Assembly (NCBI GenBank): GCA_051294905.1 | Contig: CM119371.1 | Coordinates: 3,908,001 to 3,972,000 of the forward strand | DNA from: Botryllus schlosseri | Lineage: Eukaryota | Length of the DNA: 64,000 nucleotides | Direction: 5' to 3' | Shown here: one piece after another, positions 1-64,000 of the stretch | How the letters are laid out: the number at the start of each line of letters is the position of its first letter | Numbering within the stretch: the first letter of the stretch is position 1 | Program-made: the position numbers and the translations under genes | Notes under the pieces: model-generated | The model's input: the letters and a program-made list of their open reading frames with translations, nothing else | Databases searched by the model: none | Told to the model about the DNA's origin: nothing

Positions 1-118
1 AAAGGACTGTCCGGTTCTCATTTTAACATAGATATTTGAGTTTCAGGATGTCATTTACGGCTGTCCTCCATACGCGATAGAAATATTGCTGAACTCCCCT
101 GCTGTAAAGACATATTAG

Positions 119-1622
119 GGGTGGAGCCCAATTTCTCTGCTGAGTGGCGATTCTCTACTCAGCAACGATTTCGTTACTCAACTCACGCCAAAAAGTATAC
201 TCACACTCAAATGCGTCCAGATCGGCACTCAAATCTAAGTCAGCGCACCACCAGACTTAAGTGTCAATTTTCATGGTCGAGCAGCCAACTGCAGGCAACA
301 CCCGCCAAATACCGGAGTACCGGTATTGTCGTATATATAGGTACAGTGGTACACACTATTTCTAGATGTGAGGTTCTGCTGAGCGAATGACATCAGTGGC
401 GCTTGGACGGATGTTGTGTTTATGATTGCATTTGTAATTATCTTCTGTACCCTTTCGACTTCTTGTCGTACGGCATCTCGGTATACCGGAATGGTAACTT
501 CTGCACTGCAGTCTCAATGGGCTAGCATCCCCCGCCGTCGCCGTTCTTACGGCGACAAAAAAAGGCCCAGAAAAAGACCCGACGAAAGAAAGCACTCACA
601 AGGAATGGAAAGAACTAGAAAGGGCCGTGGCTTCAGAAAGATCAACATCGAAAAGAACTGTGACATCGGGCACTCTAGGCCGAGCCGCCGGGTGGATGTC
701 AGTATAAAAAGAATAAGATCGCAACTGCGTGTCGTTCGATATCCTCATATCTGTTCATTACATCGCATTGTGTCTTATCGCATTCTACATTGTGTGTGAC
801 TTGTTCAAATGAAAAATATAACTTAACGATTATTATTAATATTACGCATGCTCTTCCCATAATTAAACAGACGAAGCATCTTGAACAGACCCCTAGCATG
901 AACCTCGATCAGCTGATAGAGTTCCTGCATGGTAATATCAGTGTTGGGATGGAGTCGCTATGACTTCAAGCCAATTTAGACGATAGCAGCAATAAGCTAT
1001 TGGAAACAAGAAATACTGAATAATTAAGGGAGAAAATGTCGGGTGGGTCTGGGTACTTCGGGAATTTGAATGGTAGAGGGTCAAAGAGAATTGGAAAGAA
1101 ATCCTGAAAATCTGTAAATTTTTCAATTTGTTTTCACGATATAGATGCGTTTATTTGTTCTTTCAGGCCTGCACTTACGTGTTCGCCTGCTGTGAAACTT
1201 ATCTTCATAAATTTCGAATGGGTTTGTAGCGTCTTGCAAATATACTTCTGTGGGACATAGGAACGTTTCGGGTATCTTCAAGGATTTATATATTTCTATT
1301 GGGTCATCTTCAAAGAGTGTGGATCAGCTGAGGGTATTCATTGCATTTAGATAAATCAGTGAGAACTGCGTCTACTTTGTAGGTCAGTGACGAAATAGGG
1401 ACGATAGCGTCGTGTTGTCATGACAAAATCGTTCACTAGTGTCCGGTCGAAAACGAAAAAAAATCTGGCAACGCTATCTCGGAAAACGACGTCTGGAAAT
1501 CGATACTTAACTGAGTAGAGAGAATTGGCGCGCACTCAACGCTGAGTACCAATCGATTTTTAGTTGAGTGGAGATTCGCATCTAAGCAGTACTTAGTTGA
1601 GGAGAAGAATTGGGCTCCACCC
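119..1622. mobile_element. PIF/Harbinger-like non-autonomous TIR element
   Basis: TIRs GGGTGGAGCCCAATT (119) and AATTGGGCTCCACCC (ends 1622). TAG flanks both ends (116-118, 1623-1625) as a 3-bp TSD. ACTCA-rich subterminal inverted motifs. Confidence 0.65.
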
Positions 1623-3404
1623 TAGGTCAAGAGGTGATCTCATTCTGAGCTGAATAAACTTGTTCATTACCTTGACCATTAGAACATTGGTTCTGAGTGC
1701 CGTCTCCATTGTCAATTCCGCATGAAAAGAGTGGCCTCATCATAAATTTTTACTGGGTTATTTCCTCCGGGCCACTACACGACAATCTGCGAAAAAGAAA
1801 AATTATTCAAATCTGCCCAGTGCGTAGCCTAATGAAGGCTGACACTGAGGATTTCACGGCTCTGTCACGGTTTATTGTTACTGATTGGCGATGATCTGTC
1901 ATAAATGCATGTGTCTACAGCAGTCGTAGTTAACCTTGGCGCCAGCGCCCGCCATACGGGCGATTTTGATTTTGAAGGGGTGGTGGTCGGTTCAGCGCTA
2001 TGGGCGCGTCTAAGAAAATTTAGCAATCTACGGTTTCCACAAAATTGGTAAAATCTCCAAATTTTCCGTCGCGCTTCATAAAAAATATCAGCTGATATCA
2101 GAAATTATGTATCGACAAATGCGATGCCTGTATATGACTATGTCTGTATGTGGCATGTAGGCTGCTGTTTACTTCCTTTATATGCGTAGTCGTGGATCGC
2201 GAAGCCTTCCTGTACGCACTGTTTTATCACACCAGATAGAAGTTTCCTCAACAAACTGCTTCGAACAAAATATCCTATGTTGCAGTACATGACGTGTTGA
2301 AATCTGGAAATCTGGATTTCTGGCCAAAATGTTAGCTGGTATTTGAGAGATTCAAGGTATGAGATCGTACCCAACGGTTATCATAACAATCATGATTTGA
2401 ACGCAGAAGTAATATATATACAATTATAGATTGTCAAATATTTGAATGGTCATTGGGTACGATTCTAGCGCAAGATATCTCCGATAGTGAAATCTAAATC
2501 CCAATAGATTGACAGAACACCGCTACTCCACCGTCGTTGATACAATCCATGAAATATGAGGAGCAGGGGATCATGAAGATATCTTCATAGGCGCGCCGGA
2601 CGAAAAAAGTTAAGTTGCACTGGTCTACAAAATAAAACTCGCAATCGGCTTATAAATATCATGGCTGACAAATGCTGATGTCAAGAATGACAATTTGTTA
2701 CGTTTCCCTAAGCGCCTGCGGCTATACTGCTACTGGCATTAGTAGACAATAGAGCGCAAACTATCCGTCATGGTTATCGTCTGTGTGTATATGTGCACGA
2801 TTGTACAGTATAGAAAACTGTCGGATGAATATAGCGCAGAGTGTAGTACCGTAATTGTCGATAATGTTTGATTTATGCAGTATTAGTTCTATTTTGATGT
2901 AAATATTACAAATCCTATGGTGCTTACTGCTTATAGCAGTGCATGGATGTTGAAACTTGAATGTTACCGTGTGCAATGCGATTGATCAGCTGTATTTAAG
3001 CTAGCATTATGACAATGCTATACGTTACTTACACTCACAGAAAACGGTTATCTGTGTTGGGCATTTGATTTAGGCTAGCGTCAGCGAGTACATTTGGACA
3101 TTTTACTTCGAGTTTGCTATGACGAACGCATTATGTTCTCTGCGTTTACATGCACGGGCTCGTCGGTAGTATACATTTGAATAATTAAAGATTGGTTTTG
3201 CGCTTGACGATCCACGAAAGCCCACATTTCCTGTCTAATAATAATTCTTTATAGTTTATATACTTGGATTAAAGATTGGAGATATCATGAATGTGACCGA
3301 AAGACTCTCATTAGCGCTGAAATCATTCCGTAAATATGGAGATGAATATAACGACAGGCGACAAAGGAGACAAATCAATCATAAGAGTATTATTAGACTC
3401 CGAC

Positions 3405-4406
3405 CAGGGCCGTAACAGAACTTCATCACCCCCCCCCCAAAAAAAAAAAAACGTTGGTCCTGGCCCCCCCCCCCATATGGTGTTAAACCGAACGTCTGGG
3501 GGCCTCGCCCCCCATACCCCCGTCAGGCTATACGCTGTCTACCACTACTTGTCAGGTGAATTGTACGTTTGGTGATCGGCTTTCTTCGTCTAAGAGAAAT
3601 TTCGATAATTCATGACTGAATCGGTCGATATGATGGGGCGTTGCATATATATTGCTATCAATTTTTATCCTCACTCTGCTCACGTAATCTGATTTACCGG
3701 TAGAGCTGAGTGAGGTGTCTTTGAAACTGTACAGCCCGTAAATAATCATTGAACAAAAATGAACATCTTCGGGCGGGCGGACCCGTTGGTATGACATCGT
3801 TACATGATGTTATTTCGTGACCTATGTCTGATATATCAAAAAATATAGAATCGCCCAAATGTACTAGACTGAAAGATCACAGGATTTCAGATTGGTATTT
3901 CTTAACTTGCATATAATTTTTTCCTGTTGGAAGGTATCTGTCTTGTGAGGTTCAGATTGTCAAGACAGGAACATTCGGCGCAGTCATTTAGGCGCCTATA
4001 TGGACAATTGAACCTATTTATATTTTGTATATATAACGAAGTTTCCGGTCAGCATAAGAGAAGTCCTTTACGGCCAAGGTTTCCTCGCTGCCGATCGTTC
4101 TGGCACACTTCCTGGAGTCGCATGTTGCGTGGCCTAAAACTTTATGTCTTGGTGCGTCGTTCCGCGGTAATGGCCAACGCCGACATGTCTATTTCTATAA
4201 ATCTTGCGTATTGTCTCTTGGGGGAAGAGTGACTAATAATCAAGACATTTGTGGGCTTGAAATCTAGCGAAGCGCGAAAATGTTTTGAAAAAGTTGCATG
4301 AATCTTTAAAAATACTATATAATTTATGCTAATTCACGAAATAATTTTTGGCCCCCTTCGAGCCCCCCCCAATTGGGGGGTTTGTGGTGCGGCAGTTATG
4401 GCCCTG
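3405..4406. mobile_element. hAT-like non-autonomous element (same family as 45388-46355)
   Basis: TIRs CAGGGCCGTAAC / GTTATGGCCCTG. 8-bp TSD ACTCCGAC/TCTCCGAC. Internal sequence is colinear with 45388-46355. Confidence 0.8.
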
Positions 4407-5046
4407 TCTCCGACATTCACGTGAACAACGACTTGTCACCCTACTCGATTGAGTGTACATTGAGATGAACGTACTGCGCAATCTTCTTCGTTTATATCGG
4501 CACCAAGTGGGAAGTGTATAACCGTGTGATACTGCGGCCCGATTGGGTTAATCGTGATAAGTCTACACAAAATTTCAATATGATCGTGCCGGTTGATTGC
4601 GTAATCGGAAATTTTTTAGCGTTGGGTTATGCTACAAGTTTTACCTGGGGTGTTAAACCCTTGTTTCTAATCACAGCCGCGTTTGAATCACTTATATCAA
4701 GGGTGGGCAACCTGCGGCAGTACAAGGGAATTTGTGCGGCCGCGACACGTAATTTAATTAGTCTATGTTGGCGGCAGTCGACAGGCAAATTGAATTTTAA
4801 TAATTCTTGAAATTTTCTTCGCGCTTGGCGCGATTCAATGCTGTACTTCATAGTAGTTCATAGACAGTTTCTGTATACGAATGCTATAATGAGGGATATT
4901 AGTTATGTCTGAAGCCATCCAAGGCCGTTTCTGAAAACAGGGAAGAGAATTCTTGCAGACCAGCGTCAAACGCATGGATGAATACCTGTCAGACAAGGAT
5001 GTATCTTGAGTTCTGCTGGTCATAGACCTTTATATATCGTTTATGT

Positions 5047-5897
5047 CAGGGGCGGGCAACTTCTCCAGTCGGCGGGACGGATATAGGAAAATTAAGTACT
5101 TGGCGGGCCGGATTGCTAAATCGATACATTATTCGCCCATTTATCCACATATACAAGGAATAAATCGTATTTATTGAATGATTTTACCGACAGTAATGTC
5201 ACTTAAAAGCCCTTTCTCGCCGATAATGACGAAGACAATGTGGATTTCAGAATAGCATTGCTATACAGGCCACGCCATGTCTGGTTCTATATCTGATCAA
5301 TCAACACACGGTGAAATCCTTAATTAAAATTTCAAGGCGTTCGATAAGTTCGGTAACCCAAATTTACCAAGATATAAATTCACTAGGGTTGACGTTTGAG
5401 TAGTTGACGAGATAGCGTCGTTGTTCAACTATGTGGCCTGATTAATCCCGATATTGAATTCATGTGACCCGCGTCCTCTACGAAATTTGAAAAGTGGCCC
5501 GCGAACCGTTTTGAGTGGGCGACCCTGGTATAAGCGGTGTATTACAAAAGCCTAGAAGTGTGCCGTGCTATACAAGTCGCCGGTTACGGAATGAAAAATA
5601 AGAAATATCGGCCTGGTGTAAATGACCATTGTAGTCGACAAACACCACATACGACATTAGGGTTGAGTATACAGCGTAGATGCCGATAGTGAAAGTCTTC
5701 TCGCTTCGACGAACTTACACGTAGCCTATACTCCACTCTCGCACGCTGCGCATACACGTATATAATAACATACAGTCACTAGTAAGCAAGTAGTGGAAAG
5801 TCTCGGCAGACTGGGGCCGCGCGCCACATTATCATGTAAGACGGAAAACTGTCCGCGGGGCGGATCCGGCCCATGGGCTGTATGTTGCCCGCCCCTG
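5047..5897. mobile_element. hAT (Buster/Charlie-type) MITE
   Basis: TIRs CAGGGGCGGGCAAC / GTTGCCCGCCCCTG. TSD GTTTATGT/GTTTATGC. Confidence 0.8.
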
Positions 5898-6596
5898 GTT
5901 TATGCGACGAGTAAATTTCCACACAACCTTACTAACATCAAGATAACGGCTCATAGTCAAGTATAAATTGCAATGAGTTCAACATTGCTTAGCGCAGTGC
6001 TCTTCAACCGGGGTTGTCGTACACCCTAGCGGCCTAGGGTGTACCAGAATTTGCAAAGGGTGTACCACTCGGATGGGGGGTACAGGGGTGTACCAGATCC
6101 GAATTACAATGAGCCGATGGCTAGCTATCACAAAGACATGTTGTTGGGTCAGTACAGGTTGACGCACAGGTTAATGAGCAATATGGTACGATTTATCTCA
6201 AGTGTAATGCATTCTATAGCAGGGGTGGGCAAACCACGGCCCGCGGGCCGAATGCGGCCCGCAACACCGTTCTGTGCGGCCCGCGAGAGTCTAAAATAAA
6301 TTTTAAAAAATATTGATAAAATTCGTACTTTAAAAAGTCGAATTATAATGCAGGTACTTGATTTTCTTCGTATATGTCACCATGATAAATCTAAGGCAGT
6401 GGTTCTCAAACTGGGATCGCGCCCCCTTGGGAGCGTAAAAGCATCTGAAGGGTGGCGCGGAGCTGAGCTCAACTGATTTTTTTCCATGCCATCAAACTAT
6501 CCGTTACGTTAGTAGTATGATGGGCTGGCTTTGTGCCCCGCCAATCCCAGAAGGCCACGTCATCCTAATTGCCACGCCCATTTTCATCCCCTAAGG

Positions 6597-7318
6597 CAGG
6601 GTCGGCCAACCCGTGGCCCGCGGGCCACATGTGGCCCGCGATAAAGTTTTGAGTGGCCCGCGAGGTAATTTCCGAAATTTCTAATATCAAAAATGGATTG
6701 CACAGATTGTGAACTTGCAAGGTCAACCAAAAATTTGATTAGTTTGACCGCAACACTTGAGATGTGATGACTAAAATATCAGTTCCGACGCATTGACAGA
6801 TCCATCAGCCAGTCACATATTGGTATATCTTCGTACACTACAATAAAGCAGAATAATTTGCGATAGATTTATCAGAAGTAAAAATTTTCTGCAAGTTTAG
6901 TGCAACATGTTGTCACTCGATTCCTTGTTTTTAATATTGTTGCCGTTTTTGTGAAAATGGAAGAACGCCTGATGTATCAGATTGAGTCTAACTATATTCG
7001 CGAATACGGGACAAAGTGTCGTTCAACATATGCGACCTTGCGTTTCCGCTCGCAGTAAGATCGTTGACTATGAAACCTAGGCACGGAAAGATTGACGCAT
7101 GTTGGTCGCAGCTTTCGATATCGATATTTCCATGCGCCCAATAGCCCATTCCTCGCAAACTTAGCCCAGCGATATACGGCAGGCTCGCAATATAGTCAAG
7201 TGACAATATTATTGACCTATGAACTTGAAAAAAATTTCGCGCTTCGCGCGGTAAGTGGCCCGCGCAATATTTCGTCAATCGAATGTGGCCCTTTGGCTGA
7301 AAAGGTTGGCCGGACCTG
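6597..7318. mobile_element. hAT MITE inserted in the left arm of the foldback
   Basis: TIRs CAGGGTCGGCCAACC / GGTTGGCCGGACCTG. Perfect TSD CCCTAAGG (6589-6596, 7319-7326). Confidence 0.85.
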
Positions 7319-9957
7319 CCCTAAGGGAACATTCATCTGCTACGTCATCTGTGCCACATCATCAAGCGTCACGCCTATAGTGCCACATCATCCATCCATT
7401 GCTATATCATCGCTGCATTGATTGCCGCATCTTGATACTTTTCTCAGATATTGTATTATGTGTATTTAGGACTAATATCATCCGTCCATATTTTTTAAAC
7501 TTGATTTTATGTGTACAAGTTACGGTTTCTGCAGTTTCCACATTTTACAACTTATGATTGCTGCGTCAAAACTTACCTTGGCTAGAATCGACAGATTTTC
7601 TATTATGTGTATTTAGTTAGGACTATGTATTTAAATTCCTATTCAGATTATACATAAATGCGAAAACTATGATGTCTATGTAAGGTTATATTCTCCGGAT
7701 AATATTATTAATATCAAAATTCTACACATCATCACTAATTACTTAATATAAAATGCGATTTTGAGCGCTGCGACTTGATAATATGAACCCCTACGCTTCT
7801 GATGCATGATTTTTTGTGATAAGGACCTAGGTAACATTCAGAGTCTGCAACGATTGTTTGGATATACATTATAGCAATACCCCACTAAACTATAGGCGGT
7901 TATATTACTCTATTGGTCAAAGATAACTCATCCGTCCATATTTTTAAACTTGATTTTATGTATACAAGTTACTGTCTCTGCAGCCTCCACATTTTACGAC
8001 TTATTTTCATTAGACGCAGGCAAGCGATTCTCCAGTTCGGAGCTACGGAAACAAATCACTCGCATGTGCGTGTTCCGAATAGTCTTGTAGAATTTTCTAA
8101 AGTCGTAACAGCTTAGTAGCATATACGCGAATCCCAAGGTGAAAATAATCGAACGAACTATAGCCGTAGGCGTGCGATTCGCAGGGCTTTATTTATACAA
8201 ACTCTATCGATGCCTGTACGCGAACCCCAGCGTTAAAACGATTAGGTCTAATTAACACGTTCTGAAGCCGAAAATTTAGTCAACATCATTGAGATAGCCA
8301 TGATTTGAAGATGGTGATCGAGTGTGACAATAGCACTCGCCAAGGTTGGACAAACATAACCTTAAACTACTCTCTACTTCACAAAATATAAAGTTATAAA
8401 AGTAAGCAGATTTCTATGAAAACCCGTGAAATAGAAGTAAAAGTAGCCGAGAAACATAACTACTTAATGAAAAATCGTGATTCTTGAAGTGACCACATTT
8501 CATACGATTCAGTCCTTTTCATGTCACTAGAATAAGGTGATTAAACGGACAGTGAAACGCCGCCGGCGTCTTATCACGTAATAATGTAAGCTGCGTCGGG
8601 TGCTGCTATAATGTTAGGAGCGAATATAGTAGAAAGTTCACGTCTGGACACCTGTAAGCAGGTGCGCATACTACCGTAGTAAAACGCATAACAGAATTCA
8701 CGCAAAAGTCGATGTTGCTTTGTGATGCTTTTGATGTTGTTCCATACCGATTGGGAAGATAGGACTCCTAATTTCCTAACTAACTACATAATCCCTAGTA
8801 ACGTAGTCAGACGCATAACAGAATTTACGCAAAATCGGTATTGCTCTGCGATAATTTTGACCACTATGTTTTGATAATAACTTGCTTCCGAGAAATAAAT
8901 AACATTCATTATACGTTAGATGATACTTTTCCTTGATATTCTATTATGTGTATTTAGTGCTAATGCGACATCACTATATTGGCGACAGGCCTGATTTGAA
9001 CACACTAATTTTGCGAATTAAACTTATCGCCCATCACGGACACTCAATGAAGAGCACCCCGGAGACCCGCATAAATGCTCCACAATTCTCGACATATAAT
9101 ATACTGAGCATATAATAAGCTAACAAAACCTATACTTGAGTACTCCGAAATGTACAAGTACTTTAACTTTACACGACGTTTTTGTAAAATGAATACTAAT
9201 TTTAATGGAAAATAAAAATTATGTACTCAAGTAGGTTTTTGTCTACACGCACCAACTACTCAAGTGTTTATGACACAGGAATGATTCATTAAGTATACCG
9301 CAAGAAGGCCAAACCTATACTTGAGTACTCTAAAATGTACAAGTACTTCGCTATGTACTCCCTCCACGTAAAAAGTATCTAGGTTTTAGACTACTTTATC
9401 GATTTTCGATGTTGCGCAAATACCACAAACTTTGCCTTCTTTCAGAGCTGGCAACTAAATGCAAGACAGACTTTACGCAAAAGTCTCTATTCTGAAAATT
9501 TTATCAAGTTAATACATTAAAAACTTATACTTGAGCACTACGAAATGTACAAGTACTTTATCTTTACACGACGTTTTTTGTAAAATGAATACTAATTTTA
9601 TTGAAAAAATAAAAAATAAAAAAGAGAGAAAAATTACATTTTATCCCGGAACGCAAAAAGAAAAATCGTATGAATTTGTAAACTACTTATTCATGACATA
9701 GTAATAATTCTACTTGTACACTTTTTCACATTTTATAACACTTTAAGTAGTACTTAACAGTTTCAGTTTTAAATAAAATGCGGAATATAAACTAATCGAA
9801 AAATTCGGTAACCAATTGCGCGTAGGCTATGCATACAAATGAGGAACGTTACATCAACGCGCGTTAACTAGTTGTATCGAGTTATCGAATGATTTTTTCC
9901 TTACATCAAAACAACTAGAACGTGAAACTACATTAAAAACGTATCTAAATGAGCTCC

Positions 9958-10978
9958 AGGGCATTGTGATTATGCAGCATACCAAATTTCATCAACCATT
10001 TCATGATGGAACAACTTTAAAACTAACGCAGTTCTATAGCAACTTTTGCCTAAATCTGTTTTCGGTAGCGTATACATATACATAGTCAGCTTTAATAACA
10101 GAATTACCAAGCTAATATGTGACTCCTCACCTTGCAACTTGGTACGTAGTTGTAGGACATTGTGATTATGTAGCATACCAAATTTCCTCACGCATTTCAT
10201 AATGGAACAACTTTAAAACTAACGCGGCTCTACATCGACTTTTTGCGTACATCTGTTTTGCGGGAGCGTATAGAACGTACCTATACATAGTCAACTTTAA
10301 TAACGGAATTACCATGCTTAACATTGAATACCAACTCTAAACTTGATACGTAGTTGTAGGACATTATGGCAATGCACCATGCTAAATTTCATCACACATC
10401 TAATGATGGAACACCTTTGAAACTATCGCAGTCGAATATCGACTTTTACGCATATCTGTTTTTCGTGAACATAGCATATACAGATACATAGTCAATTTTA
10501 GTAACAGAATTAGCATGTTAAACATTAAATTCTCACCTTGAACGTTGGTACGCAGTTGTAGGACATATAACAATGCACCATACCAAATTTCGTCAGGCAT
10601 TCCATGATGTAACACCTTTAAAACCAACGCAGTTCTATACAGACTTTTAGCTAAATCTGTTTTTCCGTAGCGTAGCACGTACCTATACATAGTCAACTTT
10701 AATAACGGAATTACCGTATTAATAATCGACTCCCCACCTTGAAACTCGGTACGCAGTTGTAAGACATTATGACAATGCACCATGTCTAATTTTGTTACGC
10801 ATTTCATGATTGAACAACTTTTAAACTAACGCAGTTCCATACCGACCTTTGCGGGAGCGTAGCACGTACCTATGCATACTCAACTTTAATAACGGAATTA
10901 CCGAGCTAAACATTGAATGCGCAACTTGAAGATTGGTTCACAGGTGTAGGACATTATGACAATGGAACATATCAAATA
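9958..10978. repeat. ~200-bp tandem repeat array, about 5 diverged units (left arm)
   Basis: GTAGGACAT-type anchor recurs at ~9958, 10152, 10356, 10558, 10759 and 10946. Confidence 0.85.
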
Positions 10979-12225
10979 CCGTGTTTCCATGAAAATAACA
11001 AGACATTACACATCCAGTATACTTCCAATCGACATCGCGCTGGTTGATGCGGCGCTGTGCACCATATAGATGCGGCAATCAATGCGGTGATGATGTGGCA
11101 ATGGATGATGTGGCACTATAGGCGTGGCACTTGATGATGTGGCGCAGATGATGTGGCAATGGGTGTGCTATAGGTGCGGCAATGGGTGGATGATGTGGCA
11201 AGGGGGCGTCCTATAGGTGCGACAGAAAAACACACATATTTGACCGTAACATGGTCTTAGTATGAACCGACATGCATTCGACTTGTGGAAAAATGTGTCG
11301 CACACTATTTCACCGAGATTACAACCCTTTCACGGATATTCGTTGGTGCTATCGATACGGTGAACAGCACGTTATGTATAGCGATATCTCCACAGTCAAA
11401 TACGCGAACCATGCACAACCATATACCCCGACTTTCGTTGAATATTCACGACACCAACAAATCTGTACATCTCCTTTCCCTCGACATCAATGATAGAATC
11501 CTCATCCCAATGCGCAGTACGAATGGTGGGTTTATCGGGTGTAAAATCCAAATCAAATGACACCAAGGTCTGCTTTCTCATTTTCAATATTTCCACCACC
11601 GCATCTTGTCTGTGTCTTAGCACTACCGTGGGAGGATGGCGAAATCTGTGGGTGGTAACACGGATTGACATGATATTCTTCGATATGATCAACTGAAACC
11701 ACGGATGTGGTGGGTTAGAGTCTTGTCGTGATGGTCCGTTTCGAAATGCAAGCGGATGAACTAGACCAAAAGTTTCGAAGATGCGTTTTATAATTGCTCT
11801 AGGTGTGAAATAGACATCGCACTCTTGCGGGGAAACAACACGAATTCAGTCTTCACACCGCAGAAACACAGCCGCTTGGTTAACATCACAAAACCGCAAT
11901 TGAACTCAAGATTGCCATACACGGAATCGCTGTTAACGATGTCTGACTGCGGCGTTTCGACGAGTAACGAATTCTCGTATTTAGTATTTATTGTGACACA
12001 TAGTCAAAACAGCGACAGTTTTCACAACCCGGTACATACATTGAACCAACTGATGTAAGGTGAAACACTACGTTCACACCAAAAAAAGTTTGCAGGGTAT
12101 GACCACCACCAACATATAGAGTATTATTATTATTGATGAAAAGATGAGTGACGCTTTTCGCCTGTAAGGCCAGGTGCGTCACGGACTAGAATGAGCGATT
12201 TACCAAAATATGGTCAATAACCGAT

Positions 12226-15200
12226 TTACAAGTAAGTACCACAAGATATAACAAATTCTGCAACATGGGATAACATTTCGGGGATGATCAGTAGATTTTC
12301 GAGTGTTGCAGTAATTTTGAGCTCGCGTGCCCTGTCGATTAAAAATTCCGATGAAAATCATATCGATTGCAGTGCAGCAAAAAATGCTCGACTGTATCAG
12401 GTACTGTACAATGGTCGCATAGGTCGGTGTCGCTACATCCAATTTTATATAAATGCGCTTTCAGGCGGCAATGGCCTGAACGAAGCCGAAATATTATTCG
12501 TTCGTAAAGCCTATGTCGATGCATCGATGGAAAGTGGCCATCAGTCAATGATCTATGGAAATTTCGATAGTGACCTCCACGCTCATTTCGTTGATATTCG
12601 GCGTTCCAGGTCGCTCTACAGTATTGACGTACTTCGGCTTTCGCCTCAGCGTGGCTAATTTTTTCTGGAAGCGTCTGAGAAGGGGTATTTTCGATATTGG
12701 TCCTGGCAGCTTGCCAAGCCAATTTATCAGCTAATTCATTACCACCGATATCAGCATGCCCCGGTACCCAGGCCAGGACAACAATGGCGCCTTTCTGAAC
12801 CACTTGATTCAGCAAGCGACCACATTCAAATATAACATTCTGCGTTTGCGGTGCCTGCAGGTTGGTCATAGCGGATAGCACGCTCAGACTGTCCGATAGA
12901 ATCAGATATGTTTGTTGGTATGAGCCATTCTGGCAGATCCATTTTAGAGCGTGGAGAATGGCTTGTGCTTCTATGGAGAAGATTGACTTAAGAGTGGAAC
13001 ATGACTGGGAAAAGTTTATCATCAGCGACGGGATGGTAAATGCAAAACCGGCTCCCTCTGCTGATTTGGAGCCGTCAGTGTATATTTCAGTGGCATCCCT
13101 ATATCGTTCGAATATGAAGTCCAGGACTATGGGTTTATGCGACAGAGGTGCGATATCTTTTTTAATGATTTTTGCAAGGTCTAAATCAATATTAGGTGAT
13201 TGAATCAGCCATGGAGGCAAATTTGGAAGACTTTTTCTTTCCAAGGCAAGGTTATTCAGAGACTCGACATTGGTGGCGATGTTGAAGGTAATGAATTTTG
13301 GGTTCATGAGGCTATATATCTCCTGCCAAGAGTCTTCAAGCACTCCTAATGTTGGATGTTCGTGAGCCTGGTAACCTCTAAGGTGACAGCGATAGTTAAG
13401 GCTAAGCTGTTTGTGGCGCAGATGGAGAGGAAGCTCGTCACATGATGCTTCAAGTGCACAAATGGGGGTGCTGCGCATTGCTCCACAGCAGAGGCGGAGA
13501 GCTTGATTTCGTATGGTGCGTAACTTGTCCAGATACTTTTTTGGGGCGAAGTAATATGCTGGTAACCCATAGTCAATCAGTGATCGTATCAGCGCCCTGA
13601 AAAGTTGCAGCAATGGTCTTTTACTCGCTCCCCATGTGGTACCAGTCACGACTCTGATTAGATTCAGTCTGTTGGAGCACTTTTTGGAAATCGTATCGAT
13701 ATGTTGCTTATAGTTAAGCAATTTGTCAAACGTGATACCCAAATATTTGTAGGTGTCGACAAATTCAAGTTCATGGTCACCAGTTTTCAAGATAAGTGGA
13801 GGAATTTTCCTTTTCTTCGTGAACAGCATGCCTACGGTCTTTGCCTTGCTGATGGTAAACCCCCATCTGGAACACCAGTCGCTTATTACATCGAGTGATG
13901 ATTGAATGGAAGACAAGAGGGGCTGGATAAGAAGACCGCTATCCCAAACAGCGCAGTCATCTGCGAACACCGCATGTTCAGACCGATGACCTAACGAGCT
14001 CGGTAAATCATTGATCATTACCGCAAACAGCAAGGGGCTGAGAACGCTTCCCTGTGGTATACCGTTCTGCAGTACATAACTGTCGGAAAGAGTGTTTCCT
14101 ACGGTCACCTGGAAAGTTCTGTCAGAAAGGAAATTTGTAATCCATCGGTGCATGTGTCCGCGTATACCGAGCTGGTATAGTTTGTACAGAAGTGCGTGGC
14201 GCCACACCATATCGTAGGCTCGACTTATGTCTAAGAAGACCGCTACCACCGATCGCTGGTGATGGATATTCTTGTAAATCGCGTCGTGGAGACGCAGTAT
14301 GTGGTCCAGGGTGCTTCGACCACGCCGGAAGCCGGACTGTGAGGGATGTATCAGATTTTTTGACTCCAAATCCCATCTTAATCGATTGGTGACCATTACT
14401 TCCATGACTTTACAAATGTGACTCGTGAGAGATATAGGACGGTACGATTCCACAGAGGTAGGATCTTTGCCCTTTTTGGCAATTGGGCAGACTATGGCAT
14501 GTTTCCACGAGACTGGCAATTTCCCCGTCTCCCAGGATGCATTGTATAGTTTCAAAAGATCGGTGCGACCGGAGGATGATAGATTTTTTAACATCGAATA
14601 CCCTATGGAGTCCTCCCCGGGTGAAGTTGATTTTCGGCTACGCAAAGCTTGATTCAGTTCGGCAAGAGTGAATTCGATGTTTATGATCGAATTCCTGTGC
14701 CGATCTGGTTCGTTGTCAGCGGTAAGATGAACCGTGTTTTCAAAGTTAGCCTTCGTTATACGAAATCCTGCTGGGTAGTTGTCGGAGCTGCTCGTTTTTG
14801 CGAAGTGTGAAGCCAGTGTATTAGCTTTGGTTCTGTTATTTTGAGAAATAGACCCGTTCGACTTCAGCGTTGGTATGGAATTGAACGTATGCACTCCCGA
14901 CATAGATTTCATAACGTGCCAGACTTTCGCCATCTGCGTACGGGAGTCCAATGTACCACAAAAATCCTCCCAACATTTGCGTTTAGCAGAAAGGATGGTT
15001 TTTCGACATTCGGCTCTCATGCGTTTGAAGGCGATCACGTCTCGAATGTGAAACGTACGTTTCATTTTCAAGTAAGCAGCCCTTTTCCCGCGCACAGCAC
15101 GGGTACATCCCACGTTCCACCAAGGTACGGCTATTTTCGTTGATATTTTCGGTCGTGGGATCGACTCTCCCGCCGCTAAAAGTAGGCTATTTGTGAAATG

Positions 15201-15994
15201 GCGGTGAAGGTCTTCAGTTTCCCCCATAGGAACGAAGTTGGATTGGAGGTGGAAATCCGCAGCAGCCGAGAAGGCTGACCAGTTCGCCTTACTGTAATCC
15301 CATGTACGTTTTGATGAATTGCACGACGCCCTATTATTGTATGTGGTCTGGACTACAACGTGATCACTACCGATGAGCTGGTCCGTTACTGTTGTGGCAC
15401 ATCTCGCCGCAATGTCCCGAGACGACATCGACAGATCAAGAAGTGACCAGCGATGGACGGCATCACACGCAATATTCATACGAGTGGGTGACGATGAATT
15501 CAACAGGACAAGGTCGTTTCTATCCATTATTTCGCAGAGTTGGTTGCCACGTGCATTTGTCGAGTGGCTCCATGAAGAATGGTGCGCATTGAAGTCGCCG
15601 CATATAATGGAGCGTGATGACAAAGAGCCGAATATCCTAAAATCACTAGCTGTAGTTTCACAGTCCGGGGGTATGTAAACGTTGCATATGTTCAAGTTCC
15701 CTACTCGCACACATAGTACCTCAAAAACGGCTGACGAGACATTGTTCGAAAGAGACGCATTGAGCGATGCTCGAACAAAAGTGGCAATACCGCCAGAGTG
15801 CACCGTCTTATCACGGCGGAATAGTTGGTACCCCCTAGTTTTGGTGTGTACTTTTGGACAAGATGGGATTCTTGAATAAGAATAACGTCTGGTTGAATGG
15901 TTAAGGTTGACAAGTAGTGCTTAAATTCGTGTAGCTTGCGATAGATGCCCCTGCAGTTCCACTGTAAAATGACTAAAGAGTTGTGATTATCCAT
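12226..15994 (-). CDS. LINE ORF2: APE endonuclease, reverse transcriptase, RNase H and C-terminal CCHC (two 1-nt frameshifts)
   Basis: APE motifs QWNCRG, IQESHL, GDFNAH, SDH. RT motifs YRPISL, FLDISRAYD, GIPQGSVLSP, FADD. RNase H motifs YTDGSK, SDS, WVPGH..GNE.AD. CX2C..H..C at the end. The frame shifts at the C5 run 15831-15835 and the A5 run 12341-12345. Confidence 0.93.
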
Positions 15995-17405
15995 TTAAAG
16001 TGCCATTTGACGTCTGGGAGGGAGTGTCTTCGGTCTCACCAAAGCTTTTTGTGACATTTTTCAGAGAGACTGGGTCAACAGAAAATCCCAAATATTTGCT
16101 GGCAGCTTTGGCTACAATAGTATGTAGAACGGTACCACTGTCGCTAGATTTGCAAGCATTTACAGTTATCTTAACGATTTCAGCAATGAGCGCAAGGAGG
16201 ACTACGGGGTCAATAGAAGCAAGCCCGCTTGATGCGGTTTCGACTGTGGGGTTGGCAGCAGTTCGAGCAGGTGGTGGTTGTCGCCAGTGGCGCAGGTCAC
16301 CGTCGTTGGGCTGTGGGGTGGTAGGCCTGTAACTCCGACCACGGGTTAGTACATTCTTATAACTAAGCCGCTGCGGGTATGGCTTTGAGATCCTGTGTAC
16401 GTCAAGTCTGTTGGGGGCAGGATCATCTACGATTACCGACTCATGGTACTCGGACACGGTCTCGGGAGTTTCCTTGGGTTGTGGTTGTGGTTGTGTGAGG
16501 GACATATGATATCCCTCTCTAAGAGCATTAAATTTGGCTTCTTCCTTGTATATGATGCAACCACCATATGCAGCGCTGCGTTCCTCGTTGCAATTTACAC
16601 ATTTTTTGTTGTTTGGACAGTCGTCATACGTGTGATCACGGCCACCGCATTTGGAGCAGCAACGTTTTCCGCGGCAGTGCTTGGCGACATGCCCAAAGCG
16701 ATTGCATTGGAAGCATCTCGTTGGCGGTGGATTATATTGTCTCGTTTTAAAACGAAGATAGTGGAACATCACGTGCGGTGGAATCGTGACCGTGCTGAAA
16801 GACAGCAGAACTGCAGTTGTACTAACAGTGCCATCTTTCGTTTTTTTGGTGAGCCTTTTAACATGAATTACATTCATGCTGCGAAAACTCTCTAAGAGCT
16901 CCTGTTCCGATATTTCGACAGGTACTCCAGGAATAACTGCGCGACTTGCGTATGGTCTGGGTTGAAAGATTGATGTCTTAATTTTAATGGTTGTCGATGC
17001 GGACTTCAAAATGGTGCAATCAAGGAGCTGCTTTGCTTGCTTTTCGTTGTTACAAGTGATAAGGATGTCACCCGAGCGAAGAACCTTGATATCAGCATAG
17101 CTGCCTATTGACGCATAAAGTGCCTTATTAACCAAGTCTGGATGATACGATTTCATTAGTCTACCCTCTCCACTGAGCAAAACCTTGAGATTTCCCGAGA
17201 CAGGGATGGAAGACGGTACGGCAGAAGATACTTGCGAAGGAGATGTTACTTTAGGACAAGGATCTGGATTGTTAGGCGTAGTTGCATAGTCTCTAGCTAT
17301 AACCTTAGCGCCATTTCCATTTTCATCGGAGTCACTCTCAGCTTCCTTAACGCTACACTTCTTGCGCTTCATACGACTAGACGTTTCTGCGTCCATGTTC
17401 TCCAT
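15987..17405 (-). CDS. LINE ORF1, gag-like nucleic-acid-binding protein (472 aa)
   Basis: Zinc knuckles CFQCNRFGHVAKHC, CSKCGGRDHTYDDC and a degenerate CVNCNEERSAAYGGC. Overlaps the ORF2 start by 8 nt. Confidence 0.92.
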   Translation of the reverse strand: MENMDAETSSRMKRKKCSVKEAESDSDENGNGAKVIARDYATTPNNPDPCPKVTSPSQVSSAVPSSIPVSGNLKVLLSGEGRLMKSYHPDLVNKALYASIGSYADIKVLRSGDILITCNNEKQAKQLLDCTILKSASTTIKIKTSIFQPRPYASRAVIPGVPVEISEQELLESFRSMNVIHVKRLTKKTKDGTVSTTAVLLSFSTVTIPPHVMFHYLRFKTRQYNPPPTRCFQCNRFGHVAKHCRGKRCCSKCGGRDHTYDDCPNNKKCVNCNEERSAAYGGCIIYKEEAKFNALREGYHMSLTQPQPQPKETPETVSEYHESVIVDDPAPNRLDVHRISKPYPQRLSYKNVLTRGRSYRPTTPQPNDGDLRHWRQPPPARTAANPTVETASSGLASIDPVVLLALIAEIVKITVNACKSSDSGTVLHTIVAKAASKYLGFSVDPVSLKNVTKSFGETEDTPSQTSNGTLNG

Positions 17406-20400
17406 TTCCTACAAGAGGAATTGGAGAACTACTGACTAGACTACTTTGACTAGTGTATCTATTGGTGATTAACTGATACGGTTAGATAATGAAATGACAA
17501 AGCGCCTCTGTCTGAACGACTCGGTGCTTTGATAGAGCTGACAAGAGCTAATCAAGAGACGACCGTACTCGACGACGTCTAGCGATTGAATGTGAACATA
17601 TAGAGTAGTGAGTGAGTAATTAAACTACATACCCCGATTTTACTATATTCCGAGATCCGGATCACGATTCAAGTCTACCTGAGAATCCGAACTACCCTGT
17701 GAAGTTGATATATCAAGTTGTGAACCGTGAAAGGGTTGTAATCTCGGTGAAATAATGTGCGACACATTTTTCCACAAGTCGAATGCATGTCGGTTCATAC
17801 TAAGACCATGTTACGGTCAAATATGTGTGTTTTTCTGTCTCCAAGTCAGCTACCCCCACATTGAATGTACAGAGTCGGTGCATGTATGAGACTTCAGAAC
17901 ATGAATTTGTAATCCATGATGCTTGTAGTGCCGGCCATGATGTTATCCATGATGTATGTAATGTCACACACCTCCTTTACGCGAATACTTGGTATCTATG
18001 AACAATCGTGAAGTATACTGGATGTGTAATGTCTTGTTATTTTCATGGAAACACGGGGGTGTAACATGTTTGAATATTGTTCATTGGTTTGTCGATTCAG
18101 AGTTGATATCCGGATCCGGTTAATACTTTCTCGGGTTTCCGATTTCAAACTGAACGGTGGGATATGTATTGACCAATAAAGAGTGACACAATATAGTAAA
18201 CATGTGTGAGAAAACTCACAAGTAACCCGGATTTGTTAGCGCGACGGGGACATAAATTCAACCATTATCCGTGTACCAAGCAGTTACCAAAGTCATGGAG
18301 GATGCTAATTTCAACATATTGACTCTGTGGGAGGCTAAAGCACGAACCGGGACACACACAGACACACACACCAGGACACACAATATCCGTCGATTTCCAA
18401 AGCATACATTTCGATATACAAGAGCGTATTGTTATTTCATGTGGTTAACCGTTGATATAGATGCGATGCGATCGACGCGGGTATACTCTGAAACCGGTTG
18501 TCCGTTTATATGAGAAAAGATGCTGTGAAGGACTTTAAAAAGCGGCAGTTGAGCAAGACGTAGTTTGCTTACTGCAGTAATTCATTTCACTTGCAGAACT
18601 TCTATGACCAAGCTCCACGTGTGTGTTTCAGAGTAGTTCCAAATGAATGACTTTCATTTTCTCGTGCTTGAATTCGTTTTACCATACTGTAAAATACTTT
18701 TACATGCCCAAGTTGGGGATCCTCGTTACATTGTCTTCTTGTGTGTTGGTGATTAAATACATTGCGACGCTGTCACTTGGCTCTTAATTGGGTTGTTTCA
18801 TCTGAAAGAACTAATTTTGTCTGTTATAATACTTTATTAGACTTGTATGGCGAGGCGTCTGGTATCGAGAAGCGAGATCGCAAGCAATCATTGAGTCAGT
18901 CGTGATGTCTGATTGGGAGTGTCGGCCTCTTATATCCAGCAAGTGTAATGTGCCATATTAGGCCATAAGTATCGTAGGCCCCGCGTGAAGTGTACAAATT
19001 TCGATGTTGCGCAAATACCACAAACTTTGCTTGCTTTCAGAGCCGGCAACTAAATGCAAGACAGACTTTACGCAAAAGTTGCTATTCTGAAAATTTTTGT
19101 CAAGGTAATGGTTTGAAAACTTATACTTGAGCACTCGTACTTCTTGAGAATACCCAAGTAGGTTTTTTTGCCTAGATGCACCACATAGTCTCAAGTCCTT
19201 ATGATATTGGAGTACATCAACTTCATGATAGCTAGAGTATTAAACAGTAATATACCTAGAGTACTAACGTTTTACTTACTCGGAAATGACTACTTCTACC
19301 TTATTTTAAAGGATACCTCGTTCGAAGCGAAATTGTATGTGGTTTTGGATAACATCCAAGATGTAGGCTCACTTTGAAGGTTACTTCGTAAAACTCAAAT
19401 ATTGCGCAGTGAGAGTTCGCAAATTCCCGAAGTATTTTTGTTATTTTTATTGCGATAAGTCATTCTGCAGCGCGAAAATGCGTCGTAGGATATAGATGAA
19501 ACTAGCACCACTCATCCAGACCGCTGAAAACAGTACGTTTCAACATTTAGTAGCAGTAAATTTCTAGTAAAGTACAAGACGTGATGATTTCCGAGTGAGT
19601 TAAAAAGTATGGCAGGTATAGTTTACCTGAAAACCGAATACTCTGAAATAGAAGTAGATGCAGTGTAAATAGTTAATCACTTGATTAAGTTTAGCGCAAG
19701 CAGATAAAACCTATACTTGAGTAGTACAAAATGCACGAGTACTTCGCTATCGCCTCCCTGCACGTAATAAGTGCTTTTACCGATACTCGTCGGTTTCAGT
19801 TTTAGATAGAATTCAGAAACCAAATAATTTCATAAACATAAGCTAATTTAATGATTTTACTCGAATGTACTATGCCGCGCTGATAAGATTAATTATAATA
19901 TACTTATCATGTTACAGCGATTTTTCTAGCGTAGAAAATCTTTAAAATGTAGTAAGCAGGCCAAATGAAGATATTCGTTGAGTTGAATAAACATAAAAAA
20001 TACTCTAGACCACTTTATCGGTACTTTACAGTTTCAGTTTTAGATAAAATTTGTCCCTTTCACCTATAATTACAACTCCTCGCTATCTAAACATGTTTAG
20101 AATATATTATTTGCGATGATACGAACCCGTGAAGTGCTCAAGTAGCTTTTCGTAGGATATAGATAAAACTGACAACACTCACCAAGACCGCTGGTCCACT
20201 GAAAAAAGTACATTGTAGCAGTAAAATCCTACTAAAGTACAAGAAGTCATGTTTTCCCAGTTAGTTGAAAAGTAAGTATTGAAGGTATAGTTTGCTGGAA
20301 AAAGCGAAAAACTCTGAAATCGAAGTAGATGCAGTGTAAATAGGTAATCACTTCATTAAGTATAGCGCAAGCAGGCCAAACCTATACTTGAGTATTGCAA

Positions 20401-20653
20401 AATGTACAAGTACTTCGCTATGTTCTCCCTCCACGTAAAAAGTGACTAGGTTTTAGACTACTTTATCGGTACTCGACAGTTTCAGTTTTAGATAAAATTT
20501 GGTAAGACTTTAAATTTTAAAGTAGTTTGAGCTTACGTTTGTATCACCTTGACAAGTAACATTATCAGACATGAAAATGATACTATCACCTAATATAGAA
20601 GTTAACACGCGTCAATGTGCTTCGGAATTCACGAGAAATTGCTTACTAAGAGA

Positions 20654-20905
20654 AGTATATTCTTGTATACACAATAGTGAAGAGAATCTTTAAAATGTAG
20701 TAAGCAGGCCGATGGGTATTCGTTTAGTTGTATAGGCATAAAAAACATTCCCGCGCGCCTTAGTATTAGGTGGTAGGGTTAGGAAGTGTTTTGTTTAAGA
20801 GCGCGCGGGAATGTTTTTTATGCCTATACAACTAAACGAATACCCATCGGCCTGCTTACTACATTTTAAAGATTCTCTTCACTATTGTGTATACAAGAAT
20901 ATACT
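20654..20905. repeat. Centre of the palindrome: 105-bp perfect stem plus 42-nt loop
   Basis: 20654-20758 is the reverse complement of 20801-20905. The loop is 20759-20800. Confidence 0.92.
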
Positions 20906-22272
20906 AATTTGCGAACTCTCACTGCGCAATATTTGAGTTTTACGAAGTAACCTTCAAAGTGAGCCTACATCTTGGATGTTATCCAAAACCACATACAATT
21001 TCGCTTCGAACGAGGTATCCTTTAAAATAAGGTAGAAGTAGTCATTTCCGAGTAAGTAAAACGTTAGTACTCTAGGTATATTACTGTTTAATACTCTAGC
21101 TATCATGAAGTTGATGTACTCCAATATCATAAGGACTTGAGACTATGTGGTGCATCTAGGCAAAAAACCTACTTGGGTATTCTCAAGAAGTACGAGTGCT
21201 CAAGTATAAGTTTTCAAACCATTACCTTGACAAAATTTTCAGAATAGCAACTTTTGCGTAAATTCTGTCTTGCATTTAGTTGCCGGCTCTGAAAGCAAGA
21301 AAAGTTTGTGGTATTTGCGCAACATCGAAATTTGTACACTTCACGCGGGGCCTACGATACTTATCGCCTAATATGGCACACTACACTTGCTGGATATAAG
21401 AGGCCGACACTCCCAATCAAACATCACGACTGACTCAATGATTGCTTGCGATCTCACTTCTCGATACCAGACGCCTCGCCATACAAGTCTAATAAAGTAT
21501 TATAACAGACAAAATTAGTTCTTTCAGATGAAACAACCCAATTAAGAGCCAAGTGACAGCGTCGCAATGTATTTAATCACCAACACACAAGAAGACAATG
21601 TAACGAGGATCCCCAACTTGGGCATGTAAAAGTATTTTACAGTATGGTAAAACGAATTCAAGCACGTGAAAATGAAATTCATTCATTTGGAACTACTCTG
21701 AAACACACACGTGGAGCTTGGTCATAGAAGTTCTGCAAGTGAAATGAATTACTGCAGTAAGCAAACTACGTCTTGCTCAACTGCCGCTTTTTAAAGTCCT
21801 TCACAGCATCTTTTCTCATATAAACGGACAACCGGTTTCAGAGTATACCCGCGTCGATCGCATCGCATCTATATCAACGGTTAACCACATAAAATAACAA
21901 TATGCTCTTGTATATCGAAATGTATGCTTTGGAAATCGACGGATATTGTGTGTCCTGGTGTGTGTGTCTGTGTGTGTCCCGGTTCGTGCTTTAGCCTCCC
22001 ACAGAGTCAATATGTTGAAATTAGCAACCTCCATGACTTTGGTAACTGCTTGGTACACGGATAATGGTTGAATTTATGTCCCCGTCGCGCTAACAAATCC
22101 GGGTTACTTGTAAGTTTTCTCACACATGTTTACTATATTGTGTCACTCTTTATTGGTCAATACATATCCCACCGTTCAGTTTGAAATCGGAAACCCGAGA
22201 AAGTATTAACCGGATCCGGATATCAACTCTGAATCGACAAACCAATGAACAATATTCAAACATGTTACACCC

Positions 22273-23866
22273 CCGTGTTTCCATGAAAATAACAAGACAT
22301 TACACATCCAGTATACTTCACGATTGTTCATAGATAGCAAGTATTCGCGTAAAGGAGGTGTGTGACATTACATACATCATGGATAACATCATGGCCGGCA
22401 CTACAAGCATCATGGATTACAAATTCATGTTCTGAAGTCTCATACATGCACCGACTCTGTACATTCAATGTGGGGGTAGCTGACTTGGAGACAGAAAAAC
22501 ACACATATTTGACCGTAACATGGTCTTAGTATGAACCGACATGCATTCGACTTGTGGAAAAATGTGTCGCACACTATTTCACCGAGATTACAACCCTTTC
22601 ACGGTTCACAACTTGATATATCAACTTCACAGGGTAGTTCGGATTCTCAGGTAGACTTGAATCGTGATCCGGATCTCGGAATATAGTAAAATCGGGGTAT
22701 GTAGTTTAATTACTCACTCACTACTCTATATGTTGGTGGTGGTCATACCCTGCAAACTTTTTTTGGTGTGAACGTAGTGTTTCACCTTACATCAGTTGGT
22801 TCAATGTATGTACCGGGTTGTGAAAACTGTCGCTGTTTTGACTATGTGTCACAATAAATACTAAATACGAGAATTCGTTACTCGTCGAAACGCCGCAGTC
22901 AGACATCGTTAACAGCGATTCCGTGTATGGCAATCTTGAGTTCAATTGCGGTTTTGTGATGTTAACCAAGCGGCTGTGTTTCTGCGGTGTGAAGACTGAA
23001 TTCGTGTTGTTTCCCCGCAAGAGTGCGATGTCTATTTCACACCTAGAGCAATTATAAAACGCATCTTCGAAACTTTTGGTCTAGTTCATCCGCTTGCATT
23101 TCGAAACGGACCATCACGACAAGACTCTAACCCACCACATCCGTGGTTTCAGTTGATCATATCGAAGAATATCATGTCAATCCGTGTTACCACCCACAGA
23201 TTTCGCCATCCTCCCACGGTAGTGCTAAGACACAGACAAGATGCGGTGGTGGAAATATTGAAAATGAGAAAGCAGACCTTGGTGTCATTTGATTTGGATT
23301 TTACACCCGATAAACCCACCATTCGTACTGCGCATTGGGATGAGGATTCTATCATTGATGTCGAGGGAAAGGAGATGTACAGATTTGTTGGTGTCGTGAA
23401 TATTCAACGAAAGTCGGGGTATATGGTTGTGCATGGTTCGCGTATTTGACTGTGGAGATATCGCTATACATAACGTGCTGTTCACCGTATCGATAGCACC
23501 AACGAATATCCGTGAAAGGGTTGTAATCTCGGTGAAATAGTGTGCGACACATTTTTCCACAAGTCGAATGCATGTCGGTTCATACTAAGACCATGTTACG
23601 GTCAAATATGTGTGTTTTTCTGTCGCACCTATAGGACGCCCCCTTGCCACATCATCCACCCATTGCCGCACCTATAGCACACCCATTGCCACATCATCTG
23701 CGCCACATCATCAAGTGCCACGCCTATAGTGCCACATCATCCATTGCCACATCATCACCGCATTGATTGCCGCATCTATATGGTGCACAGCGCCGCATCA
23801 ACCAGCGCGATGTCGATTGGAAGTATACTGGATGTGTAATGTCTTGTTATTTTCATGGAAACACGG
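22273..23866. repeat. Internal cassette bounded by nested 47-bp and 115-bp inverted repeats (intact right-arm copy)
   Basis: 47-bp IR at 22273-22319 / 23820-23866. 115-bp IR at 22490-22604 / 23510-23624. Confidence 0.88.
23153..23449 (+). pseudogene. Possible remnant ORF of unknown function in the cassette (mirror copy 11396-11692, minus strand)
   Basis: 98-aa ORF with protein-like composition. The frame stays open about 50 codons further upstream. No recognisable motif. Confidence 0.3.
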
Positions 23867-24887
23867 TATTTGATATGTTCCATTGTCATAATGTCCTACA
23901 CCTGTGAACCAATCTTCAAGTTGCGCATTCAATGTTTAGCTCGGTAATTCCGTTATTAAAGTTGAGTATGCATAGGTACGTGCTACGCTCCCGCAAAGGT
24001 CGGTATGGAACTGCGTTAGTTTAAAAGTTGTTCAATCATGAAATGCGTAACAAAATTAGACATGGTGCATTGTCATAATGTCTTACAACTGCGTACCGAG
24101 TTTCAAGGTGGGGAGTCGATTATTAATACGGTAATTCCGTTATTAAAGTTGACTATGTATAGGTACGTGCTACGCTACGGAAAAACAGATTTAGCTAAAA
24201 GTCTGTATAGAACTGCGTTGGTTTTAAAGGTGTTACATCATGGAATGCCTGACGAAATTTGGTATGGTGCATTGTTATATGTCCTACAACTGCGTACCAA
24301 CGTTCAAGGTGAGAATTTAATGTTTAACATGCTAATTCTGTTACTAAAATTGACTATGTATCGGTATATGCTATGTTCACGAAAAACAGATATGCGTAAA
24401 AGTCGATATTCGACTGCGATAGTTTCAAAGGTGTTCCATCATTAGATGTGTGATGAAATTTAGCATGGTGCATTGCCATAATGTCCTACAACTACGTATC
24501 AAGTTTAGAGTTGGTATTCAATGTTAAGCATGGTAATTCCGTTATTAAAGTTGACTATGTATAGGTACGTTCTATACGCTCCCGCAAAACAGATGTACGC
24601 AAAAAGTCGATGTAGAGCCGCGTTAGTTTTAAAGTTGTTCCATTATGAAATGCGTGAGGAAATTTGGTATGCTACATAATCACAATGTCCTACAACTACG
24701 TACCAAGTTGCAAGGTGAGGAGTCACATATTAGCTTGGTAATTCTGTTATTAAAGCTGACTATGTATATGTATACGCTACCGAAAACAGATTTAGGCAAA
24801 AGTTGCTATAGAACTGCGTTAGTTTTAAAGTTGTTCCATCATGAAATGGTTGATGAAATTTGGTATGCTGCATAATCACAATGCCCT
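23867..24887. repeat. ~200-bp tandem repeat array (right-arm mirror)
   Basis: Reverse complement of 9958-10978. Confidence 0.85.
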
Positions 24888-27522
24888 GGAGCTCATTTAG
24901 ATACGTTTTTAATGTAGTTTCACGTTCTAGTTGTTTTGATGTAAGGAAAAAATCATTCGATAACTCGATACAACTAGTTAACGCGCGTTGATGTAACGTT
25001 CCTCATTTGTATGCATAGCCTACGCGCAATTGGTTACCGAATTTTTCGATTAGTTTATATTCCGCATTTTATTTAAAACTGAAACTGTTAAGTACTACTT
25101 AAAGTGTTATAAAATGTGAAAAAGTGTACAAGTAGAATTATTACTATGTCATGAATAAGTAGTTTACAAATTCATACGATTTTTCTTTTTGCGTTCCGGG
25201 ATAAAATGTAATTTTTCTCTCTTTTTTATTTTTTATTTTTTCAATAAAATTAGTATTCATTTTACAAAAAACGTAGTGTAAAGATAAAGTACTTGTACAT
25301 TTCGTAGTGCTCAAGTATAAGTTTTTAATGTATTAACTTGATAAAATTTTCAGAATAGAGACTTTTGCGTAAAGTCTGTCTTGCATTTAGTTGCCAGCTC
25401 TGAAAGAAGGCAAAGTTTGTGGTATTTGCGCAACATCGAAAATCGATAAAGTAGTCTAAAACCTAGATACTTTTTACGTGGAGGGAGTACATAACGAAGT
25501 ACTTGTACATTTTAGAGTACTCAAGTATAGGTTTGGCCTTCTTGCGGTATACTTAATGAATCATTCCTGTGTCATAAACACTTGAGTAGTTGGTGCGTGT
25601 AGACAAAAACCTACTTGAGTACATAATTTTTATTTTCCATTAAAATTAGTATTCATTTTACAAAAACGTCGTGTAAAGTTAAAGTACTTGTACATTTCGG
25701 AGTACTCAAGTATAGGTTTTGTTAGCTTATTATATGCTCAGTATATTATATGTCGAGAATTGTGGAGCATTTATGCGGGTCTCCGGGGTGCTCTTCCTTG
25801 AGTGTCCGTGTTGGGCGATAAGTTTAATTCGCAAAATTAGTGTGTTCAAATCAGGCCTGTCGCCAATATAGTGATGTCGCATTAGCCCTAAATACACATA
25901 ATAGAATATCAAAGAAAAGTATCATCTAACGTATAATGAATGTTATTTATTTCTCGGAAGCAAGTTATTATCAAAACATAGTGGTCAAAATTATCGCAGA
26001 GCAATACCGATTTTGCGTAAATTCTGTTATGCGTCTGACTACGTTACTAGGGATTATGTAGTTAGTTAGGAAATTAGGAGTCCTATCTTCCCAATCGGTA
26101 TGGAACAACATCAAAAGCATCACAAAGCAACATCGACTTTTGCGTGAATTCCGTTATGCGTTTTACTACGGTAGTATGCGCACCTGCTTACAGGTGTCCA
26201 GACGTGAACTTTCTACTATATTCGCTCCTAACATTATAGCAGCACCCGACGCAGCTTACATTATTACGTTATAAGACGCCGGCGGCGTTTCACTGTCAGT
26301 TTAATCACCTTATTCTAGTGACATGAAAAGGACTGAATCGTATGAAATGTGGTCACTTCAAGAATCACGATTTTTCATTAAGTAGTTATGTTTCTCGGCT
26401 ACTTTTACTTCTATTTCACGGGTTTTCATAGAAATCTGCTTACTTTTATAACTTTATATTTTGTGAAGTAGAGAGTAGTTTAAGGTTATGTTTGTCTAAC
26501 CTTGGCGAGTGCTATTGTCACACTCGATCACCATCTTCAAATCATGGCTATCTCAATGATGTTGACTAAATTTTCGGCTTCAGAACGTGTTAATTAGACC
26601 TAATCGTTTTAACGCTGGGGTTCGCGTACAGGCATCGATAGAGTTTGTATAAATAAAGCCCTGCGAATCGCACGCCTACGGCTATAGTTCGTTCGATTAT
26701 TTTCACCTTGGGATTCGCGTATATGCTACTAAGCTGTTACGACTTTAGAAAATTCTACAAGACTATTCGGAACACGCACATGCGAGTGATTTGTTTCCGT
26801 AGCTCCGAACTGGAGAATCGCTTGCCTGCGTCTAATGAAAATAAGTCGTAAAATGTGGAGGCTGCAGAGACAGTAACTTGTATACATAAAATCAAGTTTA
26901 AAAATATGGACGGATGAGTTATCTCTGACCAATAGAGTAATATAACCGCCTATAGTTTAGTGGGGTATTGCTATAATGTATATCCAAACAATCGTTGCAG
27001 ACACTGAATGTTACCTAGGTCCTTATCACAAAAAATCATGCATCAGAAGCGTAGGGGTTCATATTATCAAGTCGCAGCGCTCAAAATCGCATTTTATATT
27101 AAGTAGTTAGTGATGATGTGTAGAATTTTGATATTAATAATATTATCCGGAGAATATAACCTTACATAGACATCATAGTTTTCGCATTTATGTATAATCT
27201 GAATAGGAATTTAAATACATAGTCCTAAATACACATAATAGAAAATCTGTCGATTCTAGCCAAGGTAAGTTTTGACGCAGCAATCATAAGTCGTAAAATG
27301 TGGAAACTGCAGAAACCGTAACTTGTACACATAAAATCAAGTTTAAAAAATATGGACGGATGATATTAGTCCTAAATACACATAATACAATATCTGAGAA
27401 AAGTATCAAGATGCGGCAATCAATGCAGCGATGATATAGCAATGGATGGATGATGTGGCACTATAGGCGTGACGCTTGATGATGTGGCACAGATGACGTA
27501 GCAGATGAATGTTCCCTTAGGG

Positions 27523-29035
27523 CAGTGGTTCCCAACCTTTTTCATCTCGTGCCTCCCTTGGCCGAAATTTGAGCCAAAATTCCCCCTTATGAGAAATCTG
27601 CCCGATGATTAAAAAAGGTCAGATTTTACCACCCAATCTCCCGTTGACCGAAGAATAGGACGGGCGGTACAGAGTGTTTGTTTCTAGCAGGGCTTTAACA
27701 ACGCTTTGTAGACCTCCAAAAACCATGGTCTTGGTCCCAATCAAACAAATTCTGGAAGGCTTGACTCAACAGACCCCCAAAATTCCATTTGTGTTTTCGG
27801 CTGATCATGCACCAATCGCTAATATAACTGCTGTTAAAAATCAGTATGCATAAATTTATTGGTCTCGCGATCTTTTCTCAAGTTTGCGTATGCATTTGGT
27901 CAATAATATTGGTACTTTCATTTATAGCAGGATTGACCACACTCGAGTCGGACTCGAGTCTGATGACTCTACTTGACTCGAGTCATTTTCTCAAAATAGG
28001 GAGACGACTCGACTCGAGACAATCTGTGTATTTACTCGACTTGGAGTCATTGTACATGACTCGAACCAAAACATATGACTATAAGACAGTCAAGGCCGAC
28101 ATTTCATTGTAATTTCGAAGAACAGTAAAATAGCCTTCCTGTTGGAATTTCGTCTATTGGTCCAGGTACTTGAAACTGCGACAATAAACTGCTCGAAGTG
28201 AGGAAAATTAGTATATTATAAATCAAAATCATTCGATATCACCAAACAGAGTTATAAAATTTGAGTTTAACAAGACTTCAACTGGAAACTGAGCAGTCAA
28301 CACAATGAATTGGATTCGGACTGGAGTCATAAGACCATGACTCGGGCTCGACCCTATGCTCGGTGACTTGGACCGTCGGACTTGACTCGAGTCAAACTAT
28401 AAAGTGAGATTGACTTGCGACTCGGAGCCTCGTGACTTGGTTACAGCCCTGATATATAACATGCCCGTGATCAGATTTCCTGTTTGAGCTCATTGAAATT
28501 TAGGACACTCATTCTGTTTCGGCAACATTGCAACAACTTTAACATGCATTTTTTCGATCGAGTAGCTGTCCACTAAAAATAGAGCAAGGCTAGCGATCTT
28601 TTTGACTTGAATCGATGACGTTGGAATATCTTGTCACTTTATGAAAATGTGGACTTCAAAATATAAGATAAGTACTTTCGTTAGGTGCCTTGTTGTGATA
28701 GCTTCGGCACGACATTTGCTCGCTTAGAATATATTTGATTGAGAGGTCGTCGCTGGCATACAAAATTGTCTTGCGAACTGCAGCACATGTGAACTAGTTT
28801 TAAAAAACCAAGGGGGAGCTTGTATGTGAGAAAGAGATTTCAAATAGCATTTGAACATACTTCAGAAAAAAACAGCTATAAAGAGCATACGTTCTGATAT
28901 AACTGGTTGACTACATGGCATCAGTTCGGACATGAACAATTTGGGAAATCCGTTACAACTCTAAAGTGGAATTCCTCCCTAAAAATTACAAAATTCCCCC
29001 CAAGGGGGGAATTCCTCCCCGGTTGGGAACCACTG
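27523..29035. mobile_element. hAT non-autonomous element inserted in the right arm of the foldback
   Basis: Perfect TIRs CAGTGGTTCCCAACC / GGTTGGGAACCACTG. Perfect TSD CCTTAGGG (27515-27522, 29036-29043). Confidence 0.9.
27928..28451. mobile_element. GACTCGAGTC-rich hAT-like MITE nested in 27523-29035
   Basis: CAGG...CCCTG ends and many GACTC/GAGTC motifs. Colinear with 53979-54488. Confidence 0.75.
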
Positions 29036-31731
29036 CCTTAGGGGATGAAAATGGGCGTGGCAATTAGGATGACGTGGCCTTCTGGGATTGGCGGGGCACA
29101 AAGCCAGCCCATCATACTACTCACGTTTGCTAGCATTCTGATTGCGTTTTGTGATAGGACGATAGGGGGCGCAAAATCTTTCACCATCATAGGGGGGGGG
29201 GGGGCGTGTCTTAAAAAGTTTGAGAACCACTGTTCTAAGGTAAATACTTCTTATATTATTTTTTTATGTTTTACTTTCTGTCGCGACAGCCCGATCTCAA
29301 GGCCCATGCAGCTGGAGAGGTTTCAATTGCGCTAAACATCACAGAAATCCTGAACGAAATTGACATAATTAGGAACACGAGTGTTGGCCCAACCAGTTTT
29401 AATTATTTCAGTGATGTGCTTATAAAAACGATTCGCGCGTGCCTTAGGTAGATTCGTTCTCTGTATGAGTAGTTTTAGGGCAATTATATTTGATCTACAC
29501 ATAGTAGAATCGTGTTTGAAGCTAACATGGTTATGATGCTGTCGGCATTGTGTGTTCTGGACCTGAACCAAAATTGGAACTAGTAAATCTATGAACAGAA
29601 TCGGGACAATCGACATTCATCTCTATAGTTCTGGCAAATTGATTATTGAGGTCGACCAGTCCTGCCACTGTTTCTGTCGCGTGTACGATATCGTCAAAGC
29701 AACGTTTGGTTTGTTTTAAAAAAGCATATATATTATCTCCATGTCCTCACTATATAATGAAATACCGTTATTCTGTTTTGGTTTATAATCCCAATTTTAT
29801 ATAGTGTGGCCCGCGAATGGATTCTGATGTTGAATGCGGCCCGCGAGCTCAAAAGTTTGCCCACCCCTGTTCTATAGTAATACTGTTCACCGCTTGCTTG
29901 TGATGTCATAAGCAAATATTTCTCCTATTCATTTAGCCGTCGGCAATTGACCAATGGTTCCGTTTGGTGTTGTAAAGTATGCAGTTAGCAAACATGTGTT
30001 CAGCTAGTCATTTGTCTTTTAGTGATATTCGATGAAACCGCCGCGATAGCTCAGACTTCTTGAATCGGAACTTCCTACCCGACGTTAATAAATACCGCAA
30101 TGCACATAAATGAAGTGACGTAGCCAGCCAGGGTCGAAGCAGCTTCCATGTTGGAATCGAAACCCTTTTGTTTTAAAATGCTGATTTTATGTCCAAGGTT
30201 ATTGTCTGAGGTTACTGACATCTCTTGCAGCCCATGTGCTACTATCGACTGTGTGTGGTGTGGGACAGGCCGGATACGCAGTAGGCTGGTGCGCCTGCTA
30301 TCATCGCTGATCTGAATTACCGCTTCTGCAGCAGTAGCTTTGCCTACTCTCTCCCCAATACTTTCACATTTAGGTTGATTATCGTTCGTCACGTCATGCT
30401 ATTTTGGGGCTGACACGAAATAAATTCCAATTTGCGTGGCGGACGGCCTAACTGGCTGCGAATAGACTCTGTGGCCAAATACTATTTTATTCAAATCCAA
30501 ATTTTTGACGGCAATAATAACTCCGCTTCTACTAGTTGGAATTGAACCAAATTTGAAGAACATCATTTTTATAGAAAACCTAATACTTTCATGGGTGAAC
30601 TTATTTTTATATTATAGAATAGAAACTTTCTTCTTCCTGTAGCAATGTGGCTAGTGGTTGGAATTGAACCAAATTTTGTGTGTAGGCTTAAGTTACGTAA
30701 CCTAACAATGTTATCAAGTAGCCAGTACGATTTGAGGAAAAAATTATATTTGAAGACCCCTAATGAACAGGGGTGTAAGAGTTCTGACCAAACGTTAAAA
30801 GGGTGTACCGCGTCGAAAAGGGTTGAAGAGCACTGGCTTAGCATATAATTCCCCGCAAATTTGTGCATTAAGTGAAGGAATGTATGAAGACCTATCACAT
30901 CACGGCATAATAGTACTCGCCAGTTTGCTTGTATCAATGCTATAATAACCAATATAGAATCTATAGAAGTCCATGTGCAATATGTGTATTCTTTTGAATT
31001 AGTTGGATGGTTGGAGCAGAGGCAGGCTAGCTACCTTTAAATTTTCGTCGTAAGTAGCCTATATACTCGAGTGTTTTCATACGACTCCATTCGTACTCCA
31101 AAGTTTGATATGCGGTCCCGACATCCTAAAAGGTTGGGAACCACAGGTTTTGACGATTCCAATATATATATATAATATATTTCCGCTATAGGCTACCAAC
31201 GATACTGATGGGAGGTCAAGAAATAATAGCATGCAACGAAGCATGCTTTCGTCGTAACGGTCTAGCCAAGACCGGACAATGCACTCCCATGTCGTCAGAC
31301 TATTGCTACTTTAGCATTGATCAGAGTAATATCCGGTTTCTATACTGGCTGCAGAATTGCCTCGAAACAATTTGTACAGTAGCAAACAAGACAATCAGGC
31401 GTATTTGGATTTTATGATACAATATATAAATGATGAAGGTTCTCAGTGGAGAACCTACCGAGGCTCTTTTGTGTACGCGAACCTCCAAATTCCTGAGGTT
31501 CACACACTGAACTCGAACGTGAACCTTACGGTCACACCATCCCTAGTCGCTATCTCGGCATTTTTTTACAATAATTGCGATTCAGATATATTACACATAT
31601 TTCCATAATATATGTCCTAGTTTATAGACTTCGACGAGTGATCATAATGCAACCTATGGTTTCTAATTATGTTCTAGCATTTTACCTGACTGTTTACTTT
31701 TAACAGTTTCACCTAAAGAACAGGCGGTGTA

Positions 31732-33063
31732 ATGGCTTTTAGACAAACCGAGGCTTGTGCAGAGGATTTGCAGCGACGTGATGACGCCAAGAAAAATGTC
31801 TGCGAGATCTGTGGCATGGAATCTAGTAATAAGTGTAACTTGCAAACGCACGTGAAGATTCACATTGGAGTGAAAGACCACGAGTGCGATGTATGTGGGA
31901 AGGCATTCATATCCGCGAGTGAGGTAAAACAGCATATGAAATATCACACCGGACGTAAAGAGTGCATGTGTGAGATATGTGGGAAAATATTCCCGGAAAA
32001 AAGAAACCTAGAACAACACATGAAAATTCACAGTGCGGGTAAAAAGTTTGAATGCGACGTATGCGGAAAAGCATTCATTTCTGTTACTGCGACTAAAGCA
32101 CACATGCCAGTTCACCTCCGACTCAAGGCTTTCGTGTGCGAAATATGCGGGAAAGCATTCGCTAGCAGAGGCAAAATGACGGTACACGTGAGAAGTCACA
32201 CCGGAGGTAAAACTTTTGTGTGTGAGATATGCGGGAAAGGATTTATTTTCGCGGGTGATTATATGAAACATGTTAGAATTCACGTCGGACTTGAAGAATG
32301 GAAGTGCCAAATATGCGGCAAAGCTTTCGCTCAGAAGAGACATCTCAGACAACACATAAAGATTCACACTAGCGTTAAACGGTATAAGTGCGAAATATGC
32401 GGCATGGATTTTACAAAAAAGAATGGCTTAACATTGCATTCGGTAATTCACGCAAATGATCAAAGATATCGATGCAATATTTGTGACAGACCATTTCGTT
32501 CTTAAAATGGTTACAATCGCCATATCTTGAATCATTTTGACGCAAAAAACTACAAATGCGATATTTGCGGCAGTGAGTTTCTTCGAAAGGGGCAATTGGT
32601 TTCGCACGTCGCAATTCATTTCGTTCTGAAAGAAAAGAAGCATGGCTGTGAGATCTGCGGGAAAGTATGCAGTGCGCGAAATTGCCTGAGAATGCATTTT
32701 AAAAGAACTCATACCAAGACTGAGGAATATATATGTGAAATATGCGGAATGGCGTTTCGCGTCAAAACCGATTTAAAACAACATTCACTGATTCACATCG
32801 AGCTGAAGCAGCATTCCTGTCATATTTGCAACAAGAAGTTTCGCTGTAAATATAACTTGAAGAAGCACTATCGAATTCATTACGACATTAAAATGTTTAA
32901 ATGTGATGCATGCGGGAAGAAAGTTCGTGAAAAAAACAAGTTGAAGACGCATATGTTAATTCATTTCAATGTAAAAGACCATAAATGCGAAATTTGCAAC
33001 AGGGATTTTCGTCATAAGCACGGTTTAACGTCACACATGATAATTCATGTTACCAAAGACTAA
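31732..33063 (+). pseudogene. Tandem C2H2 zinc-finger array gene, copy 1 (~15 fingers, in-frame TAA at 32503-32505)
   Basis: Repeated CX2CX12HX3H units. ORFs 31732-32505 and 32527-33063 are in the same frame. The TAA aligns with AAA in copy 3. Confidence 0.88.
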
Positions 33064-34061
33064 TATAATAGGGTTACTATATTTTGGAAATCGGAAAAGA
33101 GGACACATTTTCAAAATTTTGAGACCTGCAATACCGGAGGAAAATTCCGGGAAAATGTTAAATATTTTGCAATTCGCGGTCGGTTGACAAAGTCAACTTT
33201 CTGACTCAGCTCCAGCAACACACTTTCTCTTTCACATTATCAGTTGGTTGACTAAAAAAAATGTCAACTTTCCGGCTCAGATCCCAAAACAACCGCCGGA
33301 GCGTTACTTCGATGCTGATTTACTGTATCTCAGTCGATTTTGCCCTATATTTAACCAAAATTCTCAGAAAATATGACTAAATCACAAGAAAGAGGACATT
33401 TGGGCGTCGTCGGAGAGCACTTTCAAAAAAGTCAAAAAAGAGAACAAATCCTCTTAAAAGAGGACGTATATTCTGGATTGGGCGCATTGAAGAATTGATG
33501 CACGAAGTGTTAATTCATTTCAATGTAAAAGACCATAAATGCGAAATTTGCAACAGGGATTTTCGTCATAAGCACGGTTTAACGTCACACATGATAATTC
33601 ATGTTACCAAAGACTAATATAATAGGGTTACTATATTTTGGAAATCGGAAAAGAGGACACATTTTCAAAATTTTGAGACCTGCAATACCGGAGGAAAATT
33701 CCGGGAAAATGGTAAATATTTTGCGCTTCGCGGTCGGTTGACAAAGTCAACTTTCTGACTCAGCTCCAGCAACACACTTTCTCTTTCACATTATCAGTTG
33801 GTTGACTAAAAAAAATGTCAACTTTCCGGCTCAGATCCCAAAACAACCGCCGGAGCGTTACTTCGATGCTGATTTACTGTATCTCAGTCGATTTTGCCCT
33901 ATATTTAACCAAAATTCTCAGAAAATATGACTAAATCACAAGAAAGAGGACATTTGGGCGTCGTCGGAGAGCACTTTCAAAAAAGTCAAAAAAGAGAACA
34001 AATCCTCTTAAAAGAGGACGTATATTCTGGATTGGGCGCATTGAAGAATTGATGCACGAAG
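32954..34061. repeat. 554-bp direct tandem duplication (last zinc finger plus a GAGGACA-motif MITE remnant)
   Basis: 32954-33507 is almost identical to 33508-34061. Confidence 0.9.
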
Positions 34062-34322
34062 TCGTGTGCTCGAAATTTGAAACATTTGACGCATATGGGA
34101 TTTATGGTTAGTGAAAGATATGATGCTTAGTCGATATTGTCGATTTATATATGACAAGGCGACGGCCAACAGTAACCCCCGTTAAAACATAAATATGGGT
34201 GTCATGTTTAGGTATGGCTCCCCGTGCTCACTACTATGATATATATTTCCTTCGACGTCATGTTCTTAATACGATGTGTAGTAATTTTTTACGCTTGAAT
34301 TGGTTGTATCTATATTCTAGAC

Positions 34323-34608
34323 CAGTGGTTCTCAAACTGGGGGGCGCAAAGCTGCAGCCAGTCAACTGAAATATTCCCTTTGCGCTCTGTGCAATTCATC
34401 TCCATTTCATTATTATTGCTCTGTGTATAGTCCGAATTTCATATCTGAGAATTTTCTCATCGACAGTCATAACCTTCCATGCCATAAAATTATTCGTTGG
34501 GATTGGTATCATTCTGGTTACATTCTGTGATATGACGATAAGAGGGACGAGCGCAAATGCTTCACTATCATGAAGGGGCGTGTGTCTAAAAAAGTTTGAG
34601 AACCAATG
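34323..34608. mobile_element. hAT MITE
   Basis: TIRs CAGTGGTTCTCAAAC / GTTTGAGAACCAATG. TSD TTCTAGAC/TTCTAAAC. Confidence 0.8.
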
Positions 34609-34616
34609 TTCTAAAC

Positions 34617-36043
34617 CAGTGGTTCTCAACCTTTTTGACTTCGCGGACCCCTTTTGACCGCCACGGACCCTCGCGGACCCCCTCAAGTTTTAGTTCGATT
34701 TTAGCTCTATTATGGTGCAACCGTCATCTGATTTGTGCAAATATGAGCTGTAGGCTTGTGATAAACAGCAAAATAATGCTTTTTCTTGAAAATATTATTA
34801 TACTATTTATGTATAAATTGGTAAACTTTCATTACTTCAAAGCTAATTTTCCTGCTGTATTTCTTGAAGTACGTGGTCGTGTCTTGAAAATCCGGGTCGT
34901 CGTTTTGATATGAACGGGGAGTGCCGAAAACCATTTCCGCAAAGATAGAGGGAGGCTAATGCAATATTAACGCATAACGCTTCCGACGATACTTTCAGTG
35001 TAATCGCAACATTTATGGCACCAAAATGAAGAAACATATCAAGTCCAGCATCAAGCGCAGGGACGGGCAACATGCTCACCGCGGGCCTGATTCGGCCCGC
35101 AGAGAGTTTCTACCGTCAAAGTGAAATCCTAATCTAAATGTATAGACAAATTTTATGCGCCAAAAAATGTATCCAAGTTTTCCAACCTGATAAAGACTAT
35201 CATGAAACGACTTGTTCTGTTCGGGTCTACATATATATTTACGAACAAACATTTTCGACCATGAACAATTGAACATTAACACGACAAGGCTGCATACCAA
35301 TATAACTTGTGATATGAATTTCAGGGTTGGAGCGTAATGCTTTGACAGCACCGAAACAGTCCTTGTTAATCAAAAAACCAGTCTTGTCGATAGGGTATCC
35401 GCAATAAGAATACGCCCAATCTGATAGCTGTGCTTTAAGAGTAGGTATATCATTGTCTGATTTATGACGAGTGTCAGCCGTAAATATTCGGGCTCATTTC
35501 AATATGAATATACTATTCAATTGTATATTGAAGTTCTGTACCTCCAAGAAGCTGTTCAAATAGTGGTTATGTATATCACAGGATGAATGAATTTCGTGGC
35601 GAGGTTTCAATCCCTGCATTGAGACAAATTAGGGAAATACTTCGGAAATTTTTATTTCAGACGACTGTTCACTAATTTGATGACAACTGCAAATCGAGAA
35701 GGTTTTGCAGACATTACGACGTCACCCTGATTGACGTTACTATCTCCATATTTAAATTTTAACCCCAAACCCCAACAAAACGTCTCTAAACAGCAATATG
35801 TCTGTATCAGCTGGTTATTGGAAAATGTACAATGAAAATGAATTTCCACACAACGATAGCTCATATCAGACGATTATTATGATGATATGAGTCATGAGGT
35901 TTTAGCAGTTGTGGTGCGAAACTGCCTCATGCTTTCTCAAATTAAAAAATAAAATAAAAATCAGGTTATCAATCATTTTAAAAATTTAGAGGTCTCGCGG
36001 ACCCCCTGAAATTGCTTCGCGGACCCCCGGTTGAGAACCGCTG
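34617..36043 (-). mobile_element. hAT deletion derivative with transposase C-terminal remnant
   Basis: TIRs CAGTGGTTCTCAACC / GGTTGAGAACCGCTG. TSD TTCTAAAC. The minus strand at ~34900-35030 reads KVSSEAL..YLCGNGF, like the hAT dimerisation domain. Confidence 0.8.
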
Positions 36044-37949
36044 TTCTAAACCTTTATATAATATGTAAATTATTGATTGATTGTTTGTTTGTTTCTGCGT
36101 TATGTTACAGTGTAACGGCATTTGGTGTAACACTTTTACTCGGTGCTTTTTTAGGCTATAAGGCCACCAACAATAAATGTTTACCCTGCAGGTACATATA
36201 GTCGAAATACAAGTCGAAATACAAGTAATTTCTTCTAAATCAATACTAGCCAGTCTTCAGGATTACCGGACCACGATCTAACATTGACCTCGCCCTCCGC
36301 CACATGCCACCCCATTTTGTCGCTTGCGTCTTTTATTCTCTGCAATACTTTTCATTCAGTGTACACTGTACATGCCTCTTATTTACTTCGCCTAGGCTAA
36401 GGTGGGTGTCTGATCTTAATGCCTACTCCAAGTTGTTTCGACACCTTCCTATCTTTTCAGTTTATCGCAGTCGCGTGATGTTTTGAAACGATGAAAATAT
36501 TAATAAACCTGATTGATTGATTGATAGTGTCGAGTGATTGATGCGCATAACACACTTACGCCAATACTTCACAGACAGTTAACTTGGTTTTGACATCGGG
36601 AACAACTAATTTGATTACAATCGTCTTTCAAAAATCAGATCAACAAGAATCGAGATTACTATATCTCGGCATCCAGCGCAGCGAATTCATGACTTTATTT
36701 TTTATCACGTTGGATAATAAAGAGTCTATAACATGTGTGCAAGTTGTTAAATCAATTTTGAATGATGCCCATCTCTGGAAATAAGTTGCCAATTTCCTTT
36801 AGTCAGATACCCTTGTGCATGAATATTTTGCACAACATTTATTGAGTTACCAGGATTTACGTTTCTATTACGACTGAAGAGATTTCCGTAGCTGTTACCT
36901 ATTAGGGTCGGTAATCAGATATCGCCATCCATTGATAAGCCTCGTCGCCTTTGTTTTCAGTTCTGGATAACAAGGTATGCATCCCAACTAATTTACAAAG
37001 TATATGTATGTTGTGATGTTTTATGTGAGCTTTATACGGCATGGACACGAGCCGGACTTGATATATGTCCAGATTTCCACATCTTTTGGCCTCAGCTGGA
37101 AAAGATCCAGATTCATAGTTTTTCCGATACGACCAAAGCCAGATCGGGCGGGATTCGTACTTTTTTTGATACCACCTGAGTCGCTATTAAGGTTATGATG
37201 ATGATGAGCCATGAGCATGGCTGTTGTAAATACCAATCATGCACAGCACGCCAGTAGCCGCGAATACAAACCTGTGCTCAATGCATACCTGTGAGTTTTT
37301 AATGCCATGTTTCTGTTGTTTCAATATTCAATATATAACCTGAACCAGTACCGTACGATCCATATTTTTAGTAGTAGAGTGGGAACAGTTACTCGTAGCT
37401 AATTTACTGGAGTTTTTCCGATCGGATCTTGGTCATTTGAAAAATTCGGCTAGGAGTCGCAATAGAGAATTCACCAATCCACAACGTACTATCTTTAAAT
37501 AATAAGGTTCACATCACTTGAGGACCAGTGGCAGAGCATGGGAATATCAAACTGAGCGATGTGGGGCGGCGGTCGATATTTACTGTGCGAGTCCTGAGTT
37601 GTTATTTCATATGAAATATCTCAGGTTGTATAACAAGATGCTGGAAGAAACATGTAACTGATATTACATCGTCTCATGTAGCCTATGTCCATGTCCATTG
37701 TCCAGACCCAGACGTACCGATTGAAATGCTGCAATTCAAGACATGTTTCCACTGCAATGATACTAATTGGGGGTGGCCAAATTGAGTGATTTCGAATCGA
37801 ATATTAGACTTCGATTTGGGTGGAATATTTGAATATCGCTCCTTTTGACGTCGTGACAGCGTGAATGCTTAGTAGTTCAAACATACGTATTTCATCGACC
37901 ACAGATAAACGAATCTACGCTACACACCACATCTAAGAGATTTCTATGT

Positions 37950-38220
37950 GGCGAGATGGCGCAGTGGTATAATCCGCGGCTGTAACTCTAATGGGTGCGG
38001 GTTCGAGTCCGACCGAGGTCGACTTCCGAATTCCGATACCTGAGTGTTTGAGGTTTACGTAGGCTCCTCCTCTTCACCTAGTCCGCGTCAGCGGTGTCTT
38101 ACAAAAAGCCTAGAGGTGGGTCGTGCTATAAGTCGGCAGTTACGAAAAATAAGAAGAATATCGGCCTGGTGTAAATTACCATAATAGTCGACAAACACCA
38201 TGAATACCCCATATAAAACA
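37950..38220 (+). mobile_element. tRNA-derived SINE, family 1
   Basis: A box TGGCGCAGTGG (37957) and B box GGTTCGAGTCC (38000), followed by a non-tRNA body and A-rich tail. Other copies or fragments at 44650-44900 (-), ~5533-5650 and ~51215-51335. Confidence 0.8.
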
Positions 38221-39084
38221 AACTAAGATAATTCGATATTTTTACGCCTACTAGACAAAAATATCCTTTCCGCTATTGAGAGTTGCTATACCTTTTGGAT
38301 GTTGTGGTGCAATCGAAATAAATGTCTACGCTAGAGGTGTTATTGCCATAATGTTACACGTATTCTATTTGTTTGTCCCATCGGAAAGCTCTTTTGCACT
38401 GTAACATTCCTGTTTCGGACATTGGGCCACCAAGCAAGCGCACAATGTGCAGCACCAGTAATCATAAAACTTTTCCATAACAAAAGCTATTTGCGTCGTA
38501 GAGAGAAGTTGTTCAAAAAAAGAGCCACAAAATAGCTTGGTATAATTATGGCATGGAAGGAAGTAATGGTTGTGAAGCGAAACCTTGTAATTTTTATTGC
38601 TGAGAGACTTGAGAGCTTTAAAATACCGACTGATACTATAGAACAGTGGTTCGCAACCGGGGGCCGCGAGGCATTCTCAGGAGGTCCGCAAAGCCTATAA
38701 ATTTAAATAATAGTTGATAACCTAATTTGGATATTTTTTTATTTAGGAACATCACGAGGCAGTTTCGCTGCATTACCAGTGAAAATCCAGAACTGAAATC
38801 AACACAATGGCAATCTGAGATAAAATATCCTACTGTGCAGACTAATTTTGATTGCTAAATTAGCAATAGTTTACTGATACAAATATTTTGCTGTTTAGAG
38901 ATGTTTTGTTTGGGATTGGGGAACAAATAAAAAAGGTTGGACTATAGTAAGGTCAATCACGGTGACTTCGATATGTTTGCAAAAATCCATTTTCTACTGC
39001 GATATACATAGCTATTTTCTATTATAATTTCAAGATGAGCTGCTAGATATAAATAATCAGGTTTGACGTTATTTTTTCATTTTG

Positions 39085-39260
39085 AGAATTCTGGTGCCAT
39101 ATTTGTTGTGATCACACCCAATGTGTCCTCAGAAGCGTTACGCGATATTGTTACGTTCGTCACCACCTATCTTCGTGGAAATTGGTCTTCCTCGCTCGTT
39201 CGTATTAAAGCGAAGGCGCGGATTTTTCAAGACACGACAATGCCTTTCAAGGAATGCAGT
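39085..39260 (+). pseudogene. hAT (Buster/Charlie-like) transposase C-terminal dimerisation-domain remnant
   Basis: Translation PNVSSEALRDIVTFVTTYL...SSLVRIKAKAR resembles the YP..A..PF.TTYLCE.GFS.L..IK.K.R motif. Confidence 0.65.
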
Positions 39261-39394
39261 TGCAGAATTCGCTTTTAAATACTCAAAGTTAACTCTATTC
39301 CTACATAAATAGTATGGTGTTGTTGTCAAGAAACGTCATTCTGCTGCTGTTTATCACTGGCCTACAGTGATTTGCACAAGACAGATGTCGATTG

Positions 39395-40649
39395 CAGAGG
39401 GGGTCAGTAACGAAGTACTTCTACTTTTTGGAAGTACTCAAGTAGTTTTCCTCTACATCTAGTACTTACTCAAGTAGATCTGATGTTATCTACTTCTACT
39501 TCTACTTCGTAATATTTTGTGATCTACTTACTTACTTTTCGCTATTTTCAGTTTGTGAAGTAGAAGTAGTTAAATCCCCCAATACGAAAGATAGCCTGGG
39601 GAATTTCGTGGGCTGTTTACACGGAATACCAACATTTAATATTCATAAAAGTCAAAAAAGCCCAGAAATTTTGTTGCGCTTCGCGCAGAGTAGTTATGAA
39701 GTAACAAATATGTTCTCACGAAAGTATCAGTGAATATAATTTAGGTACCGGATTGCTTGGTTCCGCTCACACCGCGTTGTCACCCATATCAAATATTTCA
39801 TCGCAGTAAATAAGGCCCATCATAACGTTTGAAACTACCGTTTCGCAATCTAGCAATTACCTATCTTATCGTAATCTAGCAGCCCATGACGTGTCCTGCT
39901 AATCTGGGAAATCCGGCTTTTTTTACATTACACCTGTTTTAGCAGATCCCCTTTGAAGATTTATAGACAAAAGACATGAAATATATTTTCCGCTTTTTAG
40001 AAGTGGTATTTGTATTTCACTTTCAATTCCGAGTATCATACTTTGAGGTCTAATTACGTTCAGTTCATTTGCCTGCAGAACATATATTGAAGCATAAACG
40101 CAACTGTAGTAATGCCTCTATTTTTCTCAAATAAAGCCACACTGAATATAAATTTTACGATCCACAATATTTTTTATTAACGTATACTAATCGCGCAAAG
40201 TGTTGAAACCGTATCTGATACAACTTCTCACTATTGCTCTTCGCCAAAACTCGAGACCTTATAATATGATGTTTCCTGAAACTTGGTATTCTAGTAAACA
40301 AAGGGTTAGTATCGCATTTTCATATCAATACTATAATTTGCATCCCATGATGCGAAAGAATGCTTATTCTGTCGAAAATTTATATCTCATGGGATACATC
40401 AAAATGAATCAAGCTCTCTGCACTTTCCGCATAGCTCAATTTGCAGCTTCTGACAGTCCATGTGAACGAATTAAGACTGTTTTCACAACTACTTACTTAC
40501 TTGAGTAGATTTAAAGTCGGTCAATTCTACTTCTACTTCAAGTAGTTTTAGGTGGCTTATGGAAGAAGTACTTCTACTCGTACTTGAGTAGATTTTTTTC
40601 GTCGCTACTTCTACTTGAGTAGCTTTCTTGACTACTTTGACCACCTCTG
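39395..40649. mobile_element. hAT-like element with TACTT/AAGTA subterminal repeats, nested
   Basis: TIRs CAGAGGGGGTCA / TGACCACCTCTG. Perfect TSD GTCGATTG. Confidence 0.85.
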
Positions 40650-41761
40650 GTCGATTGCTAGATAATCGAGATCAATTTGAACTGAAACTTTGGTGGTCTG
40701 CGGGGGTCCGTGACTGTCCAAAAGGGATCCGCAAAGACAAACAGGTTGAGAACCACTGCTATAGAATAAAGTGCGACCGCGGTCCCTTCGGTGTATTTAA
40801 GGCCGATTGACATGGCTTTACACGCGAAAGCTCTGTTTGAATATTATATTTTCGAACGCATAGTTTCGGCAGACTATGCATCGCCGCATATACGCGACGG
40901 GGACTCGAGAATGATATGGTCGCGGTATCAGTGCCGTTGGGTGTAAGCGTCGCAAGGGCGAGCTACTGCCTTTGGCGTGAAATCCGTTACAACTGTCTAA
41001 TTCCAAGTTACAGAAATGGTGATTGGTGGGTTAAAATAATATTGAAGAAACGATAAACTTCAGGTATATAGACATCGTATAGTTAGATGTCCAAGTGTCC
41101 TGCCGAAGTGTTCTGTCCTATCCAAAGTGTCATGTCAAATATTATGGCTGTGCTGTATCACACTCGCTTTTACATTATAGCAACGCTATGTTTTATTCCT
41201 AATACAAAATTCCAAATCCAATATCTTCCAATCCGATATATTTACTGCATATATTTGGTAGTATAGTCCACGTAATCAGTGAGATTATTCAGACTGTATT
41301 TATTTTAACGATGGCCACTCGTCATTGCTAATATGACAAACGTAGAAGTCGTACAAACGTACTTGTATAAATAGAAGACGACAAATGAAGACGAAACATC
41401 ATGGAAGGTTATAATGTCAAACCTGCCCTAGCAAGACTTCGGTGACCGCCATTTCAATGGTCGTCGTAAAATTCAGATAGACCTGGTTGGCAGGTGCAGA
41501 TTTCGATATTACAGAATACAGCTCAAACTTTTGACTCGACCAGCCTACGTTAGCCTACTTTCTACTTCGCATATGGGTCCTCAGGAAAAATATGTCTATG
41601 CAGTGTTCTATGCCATGGTGATTCGGACTTGGCTTTCTCCGATATAATGTCTTGAAACCAAAGGTTTGATGTCTATGCAACACCATTTTTTGCAAAAATT
41701 GAGATAGTCTTTTACCTAGCCTATTTTATCTAATTCCGTCACTTCAACATCTATCGCAGTA

Positions 41762-43072
41762 ATGGATATTCATAGGAAGCGATGTTATGAAGCGAAATGG
41801 CGACGTCACGTCTGCGAGATTTGTGGCAAGGAACTCACTACCGTGTACTGCTTGCAAACGCACTTGAAGATTCACATCGGAGTGAAAGACCATGTGTGCG
41901 ATATATGCGGGCGAACGTTCCGTTCTAAGGGTCAAGCAAAACAACACAGGAAAATACATACTGGACGTAAGGAGTGCATGTGCGAGATATGCGGGAGACT
42001 ATTCTCAGACAGGAGAAACCTGGGAGCGCATATCAAAACCCACACTGGAGCTAAAACGAATGAGTGCGAAATATGCGGAAGAGGTTTCATTTCCGTGAAT
42101 GGAATGAGAAAACACTTGAAAGTTCACATTAGACCTGAGGAATTCGTGTGCGAAATATGCGGGAAAGCATTCATTCGCAAGAGAAACATGCCGCAACACG
42201 TGAAAATTCACTCCGGAGTGAAAAAGTTTGAGTGCGATATATGCGGGAAAGCATTCGTTTACGAGTGGACTTTGAGAAAACACCGGAAAACTCACTTTGC
42301 ACGCAAGGAATTGAAGTGTGAAATATGCGGGCAAGCATTCTCTCAGCGGAAGATCAGTATACGACACATGAAAATTCACAGCAGACCGGGAAATTCCGAG
42401 TGTTTTACGTGCGGTTTCGCATTTACTGAACGGCATGACCTAAAAAAACATTCTCTAGTCTCCAACAGCGATGAAAAACATCAACGTGACATCTCTAAAT
42501 ACCAATTTCGTTGTGAATCGGGTCTCAAATACCGCGCTTTGATTCATGCAGAAGCAAGTGAACGCAAATGCGAAGTCTGCGGAAAGGAGTTTCGTCAGAG
42601 ACAAGATTTATATACGCACGCTTCAGATCATTTGGATCTGATGAAGTATGGCTGTGGGATCTGCGGAAAAGTATATGCAGCGCGCTATATCCTGAAACAG
42701 CATATTTCAAGGACTCATACCCAGTTTGAGCAATATCTATGCGAAATATGCGGAAAGGCGTTCTGTGTCAAATCTGATCTAACGCAACATTCACCGATTC
42801 TCATCGACTCAAAACAGCATTCCTGTCACATTTGCAACAAGGGGTTTCACAAAAAATATAGTTTAAAGTCGCACTATCGAATTCATCACGACATCAAAAG
42901 GTTCCAATGTAAAGTATGCGCGAAGGAATTTCGTGATAAAGCACATTTGAGGTCGCACATGTTAATTCATTTTGATGTAAAAGACCATAAGTGTGAGATA
43001 TGCAGCAGAGAGTTTCGTCATAAATGAACTCTAATCACGCACATGCTAATTCATTTCGGTACCAAAGAATAA
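41762..43072 (+). CDS. Tandem C2H2 zinc-finger array gene, copy 2 (421-aa ORF, probably decaying)
   Basis: Repeated C2H2 fingers, some with lost Cys/His. TGA at 43025-43027 cuts a finger whose remainder (TLITHMLIHFGTKE) follows in frame. Confidence 0.85.
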
Positions 43073-44649
43073 GATGTGATGAACCCGACGTTAGGTTTCA
43101 CTGTAAATCAAGTTTAGAGCCTCGCGCATTAATTCATTCTGAGTTGAACATAGCAAAGATTATTATTAGTAGTAGTCTTCTACAAAGCAGTAGTTAGTCG
43201 CGCTCACCGCTCGTAAGGGTGTAGTGCGTCTCGGTCTGTAGCCGCCCTTAATCACTTTGTAACATAATATAGCTGCGACTGAACAAATCAGGAAGTCTCT
43301 TGCCCGATATTCAAAAGTTTATTGGGAGTGAAAGCGTCATTGACAATTTCCGCCGTTGGAAAATTGACATTATGAAGGCTGCGGCAACAGTTAACTTGCT
43401 TGTGATGGATAAACGTTCTTTTACTAAAATTGATATTTAAAAAGCCGTTACACAGAAATTGTAATTATCATATCTGTGACTTTTCATACGATTGATAAAC
43501 TACGTGGATTATATTTTCATATCACATCGTAGTATTACCACTCTTGTGTGAGTGCAATTTGTAAGTTAATTTCCAATGATGGGCGCCTTGCGATTTTAGT
43601 GACTAATTCCTCGTACTGTGATACGTGTGATCGTGAATATTTTGTACAGAGTTTGTCAAATAACCTGGAAAAGCGTTTTGATTTCTACTATCTCGATTTA
43701 CAAACGGTCAGATGGAAAAATTCGTTGATCAATCTCGTCGCTATCGCCACTAGTGCTTCGTGATATCTCTGACATTGCAATTACTACAAAGTCTATGTGC
43801 AGCCCGGAGTTTTCATTGCTATTGATATCTGGCGCGTTTGTTGAACGCTTTACACCAGTGGTTCCCAAACATTTTCGGTGTCAGGATCAAATTTAGAATT
43901 TCAGAGTACGGTCGGGGTCGCACGAATACCAGGGCAATGAAACGGACGCAAAACGGTCATCAAAATATGAAAATTGGCAGTGTTCCGATCAATCGCTCGA
44001 CGCCATTGGCCATTGTTATGGTCATTGTGCTGCTGCGCCCCCATTGTTCAGACCAATCGACCTTTGGTGGCTATTTCGGAGTAGTCTTATTGCCCTGGCG
44101 AGATTTCAATTCGCATTTTTTTAAACAGTGCGACACTAGCTTTCGATGATGACCGGACCTATCGAATTATTCGGTCGCTTCGGTCATGAGCTATAGGACT
44201 ACCAATTATGCTGCGTTCGGGGCAATTTCGCGAGTCAGCTTTTATCGCCTAGACGCGCCAAGCGCGAAAATTTTCTGTAATACATGATTATTCGCGGACG
44301 GGATATTCCGAACTGCTCGTCGTCTCGTATCGTCTTCTGTTCAACGCTAGATTGTATGACGTCACCTCATCAATTTTAGCTTGTGACATTTACTTGTGCA
44401 TGTCTTCTTTTATCTATTTAATAATAATTAGATCAAGATGTACAAAAGTGTGACCTCAAGCGAGCAGATATGTGGTAGCAATTTCGCGGTGCATGAACAG
44501 GCTGACTGAAATACGAGTCCTGATTGTCATGATACGAGTATAGGACTGCATGGTACCTACAAATCCAGTACAGCTGTGCAATTCGCTTTTCACTCGAGCT
44601 TGAAGTTGAGAATGCTGTTCGAATATCACTCATTATGATGTTTTATTTT

Positions 44650-44900
44650 TGTGGCATTCATGGTGTTTGTCGACTATACTAGGGTCAATGGCCATTTACA
44701 CCAGGCCGATATTCTTCATTTTAATTCCGTAACTGCCGACTTATAGCACGGTTCACTTCTAGGCTTTTTGTAAGACACCGATTACGCGGATGAAGTGGCG
44801 ACTAGGAGCCTAGATAAACCCTCAACACTTAGGTATAGGAATTCTGAAGTCGGACGCGAACCCTCAACTCATTGGTGTTGCAGCCGTGGATTATACACGG
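44650..44900 (-). mobile_element. tRNA-derived SINE, family 1 (reverse copy)
   Basis: Reverse-complement similarity to 37950-38220. Confidence 0.75.
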
Positions 44901-45161
44901 GATATATATATCCTTGATTATACCACTGCGTTTTCTCGCCACCTGTGATGTTGTAACAGTGTGGATCTGTAATAATTTCAAATAAGTAATTTTTAGTGAC
45001 CACAATGAAAGCAATCCCAGTTAAACAGTACGCTAAAGATATTTAGATATTTTTTTTCGACCACACATATTTAATTGCGCTTTGTGCGAATGTTGTGGAT
45101 TGAACTCTACTTACGTTATCGCAGGCCGTATTACTTTACGAAACTATTGTTTCGTCTAACC

Positions 45162-46532
45162 CAGTGGTTCCCAACCTTTTTCGACTCATCGCCCCCTTTT
45201 GAAGCTCCACACAGATCATCGCCCCCCAAATATTGGCGTACCGAAAATGGGCATACAAACTGGGATCACCAGCGAGTTGACTAATAAAAAAAAGGTCCCA
45301 TTCACGGCTTGATCTCGAAACCACACTTTGACAGCTACATTTTCGTGAGTTGACTAAAAAAGGTCATTTCTCCGACTTAACTCCAATCAGGACCGTAACA
45401 GCACTTCGTCAGGGCCCCAAAATATTGGTCTCGGACCCACATAGGGTGATAAACCAAACTCCAGACCTCCCCTCAGCCAGTAGGCTTTTCGTCGCTACAT
45501 ATCAGCTATACCCTATCTCATGTACTGTTTGGTGAGTCACCGTATTTCGCCTAATCGCGCAAAGCGCGACAAATTTGTATAATTCATGTTTACATCGGTC
45601 AATATGGTCGGGAATTGCATATATATTGCTACAATTCTACAATTTACCGGTAGAGCTGAGTGTGGTGTGTTGGAAAAGGTAGGAACCCTAAATAATAATT
45701 AAACATCTTCGGGCGTGCTCGTCGTTATATTGACTTCGTTACATGATGCTATTTCGTGACCTTCTGTATTTGCTATGTCAGAAGATATGGAAATTGCCAA
45801 AATGTACCAAACTAAAAGACGCACATGATTTCAAATTGGTATTTCTTTACTGGCAAATAATTTTTCCCTGCGGGCGGGCATTTGTCCTGTGGCGTTCAGA
45901 TCGCCAGGACAGGAACATTCGACGCCAGCCATTGAGGCGCCTATGGACAATTAAACATATATGTTTATATATCATAGTTTTCTGTCAGCACAAGGAAATT
46001 CCTTTTCGGCCAAGGTCTTCTCCCTGCTGATCGTTCTGGCACATTTGTCGGAATCGCATGTTACATGGCCTATAACCTCATATGTCTTGGTGCGTCGTGG
46101 CGCAGTAATGGCCGACGCTGAAGTCTCCCATTTCCATAAATCATGTGTACTTTTGTTGGGTGACGGATACCCCCAAATCGAGATGTATGACAACATTAAA
46201 TCACGCCCAGCGCGAACAATTTTTGAAAAGATTGCCTGAATTTCTAAAAAATTACTCTATAAGTTATGTTAATTCACGAAATAATTTCTGTCCCTCTTCG
46301 AGTTTACTCCCTCCACCCCCAAATGGGGGTTTGGGGTGCGGCAGTTGTGGTCCTTACTCCAATATAGCCGTTTTAACGCGTAATCGCCCCCCTTTCGCCC
46401 CCTTCTTTGTTTTCGCCCACTATCGCCCCCTTCGTCCGTTTACGCCCCCCCATCGCCCCTTCGCTATTTTCACCCCCCTAAACCGCCAAATCGCCCACTG
46501 GGGGGCGACATCGCCTACGTTGGGAACCACTG
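45162..46532. mobile_element. hAT MITE with ATCGCCCC subterminal repeats
   Basis: TIRs CAGTGGTTCCCAAC / GTTGGGAACCACTG. TSD GTCTAACC. Confidence 0.85.
45388..46355. mobile_element. hAT-like element nested in 45162-46532 (family of 3405-4406)
   Basis: TIRs CAGGACCGTAAC / GTTGTGGTCCTT. Perfect TSD ACTCCAAT. Confidence 0.8.
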
Positions 46533-47629
46533 GTCTAACCAATGACTCTGCAACCGGGTGTTTCGTACACCCTAGAAAAAGGTGTATCGCTCATATGGGG
46601 TGTACTATAGGGTGCACCAGACCCGCATTGAAATGGACCAATGACTAGATATCACAATAAATAGGCAAGTTTATGCCTGAGAACATGTGTACGGGTTATG
46701 CAATGTAATATAATGTTCATATCAGCTGTACGCAGCTTGTAAATTACAATCCTCTTGTGATATCATAAGCAAATACTGATCCTCATCATTGGTTCATCAT
46801 TCTTTGGTAATGGGTCGAGTTGGAGAAACACTGTGTTGGGCGGTGGTCCGGAGCACTGATTAGTATTTAGCATTCCCAATACGTTGCAGCCTTGTTCATC
46901 CATATTTCAACAGGCCAGAGGTGGTAATCGGCATGGGTACGGTCGCATTCAGCCGTTGAACAATAATTATTTGGCCTTCAACGCATAATCAAATTAGCGT
47001 GTGTTGACGGCCGACAATATACGATTTGAATTATCGTATTGATTACTGAATGTTTGAGTGATTTTAATTAAACTTGAAAATCTTATTCGCGCTTGGTGCG
47101 ATTCAGGGTGATTTTCCGTTTTAATATAATAGTGTAATCTGCCCCACATACCGCACATAAGCGAACCGCAGAGAAAAATGATGCACCCCATAAAGAAATA
47201 CCAAGTCTGATTCGTATGCGTTTCACGAATAAAGGTTTTTCTGAAACATATGAAACAACCAACAGCATCGACGAAATTATTTTCCAGGTAAACAAAGAAT
47301 TCAGATAACATTCCCTAGGATTTAAACTCCCGATTTTGGTGCACATATATAGTAAGCCTCCGCAACAGTTAAAAACCTTTATGGGGCTATTCGCGGTGCC
47401 AAGTTTCCAGCAGCTAATTTAACGTGAGTATATGACGTCGAGATGCCATGGAAGTTGTGTGCTATATATCTATTCGAAAAATGCTGTGAATAGCGAAAAG
47501 GTTGAACACCCCTGAGAGATAGAGAGAGATAGAGAGATATGATATTATTTTTCGCCTGCACCATCGATATGCGTTGACAACGGAGATGCGATACGATCGT
47601 GAGGTTGCGTAGTCTGCAACCCCGTTTTT

Positions 47630-47770
47630 TCTCATCCATGCCATCCGTGGATGCTGAACGCCTAGCACGACAGCTGCGGATATCAGTTTTCGAGTCTCTG
47701 GTCTGATCCGGCCGGGAATCGAGCCCACGACCTACCGATCAAGAAGCAGGACGTAACAACATTACAATAT
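47630..47770 (-). mobile_element. tRNA-derived SINE, family 2
   Basis: Minus strand reads GTCGTGGGCTCGATTCCCGGCCGGATCAGACC (B-box-like). Similar to 48340-48490. Confidence 0.65.
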
Positions 47771-48339
47771 CAGGCCCTCGGTTGGACTTACTACGAAATC
47801 AGCGTGTTACGTGGTCAGTGGTGTACGAGTTTCGAATAATGCTGAAGAGCACTGCACTAACCAGCGTTTCTTTGTGAATCATGTTGGATGCTGCGTTGCA
47901 ATCGATTTAAGTTTCCTAGATACGAGTCCAGCATCGAGACTTAATTTTAATTATGTGAAATGTAATACCTCTTTACTTACAGGATGATTTTATCAAAGAC
48001 AGTTCGCGTGTCAGTTAATCGATTACTTTTCAAGTCGAGATCCTAAAAAACGTGATATATTCGCGCGACAAACACAGCCTTTGAAGCAATAATCACAGAG
48101 ACAGTCGAAAAGACTAACCATTATTGGTAGAGTACCTAAGAGTCCGCAGAATAAACGAAGTGATTTTATTTTTTAGAAAGCTTGGCGCACCCGTCAGAGC
48201 AGAATCAATAGTGGCTATACGCGGTGCTAAGTGGATACCACCCGATTATCGATTCTCCGATAAAATCGGGTCGATATCAAACTTTGAAAGACCGGCTATT
48301 TGAGATAATACGGAATCTCCCTCCTTTACCTCTCTCTCC

Positions 48340-48490
48340 CGACAAGATAGCGTAAAGGTTAAGCGTCCGGCTTCTTGATAGGTAGGTCGTGGGTTCGATC
48401 CCCTGCCAGGTCAGACGAAAGACCTGATTAGTAACACTGGTATCAATGACTTCCCTGTTTGGCGCTCATGAATTACTGGGATAGCATGGA
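48340..48490 (+). mobile_element. tRNA-derived SINE, family 2
   Basis: A-box-like TAGCGTAAAGG and B box GGTTCGATCCC, then a body shared with 47630-47770. Confidence 0.7.
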
Positions 48491-48666
48491 GGTGTGGTGC
48501 AAGACTTAGAAAGCCATACAAGGCTATATCTGCACCTTCCTTGTCCAGCGGCATATGCACATCATGCACTCATGGTATGCATATGCGCAGATCGCGTGTA
48601 TGTCTATCATGAGTCGGTGTATATGCCGCAAAAATATCAAGGACAAAACTGAACTACGTCCTTTCC

Positions 48667-48705
<39 letters not shown>

Positions 48706-49826
48706 TCTCATCAATTTTCGTGGCAGTAGGTAGGAAGAGACATGTAATCTACGACTGCTCGACTTGAAATATTTCCATATTTCTTAATGCTGACAGGTTT
48801 GCAAGTGCAGCCTATCTAGTGTCTTTGATGTCCAATAATAGCAATGGATAGAAAGGTGTTCAGTTCATGTTCAAACTTATGCTCTGGCGTTTTGGAAACA
48901 TGCGTTGATCTAAATCCGTGGTTACCAACGTTTTCCAACTCATCGCGCCCTCAAAAAGCTCGACACAGATTTTCTCCCCGATATAAAAGGACATACAAAC
49001 GGGAAATTTATTCGCCTAACTCTGATCGCTGATGATGGAATAAAAAATTAGGAAAAGCCGTTTTTTCAAATAGGTGCTTCGAAGACGGGTTTCCGCGTAA
49101 ACTTACCGTTGAGCGAAGTTCTTCTTCAGTCAACTTTCGCACCATATGCAGAATAAGCTTTCATCACTTGCATTTTTGGTCGTCCCAATTAAATATAGCC
49201 CACTGGACGTTCTCACATTTTCGCCCACGATCACCCCATTTGGTATTTTCGTCCCCGTGTTTCTCAAAATCGGTCATTTGGGGCAATATCACCCACGTTG
49301 GGAACCAATGACCTGGATCCCATTTATAATCAATATGTACTGAATCTATCGTCGTTATCGGTGAAGGTGCTAGTTATCGGATATATCGGTATTGGCTCAA
49401 AAATCCGACACAGGTCGGCCTCTAGAGCTGACCAAACCATAGCCATTATAATCATGCTTTTATAATTCGCTGGCCTGTGTGTCATACCGGAAAGGTCATT
49501 TACAGTGTAATAATTCCCATTCAGACATCGGGAAACATATATAGCCACAATGTGAAGCGAAGATACTATACCAATGATTCTAAAACTGTTTGATAGTAAT
49601 AGCGATTCATCTCATCATCAGACCTAAAATTCGTAAAATCCGTGAACCAATCATAACGGAAATACGCTCCAATTCCCATCAGAAATCGGGAGTAGTCTGT
49701 AATCCTAATGTGCGTTAGGTCAGAGTATACGTGCCGAGTTTAAACGCTAGTTATCATCTTAGCGTTGTGATTTGAAAGTGCCAAGGAAATACAAGAGTGT
49801 CAGTAATAGCGCATTTGATATATTAA

Positions 49827-50316
49827 AGGGGCACTGCGCTCTAAAAATGATGTGGTCTCATATTGAAGGTAAAAACGAACAGAAATTTTTGGCCGCGGCC
49901 ATTTCCTTCAGAACGCCACCGTAATGGAGCTGCAATTTATTGAAATTTCTACAAGACCAGCTGCAGCGGCTGCTTAACCCGTTACATAGCACGATGTCTT
50001 CATCGTCGCAGTTGCTCGACGCGATAAGGCAGTCACGCAGAGAACGAAACTTAGACACATTTCCTTCATAACATCGGCTGACAACTATCTAAAATTCGTT
50101 CTCTGCGTGACTGCCTAATCGCGTCGAGCAAGTGCGACGGTGAAGATATCGTGCCATGTAACGGGTTAAGCAGCCGCGGCAGCTGGTCTTGTAGAAATTT
50201 CAACAAATTGCAGCTCCATTACCGTGGCGTTCTGAACGAAATGGCCGCGGCCAAAAAATTTTGTTCGTTTTTACCTTCAATTTGAGACCACATCATTTTT
50301 AGACCGCAGTGCCCCT
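49827..50316. mobile_element. Palindromic MITE, Kolobok/T2-like
   Basis: TTAA on both sides. Termini AGGGGCACTG / CAGTGCCCCT. Inverted arms of ~225 bp around a short spacer. Confidence 0.85.
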
Positions 50317-51982
50317 TTAAACATACCGAGATTAATTCTAGAAACGCATCATCATAAAGGTCACTGGTACCACGATGCCTGGCTGCGCAATATTCAGGGT
50401 TCGTTTCAAGACTGTTAGCAGGTGTGAATTACAATGATACGGCCACTGTGGAACATTTTCCTATTTGCTTTCGTTGCTTGTTTCACAAGAGAAAGTGCCA
50501 GCTTACTAAATGAGCGTGAGCAACAACGGCTTGCAAAAGAACAAGAAGTAGCATCCTAATGAGCGATGGCAATCAATCATCAAGTAATCTAATTATGTGT
50601 GGGCTAGTAGTACGCTACAATAGTATACGCTGATATTCCATGAAAATTATTGAAACGAAGGATAATAGAGTGCATTAGTAACGAGTAATTACAACATCCC
50701 CTGTGTTTCAATGCAATGGTTATGTCGTTGAATTGCGTCTAACTAAATAGTCATTAATCTCGAGACACCTATATGGCTGCGTATTTTACCTAGATATTGG
50801 TGAATCAGGTTGCACGAAATGCCCTTACTCAGGTTTATAGCAAATGCATTACATTTTGCTTCCATTGTTATGCGATGGTCAAAATGCTAATCCTCCATTG
50901 TTATTGTTTCAATCCGACTATACCTGCCATGCGAACAAATATATTTCGCGGATTTAATATAATGAGCTCCGCGGTGTTAGTTGTGGCTTAATCATTCGTA
51001 TATTACCAGTGTTACTCGGCATTTTCGACCTCGCGGTACCAGCTTATAGGATGTTATAGTTCGCGGCGGCACTGTACAGCACTCCGGATTCATGGAGTAG
51101 CCAGTAGAGTAGTGGTACGTCGCACCGACGAAACAAAAATGGGTCGAAGTCGACCCCATAACCCCTTCCTCAGTGTGGGAGGTTTACCGAGGCTCCACAT
51201 TGCAACCCGGCCCGAATATGCGGTGTCTTACGAAAAGTCTGGGGGGAAAGGTGGACCGTAGGCGACTGTAAGTTGGTATCTCAGGAATACTTATAAGCAA
51301 TATTGGCCTGGTGTAAAATGACCTTAGATGTCGACGATTTGGCATATTTGGAAGATCTGAAGTTTAAACTACTACGATCAGCGCCTATTATAGCGCAGTT
51401 GCAATTCATTTATTACACAGCAGTATAGCATTTTAATGCGTTCTCTGAATTACTATGTAACGGACCATCGATTATCCGCTTAAATTCGACGCTGTTTGTC
51501 CGATTAACTCAGCCAGAAGTGAGCTGAATTAAACAAGGTGAGTTAAATCCGAGTGACCATATGGTACGGAAGACCTTGTCATGGAAGCCAGAAGTAAGCC
51601 GAAATACCCAGGGCTAGTTATATCCATTTTGTTTGAGTGACTGTAAGGTAAGGAAGACCTTGTCATGGAAGTCAATACTGTTATAGACTTACGATACTAA
51701 CAATGATATGAAATCAACACTACAATGGTTGCAACTTGCAATGATACCGGAAACGGTTTCTAAATCGCCATTTGACGTGACTATAGTACCTAATCTGATT
51801 GCCTAGTTAATAATGCTTATTTCGTGGAATTGCGACGTAATATAATCTCAGGAAGGAAAGGGTGCAGCTTTGCCTCCATATTGGTGTTCTCTTTCGCTGT
51901 TATCAAAGCAGAATGTGCAATATGCATTGTACATTGTGCACTGTGCAGTCATACTTCAGTGATATGCAGTTTCACTGTAGGG

Positions 51983-53127
51983 CAGTGGTTCCCAACCTGT
52001 GGTACGCGTACCACTAGTGGTACGCGAAGGTCTTCCAGGTGGTACGCGAGTGGATTCTGTGTTTTTCGACCGAAGGGAGGTATTAGTTCGGGTGGGGTTG
52101 ACTTCAAGTTTTTTTGAAGCCGTCGTCGTCGTGGATAGAGAGACTCCCACCATCAATGACGACCTACGGCAGGGGTGGCCAACCTGCGTCCTCATGCTGC
52201 CGTAGAAGGTAATTCAATTAGTATGTGTTGGCGGCCGTCGATATGCAATTTGCATTTACGAATTGACTCCCGATTTCTTGATAGATTTTAATTAAGGAAG
52301 ATGATGCGCCTTATATAGAAATACCAACTCGAAATCGTGTATACCTATAACTATACAGACAATCCTGATTGGAGGTCGAGAAATAGCAGCATGCATCAAA
52401 GTGACTAATAACAATTGGCCCACCCGAAGATGCATCATCATTTATAACTTGCCCTCAATTTCCGAAAACACCACTCTATCAATTCTACCGGTGAATATAT
52501 GACCACATCCATGGGCTGGGAAAGGATAAATGTTTGATAGTAATATGTAAAACTTGTAATAGTATTCACGAAATTCATTGGAAAATCTTTTTAAAAAAAT
52601 CGCGCTTCGCGCGGCAATGCCTGCAGTCCCATGACATCACCAGTGATCACTCGCGATTTCGTTGCGTATACCAAGCCTATATGATTAAATCGATTATTTC
52701 GGATTTCACCAGAAATGGACGTAGACACTCTAACGTGGGCATTTGGCGTCCATATAAAGGTAATTACGACTATATGCCCTGGAATGCGGCCGTCGCCTAA
52801 ATGAGTAGTTGAAATGCGGCCGTGAATGGCAAAAAGGTTGGCCACCCCTGGCCTACAAGGAAGAGATCTAGTCGTAAAGCATTGGGATTCTCACCTAACC
52901 ATATTACGTTAATATATTTGACCACAATAATTCCAAATGTATACATACAGAAATCATATACTGCACCTTAAAATGGGCCGTTTATTTTCTGTTTCGCTGC
53001 TTTCGGCAGCTCAACACGGTGGAGACATTTTGACCGCCTTCGGCGCTCGTAACCTATGTAGGTGGTACGCGAGCACTGCATAAAACCTCGAAATGGTACG
53101 CGGGTGGAAAAAGGTTGGGAACCACTG
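51983..53127. mobile_element. hAT MITE with GTGGTACGCG repeats, containing a nested hAT MITE (52170-52850)
   Basis: TIRs CAGTGGTTCCCAACC / GGTTGGGAACCACTG, TSD CTGTAGGG. Inner TIRs CAGGGGTGGCCAACC / GGTTGGCCACCCCTG. Confidence 0.85.
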
Positions 53128-53978
53128 CTGTAGGGTTATATAGCCTACGTCATCAACTATGAGCAGTGGAACGTGCGAAAGCTCTCTCGTTATACGCGAG
53201 CAGTTGGTCAGAGTACGAGTTATGTCTATATATATTTTTATATATGTTCTACGATCATATAGTCAACTTTATAAGCGAGATTATGAAGTCGGTATTTATT
53301 TATGGGATGACTACCCTTATTTTTGATAGGATAAATTAAGACGGCGTATGAATGTACTTATAGAGACAGACTATGAAAACGGCAAATAATGGGAAGTTAT
53401 GATGTTAAAACTTGCTAAATGCGACACAATTGTCGCTGATATTCACATAGTTTAAAGGTCATCTTAAGACATAGGTTGCTCTAGGAGACAGGTGTGGCTT
53501 GGAATATGTTGTCAATACCTTGAACGAGTGAAAAGTGTTACTATAGTCACGCGATTTCTCTGTAATATCGTAATATTCAGGCTTTTATTGATAAAGGCTA
53601 GTCCATGCTGCTCAAAGTTGACAGTTGCAAATAAGTAGGAGCATTAATTTAAGCCGTTACTCTGTGCTGGAAATACATTAAACAGAATTACGTTCCAAAA
53701 GTTATATCGCGTTGATCAATGATCGGGATTACTGATTCAGTTATCAAGTCAAGGTGTGAGACATCGACCAATATTTCCCAGATGAAAGACTTTCCTAGGG
53801 GCTGCGATTTAAGACCCTGTAAATAAGATGGCCAGAATTTTATCCCTGTGCAATGACACCGTTACCTCAGCTCCCCCGCTCATTTATCATTTCTGAGTTC
53901 TTAAAAAATTCCTTGTCAAGAGCATCATAAGTAGTTACTGCAGTGAAATGATGTTTTCAATACTTCGGTACTAGGAAC

Positions 53979-54488
53979 CATGGTTGTAATGACTCGAGTC
54001 AGACTCATTTCACGATTTTCTGATGACTCGACTAGGACTCGAGTCATTGTGCATGACTCGAACCAAGTCATATGACTCGAGACTCAGACGGCGAACACCG
54101 ACATTTCATTGTAATTTTGAAGATTAGTAGAGTAACCACAGTATTGGGATTTCGCCCATTGGTACTGGTACTTGAAAATGCGACCAGAAACTGCTAAAAA
54201 TGAGAACAATCAGTATATTATGAATGCGAATCATTCGATATCACCAAACAGAGTTATAAAAAATATTTTTACAAGACTTTAACTGGAAATTGAGCAGTCA
54301 ACACGGTGACTTGAAGTCGTACTTGAGTCACAGTAGAACGACTTGGACTCGACCCTCTGTTCGCTGACTTGGACTAGGACTTGACGCGGTGGTGCGTGGA
54401 AAATGACACGACTTGACTCGAGTCAAAACTAAAAAAAAGGTGAGATTGACTTGGTGACTCGGAGCCTTGTGACTTGGTTACATCCCTG
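53979..54488. mobile_element. GACTCGAGTC-rich hAT-like MITE
   Basis: Colinear with 27928-28451. Degenerate TSD CTAGGAAC/CTATGAAA. Confidence 0.75.
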
Positions 54489-54890
54489 CTATGAAAAATG
54501 AAGCTACAGCACTGTCTTATTAGTGATACAATGTCAGTCAATTAATACACGAGAAATGCGGGATATGCGAGAATACGTTGCCACGTTAAAAGTGAAGTGA
54601 GGATATGAAAATATCAATCCTGATTGTAATATGGTCACAAAAAACTATGTATTTCGTTTTTTGGAAAAATGTCAATGAAAAACAGTAATTTATGTGACAC
54701 TGGCAGACGAAAACACCGGGAACAATTAGTACATGTTACCCGATGATTCATACCCGACTTAACTGTGATTTTATGTCTTCGAGCCCAATGTGTGATGGAT
54801 GACCAATTTATTGTCTGCAGCTAAGATTGAGATAGAATTCGACCTAGCTGTCTAATCTTCAATTCTGTCACTTCAAAAGCTGACGTCGCA

Positions 54891-56309
54891 ATGGCTTCTC
54901 GTCCAGCTCGGGATTATGCTACATATTTTCCACGTCAAACCGACGCCGATAAAAATGTCTGCGAGATATGTGGCATGGAACTCCGTAGCAAGGATAACTT
55001 GCAGAAGCACGTGAGGATTCACATCGGAGTAAAAGACCATGAGTGCGACATATGCGGGAAATCATTCGTTTTCGAGAGTGACGTGAAACAGCATATGAAA
55101 TATCACACCGGACGTAAAGAGTGCATGTGTGAGATATGTGGGAAAGTATTCCCGGAAAAAAGAAACCTGGGACAACACATGAAAATTCACAGTGCGGGTA
55201 AAAAGTTTGAATGCGATGTATGCGGAAAAGCATTCATTTCTATTACTGCGACTAAAACAGACATGCGAGTTCACCTCCGACTCGAGGATTTCGTGTGCGA
55301 AATATGCGGGAAAGCATTCGCTAGCAGAGGCAAAATGACGAAACACGTGGGAATTCACACCGGAGTTATAACTTTTGTGTGTGAGATATGCGGGAGAGGA
55401 TTCATTTCCGCGTCGGATTATAGAAAACACGCGAAAACTCACATCGGACGTAAAGATTGAGAGTGCCAAATATGCGGAAAAGCTTTCGCTCAGAGGAGAC
55501 ATCTCAGACAACACGTGAAGATTCACACTAGCGTTAAACAGTTCAAGTGCGAAATATGTGGCATGGATTTTACAAAAAAGTGTGGCTTAAAATCGCATTC
55601 GGTAATTCACACAAACGATCAAAGATATCGATGCGATATCTGTGACAGACGATTTCGTTCTAAAGAAGCTCACAATTATCATGTCTTGAATCATTTTGAC
55701 GCAAAACAATACAAGTGCGATGTTTGCGGCATGGAGTTTCGACAAAAGAAGGTATTGGCTGCGCACGTCGCAGTTCATTTGGGTCTGAAGGAAAATGAGC
55801 ATGGCTGCGAGATATGCGGGAAAGTATATAGCATGCGAGTTTGCCTGAGACAGCATTTTAAAAGAACGCATACCAAGATTAAGGAGTGTATATGTGGAAT
55901 CTGCGGAATGGCGTTTTCCATCAGTGTCGATTTAAGACGCCATTCACTGATTCACATCGACCGAAAGCGGCATTCTTGTCATGTTTGCAACAAACAGTTT
56001 CACTGTAAATTTAATTTGGAGAAGCACTATCGAATTCATTACGGCAGTGAAATGTTAAAATGTGATGTATGCGGCAAGGAATTTCGTGATAAAGCCGATT
56101 TGAATTCGCACATGTTAATTCACTTTAATGTAAAAGACCAGAAGTGTGCCATATGCAACAGGGAATTTCGCCGCAAAGACGGTTTAACGTTGCACATGAA
56201 AATTCATTTGGATACCAAAGAATATAAATTTGGTGCATGCGGGAGGGAGTTTCACCATAAATCGAGTTTGAAGCATCATGCGCTGGTTCATTCCAGTGTA
56301 AATGCATGA
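54891..56309 (+). pseudogene. Tandem C2H2 zinc-finger array gene, copy 3 (~16 fingers, in-frame TGA at 55458-55460)
   Basis: ORFs 54891-55460 and 55515-56309 are in the same frame. The TGA aligns with TGG (Trp) in copy 1. Confidence 0.88.
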
Positions 56310-56360
56310 AAGAATTAATACACGGGATCTTCTGCTCGAACTTCAGAACACGTTCTAATT

Positions 56361-58058
56361 CAGGGGTCTCCAACACGCGGCCCGCGGGCCGCATGCGGCC
56401 CGCGAGGTCCTATTTTGCGGCCCGCGACCTGATTTGAAAAAAATTCAGAAAAACGCTTAGTAAATCATGTTGAAACGCTAAAATTGATTTCAGTTGAAAC
56501 ATAATGTTGTTGTTTTTCAAAGTGAGCCATTCTATGTGCCCACTATCACTATTACTCACTAGTTGATGCGACTTCGGCATGGTAATATCATTCCATGGAT
56601 GAAGAATTTGCTGGTACGAATGGGCATATTGCCTTGACGTGCAATGGCCCACCACTGCCAAGACCGAGACGCGTGCAAAACGACTTCGGGCGCTCCAAAA
56701 GACCATGCTTTACGAGTAGATAGTTGTCTAGCAAGTAGGCCTACCGTGTATAGCTAACCCCAATATTGATTCTTCAATCCATGGGTGGCCAATCTGCAGC
56801 AGTAGGAGGAAAATTATGCGGCTGTCGACACTTGTAATAACAACCCTAAGTTTTCGCAGATACCCCCTGCATCAGCTGTATCTGGGAATCTGATCACATT
56901 GGCCGAGAAAGGATAAATATTTTATAGTAATATGTGAAACTATACTAATATTTATTGACGAAATTCACTCATGAACATGAAAAATTTTTCGCGCTTCGCG
57001 CGACTACAGATTGGTTCTCTGTGGCTCTTTACAACATAACTACTAACGATTTGGTGCGCATAGTAAGCCGATATGTGCATATAGATTAGTTCGGAGTGTA
57101 CCAGCAATGGACATGGACATGATAACGTGGGTATTTGGCCCCAGCTAGTTTATCACGACTAACCACTAGGGCTGGGCAAAATCGAGTACCTGAGTGATTC
57201 GATTCTGAATCACGTAATATGCTTCGAGTCGAGTCGAGTAATCGAGTATCACTCATTATGACGTCATACCAGAATGTAATACGTCAAAGTTCAAATAAGT
57301 GCCGTTTATGCCACCACAAAGAATATAATGCCTGTTATCCATCTCATAAATGATACTTTGGTATTTTTTGGGCCATACCGATTTTATTCCACTTAGTGAC
57401 AATGCTATGGGATAATCATGACTTCGGAAATTTGATACGTCCAGTAACCTTCATAGCTTTGTACTATATGTTTCGTATGCTACGATACCGCCAATCGAGG
57501 TTTCAGTGAAAATTAGTATCGAAACTATAATTCTCGTTGATAAATTAACTTTCAGTTGCGAGAAGCGTATAATTTCAGTACTCGAAAAAATCGTATTTTA
57601 CTACTCGACTCGAATCATTAAAATTATTACTCGATTCAGATTCGAGTACTCGAATCATTGTGCCCAGCCCTACTAACCACCTGTATGCGGCCGCAGGCTA
57701 CATGAGTACGCGAAATGCGGCCGTGAATTACAAAAATGTTGGCCACCCCTGTTTTAGCGGCTAAAGAGTGTTGTCATTGTCAGGTATCGTGTACAGCTCA
57801 TAGTCCAAAATATAATGACATTGATGATCATGATACTTTTTGTTGTATTTGTGTTTGTTCAATAAAATATTAGTTCTTTTGTGGTGACTATAACCGTCGC
57901 CTATGTTAGAAAGCACAGCGTTGTAATAACGTGGAGTTATCAGACGTGGTTGTTGAACTGCGTTGCCTACTTTTATATCGATATTGATGTCATGCGGCCC
58001 GCGGCCTCCAGGAATTTTGAAAAGTGGCCCGCGACCTATTTTGAGTTGGCGACCCCTG
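56361..58058. mobile_element. Three-level hAT nest (56361-58058 > ~56780-57751 > 57167-57672)
   Basis: Outer TIRs CAGGGGTCTCCAAC / GTTGGCGACCCCTG, TSD TTCTAATT. Innermost TIRs TAGGGCTGGGCA / TGCCCAGCCCTA, TSD CTAACCAC. Confidence 0.82.
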
Positions 58059-59589
58059 TTCTAATTGAATAGCCTTGCAAATGAATGAGTTCCCCGCTAG
58101 GGTCGGACAAGTGTGTAAAGAAAGACTGCAAGTATAGTCATAGTCCATGCACTGAGTAGACATATGCTATTTGATATACTCCCCGGATTTCGTTTCTGAC
58201 TACCGTTTATTAGTAGTTATAGAAAGTGTGCTTGTCATCAGTATAGTGCTCGTGAGAAAATTTGTACATATCAATATTAGTTGCTGACTCATACACAATG
58301 GCTACAATAGTATTGGTTTTATCTACATTGTAATTATAACGGGTGGGGTATATATCATGTTTGAATGATTTAGGCACATTCGAGTATCCATAGCTTGTCT
58401 ATGTTATAATACCCTACAGCATATAAAAAAGGGAGGATATTTCTATAACGCAGAGCGAATGTTTGTAGCTGTTATACTCGTGTAATCTGACTCCAAAAGG
58501 CTACGTTTACAATTCGCTGCGTGTTCCCTTGCGCTCGACGGACCGGTGTAACCACGCCGTACTGCCTTGTTGGCTGATGTACCGCGAAGCCTGTCTATTG
58601 CACACGTATTCGATGGATCACACTGACGAATATATTTTGTTTCTGTCTCCATGACTTGTAACTTTATTGAATCACGTACGGCAATGCAACGAACTTCCGA
58701 ATCAGCAAATAATGAATGAATGAAAATGACTAATTATCTCTACGTGGTATTACATACGCATACGCATATCTCTCATAGGCACGAGAGAGCACATGCACAA
58801 AAACATCGTACCATTTCATATTTTGTTATCTACGTTCACACGACAAAATATACGACTCACAAAGGTCTTATCCGGTCTCAGTTCAGGGAATTACGGAAGG
58901 TTTACCAACTCCCTAATGAATATTATTAAAATGACGTTATACCAATATATTTCGTTAAAATTTCGAAATGAATACTTCAATGTTAAATACAAATTGAATA
59001 TTTCGAGCTCTATCACAATGAAACAATTTTGCATGCCATCGTGAATGTATATATTTGCATATAGTTAATGATTATTAAAAGTCACCCAACCGCCAATGTG
59101 GCATATAGTTTTCGTAGTAAATTTTTAATACTGTTGGAGTCAGAGTCGGAGTTATGTGAGGAAAATAGTCGGAGCCGGATTCGGATTCGGTGCATTTGAA
59201 GACTTGGGAGTCGGAGTCCGAGTTGCAGTCGGTATTTGGAAAATGTCTAGTGTCTGAGTTGGAGTTGGTGTAAAATACACCGACTCGACAGCCCAGGCTC
59301 GCGAGACATATTTGGCTGTTTTAGGAATAAGATATGGTTCTTTGACAAATTTTTAATTTTATTTTTAGTAAATTTTCACAACGACAAAACAATTGTTCTC
59401 CTGGCAGCATAAACATGTACTTGAGAGGTCAATAAAGTAGCCTAAGCAAGGTTAAGAATACGGACGCCCTTTTCAAAATCCTGCTGTCGCGCCAACGACC
59501 GATATCACTTTTGAATTCGAAGCACCCGAGATCGCGAGCCTCGATATTGTGGATTGTACGAAACATTGACTGTTCAAATACAATACCGT

Positions 59590-60893
59590 ACATATGGAAT
59601 TGAGGCATTTCATTTTGGTCACCGACGATATCTAGATAAAGTCGAGCGTCTACAAAACAACGCACTGCGGCTTTGTTGCGGAGGGATGAGGAGCACCCCA
59701 ATTATTTCTATACTGTCTGCGTGTGGGGAAATGCCACTGGACCTACGACACAGGTATTTATGTATGAAATTCAGATCCAAGGTGAATGCTGATTTGCAGC
59801 ACCCGTGGCGAGATCAGCTTCTCCAGTTATCGTGGGAGGAACAATGGCCGAAAAGAAAGCAATTCGTTTGCTTCAATCAAATTACATATCGACCGAATTG
59901 CGACGAAAATGGAGATGGTCTGTTGTAGTTGAGTAAAATAACCCATCCACCGTGGACGTTGCGTCGAGCACGTATTGATTTAACATTGACGAGTCTGCAG
60001 TTTAAAGAATGTTCCTCTTTGTTACCGCTAATCAATGAACATATCTGTAGACGATTCCCGGGATACTTGCAGATTTTCAATGACGGATCAAAAACTACGA
60101 CGGGCGCTGCGGCGGCGTTTTATGTATCAACGGTGCAACCACTATCATAAAGGAATCGAGTTCCTTCACTGCAGAATTGGTGGGAATAAGCTTAGCTCTA
60201 CAATGGGCTGTGGAAAACAGCAATACGAATATACTGATACTCGTGGACTGCTTGAGCGCAATTCAAGCGATTGACAATGTGTATGGGCGATCCCATCACC
60301 TCGTCGCACCAATTTTACAGACGATCCATCGGATATCGGAGGCAGGATACGAGATCGCTATTGTTTGGATACCTGCTCATTATCGAATTCTCGGGAATGA
60401 AAAGGCAGATGAATTGGCCAGACGAGCGAGTCAAGCCAGTGTGCAAACGACTGAATTCAAACCTTCCGTACGAGACATCGCTGCTTCGCGTCGGAAGGCG
60501 TGCATCGAGCTATGGAATAACCGCTATTCACAATCGGATAAGTCACAACAATATAAGGAATGTTTTCCAACCGTATACCACAGAGCAGACCTGAATGGAC
60601 TACCGAAAAGGTATCAAGCGATTATGTTCCGACTACAAACCGGACATTGTGGACTAAAAGCACATCTACTCAAATTGGGAATAGCAGATTCAGCCAATTG
60701 CCCAACGTGCCGCCAAGAAGAGAGTTTCGCCCATTATTTATTGACGTGTCGAAATTATAGACACCAGAGAAGAGTTCTCGAGGATACGTGTCGGAGGAAG
60801 AATATCGCTCCCACCGTAACAAACTTTTTGACTGACACGCATATTTTTCCATACGTTGTGGAATTCGTTCTCGCAACGAAGCCATATATTTGA
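59590..60893 (+). pseudogene. 5'-truncated, decayed I/Nimb-like LINE ORF2 (post-RT region, RNase H, CCHC)
   Basis: ALRLCCGGMRSTPI, DGSK, WIPAH..GNEKAD, RLQTGHC and CPTC..H..C, all homologous to ORF2 at 12226-15994. Stop at 59926-59928 and a frameshift near 60150. Confidence 0.88.
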
Positions 60894-61474
60894 GTTTATA
60901 TTTTGTAATGCAATACCAACCCCTAGATGATGAATGACTTTTTGGATATGGCGAACAAAACCACTTGCGTTATAATCGCCAATCAAATAATAATCAACAA
61001 AAAATACACGCCTGCAAGACAATGTAGTTTTCCGTTATCGCTTTTTATTCCTGATCTACGCCATCATCAATTCCCCATATCAGTTTATCTGTTTATGCAA
61101 ACACGACGATCACCAGCAATTATTTTAGGTGGAACTTTTTTCTCTTCTTCGGATCATTATCAATTTTTATACACCACGAAGATTGCGATTCAATGAAAAG
61201 ATAGTAAGGTGTCGAATCGACTTGGAGTAGTCTTTGGGATGAGACAGCCACCTTGGCCTAGGCCAGGGGTCTCAAACACGCGACCCCCGGCCCGAATGCA
61301 GCCCGCAAGAACATTTTGTGCAGCCCGTGGCGGCATTTTTGATTTTCAAGTATTCGACATTATGTTTATAACTTCCACATCTTGTTAGTTTATATTTGAG
61401 AACTTAAAGTTCGCTCTGAAACTACTTCAAAACCTGAAATCTCATGAAATTTCACTATCACAAACAGTTTCAAT

Positions 61475-62476
61475 CAGACTTGGACAACTAGATAATTCTA
61501 GTTGTCTAATTTCACTAAATTAGAGCGAAATGCAAGTAATCTAATTCTAATCTAATTTGTGAAATGTTTCGATGCTCTAATTCTAATTCTAATCTAATTT
61601 GTGAAATGTTCTTATGGTGTAATCCGAGTTATAATCTAATTTGTGAAATGTTCTTATGGTGTAATCCGAGTTATAATCTAATTTGTTAAATGCTTCTACC
61701 TCTAATTTTAGTTCTAATATCATTTTTCCCCCTGAAAATGCCTCCTTGTCCGCGACATTTTGCACCGAGTTTACAGGAATATTCGTCTCGCGCAGGGAAA
61801 TCCAGTGTCAAGCCGTCATCGAATTACTTACACCACATAGTCATAGTAGTTATTGTGACGAATATTAACCATGCTGCCGAATGGTATAGTAGCTTGTAGG
61901 CATCGCCAAAACCGCTTCAGCTAGTGAGGAATATTGGTCACAGGCGAATAGCTTATTTTGAAAGAATAAAAGTAAACATTAATTTGAAACTGAAATCAAT
62001 TTCTGCGTTTGAAATGCTTTACTTCGCATTCATCGGAAATCACAAATCAGATCGCCGGCCCCATATGGACCGCGTGTTGGTGACCCCTCGTAGGCCTATT
62101 CAGCAAAACGAGCCAAGCTTGGTCTAAAAATGGTAACCATTATCATGCTTATGGGAATGCACCGTGATTTGCGATGAACTGGAACTTGACTGTTGCTGTA
62201 TTTGTTTCTAATTTACAATTTCATTCCATTTCCAAGTTTTGTCGAATTCAGTAATTCGAAGTCTTATATAATTTGGAAAACACTGTGGAGCTTTACTTCT
62301 AATTCTAATCTAATTTGAAAAAATCTTTGTCCTTCCAATTCTAATTATAATCTAATTTGGAAAATCTGTGTAGCTCTAATTTTAATTCTAATCTAATTTG
62401 GAAAACGCTGCGTAGCTCTACTTCTAATTTTAATCAAATTTGGAAAAGATGATAATTTTCTAGTTGTCAAAGCCTG
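61475..62476. mobile_element. hAT-like element with CTAATTCTAATCTAATTTG subterminal repeats
   Basis: TIRs CAGACTTGGACAACTAGA / TCTAGTTGTCAAAGCCTG. TSD GTTTCAAT/CTTTCAAT. Confidence 0.7.
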
Positions 62477-62533
62477 CTTTCAATAGCTACCATGTGGTGT
62501 AAGATCAGCTATTATGTCACATTTCATGTTCAT

Positions 62534-62741
62534 GATGATAAAACATTACGCGTTGATGATTTCTGACTGAAAATTGTGATTTGGATTTGGGCGCGTTCGT
62601 TCGTAAAATTACCTTGAATTCGGACTGACTGCGGATGATAAAACATTACGCGTTGATGATTTCTGACTGAAAATTGTGATTTGGATTTGGGCGCGTCCGT
62701 TCGTCAAATTACCTTGAATTCGTACTGACTGCGGATGATAA
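62534..62741. repeat. 100-bp tandem duplication
   Basis: GATGATAAA unit starts at 62534, 62634 and 62734. Confidence 0.85.
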
Positions 62742-64000
62742 ATTATGATGACTCGAGTTGAGTCGAGTTGATTGCTGAAATCAGAGAAGGACTTGTGACT
62801 CCCCACGTCGTGACCTTGTACGACTACGGACGCAACAAACTGTCAATCTGGGGAACAGTAAGATATCGGAAGGTCGTATAGCTTGCGTTGCGTAGGGTAT
62901 ATAGCTATCTAATCATTTCTGTATGGAAACCATTGGTATTTTGTTGCCCTCATGATGCATAGTTAGTTACATCCTTAGTGATATTTTGTCTCCCTCTCCA
63001 TGTTATTATCGCCGGTGGCGAGTAAGTAGTACGCTCCCACGATGTAATCCCAATGGATTCATTCCATTCCAGGGGTTCTTAACAAGGGGTTAATGCATGC
63101 CTTCGTGGTACGAATCACTACATCACGGGACTTGAAAATGCGTTTTTGTACATATTTTGTATTTATACGAGCCTTGTCATATCACATTCCATACTTTGAG
63201 CCAGAAATATTAATCTGCTCCAGCAACTTCTAGTTATTAGAAAGTGCTTCATGGATCTCACGACAGCTCAGGTCTAGGTTTACATTTAATTGTTGCTGGG
63301 ATTTCAATTCAATTCAATTTATTTCTAAAAATTTCATTATTTCAATACACCACAAGACTGCGATACAATTAAAGATAGGAAGGTGTCGAAAGGACTTGGG
63401 ATTGTCTCTAAAATCAGACACCCACCTGGCCTAGGCGTTGTAGAATAGGAGGAATGCACACTGATGAAAAGTAAAAGAAGATAATATAAAAAGACAGGTG
63501 ACAAAAAAGGTGACATGTGGTATGTTATACGATCACTCGCTGGTTGACAGATAGATAGGCAACCCTTAAATCCAGTATGTAATGTGCATGCCTCTTATTT
63601 ACATTTACATGATATTTGCCAAGATGGGTGTCTGATTAAAAGACTACTCCTAGTCGTTTCGGCACCCTTCCATTTTTTTATTATATCGAAATCTTGTGGT
63701 GTATTGATTTAATAAAAAAATGAACGAATGATGAACGAGTGATGAATTTTTGATCTTGAATACCGTTCATCTGAGGTTGTGGTTCACAGCAAGAACTGGA
63801 CACAATGATTCGAGTAATAATTCTAATGATTCGATTCGAGTAGTAAAAGACGATTTTTTCGAATACTGAAATTAGACGCTTCTCACCACTGATAGTTAAT
63901 TTATCAACGAGAATTATAGTTCGATAATAATTTTCACGGTTGACGCCTTGAAACCTTGATTGGCGGTATTTTAGCACACGGAATATATAGTACAAAGCTC

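Follow-up and report, generated by a model that had tools for sequence, protein, structure and literature searches.

Two different hAT elements at the same octamer in both arms of a palindromic element of Botryllus schlosseri

Why would two different hAT elements lie at the same base of both arms of one palindrome? We analysed a stretch of 64,000 bp of the Botryllus schlosseri genome (GCA_051294905.1, contig CM119371.1, positions 3,908,001 to 3,972,000), hereafter the window, in which one octamer was duplicated by two Buster-type hATs of 722 bp (insert A) and 1513 bp (insert B), one per arm, at 78 bp from each terminus of the palindrome. A preliminary description had read this as a strong hotspot beside an origin, itself presumed from the Maverick-type end motif, due to an accessible end or to targeting of the element's termini, on the premise that each arm offers many equivalent nnnTAnnn sites. 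The premise fails, since the octamer with its flanks ranks first among the 6,684 arm positions under a profile of target preference trained on other sites of the window. The hotspot itself is real, but an accessible end or a targeted terminus is not needed as its cause, because the profile that ranks the octamer first is blind to position.

The palindrome and its two inserts

The host of both inserts is a gene-less palindromic element (6511-29121) whose arms of ~6.7 kb show 32 differences in 6,701 compared bases (99.5% identity) and surround a non-palindromic spacer of 1,480 bp (19426-20905). As far as the accessible text of PMC8097293 describes Maverick/Polinton elements, it resembles them in its (AGT)2//(ACT)2 termini (AGTAGT//ACTACT) and its long inverted repeats; the two copies of a putative 6-bp target duplication agree at 5/6 positions (TACGTT at 6505-6510, CACGTT at 29122-29127). 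Unlike them, it has none of the core genes (pPolB, integrase, ATPase, protease, capsids) in its arms or centre, and the arms make up ~90% of its length once insertions are removed. The arms and centre contain no ATG-started ORF of at least 150 aa, and none of the five arm ORFs tested matched Pfam. Judged by its sequence, the palindrome would be at most a non-autonomous Maverick/Polinton derivative. Its exact end motifs had no match in public viral contigs; two matches in metagenome contigs (another metagenome search gave none) stop after 19-20 bases and were discarded as chance. The terminal 78 bp (6511-6588, mirrored at 29044-29121) hold what we take to be one CCAAT, one TGACG half-site, one GC-box-like and one NFI-like motif.

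The locus is a nest of insertions. The palindrome splits a hAT MITE (6397-29232, forward strand, TSD ATCTAAGG/TTCTAAGG, ~220 bp when empty), the halves of which are collinear with an uninterrupted relative at 34323-34608. The distance from the ends of the split MITE to the two target sites is 192 and 189 bp. This host MITE is enclosed by a second hAT (6220-29869, forward strand, TIR 15/15, TSD TTCTATAG, 8/8) and by an outermost one (5995-30835, forward strand, TIR 15/15, TSD GCTTAGCG/GCTTAGCA). The left arm alone carries a LINE (12124-17594, reverse strand) with a TAA-repeat tail and a 13-bp TSD (12111-12123 and 17595-17607). It encodes an ORF1 of 472 aa and an ORF2 that is interrupted by one frame break close to its start and contains domains for endonuclease, RT and RNase H; ORF2 was the sole Pfam match among the 11 ORFs searched.

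The same-site pair is confirmed and base-exact. On the left, the octamer CCCTAAGG is the outer TSD copy of insert A (6589-6596, forward strand; inner copy at 7319-7326); on the right, its reverse complement CCTTAGGG, as read on the forward strand, is the inner TSD copy of insert B (27515-27522; outer copy at 29036-29043). Both TSD pairs agree at 8/8 positions, the terminal 86-bp stretches of the two arms show no differences, and the coordinates bear out the preliminary description of two different hATs on one octamer at equal distance from each end. In homologous sequence, different elements have used precisely the same position, as at known parallel insertion sites.

Insert A (6597-7318, forward strand) has TIRs CAGGGTCGGCCAACC / CAGGTCCGGCCAACC that match at 12/15 positions, with the GC-rich end facing the terminus; insert B (27523-29035, reverse strand) has a perfect 15-bp TIR (15/15), CAGTGGTTCCCAACC, with the G-rich end facing the terminus. 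Their orientation within the arm is identical, and their TIRs agree with each other at 10/15 and 9/15 bases. When A and B were aligned, no global similarity was found, and the best local match was a single AT-rich patch of 20 bp with score 30, which was equalled or exceeded by 4/36 and 3/79 unrelated tiles of the window and by 9/300 Markov shuffles. They are internally unrelated, which rules out a common origin; hence, as the preliminary description had it, there were two insertions and not one. Both are non-autonomous: none of three insert ORFs (two of them from A) matched Pfam and no coding capacity was found. They have the 8-bp TSD with TA at positions 4-5 of Buster-type elements and short TIRs that begin with YARNG (CAGGG and CAGTG), a start described for anole hAT-HT families in the available part of PMC3014272. 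Since no transposase was found and autonomous partners are absent from the window, their placement among Buster elements follows from ends and TSD.

The left end of insert A is similar to hATs at 6220 and 56361, and the window holds no second full copy of A. Elements sharing the TIR of insert B occupy unrelated sites at 45162 and 51983, which argues against this TIR group being specific to the Maverick-type end. Insert B also contains an older repeat (27928-28451) with degenerate ends and flanking octamers alike at 6/8 positions, a relative of which, 75% identical, lies at 54041-54500. Since it is more decayed than the arms, it probably arrived as cargo of insert B.

A target profile from the rest of the window

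The target profile was trained on only 17 other Buster-type sites of the window, 10 with both TSD copies and seven single ends that had been picked for a central TA. These sites favour TA at TSD positions 4-5, pyrimidines at 2-3, purines at 6-7 and G or C at 1 and 8, with T or C at -2 and A or T at -3 mirrored on the right. The shared octamer, which stands between ATC and GAA, carries a favoured base at nearly every position of site and flanks. Five training sets were used, some of which left out the host MITE or the entire local nest, and in all five the octamer ranked first with flanks of either three or five bases; with two bases it ranked first in three sets and second in two. The flank width was fixed after the first results had been seen, though it agrees with the accessible text of PMC2836564. 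The TSD without flanks places the octamer at rank 3-11, with a same-site probability of just 0.4-0.8%. Over 500 bootstraps it ranked first in 76% and among the top five in 96%, and first in 0.4% of 500 control profiles built from random TA sites. Of the 63,881 positions of the window a single one, at 36390, scores higher, and it is empty of insertion.

The profile also performs on sites left out of training. In leave-one-out tests, 10 sites held out in turn had a median position in the top 3% of TA sites, the best scaling of the profile is 0.9-1.0, and the gain over a TA-only model is 18.6 nats, so that the TA-only model was rejected as too weak. The window contains a second re-used octamer (34609-34616, forward strand), a TSD copy of the MITE at 34323-34608 into which a different hAT (34617-36043) inserted. 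As an internal control, a model whose training left out the 34323 site places this octamer in the top 3.0% of 3,010 TA sites. Published motifs, as given in the available text of their sources, single out the octamer to different degrees. NYYTARRN (PMC3014272) combined with A or T at -3, -2, +2 and +3 (PMC2836564) matches the octamer and only two other arm sites; this strict combination fits only 2/10 training sites. The octamer does not fit the published motif NHCTAGRN, and the strict form NTCTAGAN, of which the arm has no site, was set aside.

How probable is the pair under each model? Two insertions would share a site with a probability of 0.0017 (0.17%) under TA only and of 0.068 (~7%) under the fitted profile (0.016-0.15 for scalings of 0.7-1.2). 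The profile gives the octamer a probability of 0.23 per insertion, and both inserts fall at this very octamer with a probability of ~5% (0.8-13%). The pair is thus more than chance under the TA-only model and moderately unlikely under the fitted profile, and the sequence model must be supplemented by luck or some other factor for both inserts to be at the octamer.

Proposed history and its alternatives

We think it likely that two hATs inserted independently, by cut-and-paste, into two copies of a target that is by its own sequence close to ideal. The palindrome would have entered the small hAT MITE while its arms were still free of insertions, an order suggested by the nested TSDs and the near-identical arms. 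Buster-type transposases of this genome favour a graded palindromic target, and the octamer, the best site of the arm, is offered twice by the palindrome, once in each arm. It would then have served two different non-autonomous hAT families once each, either when the palindrome had already integrated or following the last copying from arm end to arm end, because otherwise the same insert would be found in both arms. The nearness of the octamer to the terminus would be incidental. The double use is most likely explained by the octamer and its neighbours being the best hAT landing sequence of the arm, a known and ordinary kind of effect that calls for no particular attraction of hATs to the Maverick end.

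One might speculate instead that a Maverick-type end, open or bound by a factor, draws hAT transposase, the best site in the open stretch being used. The four promoter- or origin-like motifs of the terminal 78 bp are rarer further in, a descriptive observation, and the ~5% left by the sequence model gives some room for such an effect; TcBuster slightly prefers DNase I sites and transcription starts, according to the accessible part of PMC3499496. But the motif counts are single occurrences within a GC-richer stretch, the LINE inserted ~4.9 kb from the end, and the position-blind model already puts the octamer first. We regard this effect as unlikely. No more probable in our view is its stronger form, in which open chromatin at an origin or an end-binding factor would attract Buster transposases to such palindrome ends more than the target sequence accounts for, and the octamer would be a conserved landing pad for several hAT families, which would let hATs ride on or disable the virus-like element. 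Among the matches listed in a literature search, no title or opening of an abstract reported a hAT hotspot in Maverick ends, subscription papers being outside its scope.

A comparably improbable account invokes nearby hAT ends: transposase bound at the older ends of the host MITE, or a local tolerance of insertions, would raise the rate at this locus only. It draws on the short distance of the host MITE ends from the target sites, on the four-deep nest around the palindrome, and on 7/11 other paired Buster elements lying within 250 bp of another Buster end where 2.6 were expected (P 0.006, a value that is too small because the test is post hoc, its 250-bp cut-off was set by eye and two neighbouring pairs are counted twice). 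Selection can also produce clustering, TcBuster is described as lacking affinity for related transposon fossils (PMC3499496, available text), and the choice of the exact octamer is left unexplained.

Two further accounts fare worse. One insertion might have been copied to the other arm and then swapped in one arm for a different hAT through break repair, as the common site and in-arm orientation and the apparent exchange between arms (1 difference in a stretch of 2,699 bp where ~13 are expected, scan P 1e-4) could suggest, but this is very improbable and nearly refuted, as the inserts are not homologous internally and share just 9-10 of 15 TIR bases that could prime repair, there is no chimeric end or footprint, all four TSD copies are perfect and a shared orientation has a prior of 50%; no title or start of an abstract among the matches listed, subscription papers aside, reported hAT replacement by gap repair. 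Equally hard to credit is a mosaic, by ectopic conversion or in the assembly, of arm ends from family copies or haplotypes bearing A and B, to which the mismatch in the palindrome's TSD would point, but three enclosing hATs with matching TSDs and the collinear halves of the host MITE place both flanks at one locus, and the octamer would still have to be hit twice.

hAT hotspots inside repeats

Sequence-driven hAT hotspots inside repeats are already known: human MER1/Charlie-type hATs share hotspots inside MIR3, with the same flank signal (Levy et al., PMC2836564, accessible text). In both cases different hATs recur at identical places within a target repeat, and the window data alone recovered what is described there: TA at TSD positions 4-5 and, in the flanks, an AT-rich motif at -3/-2 and +2/+3. 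The MIR3 hotspot was counted over many copies, whereas here the two arms of one palindrome provide the case. In carrot, Stowaway MITEs have 292 parallel insertion sites (1.6%), and there too different MITE families occupy precisely one position; those elements are Tc1/mariner with a TA target, however, and their sites are alleles of one locus across plants (PMC6881990, available part). A and B share with the Buster family, as described in the accessible text of PMC3499496, PMC3517528 and PMC3014272, the 8-bp TSD with a central TA, the short CAG(G/T)G TIRs and the non-autonomous copies, and the octamer fits the NYYTARRN consensus of anole hAT-HT. They differ from it in being placed by ends and TSD, no transposase having been found, and in an octamer that falls outside NTCTAGAN.

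The nnnTAnnn target given for Buster hATs (the Mar MITE in PMC3517528 and TcBuster in PMC3499496, available text) thus much understates hAT target choice, of which the graded preference over 14 bp is a tidy example: learnt from one window of 64 kb, it picks the doubly used site out of 6,684 positions. Shared insertion sites in repeats are hence proof neither of common descent nor of targeting. A large family of such palindromes would be a natural replicate experiment, in which the influence of sequence on hAT target choice could be told apart from that of chromatin. A residual terminal effect, if true, would connect transposons that move by cut-and-paste with a virus-like element's replication ends.

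Two insertions in a palindromic host

The host of both insertions is a palindrome that starts with AGTAGT at 6511 and finishes with ACTACT at 29121, with arms of about 6.7 kb each around a central spacer of 1,480 bp. It resembles Mavericks in its (AGT)2//(ACT)2 ends, a motif described for these elements in PMC8097293, and differs from them in being devoid of core genes, none of which was found when we looked for them in the palindrome. The arms differ at 32 of the 6,701 bases compared, and their terminal 86 bases are identical. The 6-bp duplication flanking the palindrome (6505-6510 and 29122-29127) has one mismatch, at its first base, despite an arm divergence of only 0.5%.

The palindrome interrupts a small hAT MITE (6397-29232) at its middle; this MITE is contained in a second hAT (6220-29869), itself contained in a third (5995-30835). 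All three retain their pair of target site duplications (TSDs), hence both flanks of the palindrome are one locus. The region 5995-30835 is a five-level nest of three hATs, the Maverick-ended palindrome and, within it, two hATs and a LINE. Another hAT (5047-5897) stops 98 bp outside it. The 5.5-kb LINE (12124-17594, minus strand) interrupts the left arm only and is near-intact, with an RNase H domain, a TAA-repeat tail, a 13-bp TSD and one frame break close to the start of ORF2. Its site is flanked by a 115-bp segment found twice per arm, inverted, at 99-100% identity (11221-11335, 17725-17839, 22490-22604 and 23510-23624). Each arm also carries a tandem array (9958-10977; 23868-24887) of five units that are diverged and about 200 bp long, and the right edge of the spacer (20654-20905) holds a perfect inverted repeat of 105 bp around a 42-bp loop. 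Elsewhere in the window are three paralogous arrays of 84-bp period (31700-33800, with a 554-bp near-identical duplication, 41760-43050 and 54870-56310), whose period and codons are as would be expected of C2H2 zinc-finger genes.

Both inserts are non-autonomous Buster-type hATs. Insert A (6597-7318; 722 bp), in the left arm, is flanked by two copies of CCCTAAGG, and insert B (27523-29035; 1513 bp), in the right arm, by two copies of CCTTAGGG, the reverse complement of the insert A octamer. This octamer begins 79 bases inside the palindrome at both ends, and both inserts point the same way within their arms. Their terminal inverted repeats have 9-10 of 15 bases in common. We sought internal similarity by local alignment and found none beyond a 20-bp AT-rich patch, the best match (its score was reached in 4 of 36 and 3 of 79 tiles of unrelated sequence, as well as in 9 of 300 shuffles). 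Given this lack of internal similarity and the four perfect TSD copies, A and B are two separate insertions. The preliminary description, which had placed two unrelated elements of these lengths at the same octamer, was exact in its coordinates. A subterminal stretch (7338-7432) recurs in inverted form at 11068-11158 (86% identity); this copy lacks the target octamer.

A target profile for Buster-type elements

The other Buster-type insertions of the window, comprising 10 elements with two TSD copies each and 7 single ends carrying a central TA, served to build a symmetrised target profile; inserts A and B were kept out of training throughout. We omitted four paired elements lacking a central TA (3405, 39395, 57167, 61475) and the element 34617-36043, whose site is also that of 34323-34608. 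A further six single ends of doubtful status (35058, 47514, 56780, 49310, 49572, 46833) were omitted and then restored as a sensitivity test; four weak matches (8341, 40953, 40649, 17434) entered no training set. Beyond the TA, the profile has a pyrimidine at TSD positions 2-3, a purine at 6-7 and G/C at 1 and 8. Its left flank favours T or C at -2, then A or T at position -3 (24 of 27 symmetrised counts), and its right flank is the mirror image. Human hATs have the same signal, reported in PMC2836564 to be AT-rich at -3/-2 and +2/+3. Logos and supplements of the papers cited here could refine the profile. In leave-one-out tests, held-out sites ranked at a median within the top 3% of TA sites. 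The profile did best at a scaling of 0.9-1.0, where it gained 18.6 nats over a TA-only model, in which all nnnTAnnn positions are equal. These tests show that the profile is predictive.

The right arm contains 585 nnnTAnnn sites, taken as equivalent in the preliminary description. This equivalence fails: in a training set that is small, and with a flank width selected after a first look at the data, 3-bp flanks place the shared site first of 6,684 right-arm positions in all five training sets, two of which left out the host MITE and the local nest, respectively. It also ranks first in all five with 5-bp flanks, first or second with 2-bp flanks, and 3 to 11 on the TSD alone. It came first in 76% and among the top 5 in 96% of 500 bootstraps, and first in 0.4% of profiles from random TA sites. 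Among 63,881 positions in the window, a single one outscores it, and no insertion occupies that position.

In the calibrated model, the shared site takes 23% of Buster insertions per arm. The probability of a same-site pair is then 6.8% (1.6-15% over scalings 0.7-1.2), and 0.17% under the TA-only model. About three quarters of same-site events are expected on the shared octamer; if each arm receives one Buster insertion, both land there with a probability of roughly 5%.

Published motifs and re-used sites

The shared site and two others in the arm match a motif derived from published work alone (NYYTARRN, the consensus in Table 1 of PMC3014272, plus A/T at four flank positions). The shared site fits neither NTCTAGAN nor NHCTAGRN, and the strict combined motif fits only 2 of 10 training sites; the preference is therefore graded. 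The window contains a second re-used octamer, where a hAT (34617-36043) lies inside a TSD copy of a neighbouring MITE (34323-34608). Its entry left three copies of the octamer, and the decayed MITE end provides the favoured bases at -3 and -2. Similar cases appear in two papers: different hATs re-used one repeat position in MIR3 (MER1 elements; PMC2836564), and 1.6% of carrot insertion sites are common to different MITE families (PMC6881990). Among the papers listed in our literature search, none had a title or opening of its abstract that reported hAT hotspots in Maverick ends.

Position, history and parallel insertion

The palindrome end might itself attract hATs. Its first 78 bp contain one each of what we take to be CCAAT, TGACG, GC-box-like and NFI-like motifs, and Hermes reportedly targets nucleosome-free DNA. 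Open chromatin is weakly favoured by TcBuster, according to PMC3499496. The hotspot proposed in the preliminary description stands, as the best-ranked target in the arm; targeting of termini is not needed as its cause, and we consider such an effect unlikely. Equally doubtful is the split host MITE as a second positional factor, one absent from the preliminary description. Both sites lie about 190 bp from its ends. Of the 11 other paired Buster elements, 7 have another Buster end no more than 250 bp away, where 2.6 would be expected; this count was made post hoc and includes two pairs twice. Yet TcBuster shows no affinity for related fossils in PMC3499496.

Arm differences are patchy: a tract surrounding the LINE insertion point (9571-12123 plus 17608-17754 versus 22575-25274) holds a single difference over 2,699 bp, while the sequence to its left and right differs by 0.6-0.9% (scan P 1e-4). 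This pattern suggests arm-to-arm conversion or a conserved stretch. The arms thus seem to exchange sequence, but replacement of one hAT by another at the shared site is very improbable, as A and B show no homology, chimeric ends or footprints. Since the arms carry different inserts, both would postdate the integration of the palindrome or the last copying of its arm ends. The same-site pair is best read as sequence-driven parallel insertion, revealed by a palindromic host. It is a real finding, and a fresh example of an already known phenomenon.

Follow-up and report, generated by a model that had tools for sequence, protein, structure and literature searches.

A family of palindromic elements with Maverick-type ends and a Bcl-2-like cargo gene in the genome of Botryllus schlosseri

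Mavericks and other systems comparable to the family

Vertebrate Mavericks (Polintons) most often end in 5'-(AGT)2//(ACT)2-3' with perfect duplications of the target site (TSDs) that measure 6 bp, and their length is given as 12.7-24.6 kb and that of their inverted repeats as 46-1,447 bp (PMC8097293). Ginger2, another integrase-type group with 6-bp TSDs, is characterized by TGTNR ends and RTATAY targets (PMC2836005). Non-autonomous derivatives of Mavericks have been little described so far. A search of published papers returned no description of a family with Maverick ends in which the whole element is one palindrome, and none of such a family with a Bcl-2 homologue as its only conserved gene.

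The window, i.e. the whole stretch of 64,000 nt of Botryllus schlosseri DNA analysed here, contains one old copy, devoid of genes, of a palindromic element with Maverick-type ends; the family numbers about 130 elements of ~15 kb, which together amount to about 2 Mb. A typical member is 14.5-16 kb long and consists of two ~7.3-kb arms around a conserved 42-46-nt loop. Like Mavericks, the family has (AGT)2...(ACT)2 ends, perfect 6-bp TSDs at unrelated sites, a size within 12.7-24.6 kb and inward-pointing genes, with accessory genes adjoining the terminal repeats (PMC8097293). Unlike Mavericks, whose inverted repeats span 46-1,447 bp (PMC8097293), it has an inverted repeat that takes up the whole element (~7.3 kb per arm), a conserved central loop, ~130 copies and a Bcl-2-like gene as sole conserved gene, and it is devoid of protein-primed polymerase, integrase, ATPase, protease and capsid genes. 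Among the features by which Mavericks are recognized, the end motif, the 6-bp TSD, and the terminal inverted repeats (TIRs) with a length of ~12-25 kb are present, the TIRs in an extreme form; genes for a retroviral-like integrase, capsid proteins, a packaging ATPase and an adenain-like protease were not found.

Other systems share part of this architecture. Adenovirus incomplete genomes are copy-back defective genomes of a protein-primed replicon. The family resembles these molecules, and those of phi29, in that one end is duplicated in inverted orientation, both ends are putative origins and a helper appears to be needed. However, copy-back genomes form de novo, their fold points vary and integration is not known for them, whereas the family has one fixed fold point, integrated multi-copy inheritance and its own selected gene. 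The Tetrahymena rDNA palindrome, which originates at a short inverted repeat close to the end of a DNA molecule, is likewise a very large and perfect palindrome, with a short GC-rich inverted repeat flanking the small asymmetric spacer at its centre, but it results from the amplification of a host gene during development and is not a mobile element with TSDs. Parvoviruses and poxviruses are hairpin-replicating linear DNA viruses with hairpins at their termini and their own resolution and replication proteins. In these viruses, as proposed here for the family, copying through a hairpin naturally yields a dimer that is palindromic, and every round resets the arms; by contrast, the only hairpin-like site of the family is central, and its termini look protein-primed and integrase-type. 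In protein-primed replication, terminal trinucleotide repeats serve jumping-back, and template switching by the phi29 polymerase yields subgenomic molecules (PMC4974454, citing Murthy 1998 for the latter); both serve as precedents for the model proposed below.

The copy in the window

The palindrome lies at 6511-29121 (22.6 kb). The first-pass annotation had described it as a whole-element inverted repeat with ~6.8-kb arms and a 42-nt loop, and both this anatomy and its coordinates agree with the blastn alignments of the arms: an outermost inverted pair (6506-6599 vs 29126-29033, 98.9%), an outer pair (7300-12123 vs 27541-22722, 99.5%) and an inner pair (17595-19425 vs 22734-20906, 99.1%). The ends AGTAGT (6511-6516) and ACTACT (29116-29121) and the flanks TACGTT (6505-6510) and CACGTT (29122-29127), identical at 5/6 positions, were also found as claimed. 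The left terminal repeat (6511-6596, plus strand) is composed of AGTAGT, a hypervariable 24-nt stretch (nt 7-30) and a conserved block (nt 31-86), and its right counterpart occupies 29036-29121 (minus strand). The left arm (plus strand) has an outer part (7327-12123, partner 27514-22722), an inner part (17608-19425, partner 22721-20906) and an innermost stem (20654-20758) that ends in ...CATTCCCGCGCGC. A 42-nt, asymmetric, G/T-rich loop conserved between copies (20759-20800) separates this stem from its partner at 20801-20905, where the right arm begins (20801-27514, minus strand), unbroken up to the site of its nested miniature element (MITE).

The arms are of unequal length because of four insertions. 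The first is a non-LTR retrotransposon (LINE) in the left arm (12124-17594, minus strand), flanked by the 13-bp TSD AACATATAGAGTA (12111-12123 and 17595-17607), with ORF1 at 15987-17408 and ORF2, encoding endonuclease, RT and RNase H, at 12339-15920. The second is a 1,228-bp segment of the left arm (19426-20653) that has neither TSD nor TIR and may instead reflect a deletion in the right arm. The other two are different hAT-type MITEs, one per arm, in the same 8-bp site CCCTAAGG: CAGGGTCGGCCAACC...CCTG on the left (6597-7318, TSD at 6589-6596 and 7319-7326) and CAGTGGTTCCCAACC... on the right (27523-29035, TSD at 27515-27522 and 29036-29043). Reads of the MITE-less form of the right arm jump from 27514 to 29036. 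Once the insertions are removed, the arm lengths are 6,817 nt (left) and 6,815 nt (right), and the alignment of the two shows 29 substitutions and 4 gap events, the 100% identity listed for a 4,510-nt arm being a rounded figure; one 1.8-kb stretch has no substitution at all, while the stretches adjoining it have 14-15 each.

Each arm also carries a 201-bp tandem array (9958-10977, 5.1 copies; mirror 23995-24887), which was found in 6/6 arms compared. A 149-aa stop-to-stop frame (11396-11845, minus strand; mirror 23000-23449, plus strand) has no Pfam and no Atlas match; it is uninterrupted in copies of at least 93% identity, contains stops in copies at 70-88%, and is doubtful as a gene. Apart from the LINE, none of the arm ORFs of at least 90 aa matches a Pfam family. 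The copy is thus without Polinton genes, as had been noted, and mobilisation in trans is supported on those grounds. It had also been proposed that the element splits a small MITE whose halves rejoin cleanly. Both flanks do come from one high-copy MITE family (1,140 and 2,276 first-pass genome candidates), and the left-half and right-half matches are colinear in two intact copies; because the middle of these two copies is variable, the junction itself cannot be verified to the base.

Copy number, ends, and target sites of the family

With up to 2 mismatches, the terminal 34-mer has 134 forward and 133 reverse matches in the 495-Mb genome, as against 0 + 0 for the reversed-sequence control, which excludes chance recurrence. 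When the terminal 89 nt served as query, the best 40 of 515 candidates were scored, and +/- pairs lay 14.5-20 kb apart. Among the matches listed, 100 places of the 34-mer resolve into 39 +/- pairs and 22 unpaired ends; the pairs have a median length of 15,422 bp, and 23/39 measure 14.0-16.7 kb. AGTAGT starts 29 of the 30 end loci, the exception (L026) reading GTCTGT. Perfect 6-bp TSDs, no two of them alike, flank nine of the 12 two-ended copies (TGAATG, AACGGT, CTCAAT, GGTGAC, AGAGTA, GACGAA, CCGACA, TCCGTT and CTCCAT), two others match at 5/6 positions (the window copy and C4a), and C8a was set aside as no true two-ended insertion, since each of its flanks is the other in inverted orientation. 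The expectation that matching termini with different 6-bp TSDs would occur at other loci is therefore borne out many times over, and the assignment of the ends to the Polinton/Maverick type agrees with the commonest vertebrate motif, (AGT)2//(ACT)2 with perfect 6-bp TSDs (PMC8097293). Identity with Ginger2/Tdd was rejected: the ends are AGTAGT, and the nine TSDs do not fit RTATAY.

The Bcl-2-like cargo gene

Many members harbor an intact, inward-pointing Mcl-1/NR13-like Bcl-2 gene in each arm, a feature that the first-pass annotation had overlooked; the window copy has lost it and has gained its four nested insertions. The ORF matches PF00452 with an E-value of 1.4e-21 (77.3 bits vs a cut-off of 31.4), the closest solved structures to its product are those of Mcl-1 (best 6qfm, E 6e-11), and the nearest Atlas clusters are NR13/Bcl-2. 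In a genome search for the gene, in which the best 150 of 418 candidates were scored, ~110 matches were without a stop (counted by hand from the match table), and most lay in inward-facing +/- pairs. A dN/dS of 0.28 between two variants indicates that the gene is under purifying selection. The gene is of the anti-apoptotic type. A search of viral_contigs gave no relative of the terminal repeat and none of the Bcl-2-like protein.

Maverick genes and the putative helper

No polymerase, integrase, ATPase or capsid ORF was found in any of the 12 copies (the window copy and 11 others), and no ORF of these elements matches rve. Among 64 ORFs of at least 70 aa from 5 copies, the only Pfam matches were to Bcl-2, with no Maverick gene remnant. 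The element, lacking Maverick genes, would therefore be mobilised in trans; and since no arm holds a remnant of such a gene, the case for Maverick descent is made solely by the ends, the TSDs and the size. The autonomous Polintons with the same ends that had been predicted were not found: a loose first-pass search of the genome, in which some stretches were perhaps masked, gave 0 matches to PF03175 (protein-primed PolB) and 0 to PF00770 (adenain-like protease), so that this result speaks only weakly against a helper. PF04665 has a single genome match (C11:4516071-4516424), outside the elements. For rve, the best 150 of 1,389 genome candidates were scored; one small integrase frame was checked as a helper candidate and rejected, being part of an LTR-retrotransposon pol.

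Fold point and symmetry of the arms

Long inverted arms are present in 11/11 further copies read. Four of these (C6a, C5a, C6b and C3a) each form one palindrome, 14,723-16,232 bp long, with arms 99.6-99.8% identical and only 2-10 arm-to-arm substitutions, and arm divergence in intact copies is 0.03-0.14%. The first-pass annotation had allowed for the same or for different fold points elsewhere. The same one, ...CCCGCGCGC followed by a 42-46-nt loop and GCGCGCGGG..., was found in 10 of the 13 sequences examined, and this common GC stem and G/T-rich loop points to a single ancestral fold point. The inverted duplication and the lack of replication genes are those of copy-back genomes, yet the fold point is shared; copy-back may have occurred once in an ancestor or have been regenerated repeatedly at a fixed site.

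The two arms of family members change in concert. Different copies align over 30-80% of the arm only, at 84-95% identity, with every difference mirrored. Between C5a and C6b, which are 99.4% alike, 46 substitutions are mirrored in both arms vs 18 in a single arm, and the Bcl-2 frameshift of C7b and the Bcl-2 deletion of C5a/C6b are also mirrored. At the tips, the two ends of a copy are free of mismatches at nt 7-30 (11/11 pairs), whereas mean identity between 16 copies is 51% in this stretch vs 94% at nt 31-86; two copies 99.4% alike elsewhere differ at 15/24 of these positions, each with identical ends. The hypervariable stretch matches neither the flanks nor internal sequence, and the model proposed below does not account for it.

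How the palindrome may be propagated

The explanation that we consider probable is that the family is a palindromic replicon with Maverick ends and no autonomy of its own, which is integrated in trans and is restored from one of its arms when it propagates. One end of a Maverick-like linear genome, comprising the terminal repeat and a flanking accessory region, would have been copied back on itself once. At each replication the palindrome would be rebuilt from a single arm, either through fold-back of the polymerase or of the nascent strand at the central GC stem and loop or through a displaced strand that snaps into a hairpin, and insertion would be carried out by a Maverick-type (retroviral-like DDE) integrase supplied by a helper. 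New copies rebuilt in this way would be symmetrical at birth. Neither hairpin molecules nor extrachromosomal ones were seen. With its ~15-kb size and its anti-apoptotic cargo, the family would look more like the satellite of a Maverick-like virus than like an ordinary transposon.

The main alternative retains the family and integrase-type insertion and dispenses with recurring snap-back: the elements would undergo ordinary duplex transposition, and intrachromosomal gene conversion would keep their arms alike, as it does in the large palindromes of sex chromosomes. We regard this as rather unlikely. Rebuilding from one arm is what we infer from the mirrored differences between copies, and arm-to-arm conversion in master copies predicts them equally; in the window copy, moreover, the 1.8-kb substitution-free stretch beside more divergent ones could be a conversion tract. 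Against conversion, the 29 substitutions and four one-arm insertions of that copy have been left unhomogenised, and arm divergence rises with nested insertions, from 2-10 substitutions in uninterrupted copies to the 29 of the window copy. This contrast favours arms that are born symmetrical over arms homogenised in place. Conversion would also have to be very fast and complete up to the tips to keep nt 7-30 identical at both ends.

Foldback transposons (Drosophila FB, Galileo) have arms made mainly of short tandem repeats, a non-inverted middle and TSDs of 7-9 bp. The family shares with them very long TIRs, few or no genes and internal tandem repeats, and it might be a Foldback-type cut-and-paste family unrelated to Mavericks and moved by another transposase, its AGTAGT ends and 6-bp TSDs being convergent. 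The great length of the inverted arms and the 201-bp array within them, the absence of any Maverick gene or remnant in the copies read and the failure to detect PF03175 in the genome would all suit such an origin, which nevertheless seems improbable. The arms are mostly unique sequence with one 201-bp x 5 array each, the inverted repeat reaches up to the 42-nt loop, and the (AGT)2/(ACT)2 ends, 6-bp TSDs and ~15-kb size agree on three counts with the published Maverick signature (PMC8097293), while the TGTNR ends and RTATAY targets of Ginger2 (PMC2836005) are not seen.

The idea first proposed, that one Polinton end snapped back once and locally at the site of the window copy, would suit the anatomy of that copy on its own, but it is refuted by ~130 copies of the same architecture at different sites, with different TSDs and a common loop and fold point, and we give it very little credence. 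An assembly artefact, by which long-read chimeras or mis-joins create false palindromes, is scarcely credible: C7a and C7b do contain a scaffold gap of 100 N, to either side of which arm-loop-arm parts are duplicated, and the flanks of C8a are perfect inverted copies of each other, but most copies are gap-free between two different unique flanks with direct 6-bp TSDs, the window copy appears to split one MITE into two halves, each arm has private insertions and substitutions, and the loop, which differs between copies, is not an adapter.

A fuller version of the rebuilding model, which is tentative and on balance rather doubtful, would see the family as a helper-dependent satellite of a Maverick-like virus. 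Its genome unit would be one ~7.3-kb arm, copied back in each protein-primed round at the fixed GC stem and loop into a palindrome of 14.7 kb whose two ends, each with origin and integrase functions, are identical; this would be sized for the helper capsid, pay its way by the Bcl-2-like gene and carry a fast-changing 24-nt subterminal tag.

Implications

If the rebuilding model is correct, lineages that are inherited and amplified in an animal genome can develop from copy-back genomes, which are known as dead-end by-products when replication is protein-primed. The family would then offer a natural system for studying how perfect palindromes of 7 kb form, how their symmetry is maintained and how they are tolerated, and the 0.03-0.14% arm divergence of intact copies would indicate a recently active helper, although none is visible in the assembly. 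On the practical side, these elements break assemblies: 2/12 copies lie on scaffold gaps with duplicated parts.

Structure of the palindromic element

The element at 6511-29121 belongs to a large family of mobile elements with Maverick-type ends, each a palindrome over its entire length; this copy is old and has no gene left. The first-pass annotation had correctly described it as a palindrome: it starts with AGTAGT and ends with ACTACT, and self-comparison pairs its arms over 6506-6599 with 29126-29033 (98.9%), 7300-12123 with 27541-22722 (99.5%), 17595-19425 with 22734-20906 (99.1%), and 20654-20758 with 20801-20905, the last pair spanning the 42-nt loop. The sequence to its left reads ...CCGTTACGTT, that to its right CACGTTTGC..., and the adjoining 6-bp flanks, TACGTT and CACGTT, match at 5 of 6 positions. 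Once nested insertions are left out, 29 substitutions and 4 gap events (0.43%) separate the arms, which then measure 6,817 and 6,815 nt; their unequal lengths in the window stem from nested insertions only.

One of these insertions is a non-LTR retrotransposon (12124-17594, 13-bp TSD), which looks young because its TSD is clean and both ORF1 (473 aa) and ORF2 (1,193 aa; endonuclease, RT, RNase H) are open. LINE insertions resembling it are found in C9a, another family copy. A one-arm segment of 1,228 bp (19426-20653) has neither TSD nor TIR. Two different hAT-type MITEs, at 6597-7318 in the left arm and at 27523-29035 in the right arm, occupy the same 8-bp site CCCTAAGG of the terminal repeat (its nt 79-86; window 6589-6596 and 27515-27522). 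This site is a hot spot for such MITEs: three of them, all different, have inserted here independently, the third at the terminal-repeat locus L026 (G000:C10:27773834, + end, G000 being the assembly). MITEs mirrored in both arms, considered as proof of symmetrisation, occur in none of 8 other full copies. The proposal that the element itself splits a MITE is supported at the family level, with both flanks matching a high-copy MITE family and the halves colinear in two intact copies; because the middle of that MITE varies among copies, the support does not extend to the exact base of the junction. An Rfam search of 6000-29600 returned no family at gathering score.

Family members and their shared fold point

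In the assembly searched (495 Mb, 219 contigs), the terminal 89 nt gave 40 scored matches of 515 candidates, mostly in +/- pairs spaced 14.5-20 kb apart. A conserved 34-mer of the terminal repeat, sought with at most 2 mismatches, matched 134 times in forward and 133 times in reverse orientation (reversed control, 0 and 0), which corresponds to about 130 copies. Among the first 100 places listed, 39 +/- pairs could be formed and 22 ends stood alone; these pairs imply a median length of 15,422 bp, with 23 of the 39 between 14.0 and 16.7 kb. Long inverted arms were present in all 11 further copies fetched. Four are single palindromes at 99.6-99.8% (C6a, 14,723 bp; C5a, 14,773 bp; C6b, 14,770 bp; C3a, 16,232 bp), C4a has 6.9-kb arms at 99.9%, and the palindromes C13a, C1b, and C9a are interrupted by indels or LINE insertions. 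The reading of these 11 copies bore out the expectation that other palindromic copies would have different 6-bp TSDs: 9 of the 12 two-ended copies have perfect 6-bp TSDs, each different, 2 match at 5 of 6 positions, and C8a has none.

Ten of the 13 sequences inspected have a centre that reads ...CATAAAAAACATTCCCGCGCGC, a G/T-rich loop of 42-46 nt, then GCGCGCGGGAATGTTTTTTATG...; the strict regular expression used found no match in C7b, C8a, and the terminal-repeat locus L054. Such a shared fold point means that the palindrome was either inherited from a common ancestor or remade at a fixed site, rather than having formed by a local snap-back accident here. The earlier interpretation was partly right, as regards Maverick-type ends, 6-bp TSDs, and mobilisation in trans, but not as regards a single-locus event. 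A telomere-like origin of the loop, which is G/T-rich with TTAGG motifs, was rejected: its ungapped match to (TTAGGG)n covers 20-23 of 42-46 nt and was equalled by 93-1,057 of 2,000 composition-preserving shuffles. 'Flip/flop' loop orientation among copies is meaningless, since a perfect palindrome bears no other mark of orientation. A search of papers found no account of a family of Maverick-ended whole-element palindromes.

Concerted change of arms and tips

All six arms compared contain nt 31-340, a 201-bp tandem array, and the centre. Between copies, the arms are mosaics that align over 30-80% only, at 84-95% identity; despite this divergence, the two arms within each copy are nearly identical. 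C5a and C6b, which are 99.4% alike, differ by 46 substitutions and 5 indel columns that are mirrored in both arms, with 18 single-arm substitutions. A further 14 substitution columns split left from right arms in both copies, and we take them to be non-complementary loop halves. Lesions of the Bcl-2 gene carried by many copies are likewise shared between arms, with a frameshift in both arms of C7b; C5a and C6b each retain the same 20-aa remnant in their two arms.

At the tips, 29 of 30 end loci have AGTAGT as nt 1-6 of the terminal repeat, and nt 31-86 have a mean identity of 94% among 16 copies. The intervening nt 7-30 keep a constant length of 24 nt, with 51% identity between copies (minimum 21%) and 0 mismatches between the two ends of a copy in 11 of 11 pairs. 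C5a and C6b share 9 of these 24 nt, yet they are 99.4% alike over nt 31-3000. Copying of nt 7-30 from the flanks was rejected, the longest shared words being no longer than in shuffles, as was copying from the element interior, where matches reach 7-10 nt only.

Arm divergence rises with apparent age, from 2-10 substitutions in uninterrupted copies (C6a 2, C3a 3, C5a 7, C6b 10) to the 29 of the window copy, which has four one-arm insertions. Such a pattern is expected if copies start out symmetrical and their arms drift apart later. Steady in-place homogenisation fits less well, given the substitutions and one-arm insertions that the window copy has kept, but some conversion between arms is possible: a 1.8-kb stretch of the window arms has zero differences and could be a conversion tract.

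A Bcl-2-like cargo and other open frames

ORFs of at least 150 aa are absent from most copies, and a scan of 64 ORFs of at least 70 aa from five arms revealed one clear gene, a 185-aa frame in both arms of C4a with a Bcl-2 domain (PF00452, E 1.4e-21). The only other domain match in these 64 ORFs, to NCC-H (E 0.0038, 17.4 bits), lies under the cut-off of 27. The best solved relatives of the Bcl-2-like protein are Mcl-1 and Bcl2l10, its nearest Atlas clusters are NR13/Bcl-2, and the protein database holds only 2 relatives, at 52-54% identity. When the gene was searched in the genome, 150 matches were scored of 418 candidates (71-100% identity); about 110 of these 150, by our count, have no stop, and most lie in +/- pairs 3-14 kb apart, corresponding to inward-pointing genes in both arms. 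dN/dS between two variants is 0.28. A divergent subfamily, sampled at C5:5759500-5767000, likewise forms a palindrome whose centre is of this type, and it has a 220-aa Bcl-2 variant. No trace of the gene is left in the window copy.

Six unpaired open Bcl-2-like frames of 226-228 aa, at 77-79% identity to the palindrome's gene, were also observed (G000 C1:8325455, C8:24825334, C4:15501943, C1:15403494, C7:23868346, and C3:4181916); these may be paralogues belonging to the host, or genes carried by an element that is not palindromic. A 149-aa frame of the window copy (11396-11845 and its mirror) was considered as a second gene and rejected: it has no Pfam or Atlas match, shows stops in diverged copies, and is probably non-coding. 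It gave 1,302 first-look candidates in the genome. Inverted repeats of 115-386 nt (window 22490-22604 and 23510-23624, plus mirror; C4a 2684-3069 and 3974-4358) enclose the segment containing it, which is flipped in the L054 subfamily relative to C4a and may represent a sub-element that inverts or moves on its own.

Relation to Mavericks and search for a helper

In a published account, the ends of intact vertebrate Mavericks bear 6-bp motifs, of which 5'-(AGT)2//(ACT)2-3' is the most common; the elements have perfect 6-bp TSDs, lengths of 12.7-24.6 kb, and TIRs of 46-1,447 bp, with gene modules pointing centreward and accessory regions at both flanks (PMC8097293). The palindrome family agrees with Mavericks in ends, TSDs, and size, but departs from them in every gene criterion. 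The integrase-type Ginger2 elements also produce 6-bp TSDs but have TGTNR ends and RTATAY targets (PMC2836005), neither of which the family fits.

Autonomous Polintons with the same ends had been anticipated, and such an element or virus could act as a helper supplying integrase and replication in trans; none was found in genome profile searches. PF03175 yielded 0 of 9 candidates and PF00770 0 candidates. These negatives are weak, because the first-look search was loose and some stretches may have been read as N, although rve matches abound and the family search thus works on this genome. A small integrase frame of 384 aa, checked as a possible helper, proved to be LTR-retrotransposon pol. PF04665 had one genome match (G000:C11:4516071-4516424, + strand), a Pox_A32-type packaging ATPase with 30.5 bits in a 188-aa open frame, which may have been left behind by a DNA virus, Maverick-like or other. 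A search of viral_contigs matched neither the terminal repeat nor the Bcl-2-like protein.

Proposed mechanism

Copies of the family have integrated with 6-bp TSDs at unrelated sites, have a single fold point and arms that change in concert, and in many cases carry a selected Bcl-2-like cargo. Precedents for such structures include the snap-back genomes of adenovirus and the rDNA palindrome of Tetrahymena. We infer that a Maverick-type integrase would act in trans on the (AGT)2 ends. The ancestor may have arisen by copy-back of one end of a Maverick-like genome at a short inverted repeat rich in GC, the spacer being left as the loop; the copied-back end would comprise the terminal repeat and an accessory region, a possible seat of the Bcl-2-like gene. 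In each protein-primed, strand-displacing round, the strand would then fold, or the polymerase switch, at the same stem-loop, and the product, templated by one arm, would be born symmetrical, tips included. Published precedents are known: adenovirus terminal trinucleotide repeats have a jumping-back role, and template switching by phi29 polymerase gives rise to subgenomic molecules (PMC4974454). The conserved length of ~15 kb and the anti-apoptotic gene suggest that the element is packaged by a helper virus and benefits from it.

Probable assembly artefacts, expression, and spread

Two 20-kb copies, C7a and C7b (G000:C7:16862724-16882374 and C7:19361102-19382534; L041-L045), have a 100-N scaffold gap between duplicated arm-loop-arm parts. 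Their 'double-loop' form was rejected as evidence of new fold points, because the duplicated parts abut the gap; it is probably a false scaffold duplication caused by the palindrome. In the 9.9-kb C8a (G000:C8:19518953-19528791, L051), each host flank repeats the other in inverted orientation without a mismatch (34 of 34 nt compared), so that this copy is not a clean two-ended insertion but either an inverted duplication extending into host DNA or a mis-assembly. Assemblies of this genome are likely to mis-size such palindromic elements, and Logan contigs are not long enough to bridge the palindrome.

The observations on expression and spread are leads only. In raw single-cell RNA reads of one run, about 3% of which was read (likeness of at least 97%), 277 reads fell on the element, clustered at 26913-27905 and nearly all oriented the same way; 4 of them join 27514 to 29036, which corresponds to the MITE-less terminal form. 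Since the family is multi-copy, these reads are not assignable to the window locus. Among indexed public runs, no RNA run is on record as containing the element's sequence. Public-run contigs labelled as four organisms contain 43-47% of the sampled right-arm 31-mers; runs of three further organisms (X5, X9, X11, X14) are among these, which suggests that related species have nearly identical members of the family.

Outside the element, the window also contains a 499-nt self-inverted stretch (49823-50320, 90%), a 555-bp tandem duplication (32954-34062, 99.5%), and a 1.3-kb dispersed repeat (31783-33062 with 54942-56224, 85%).
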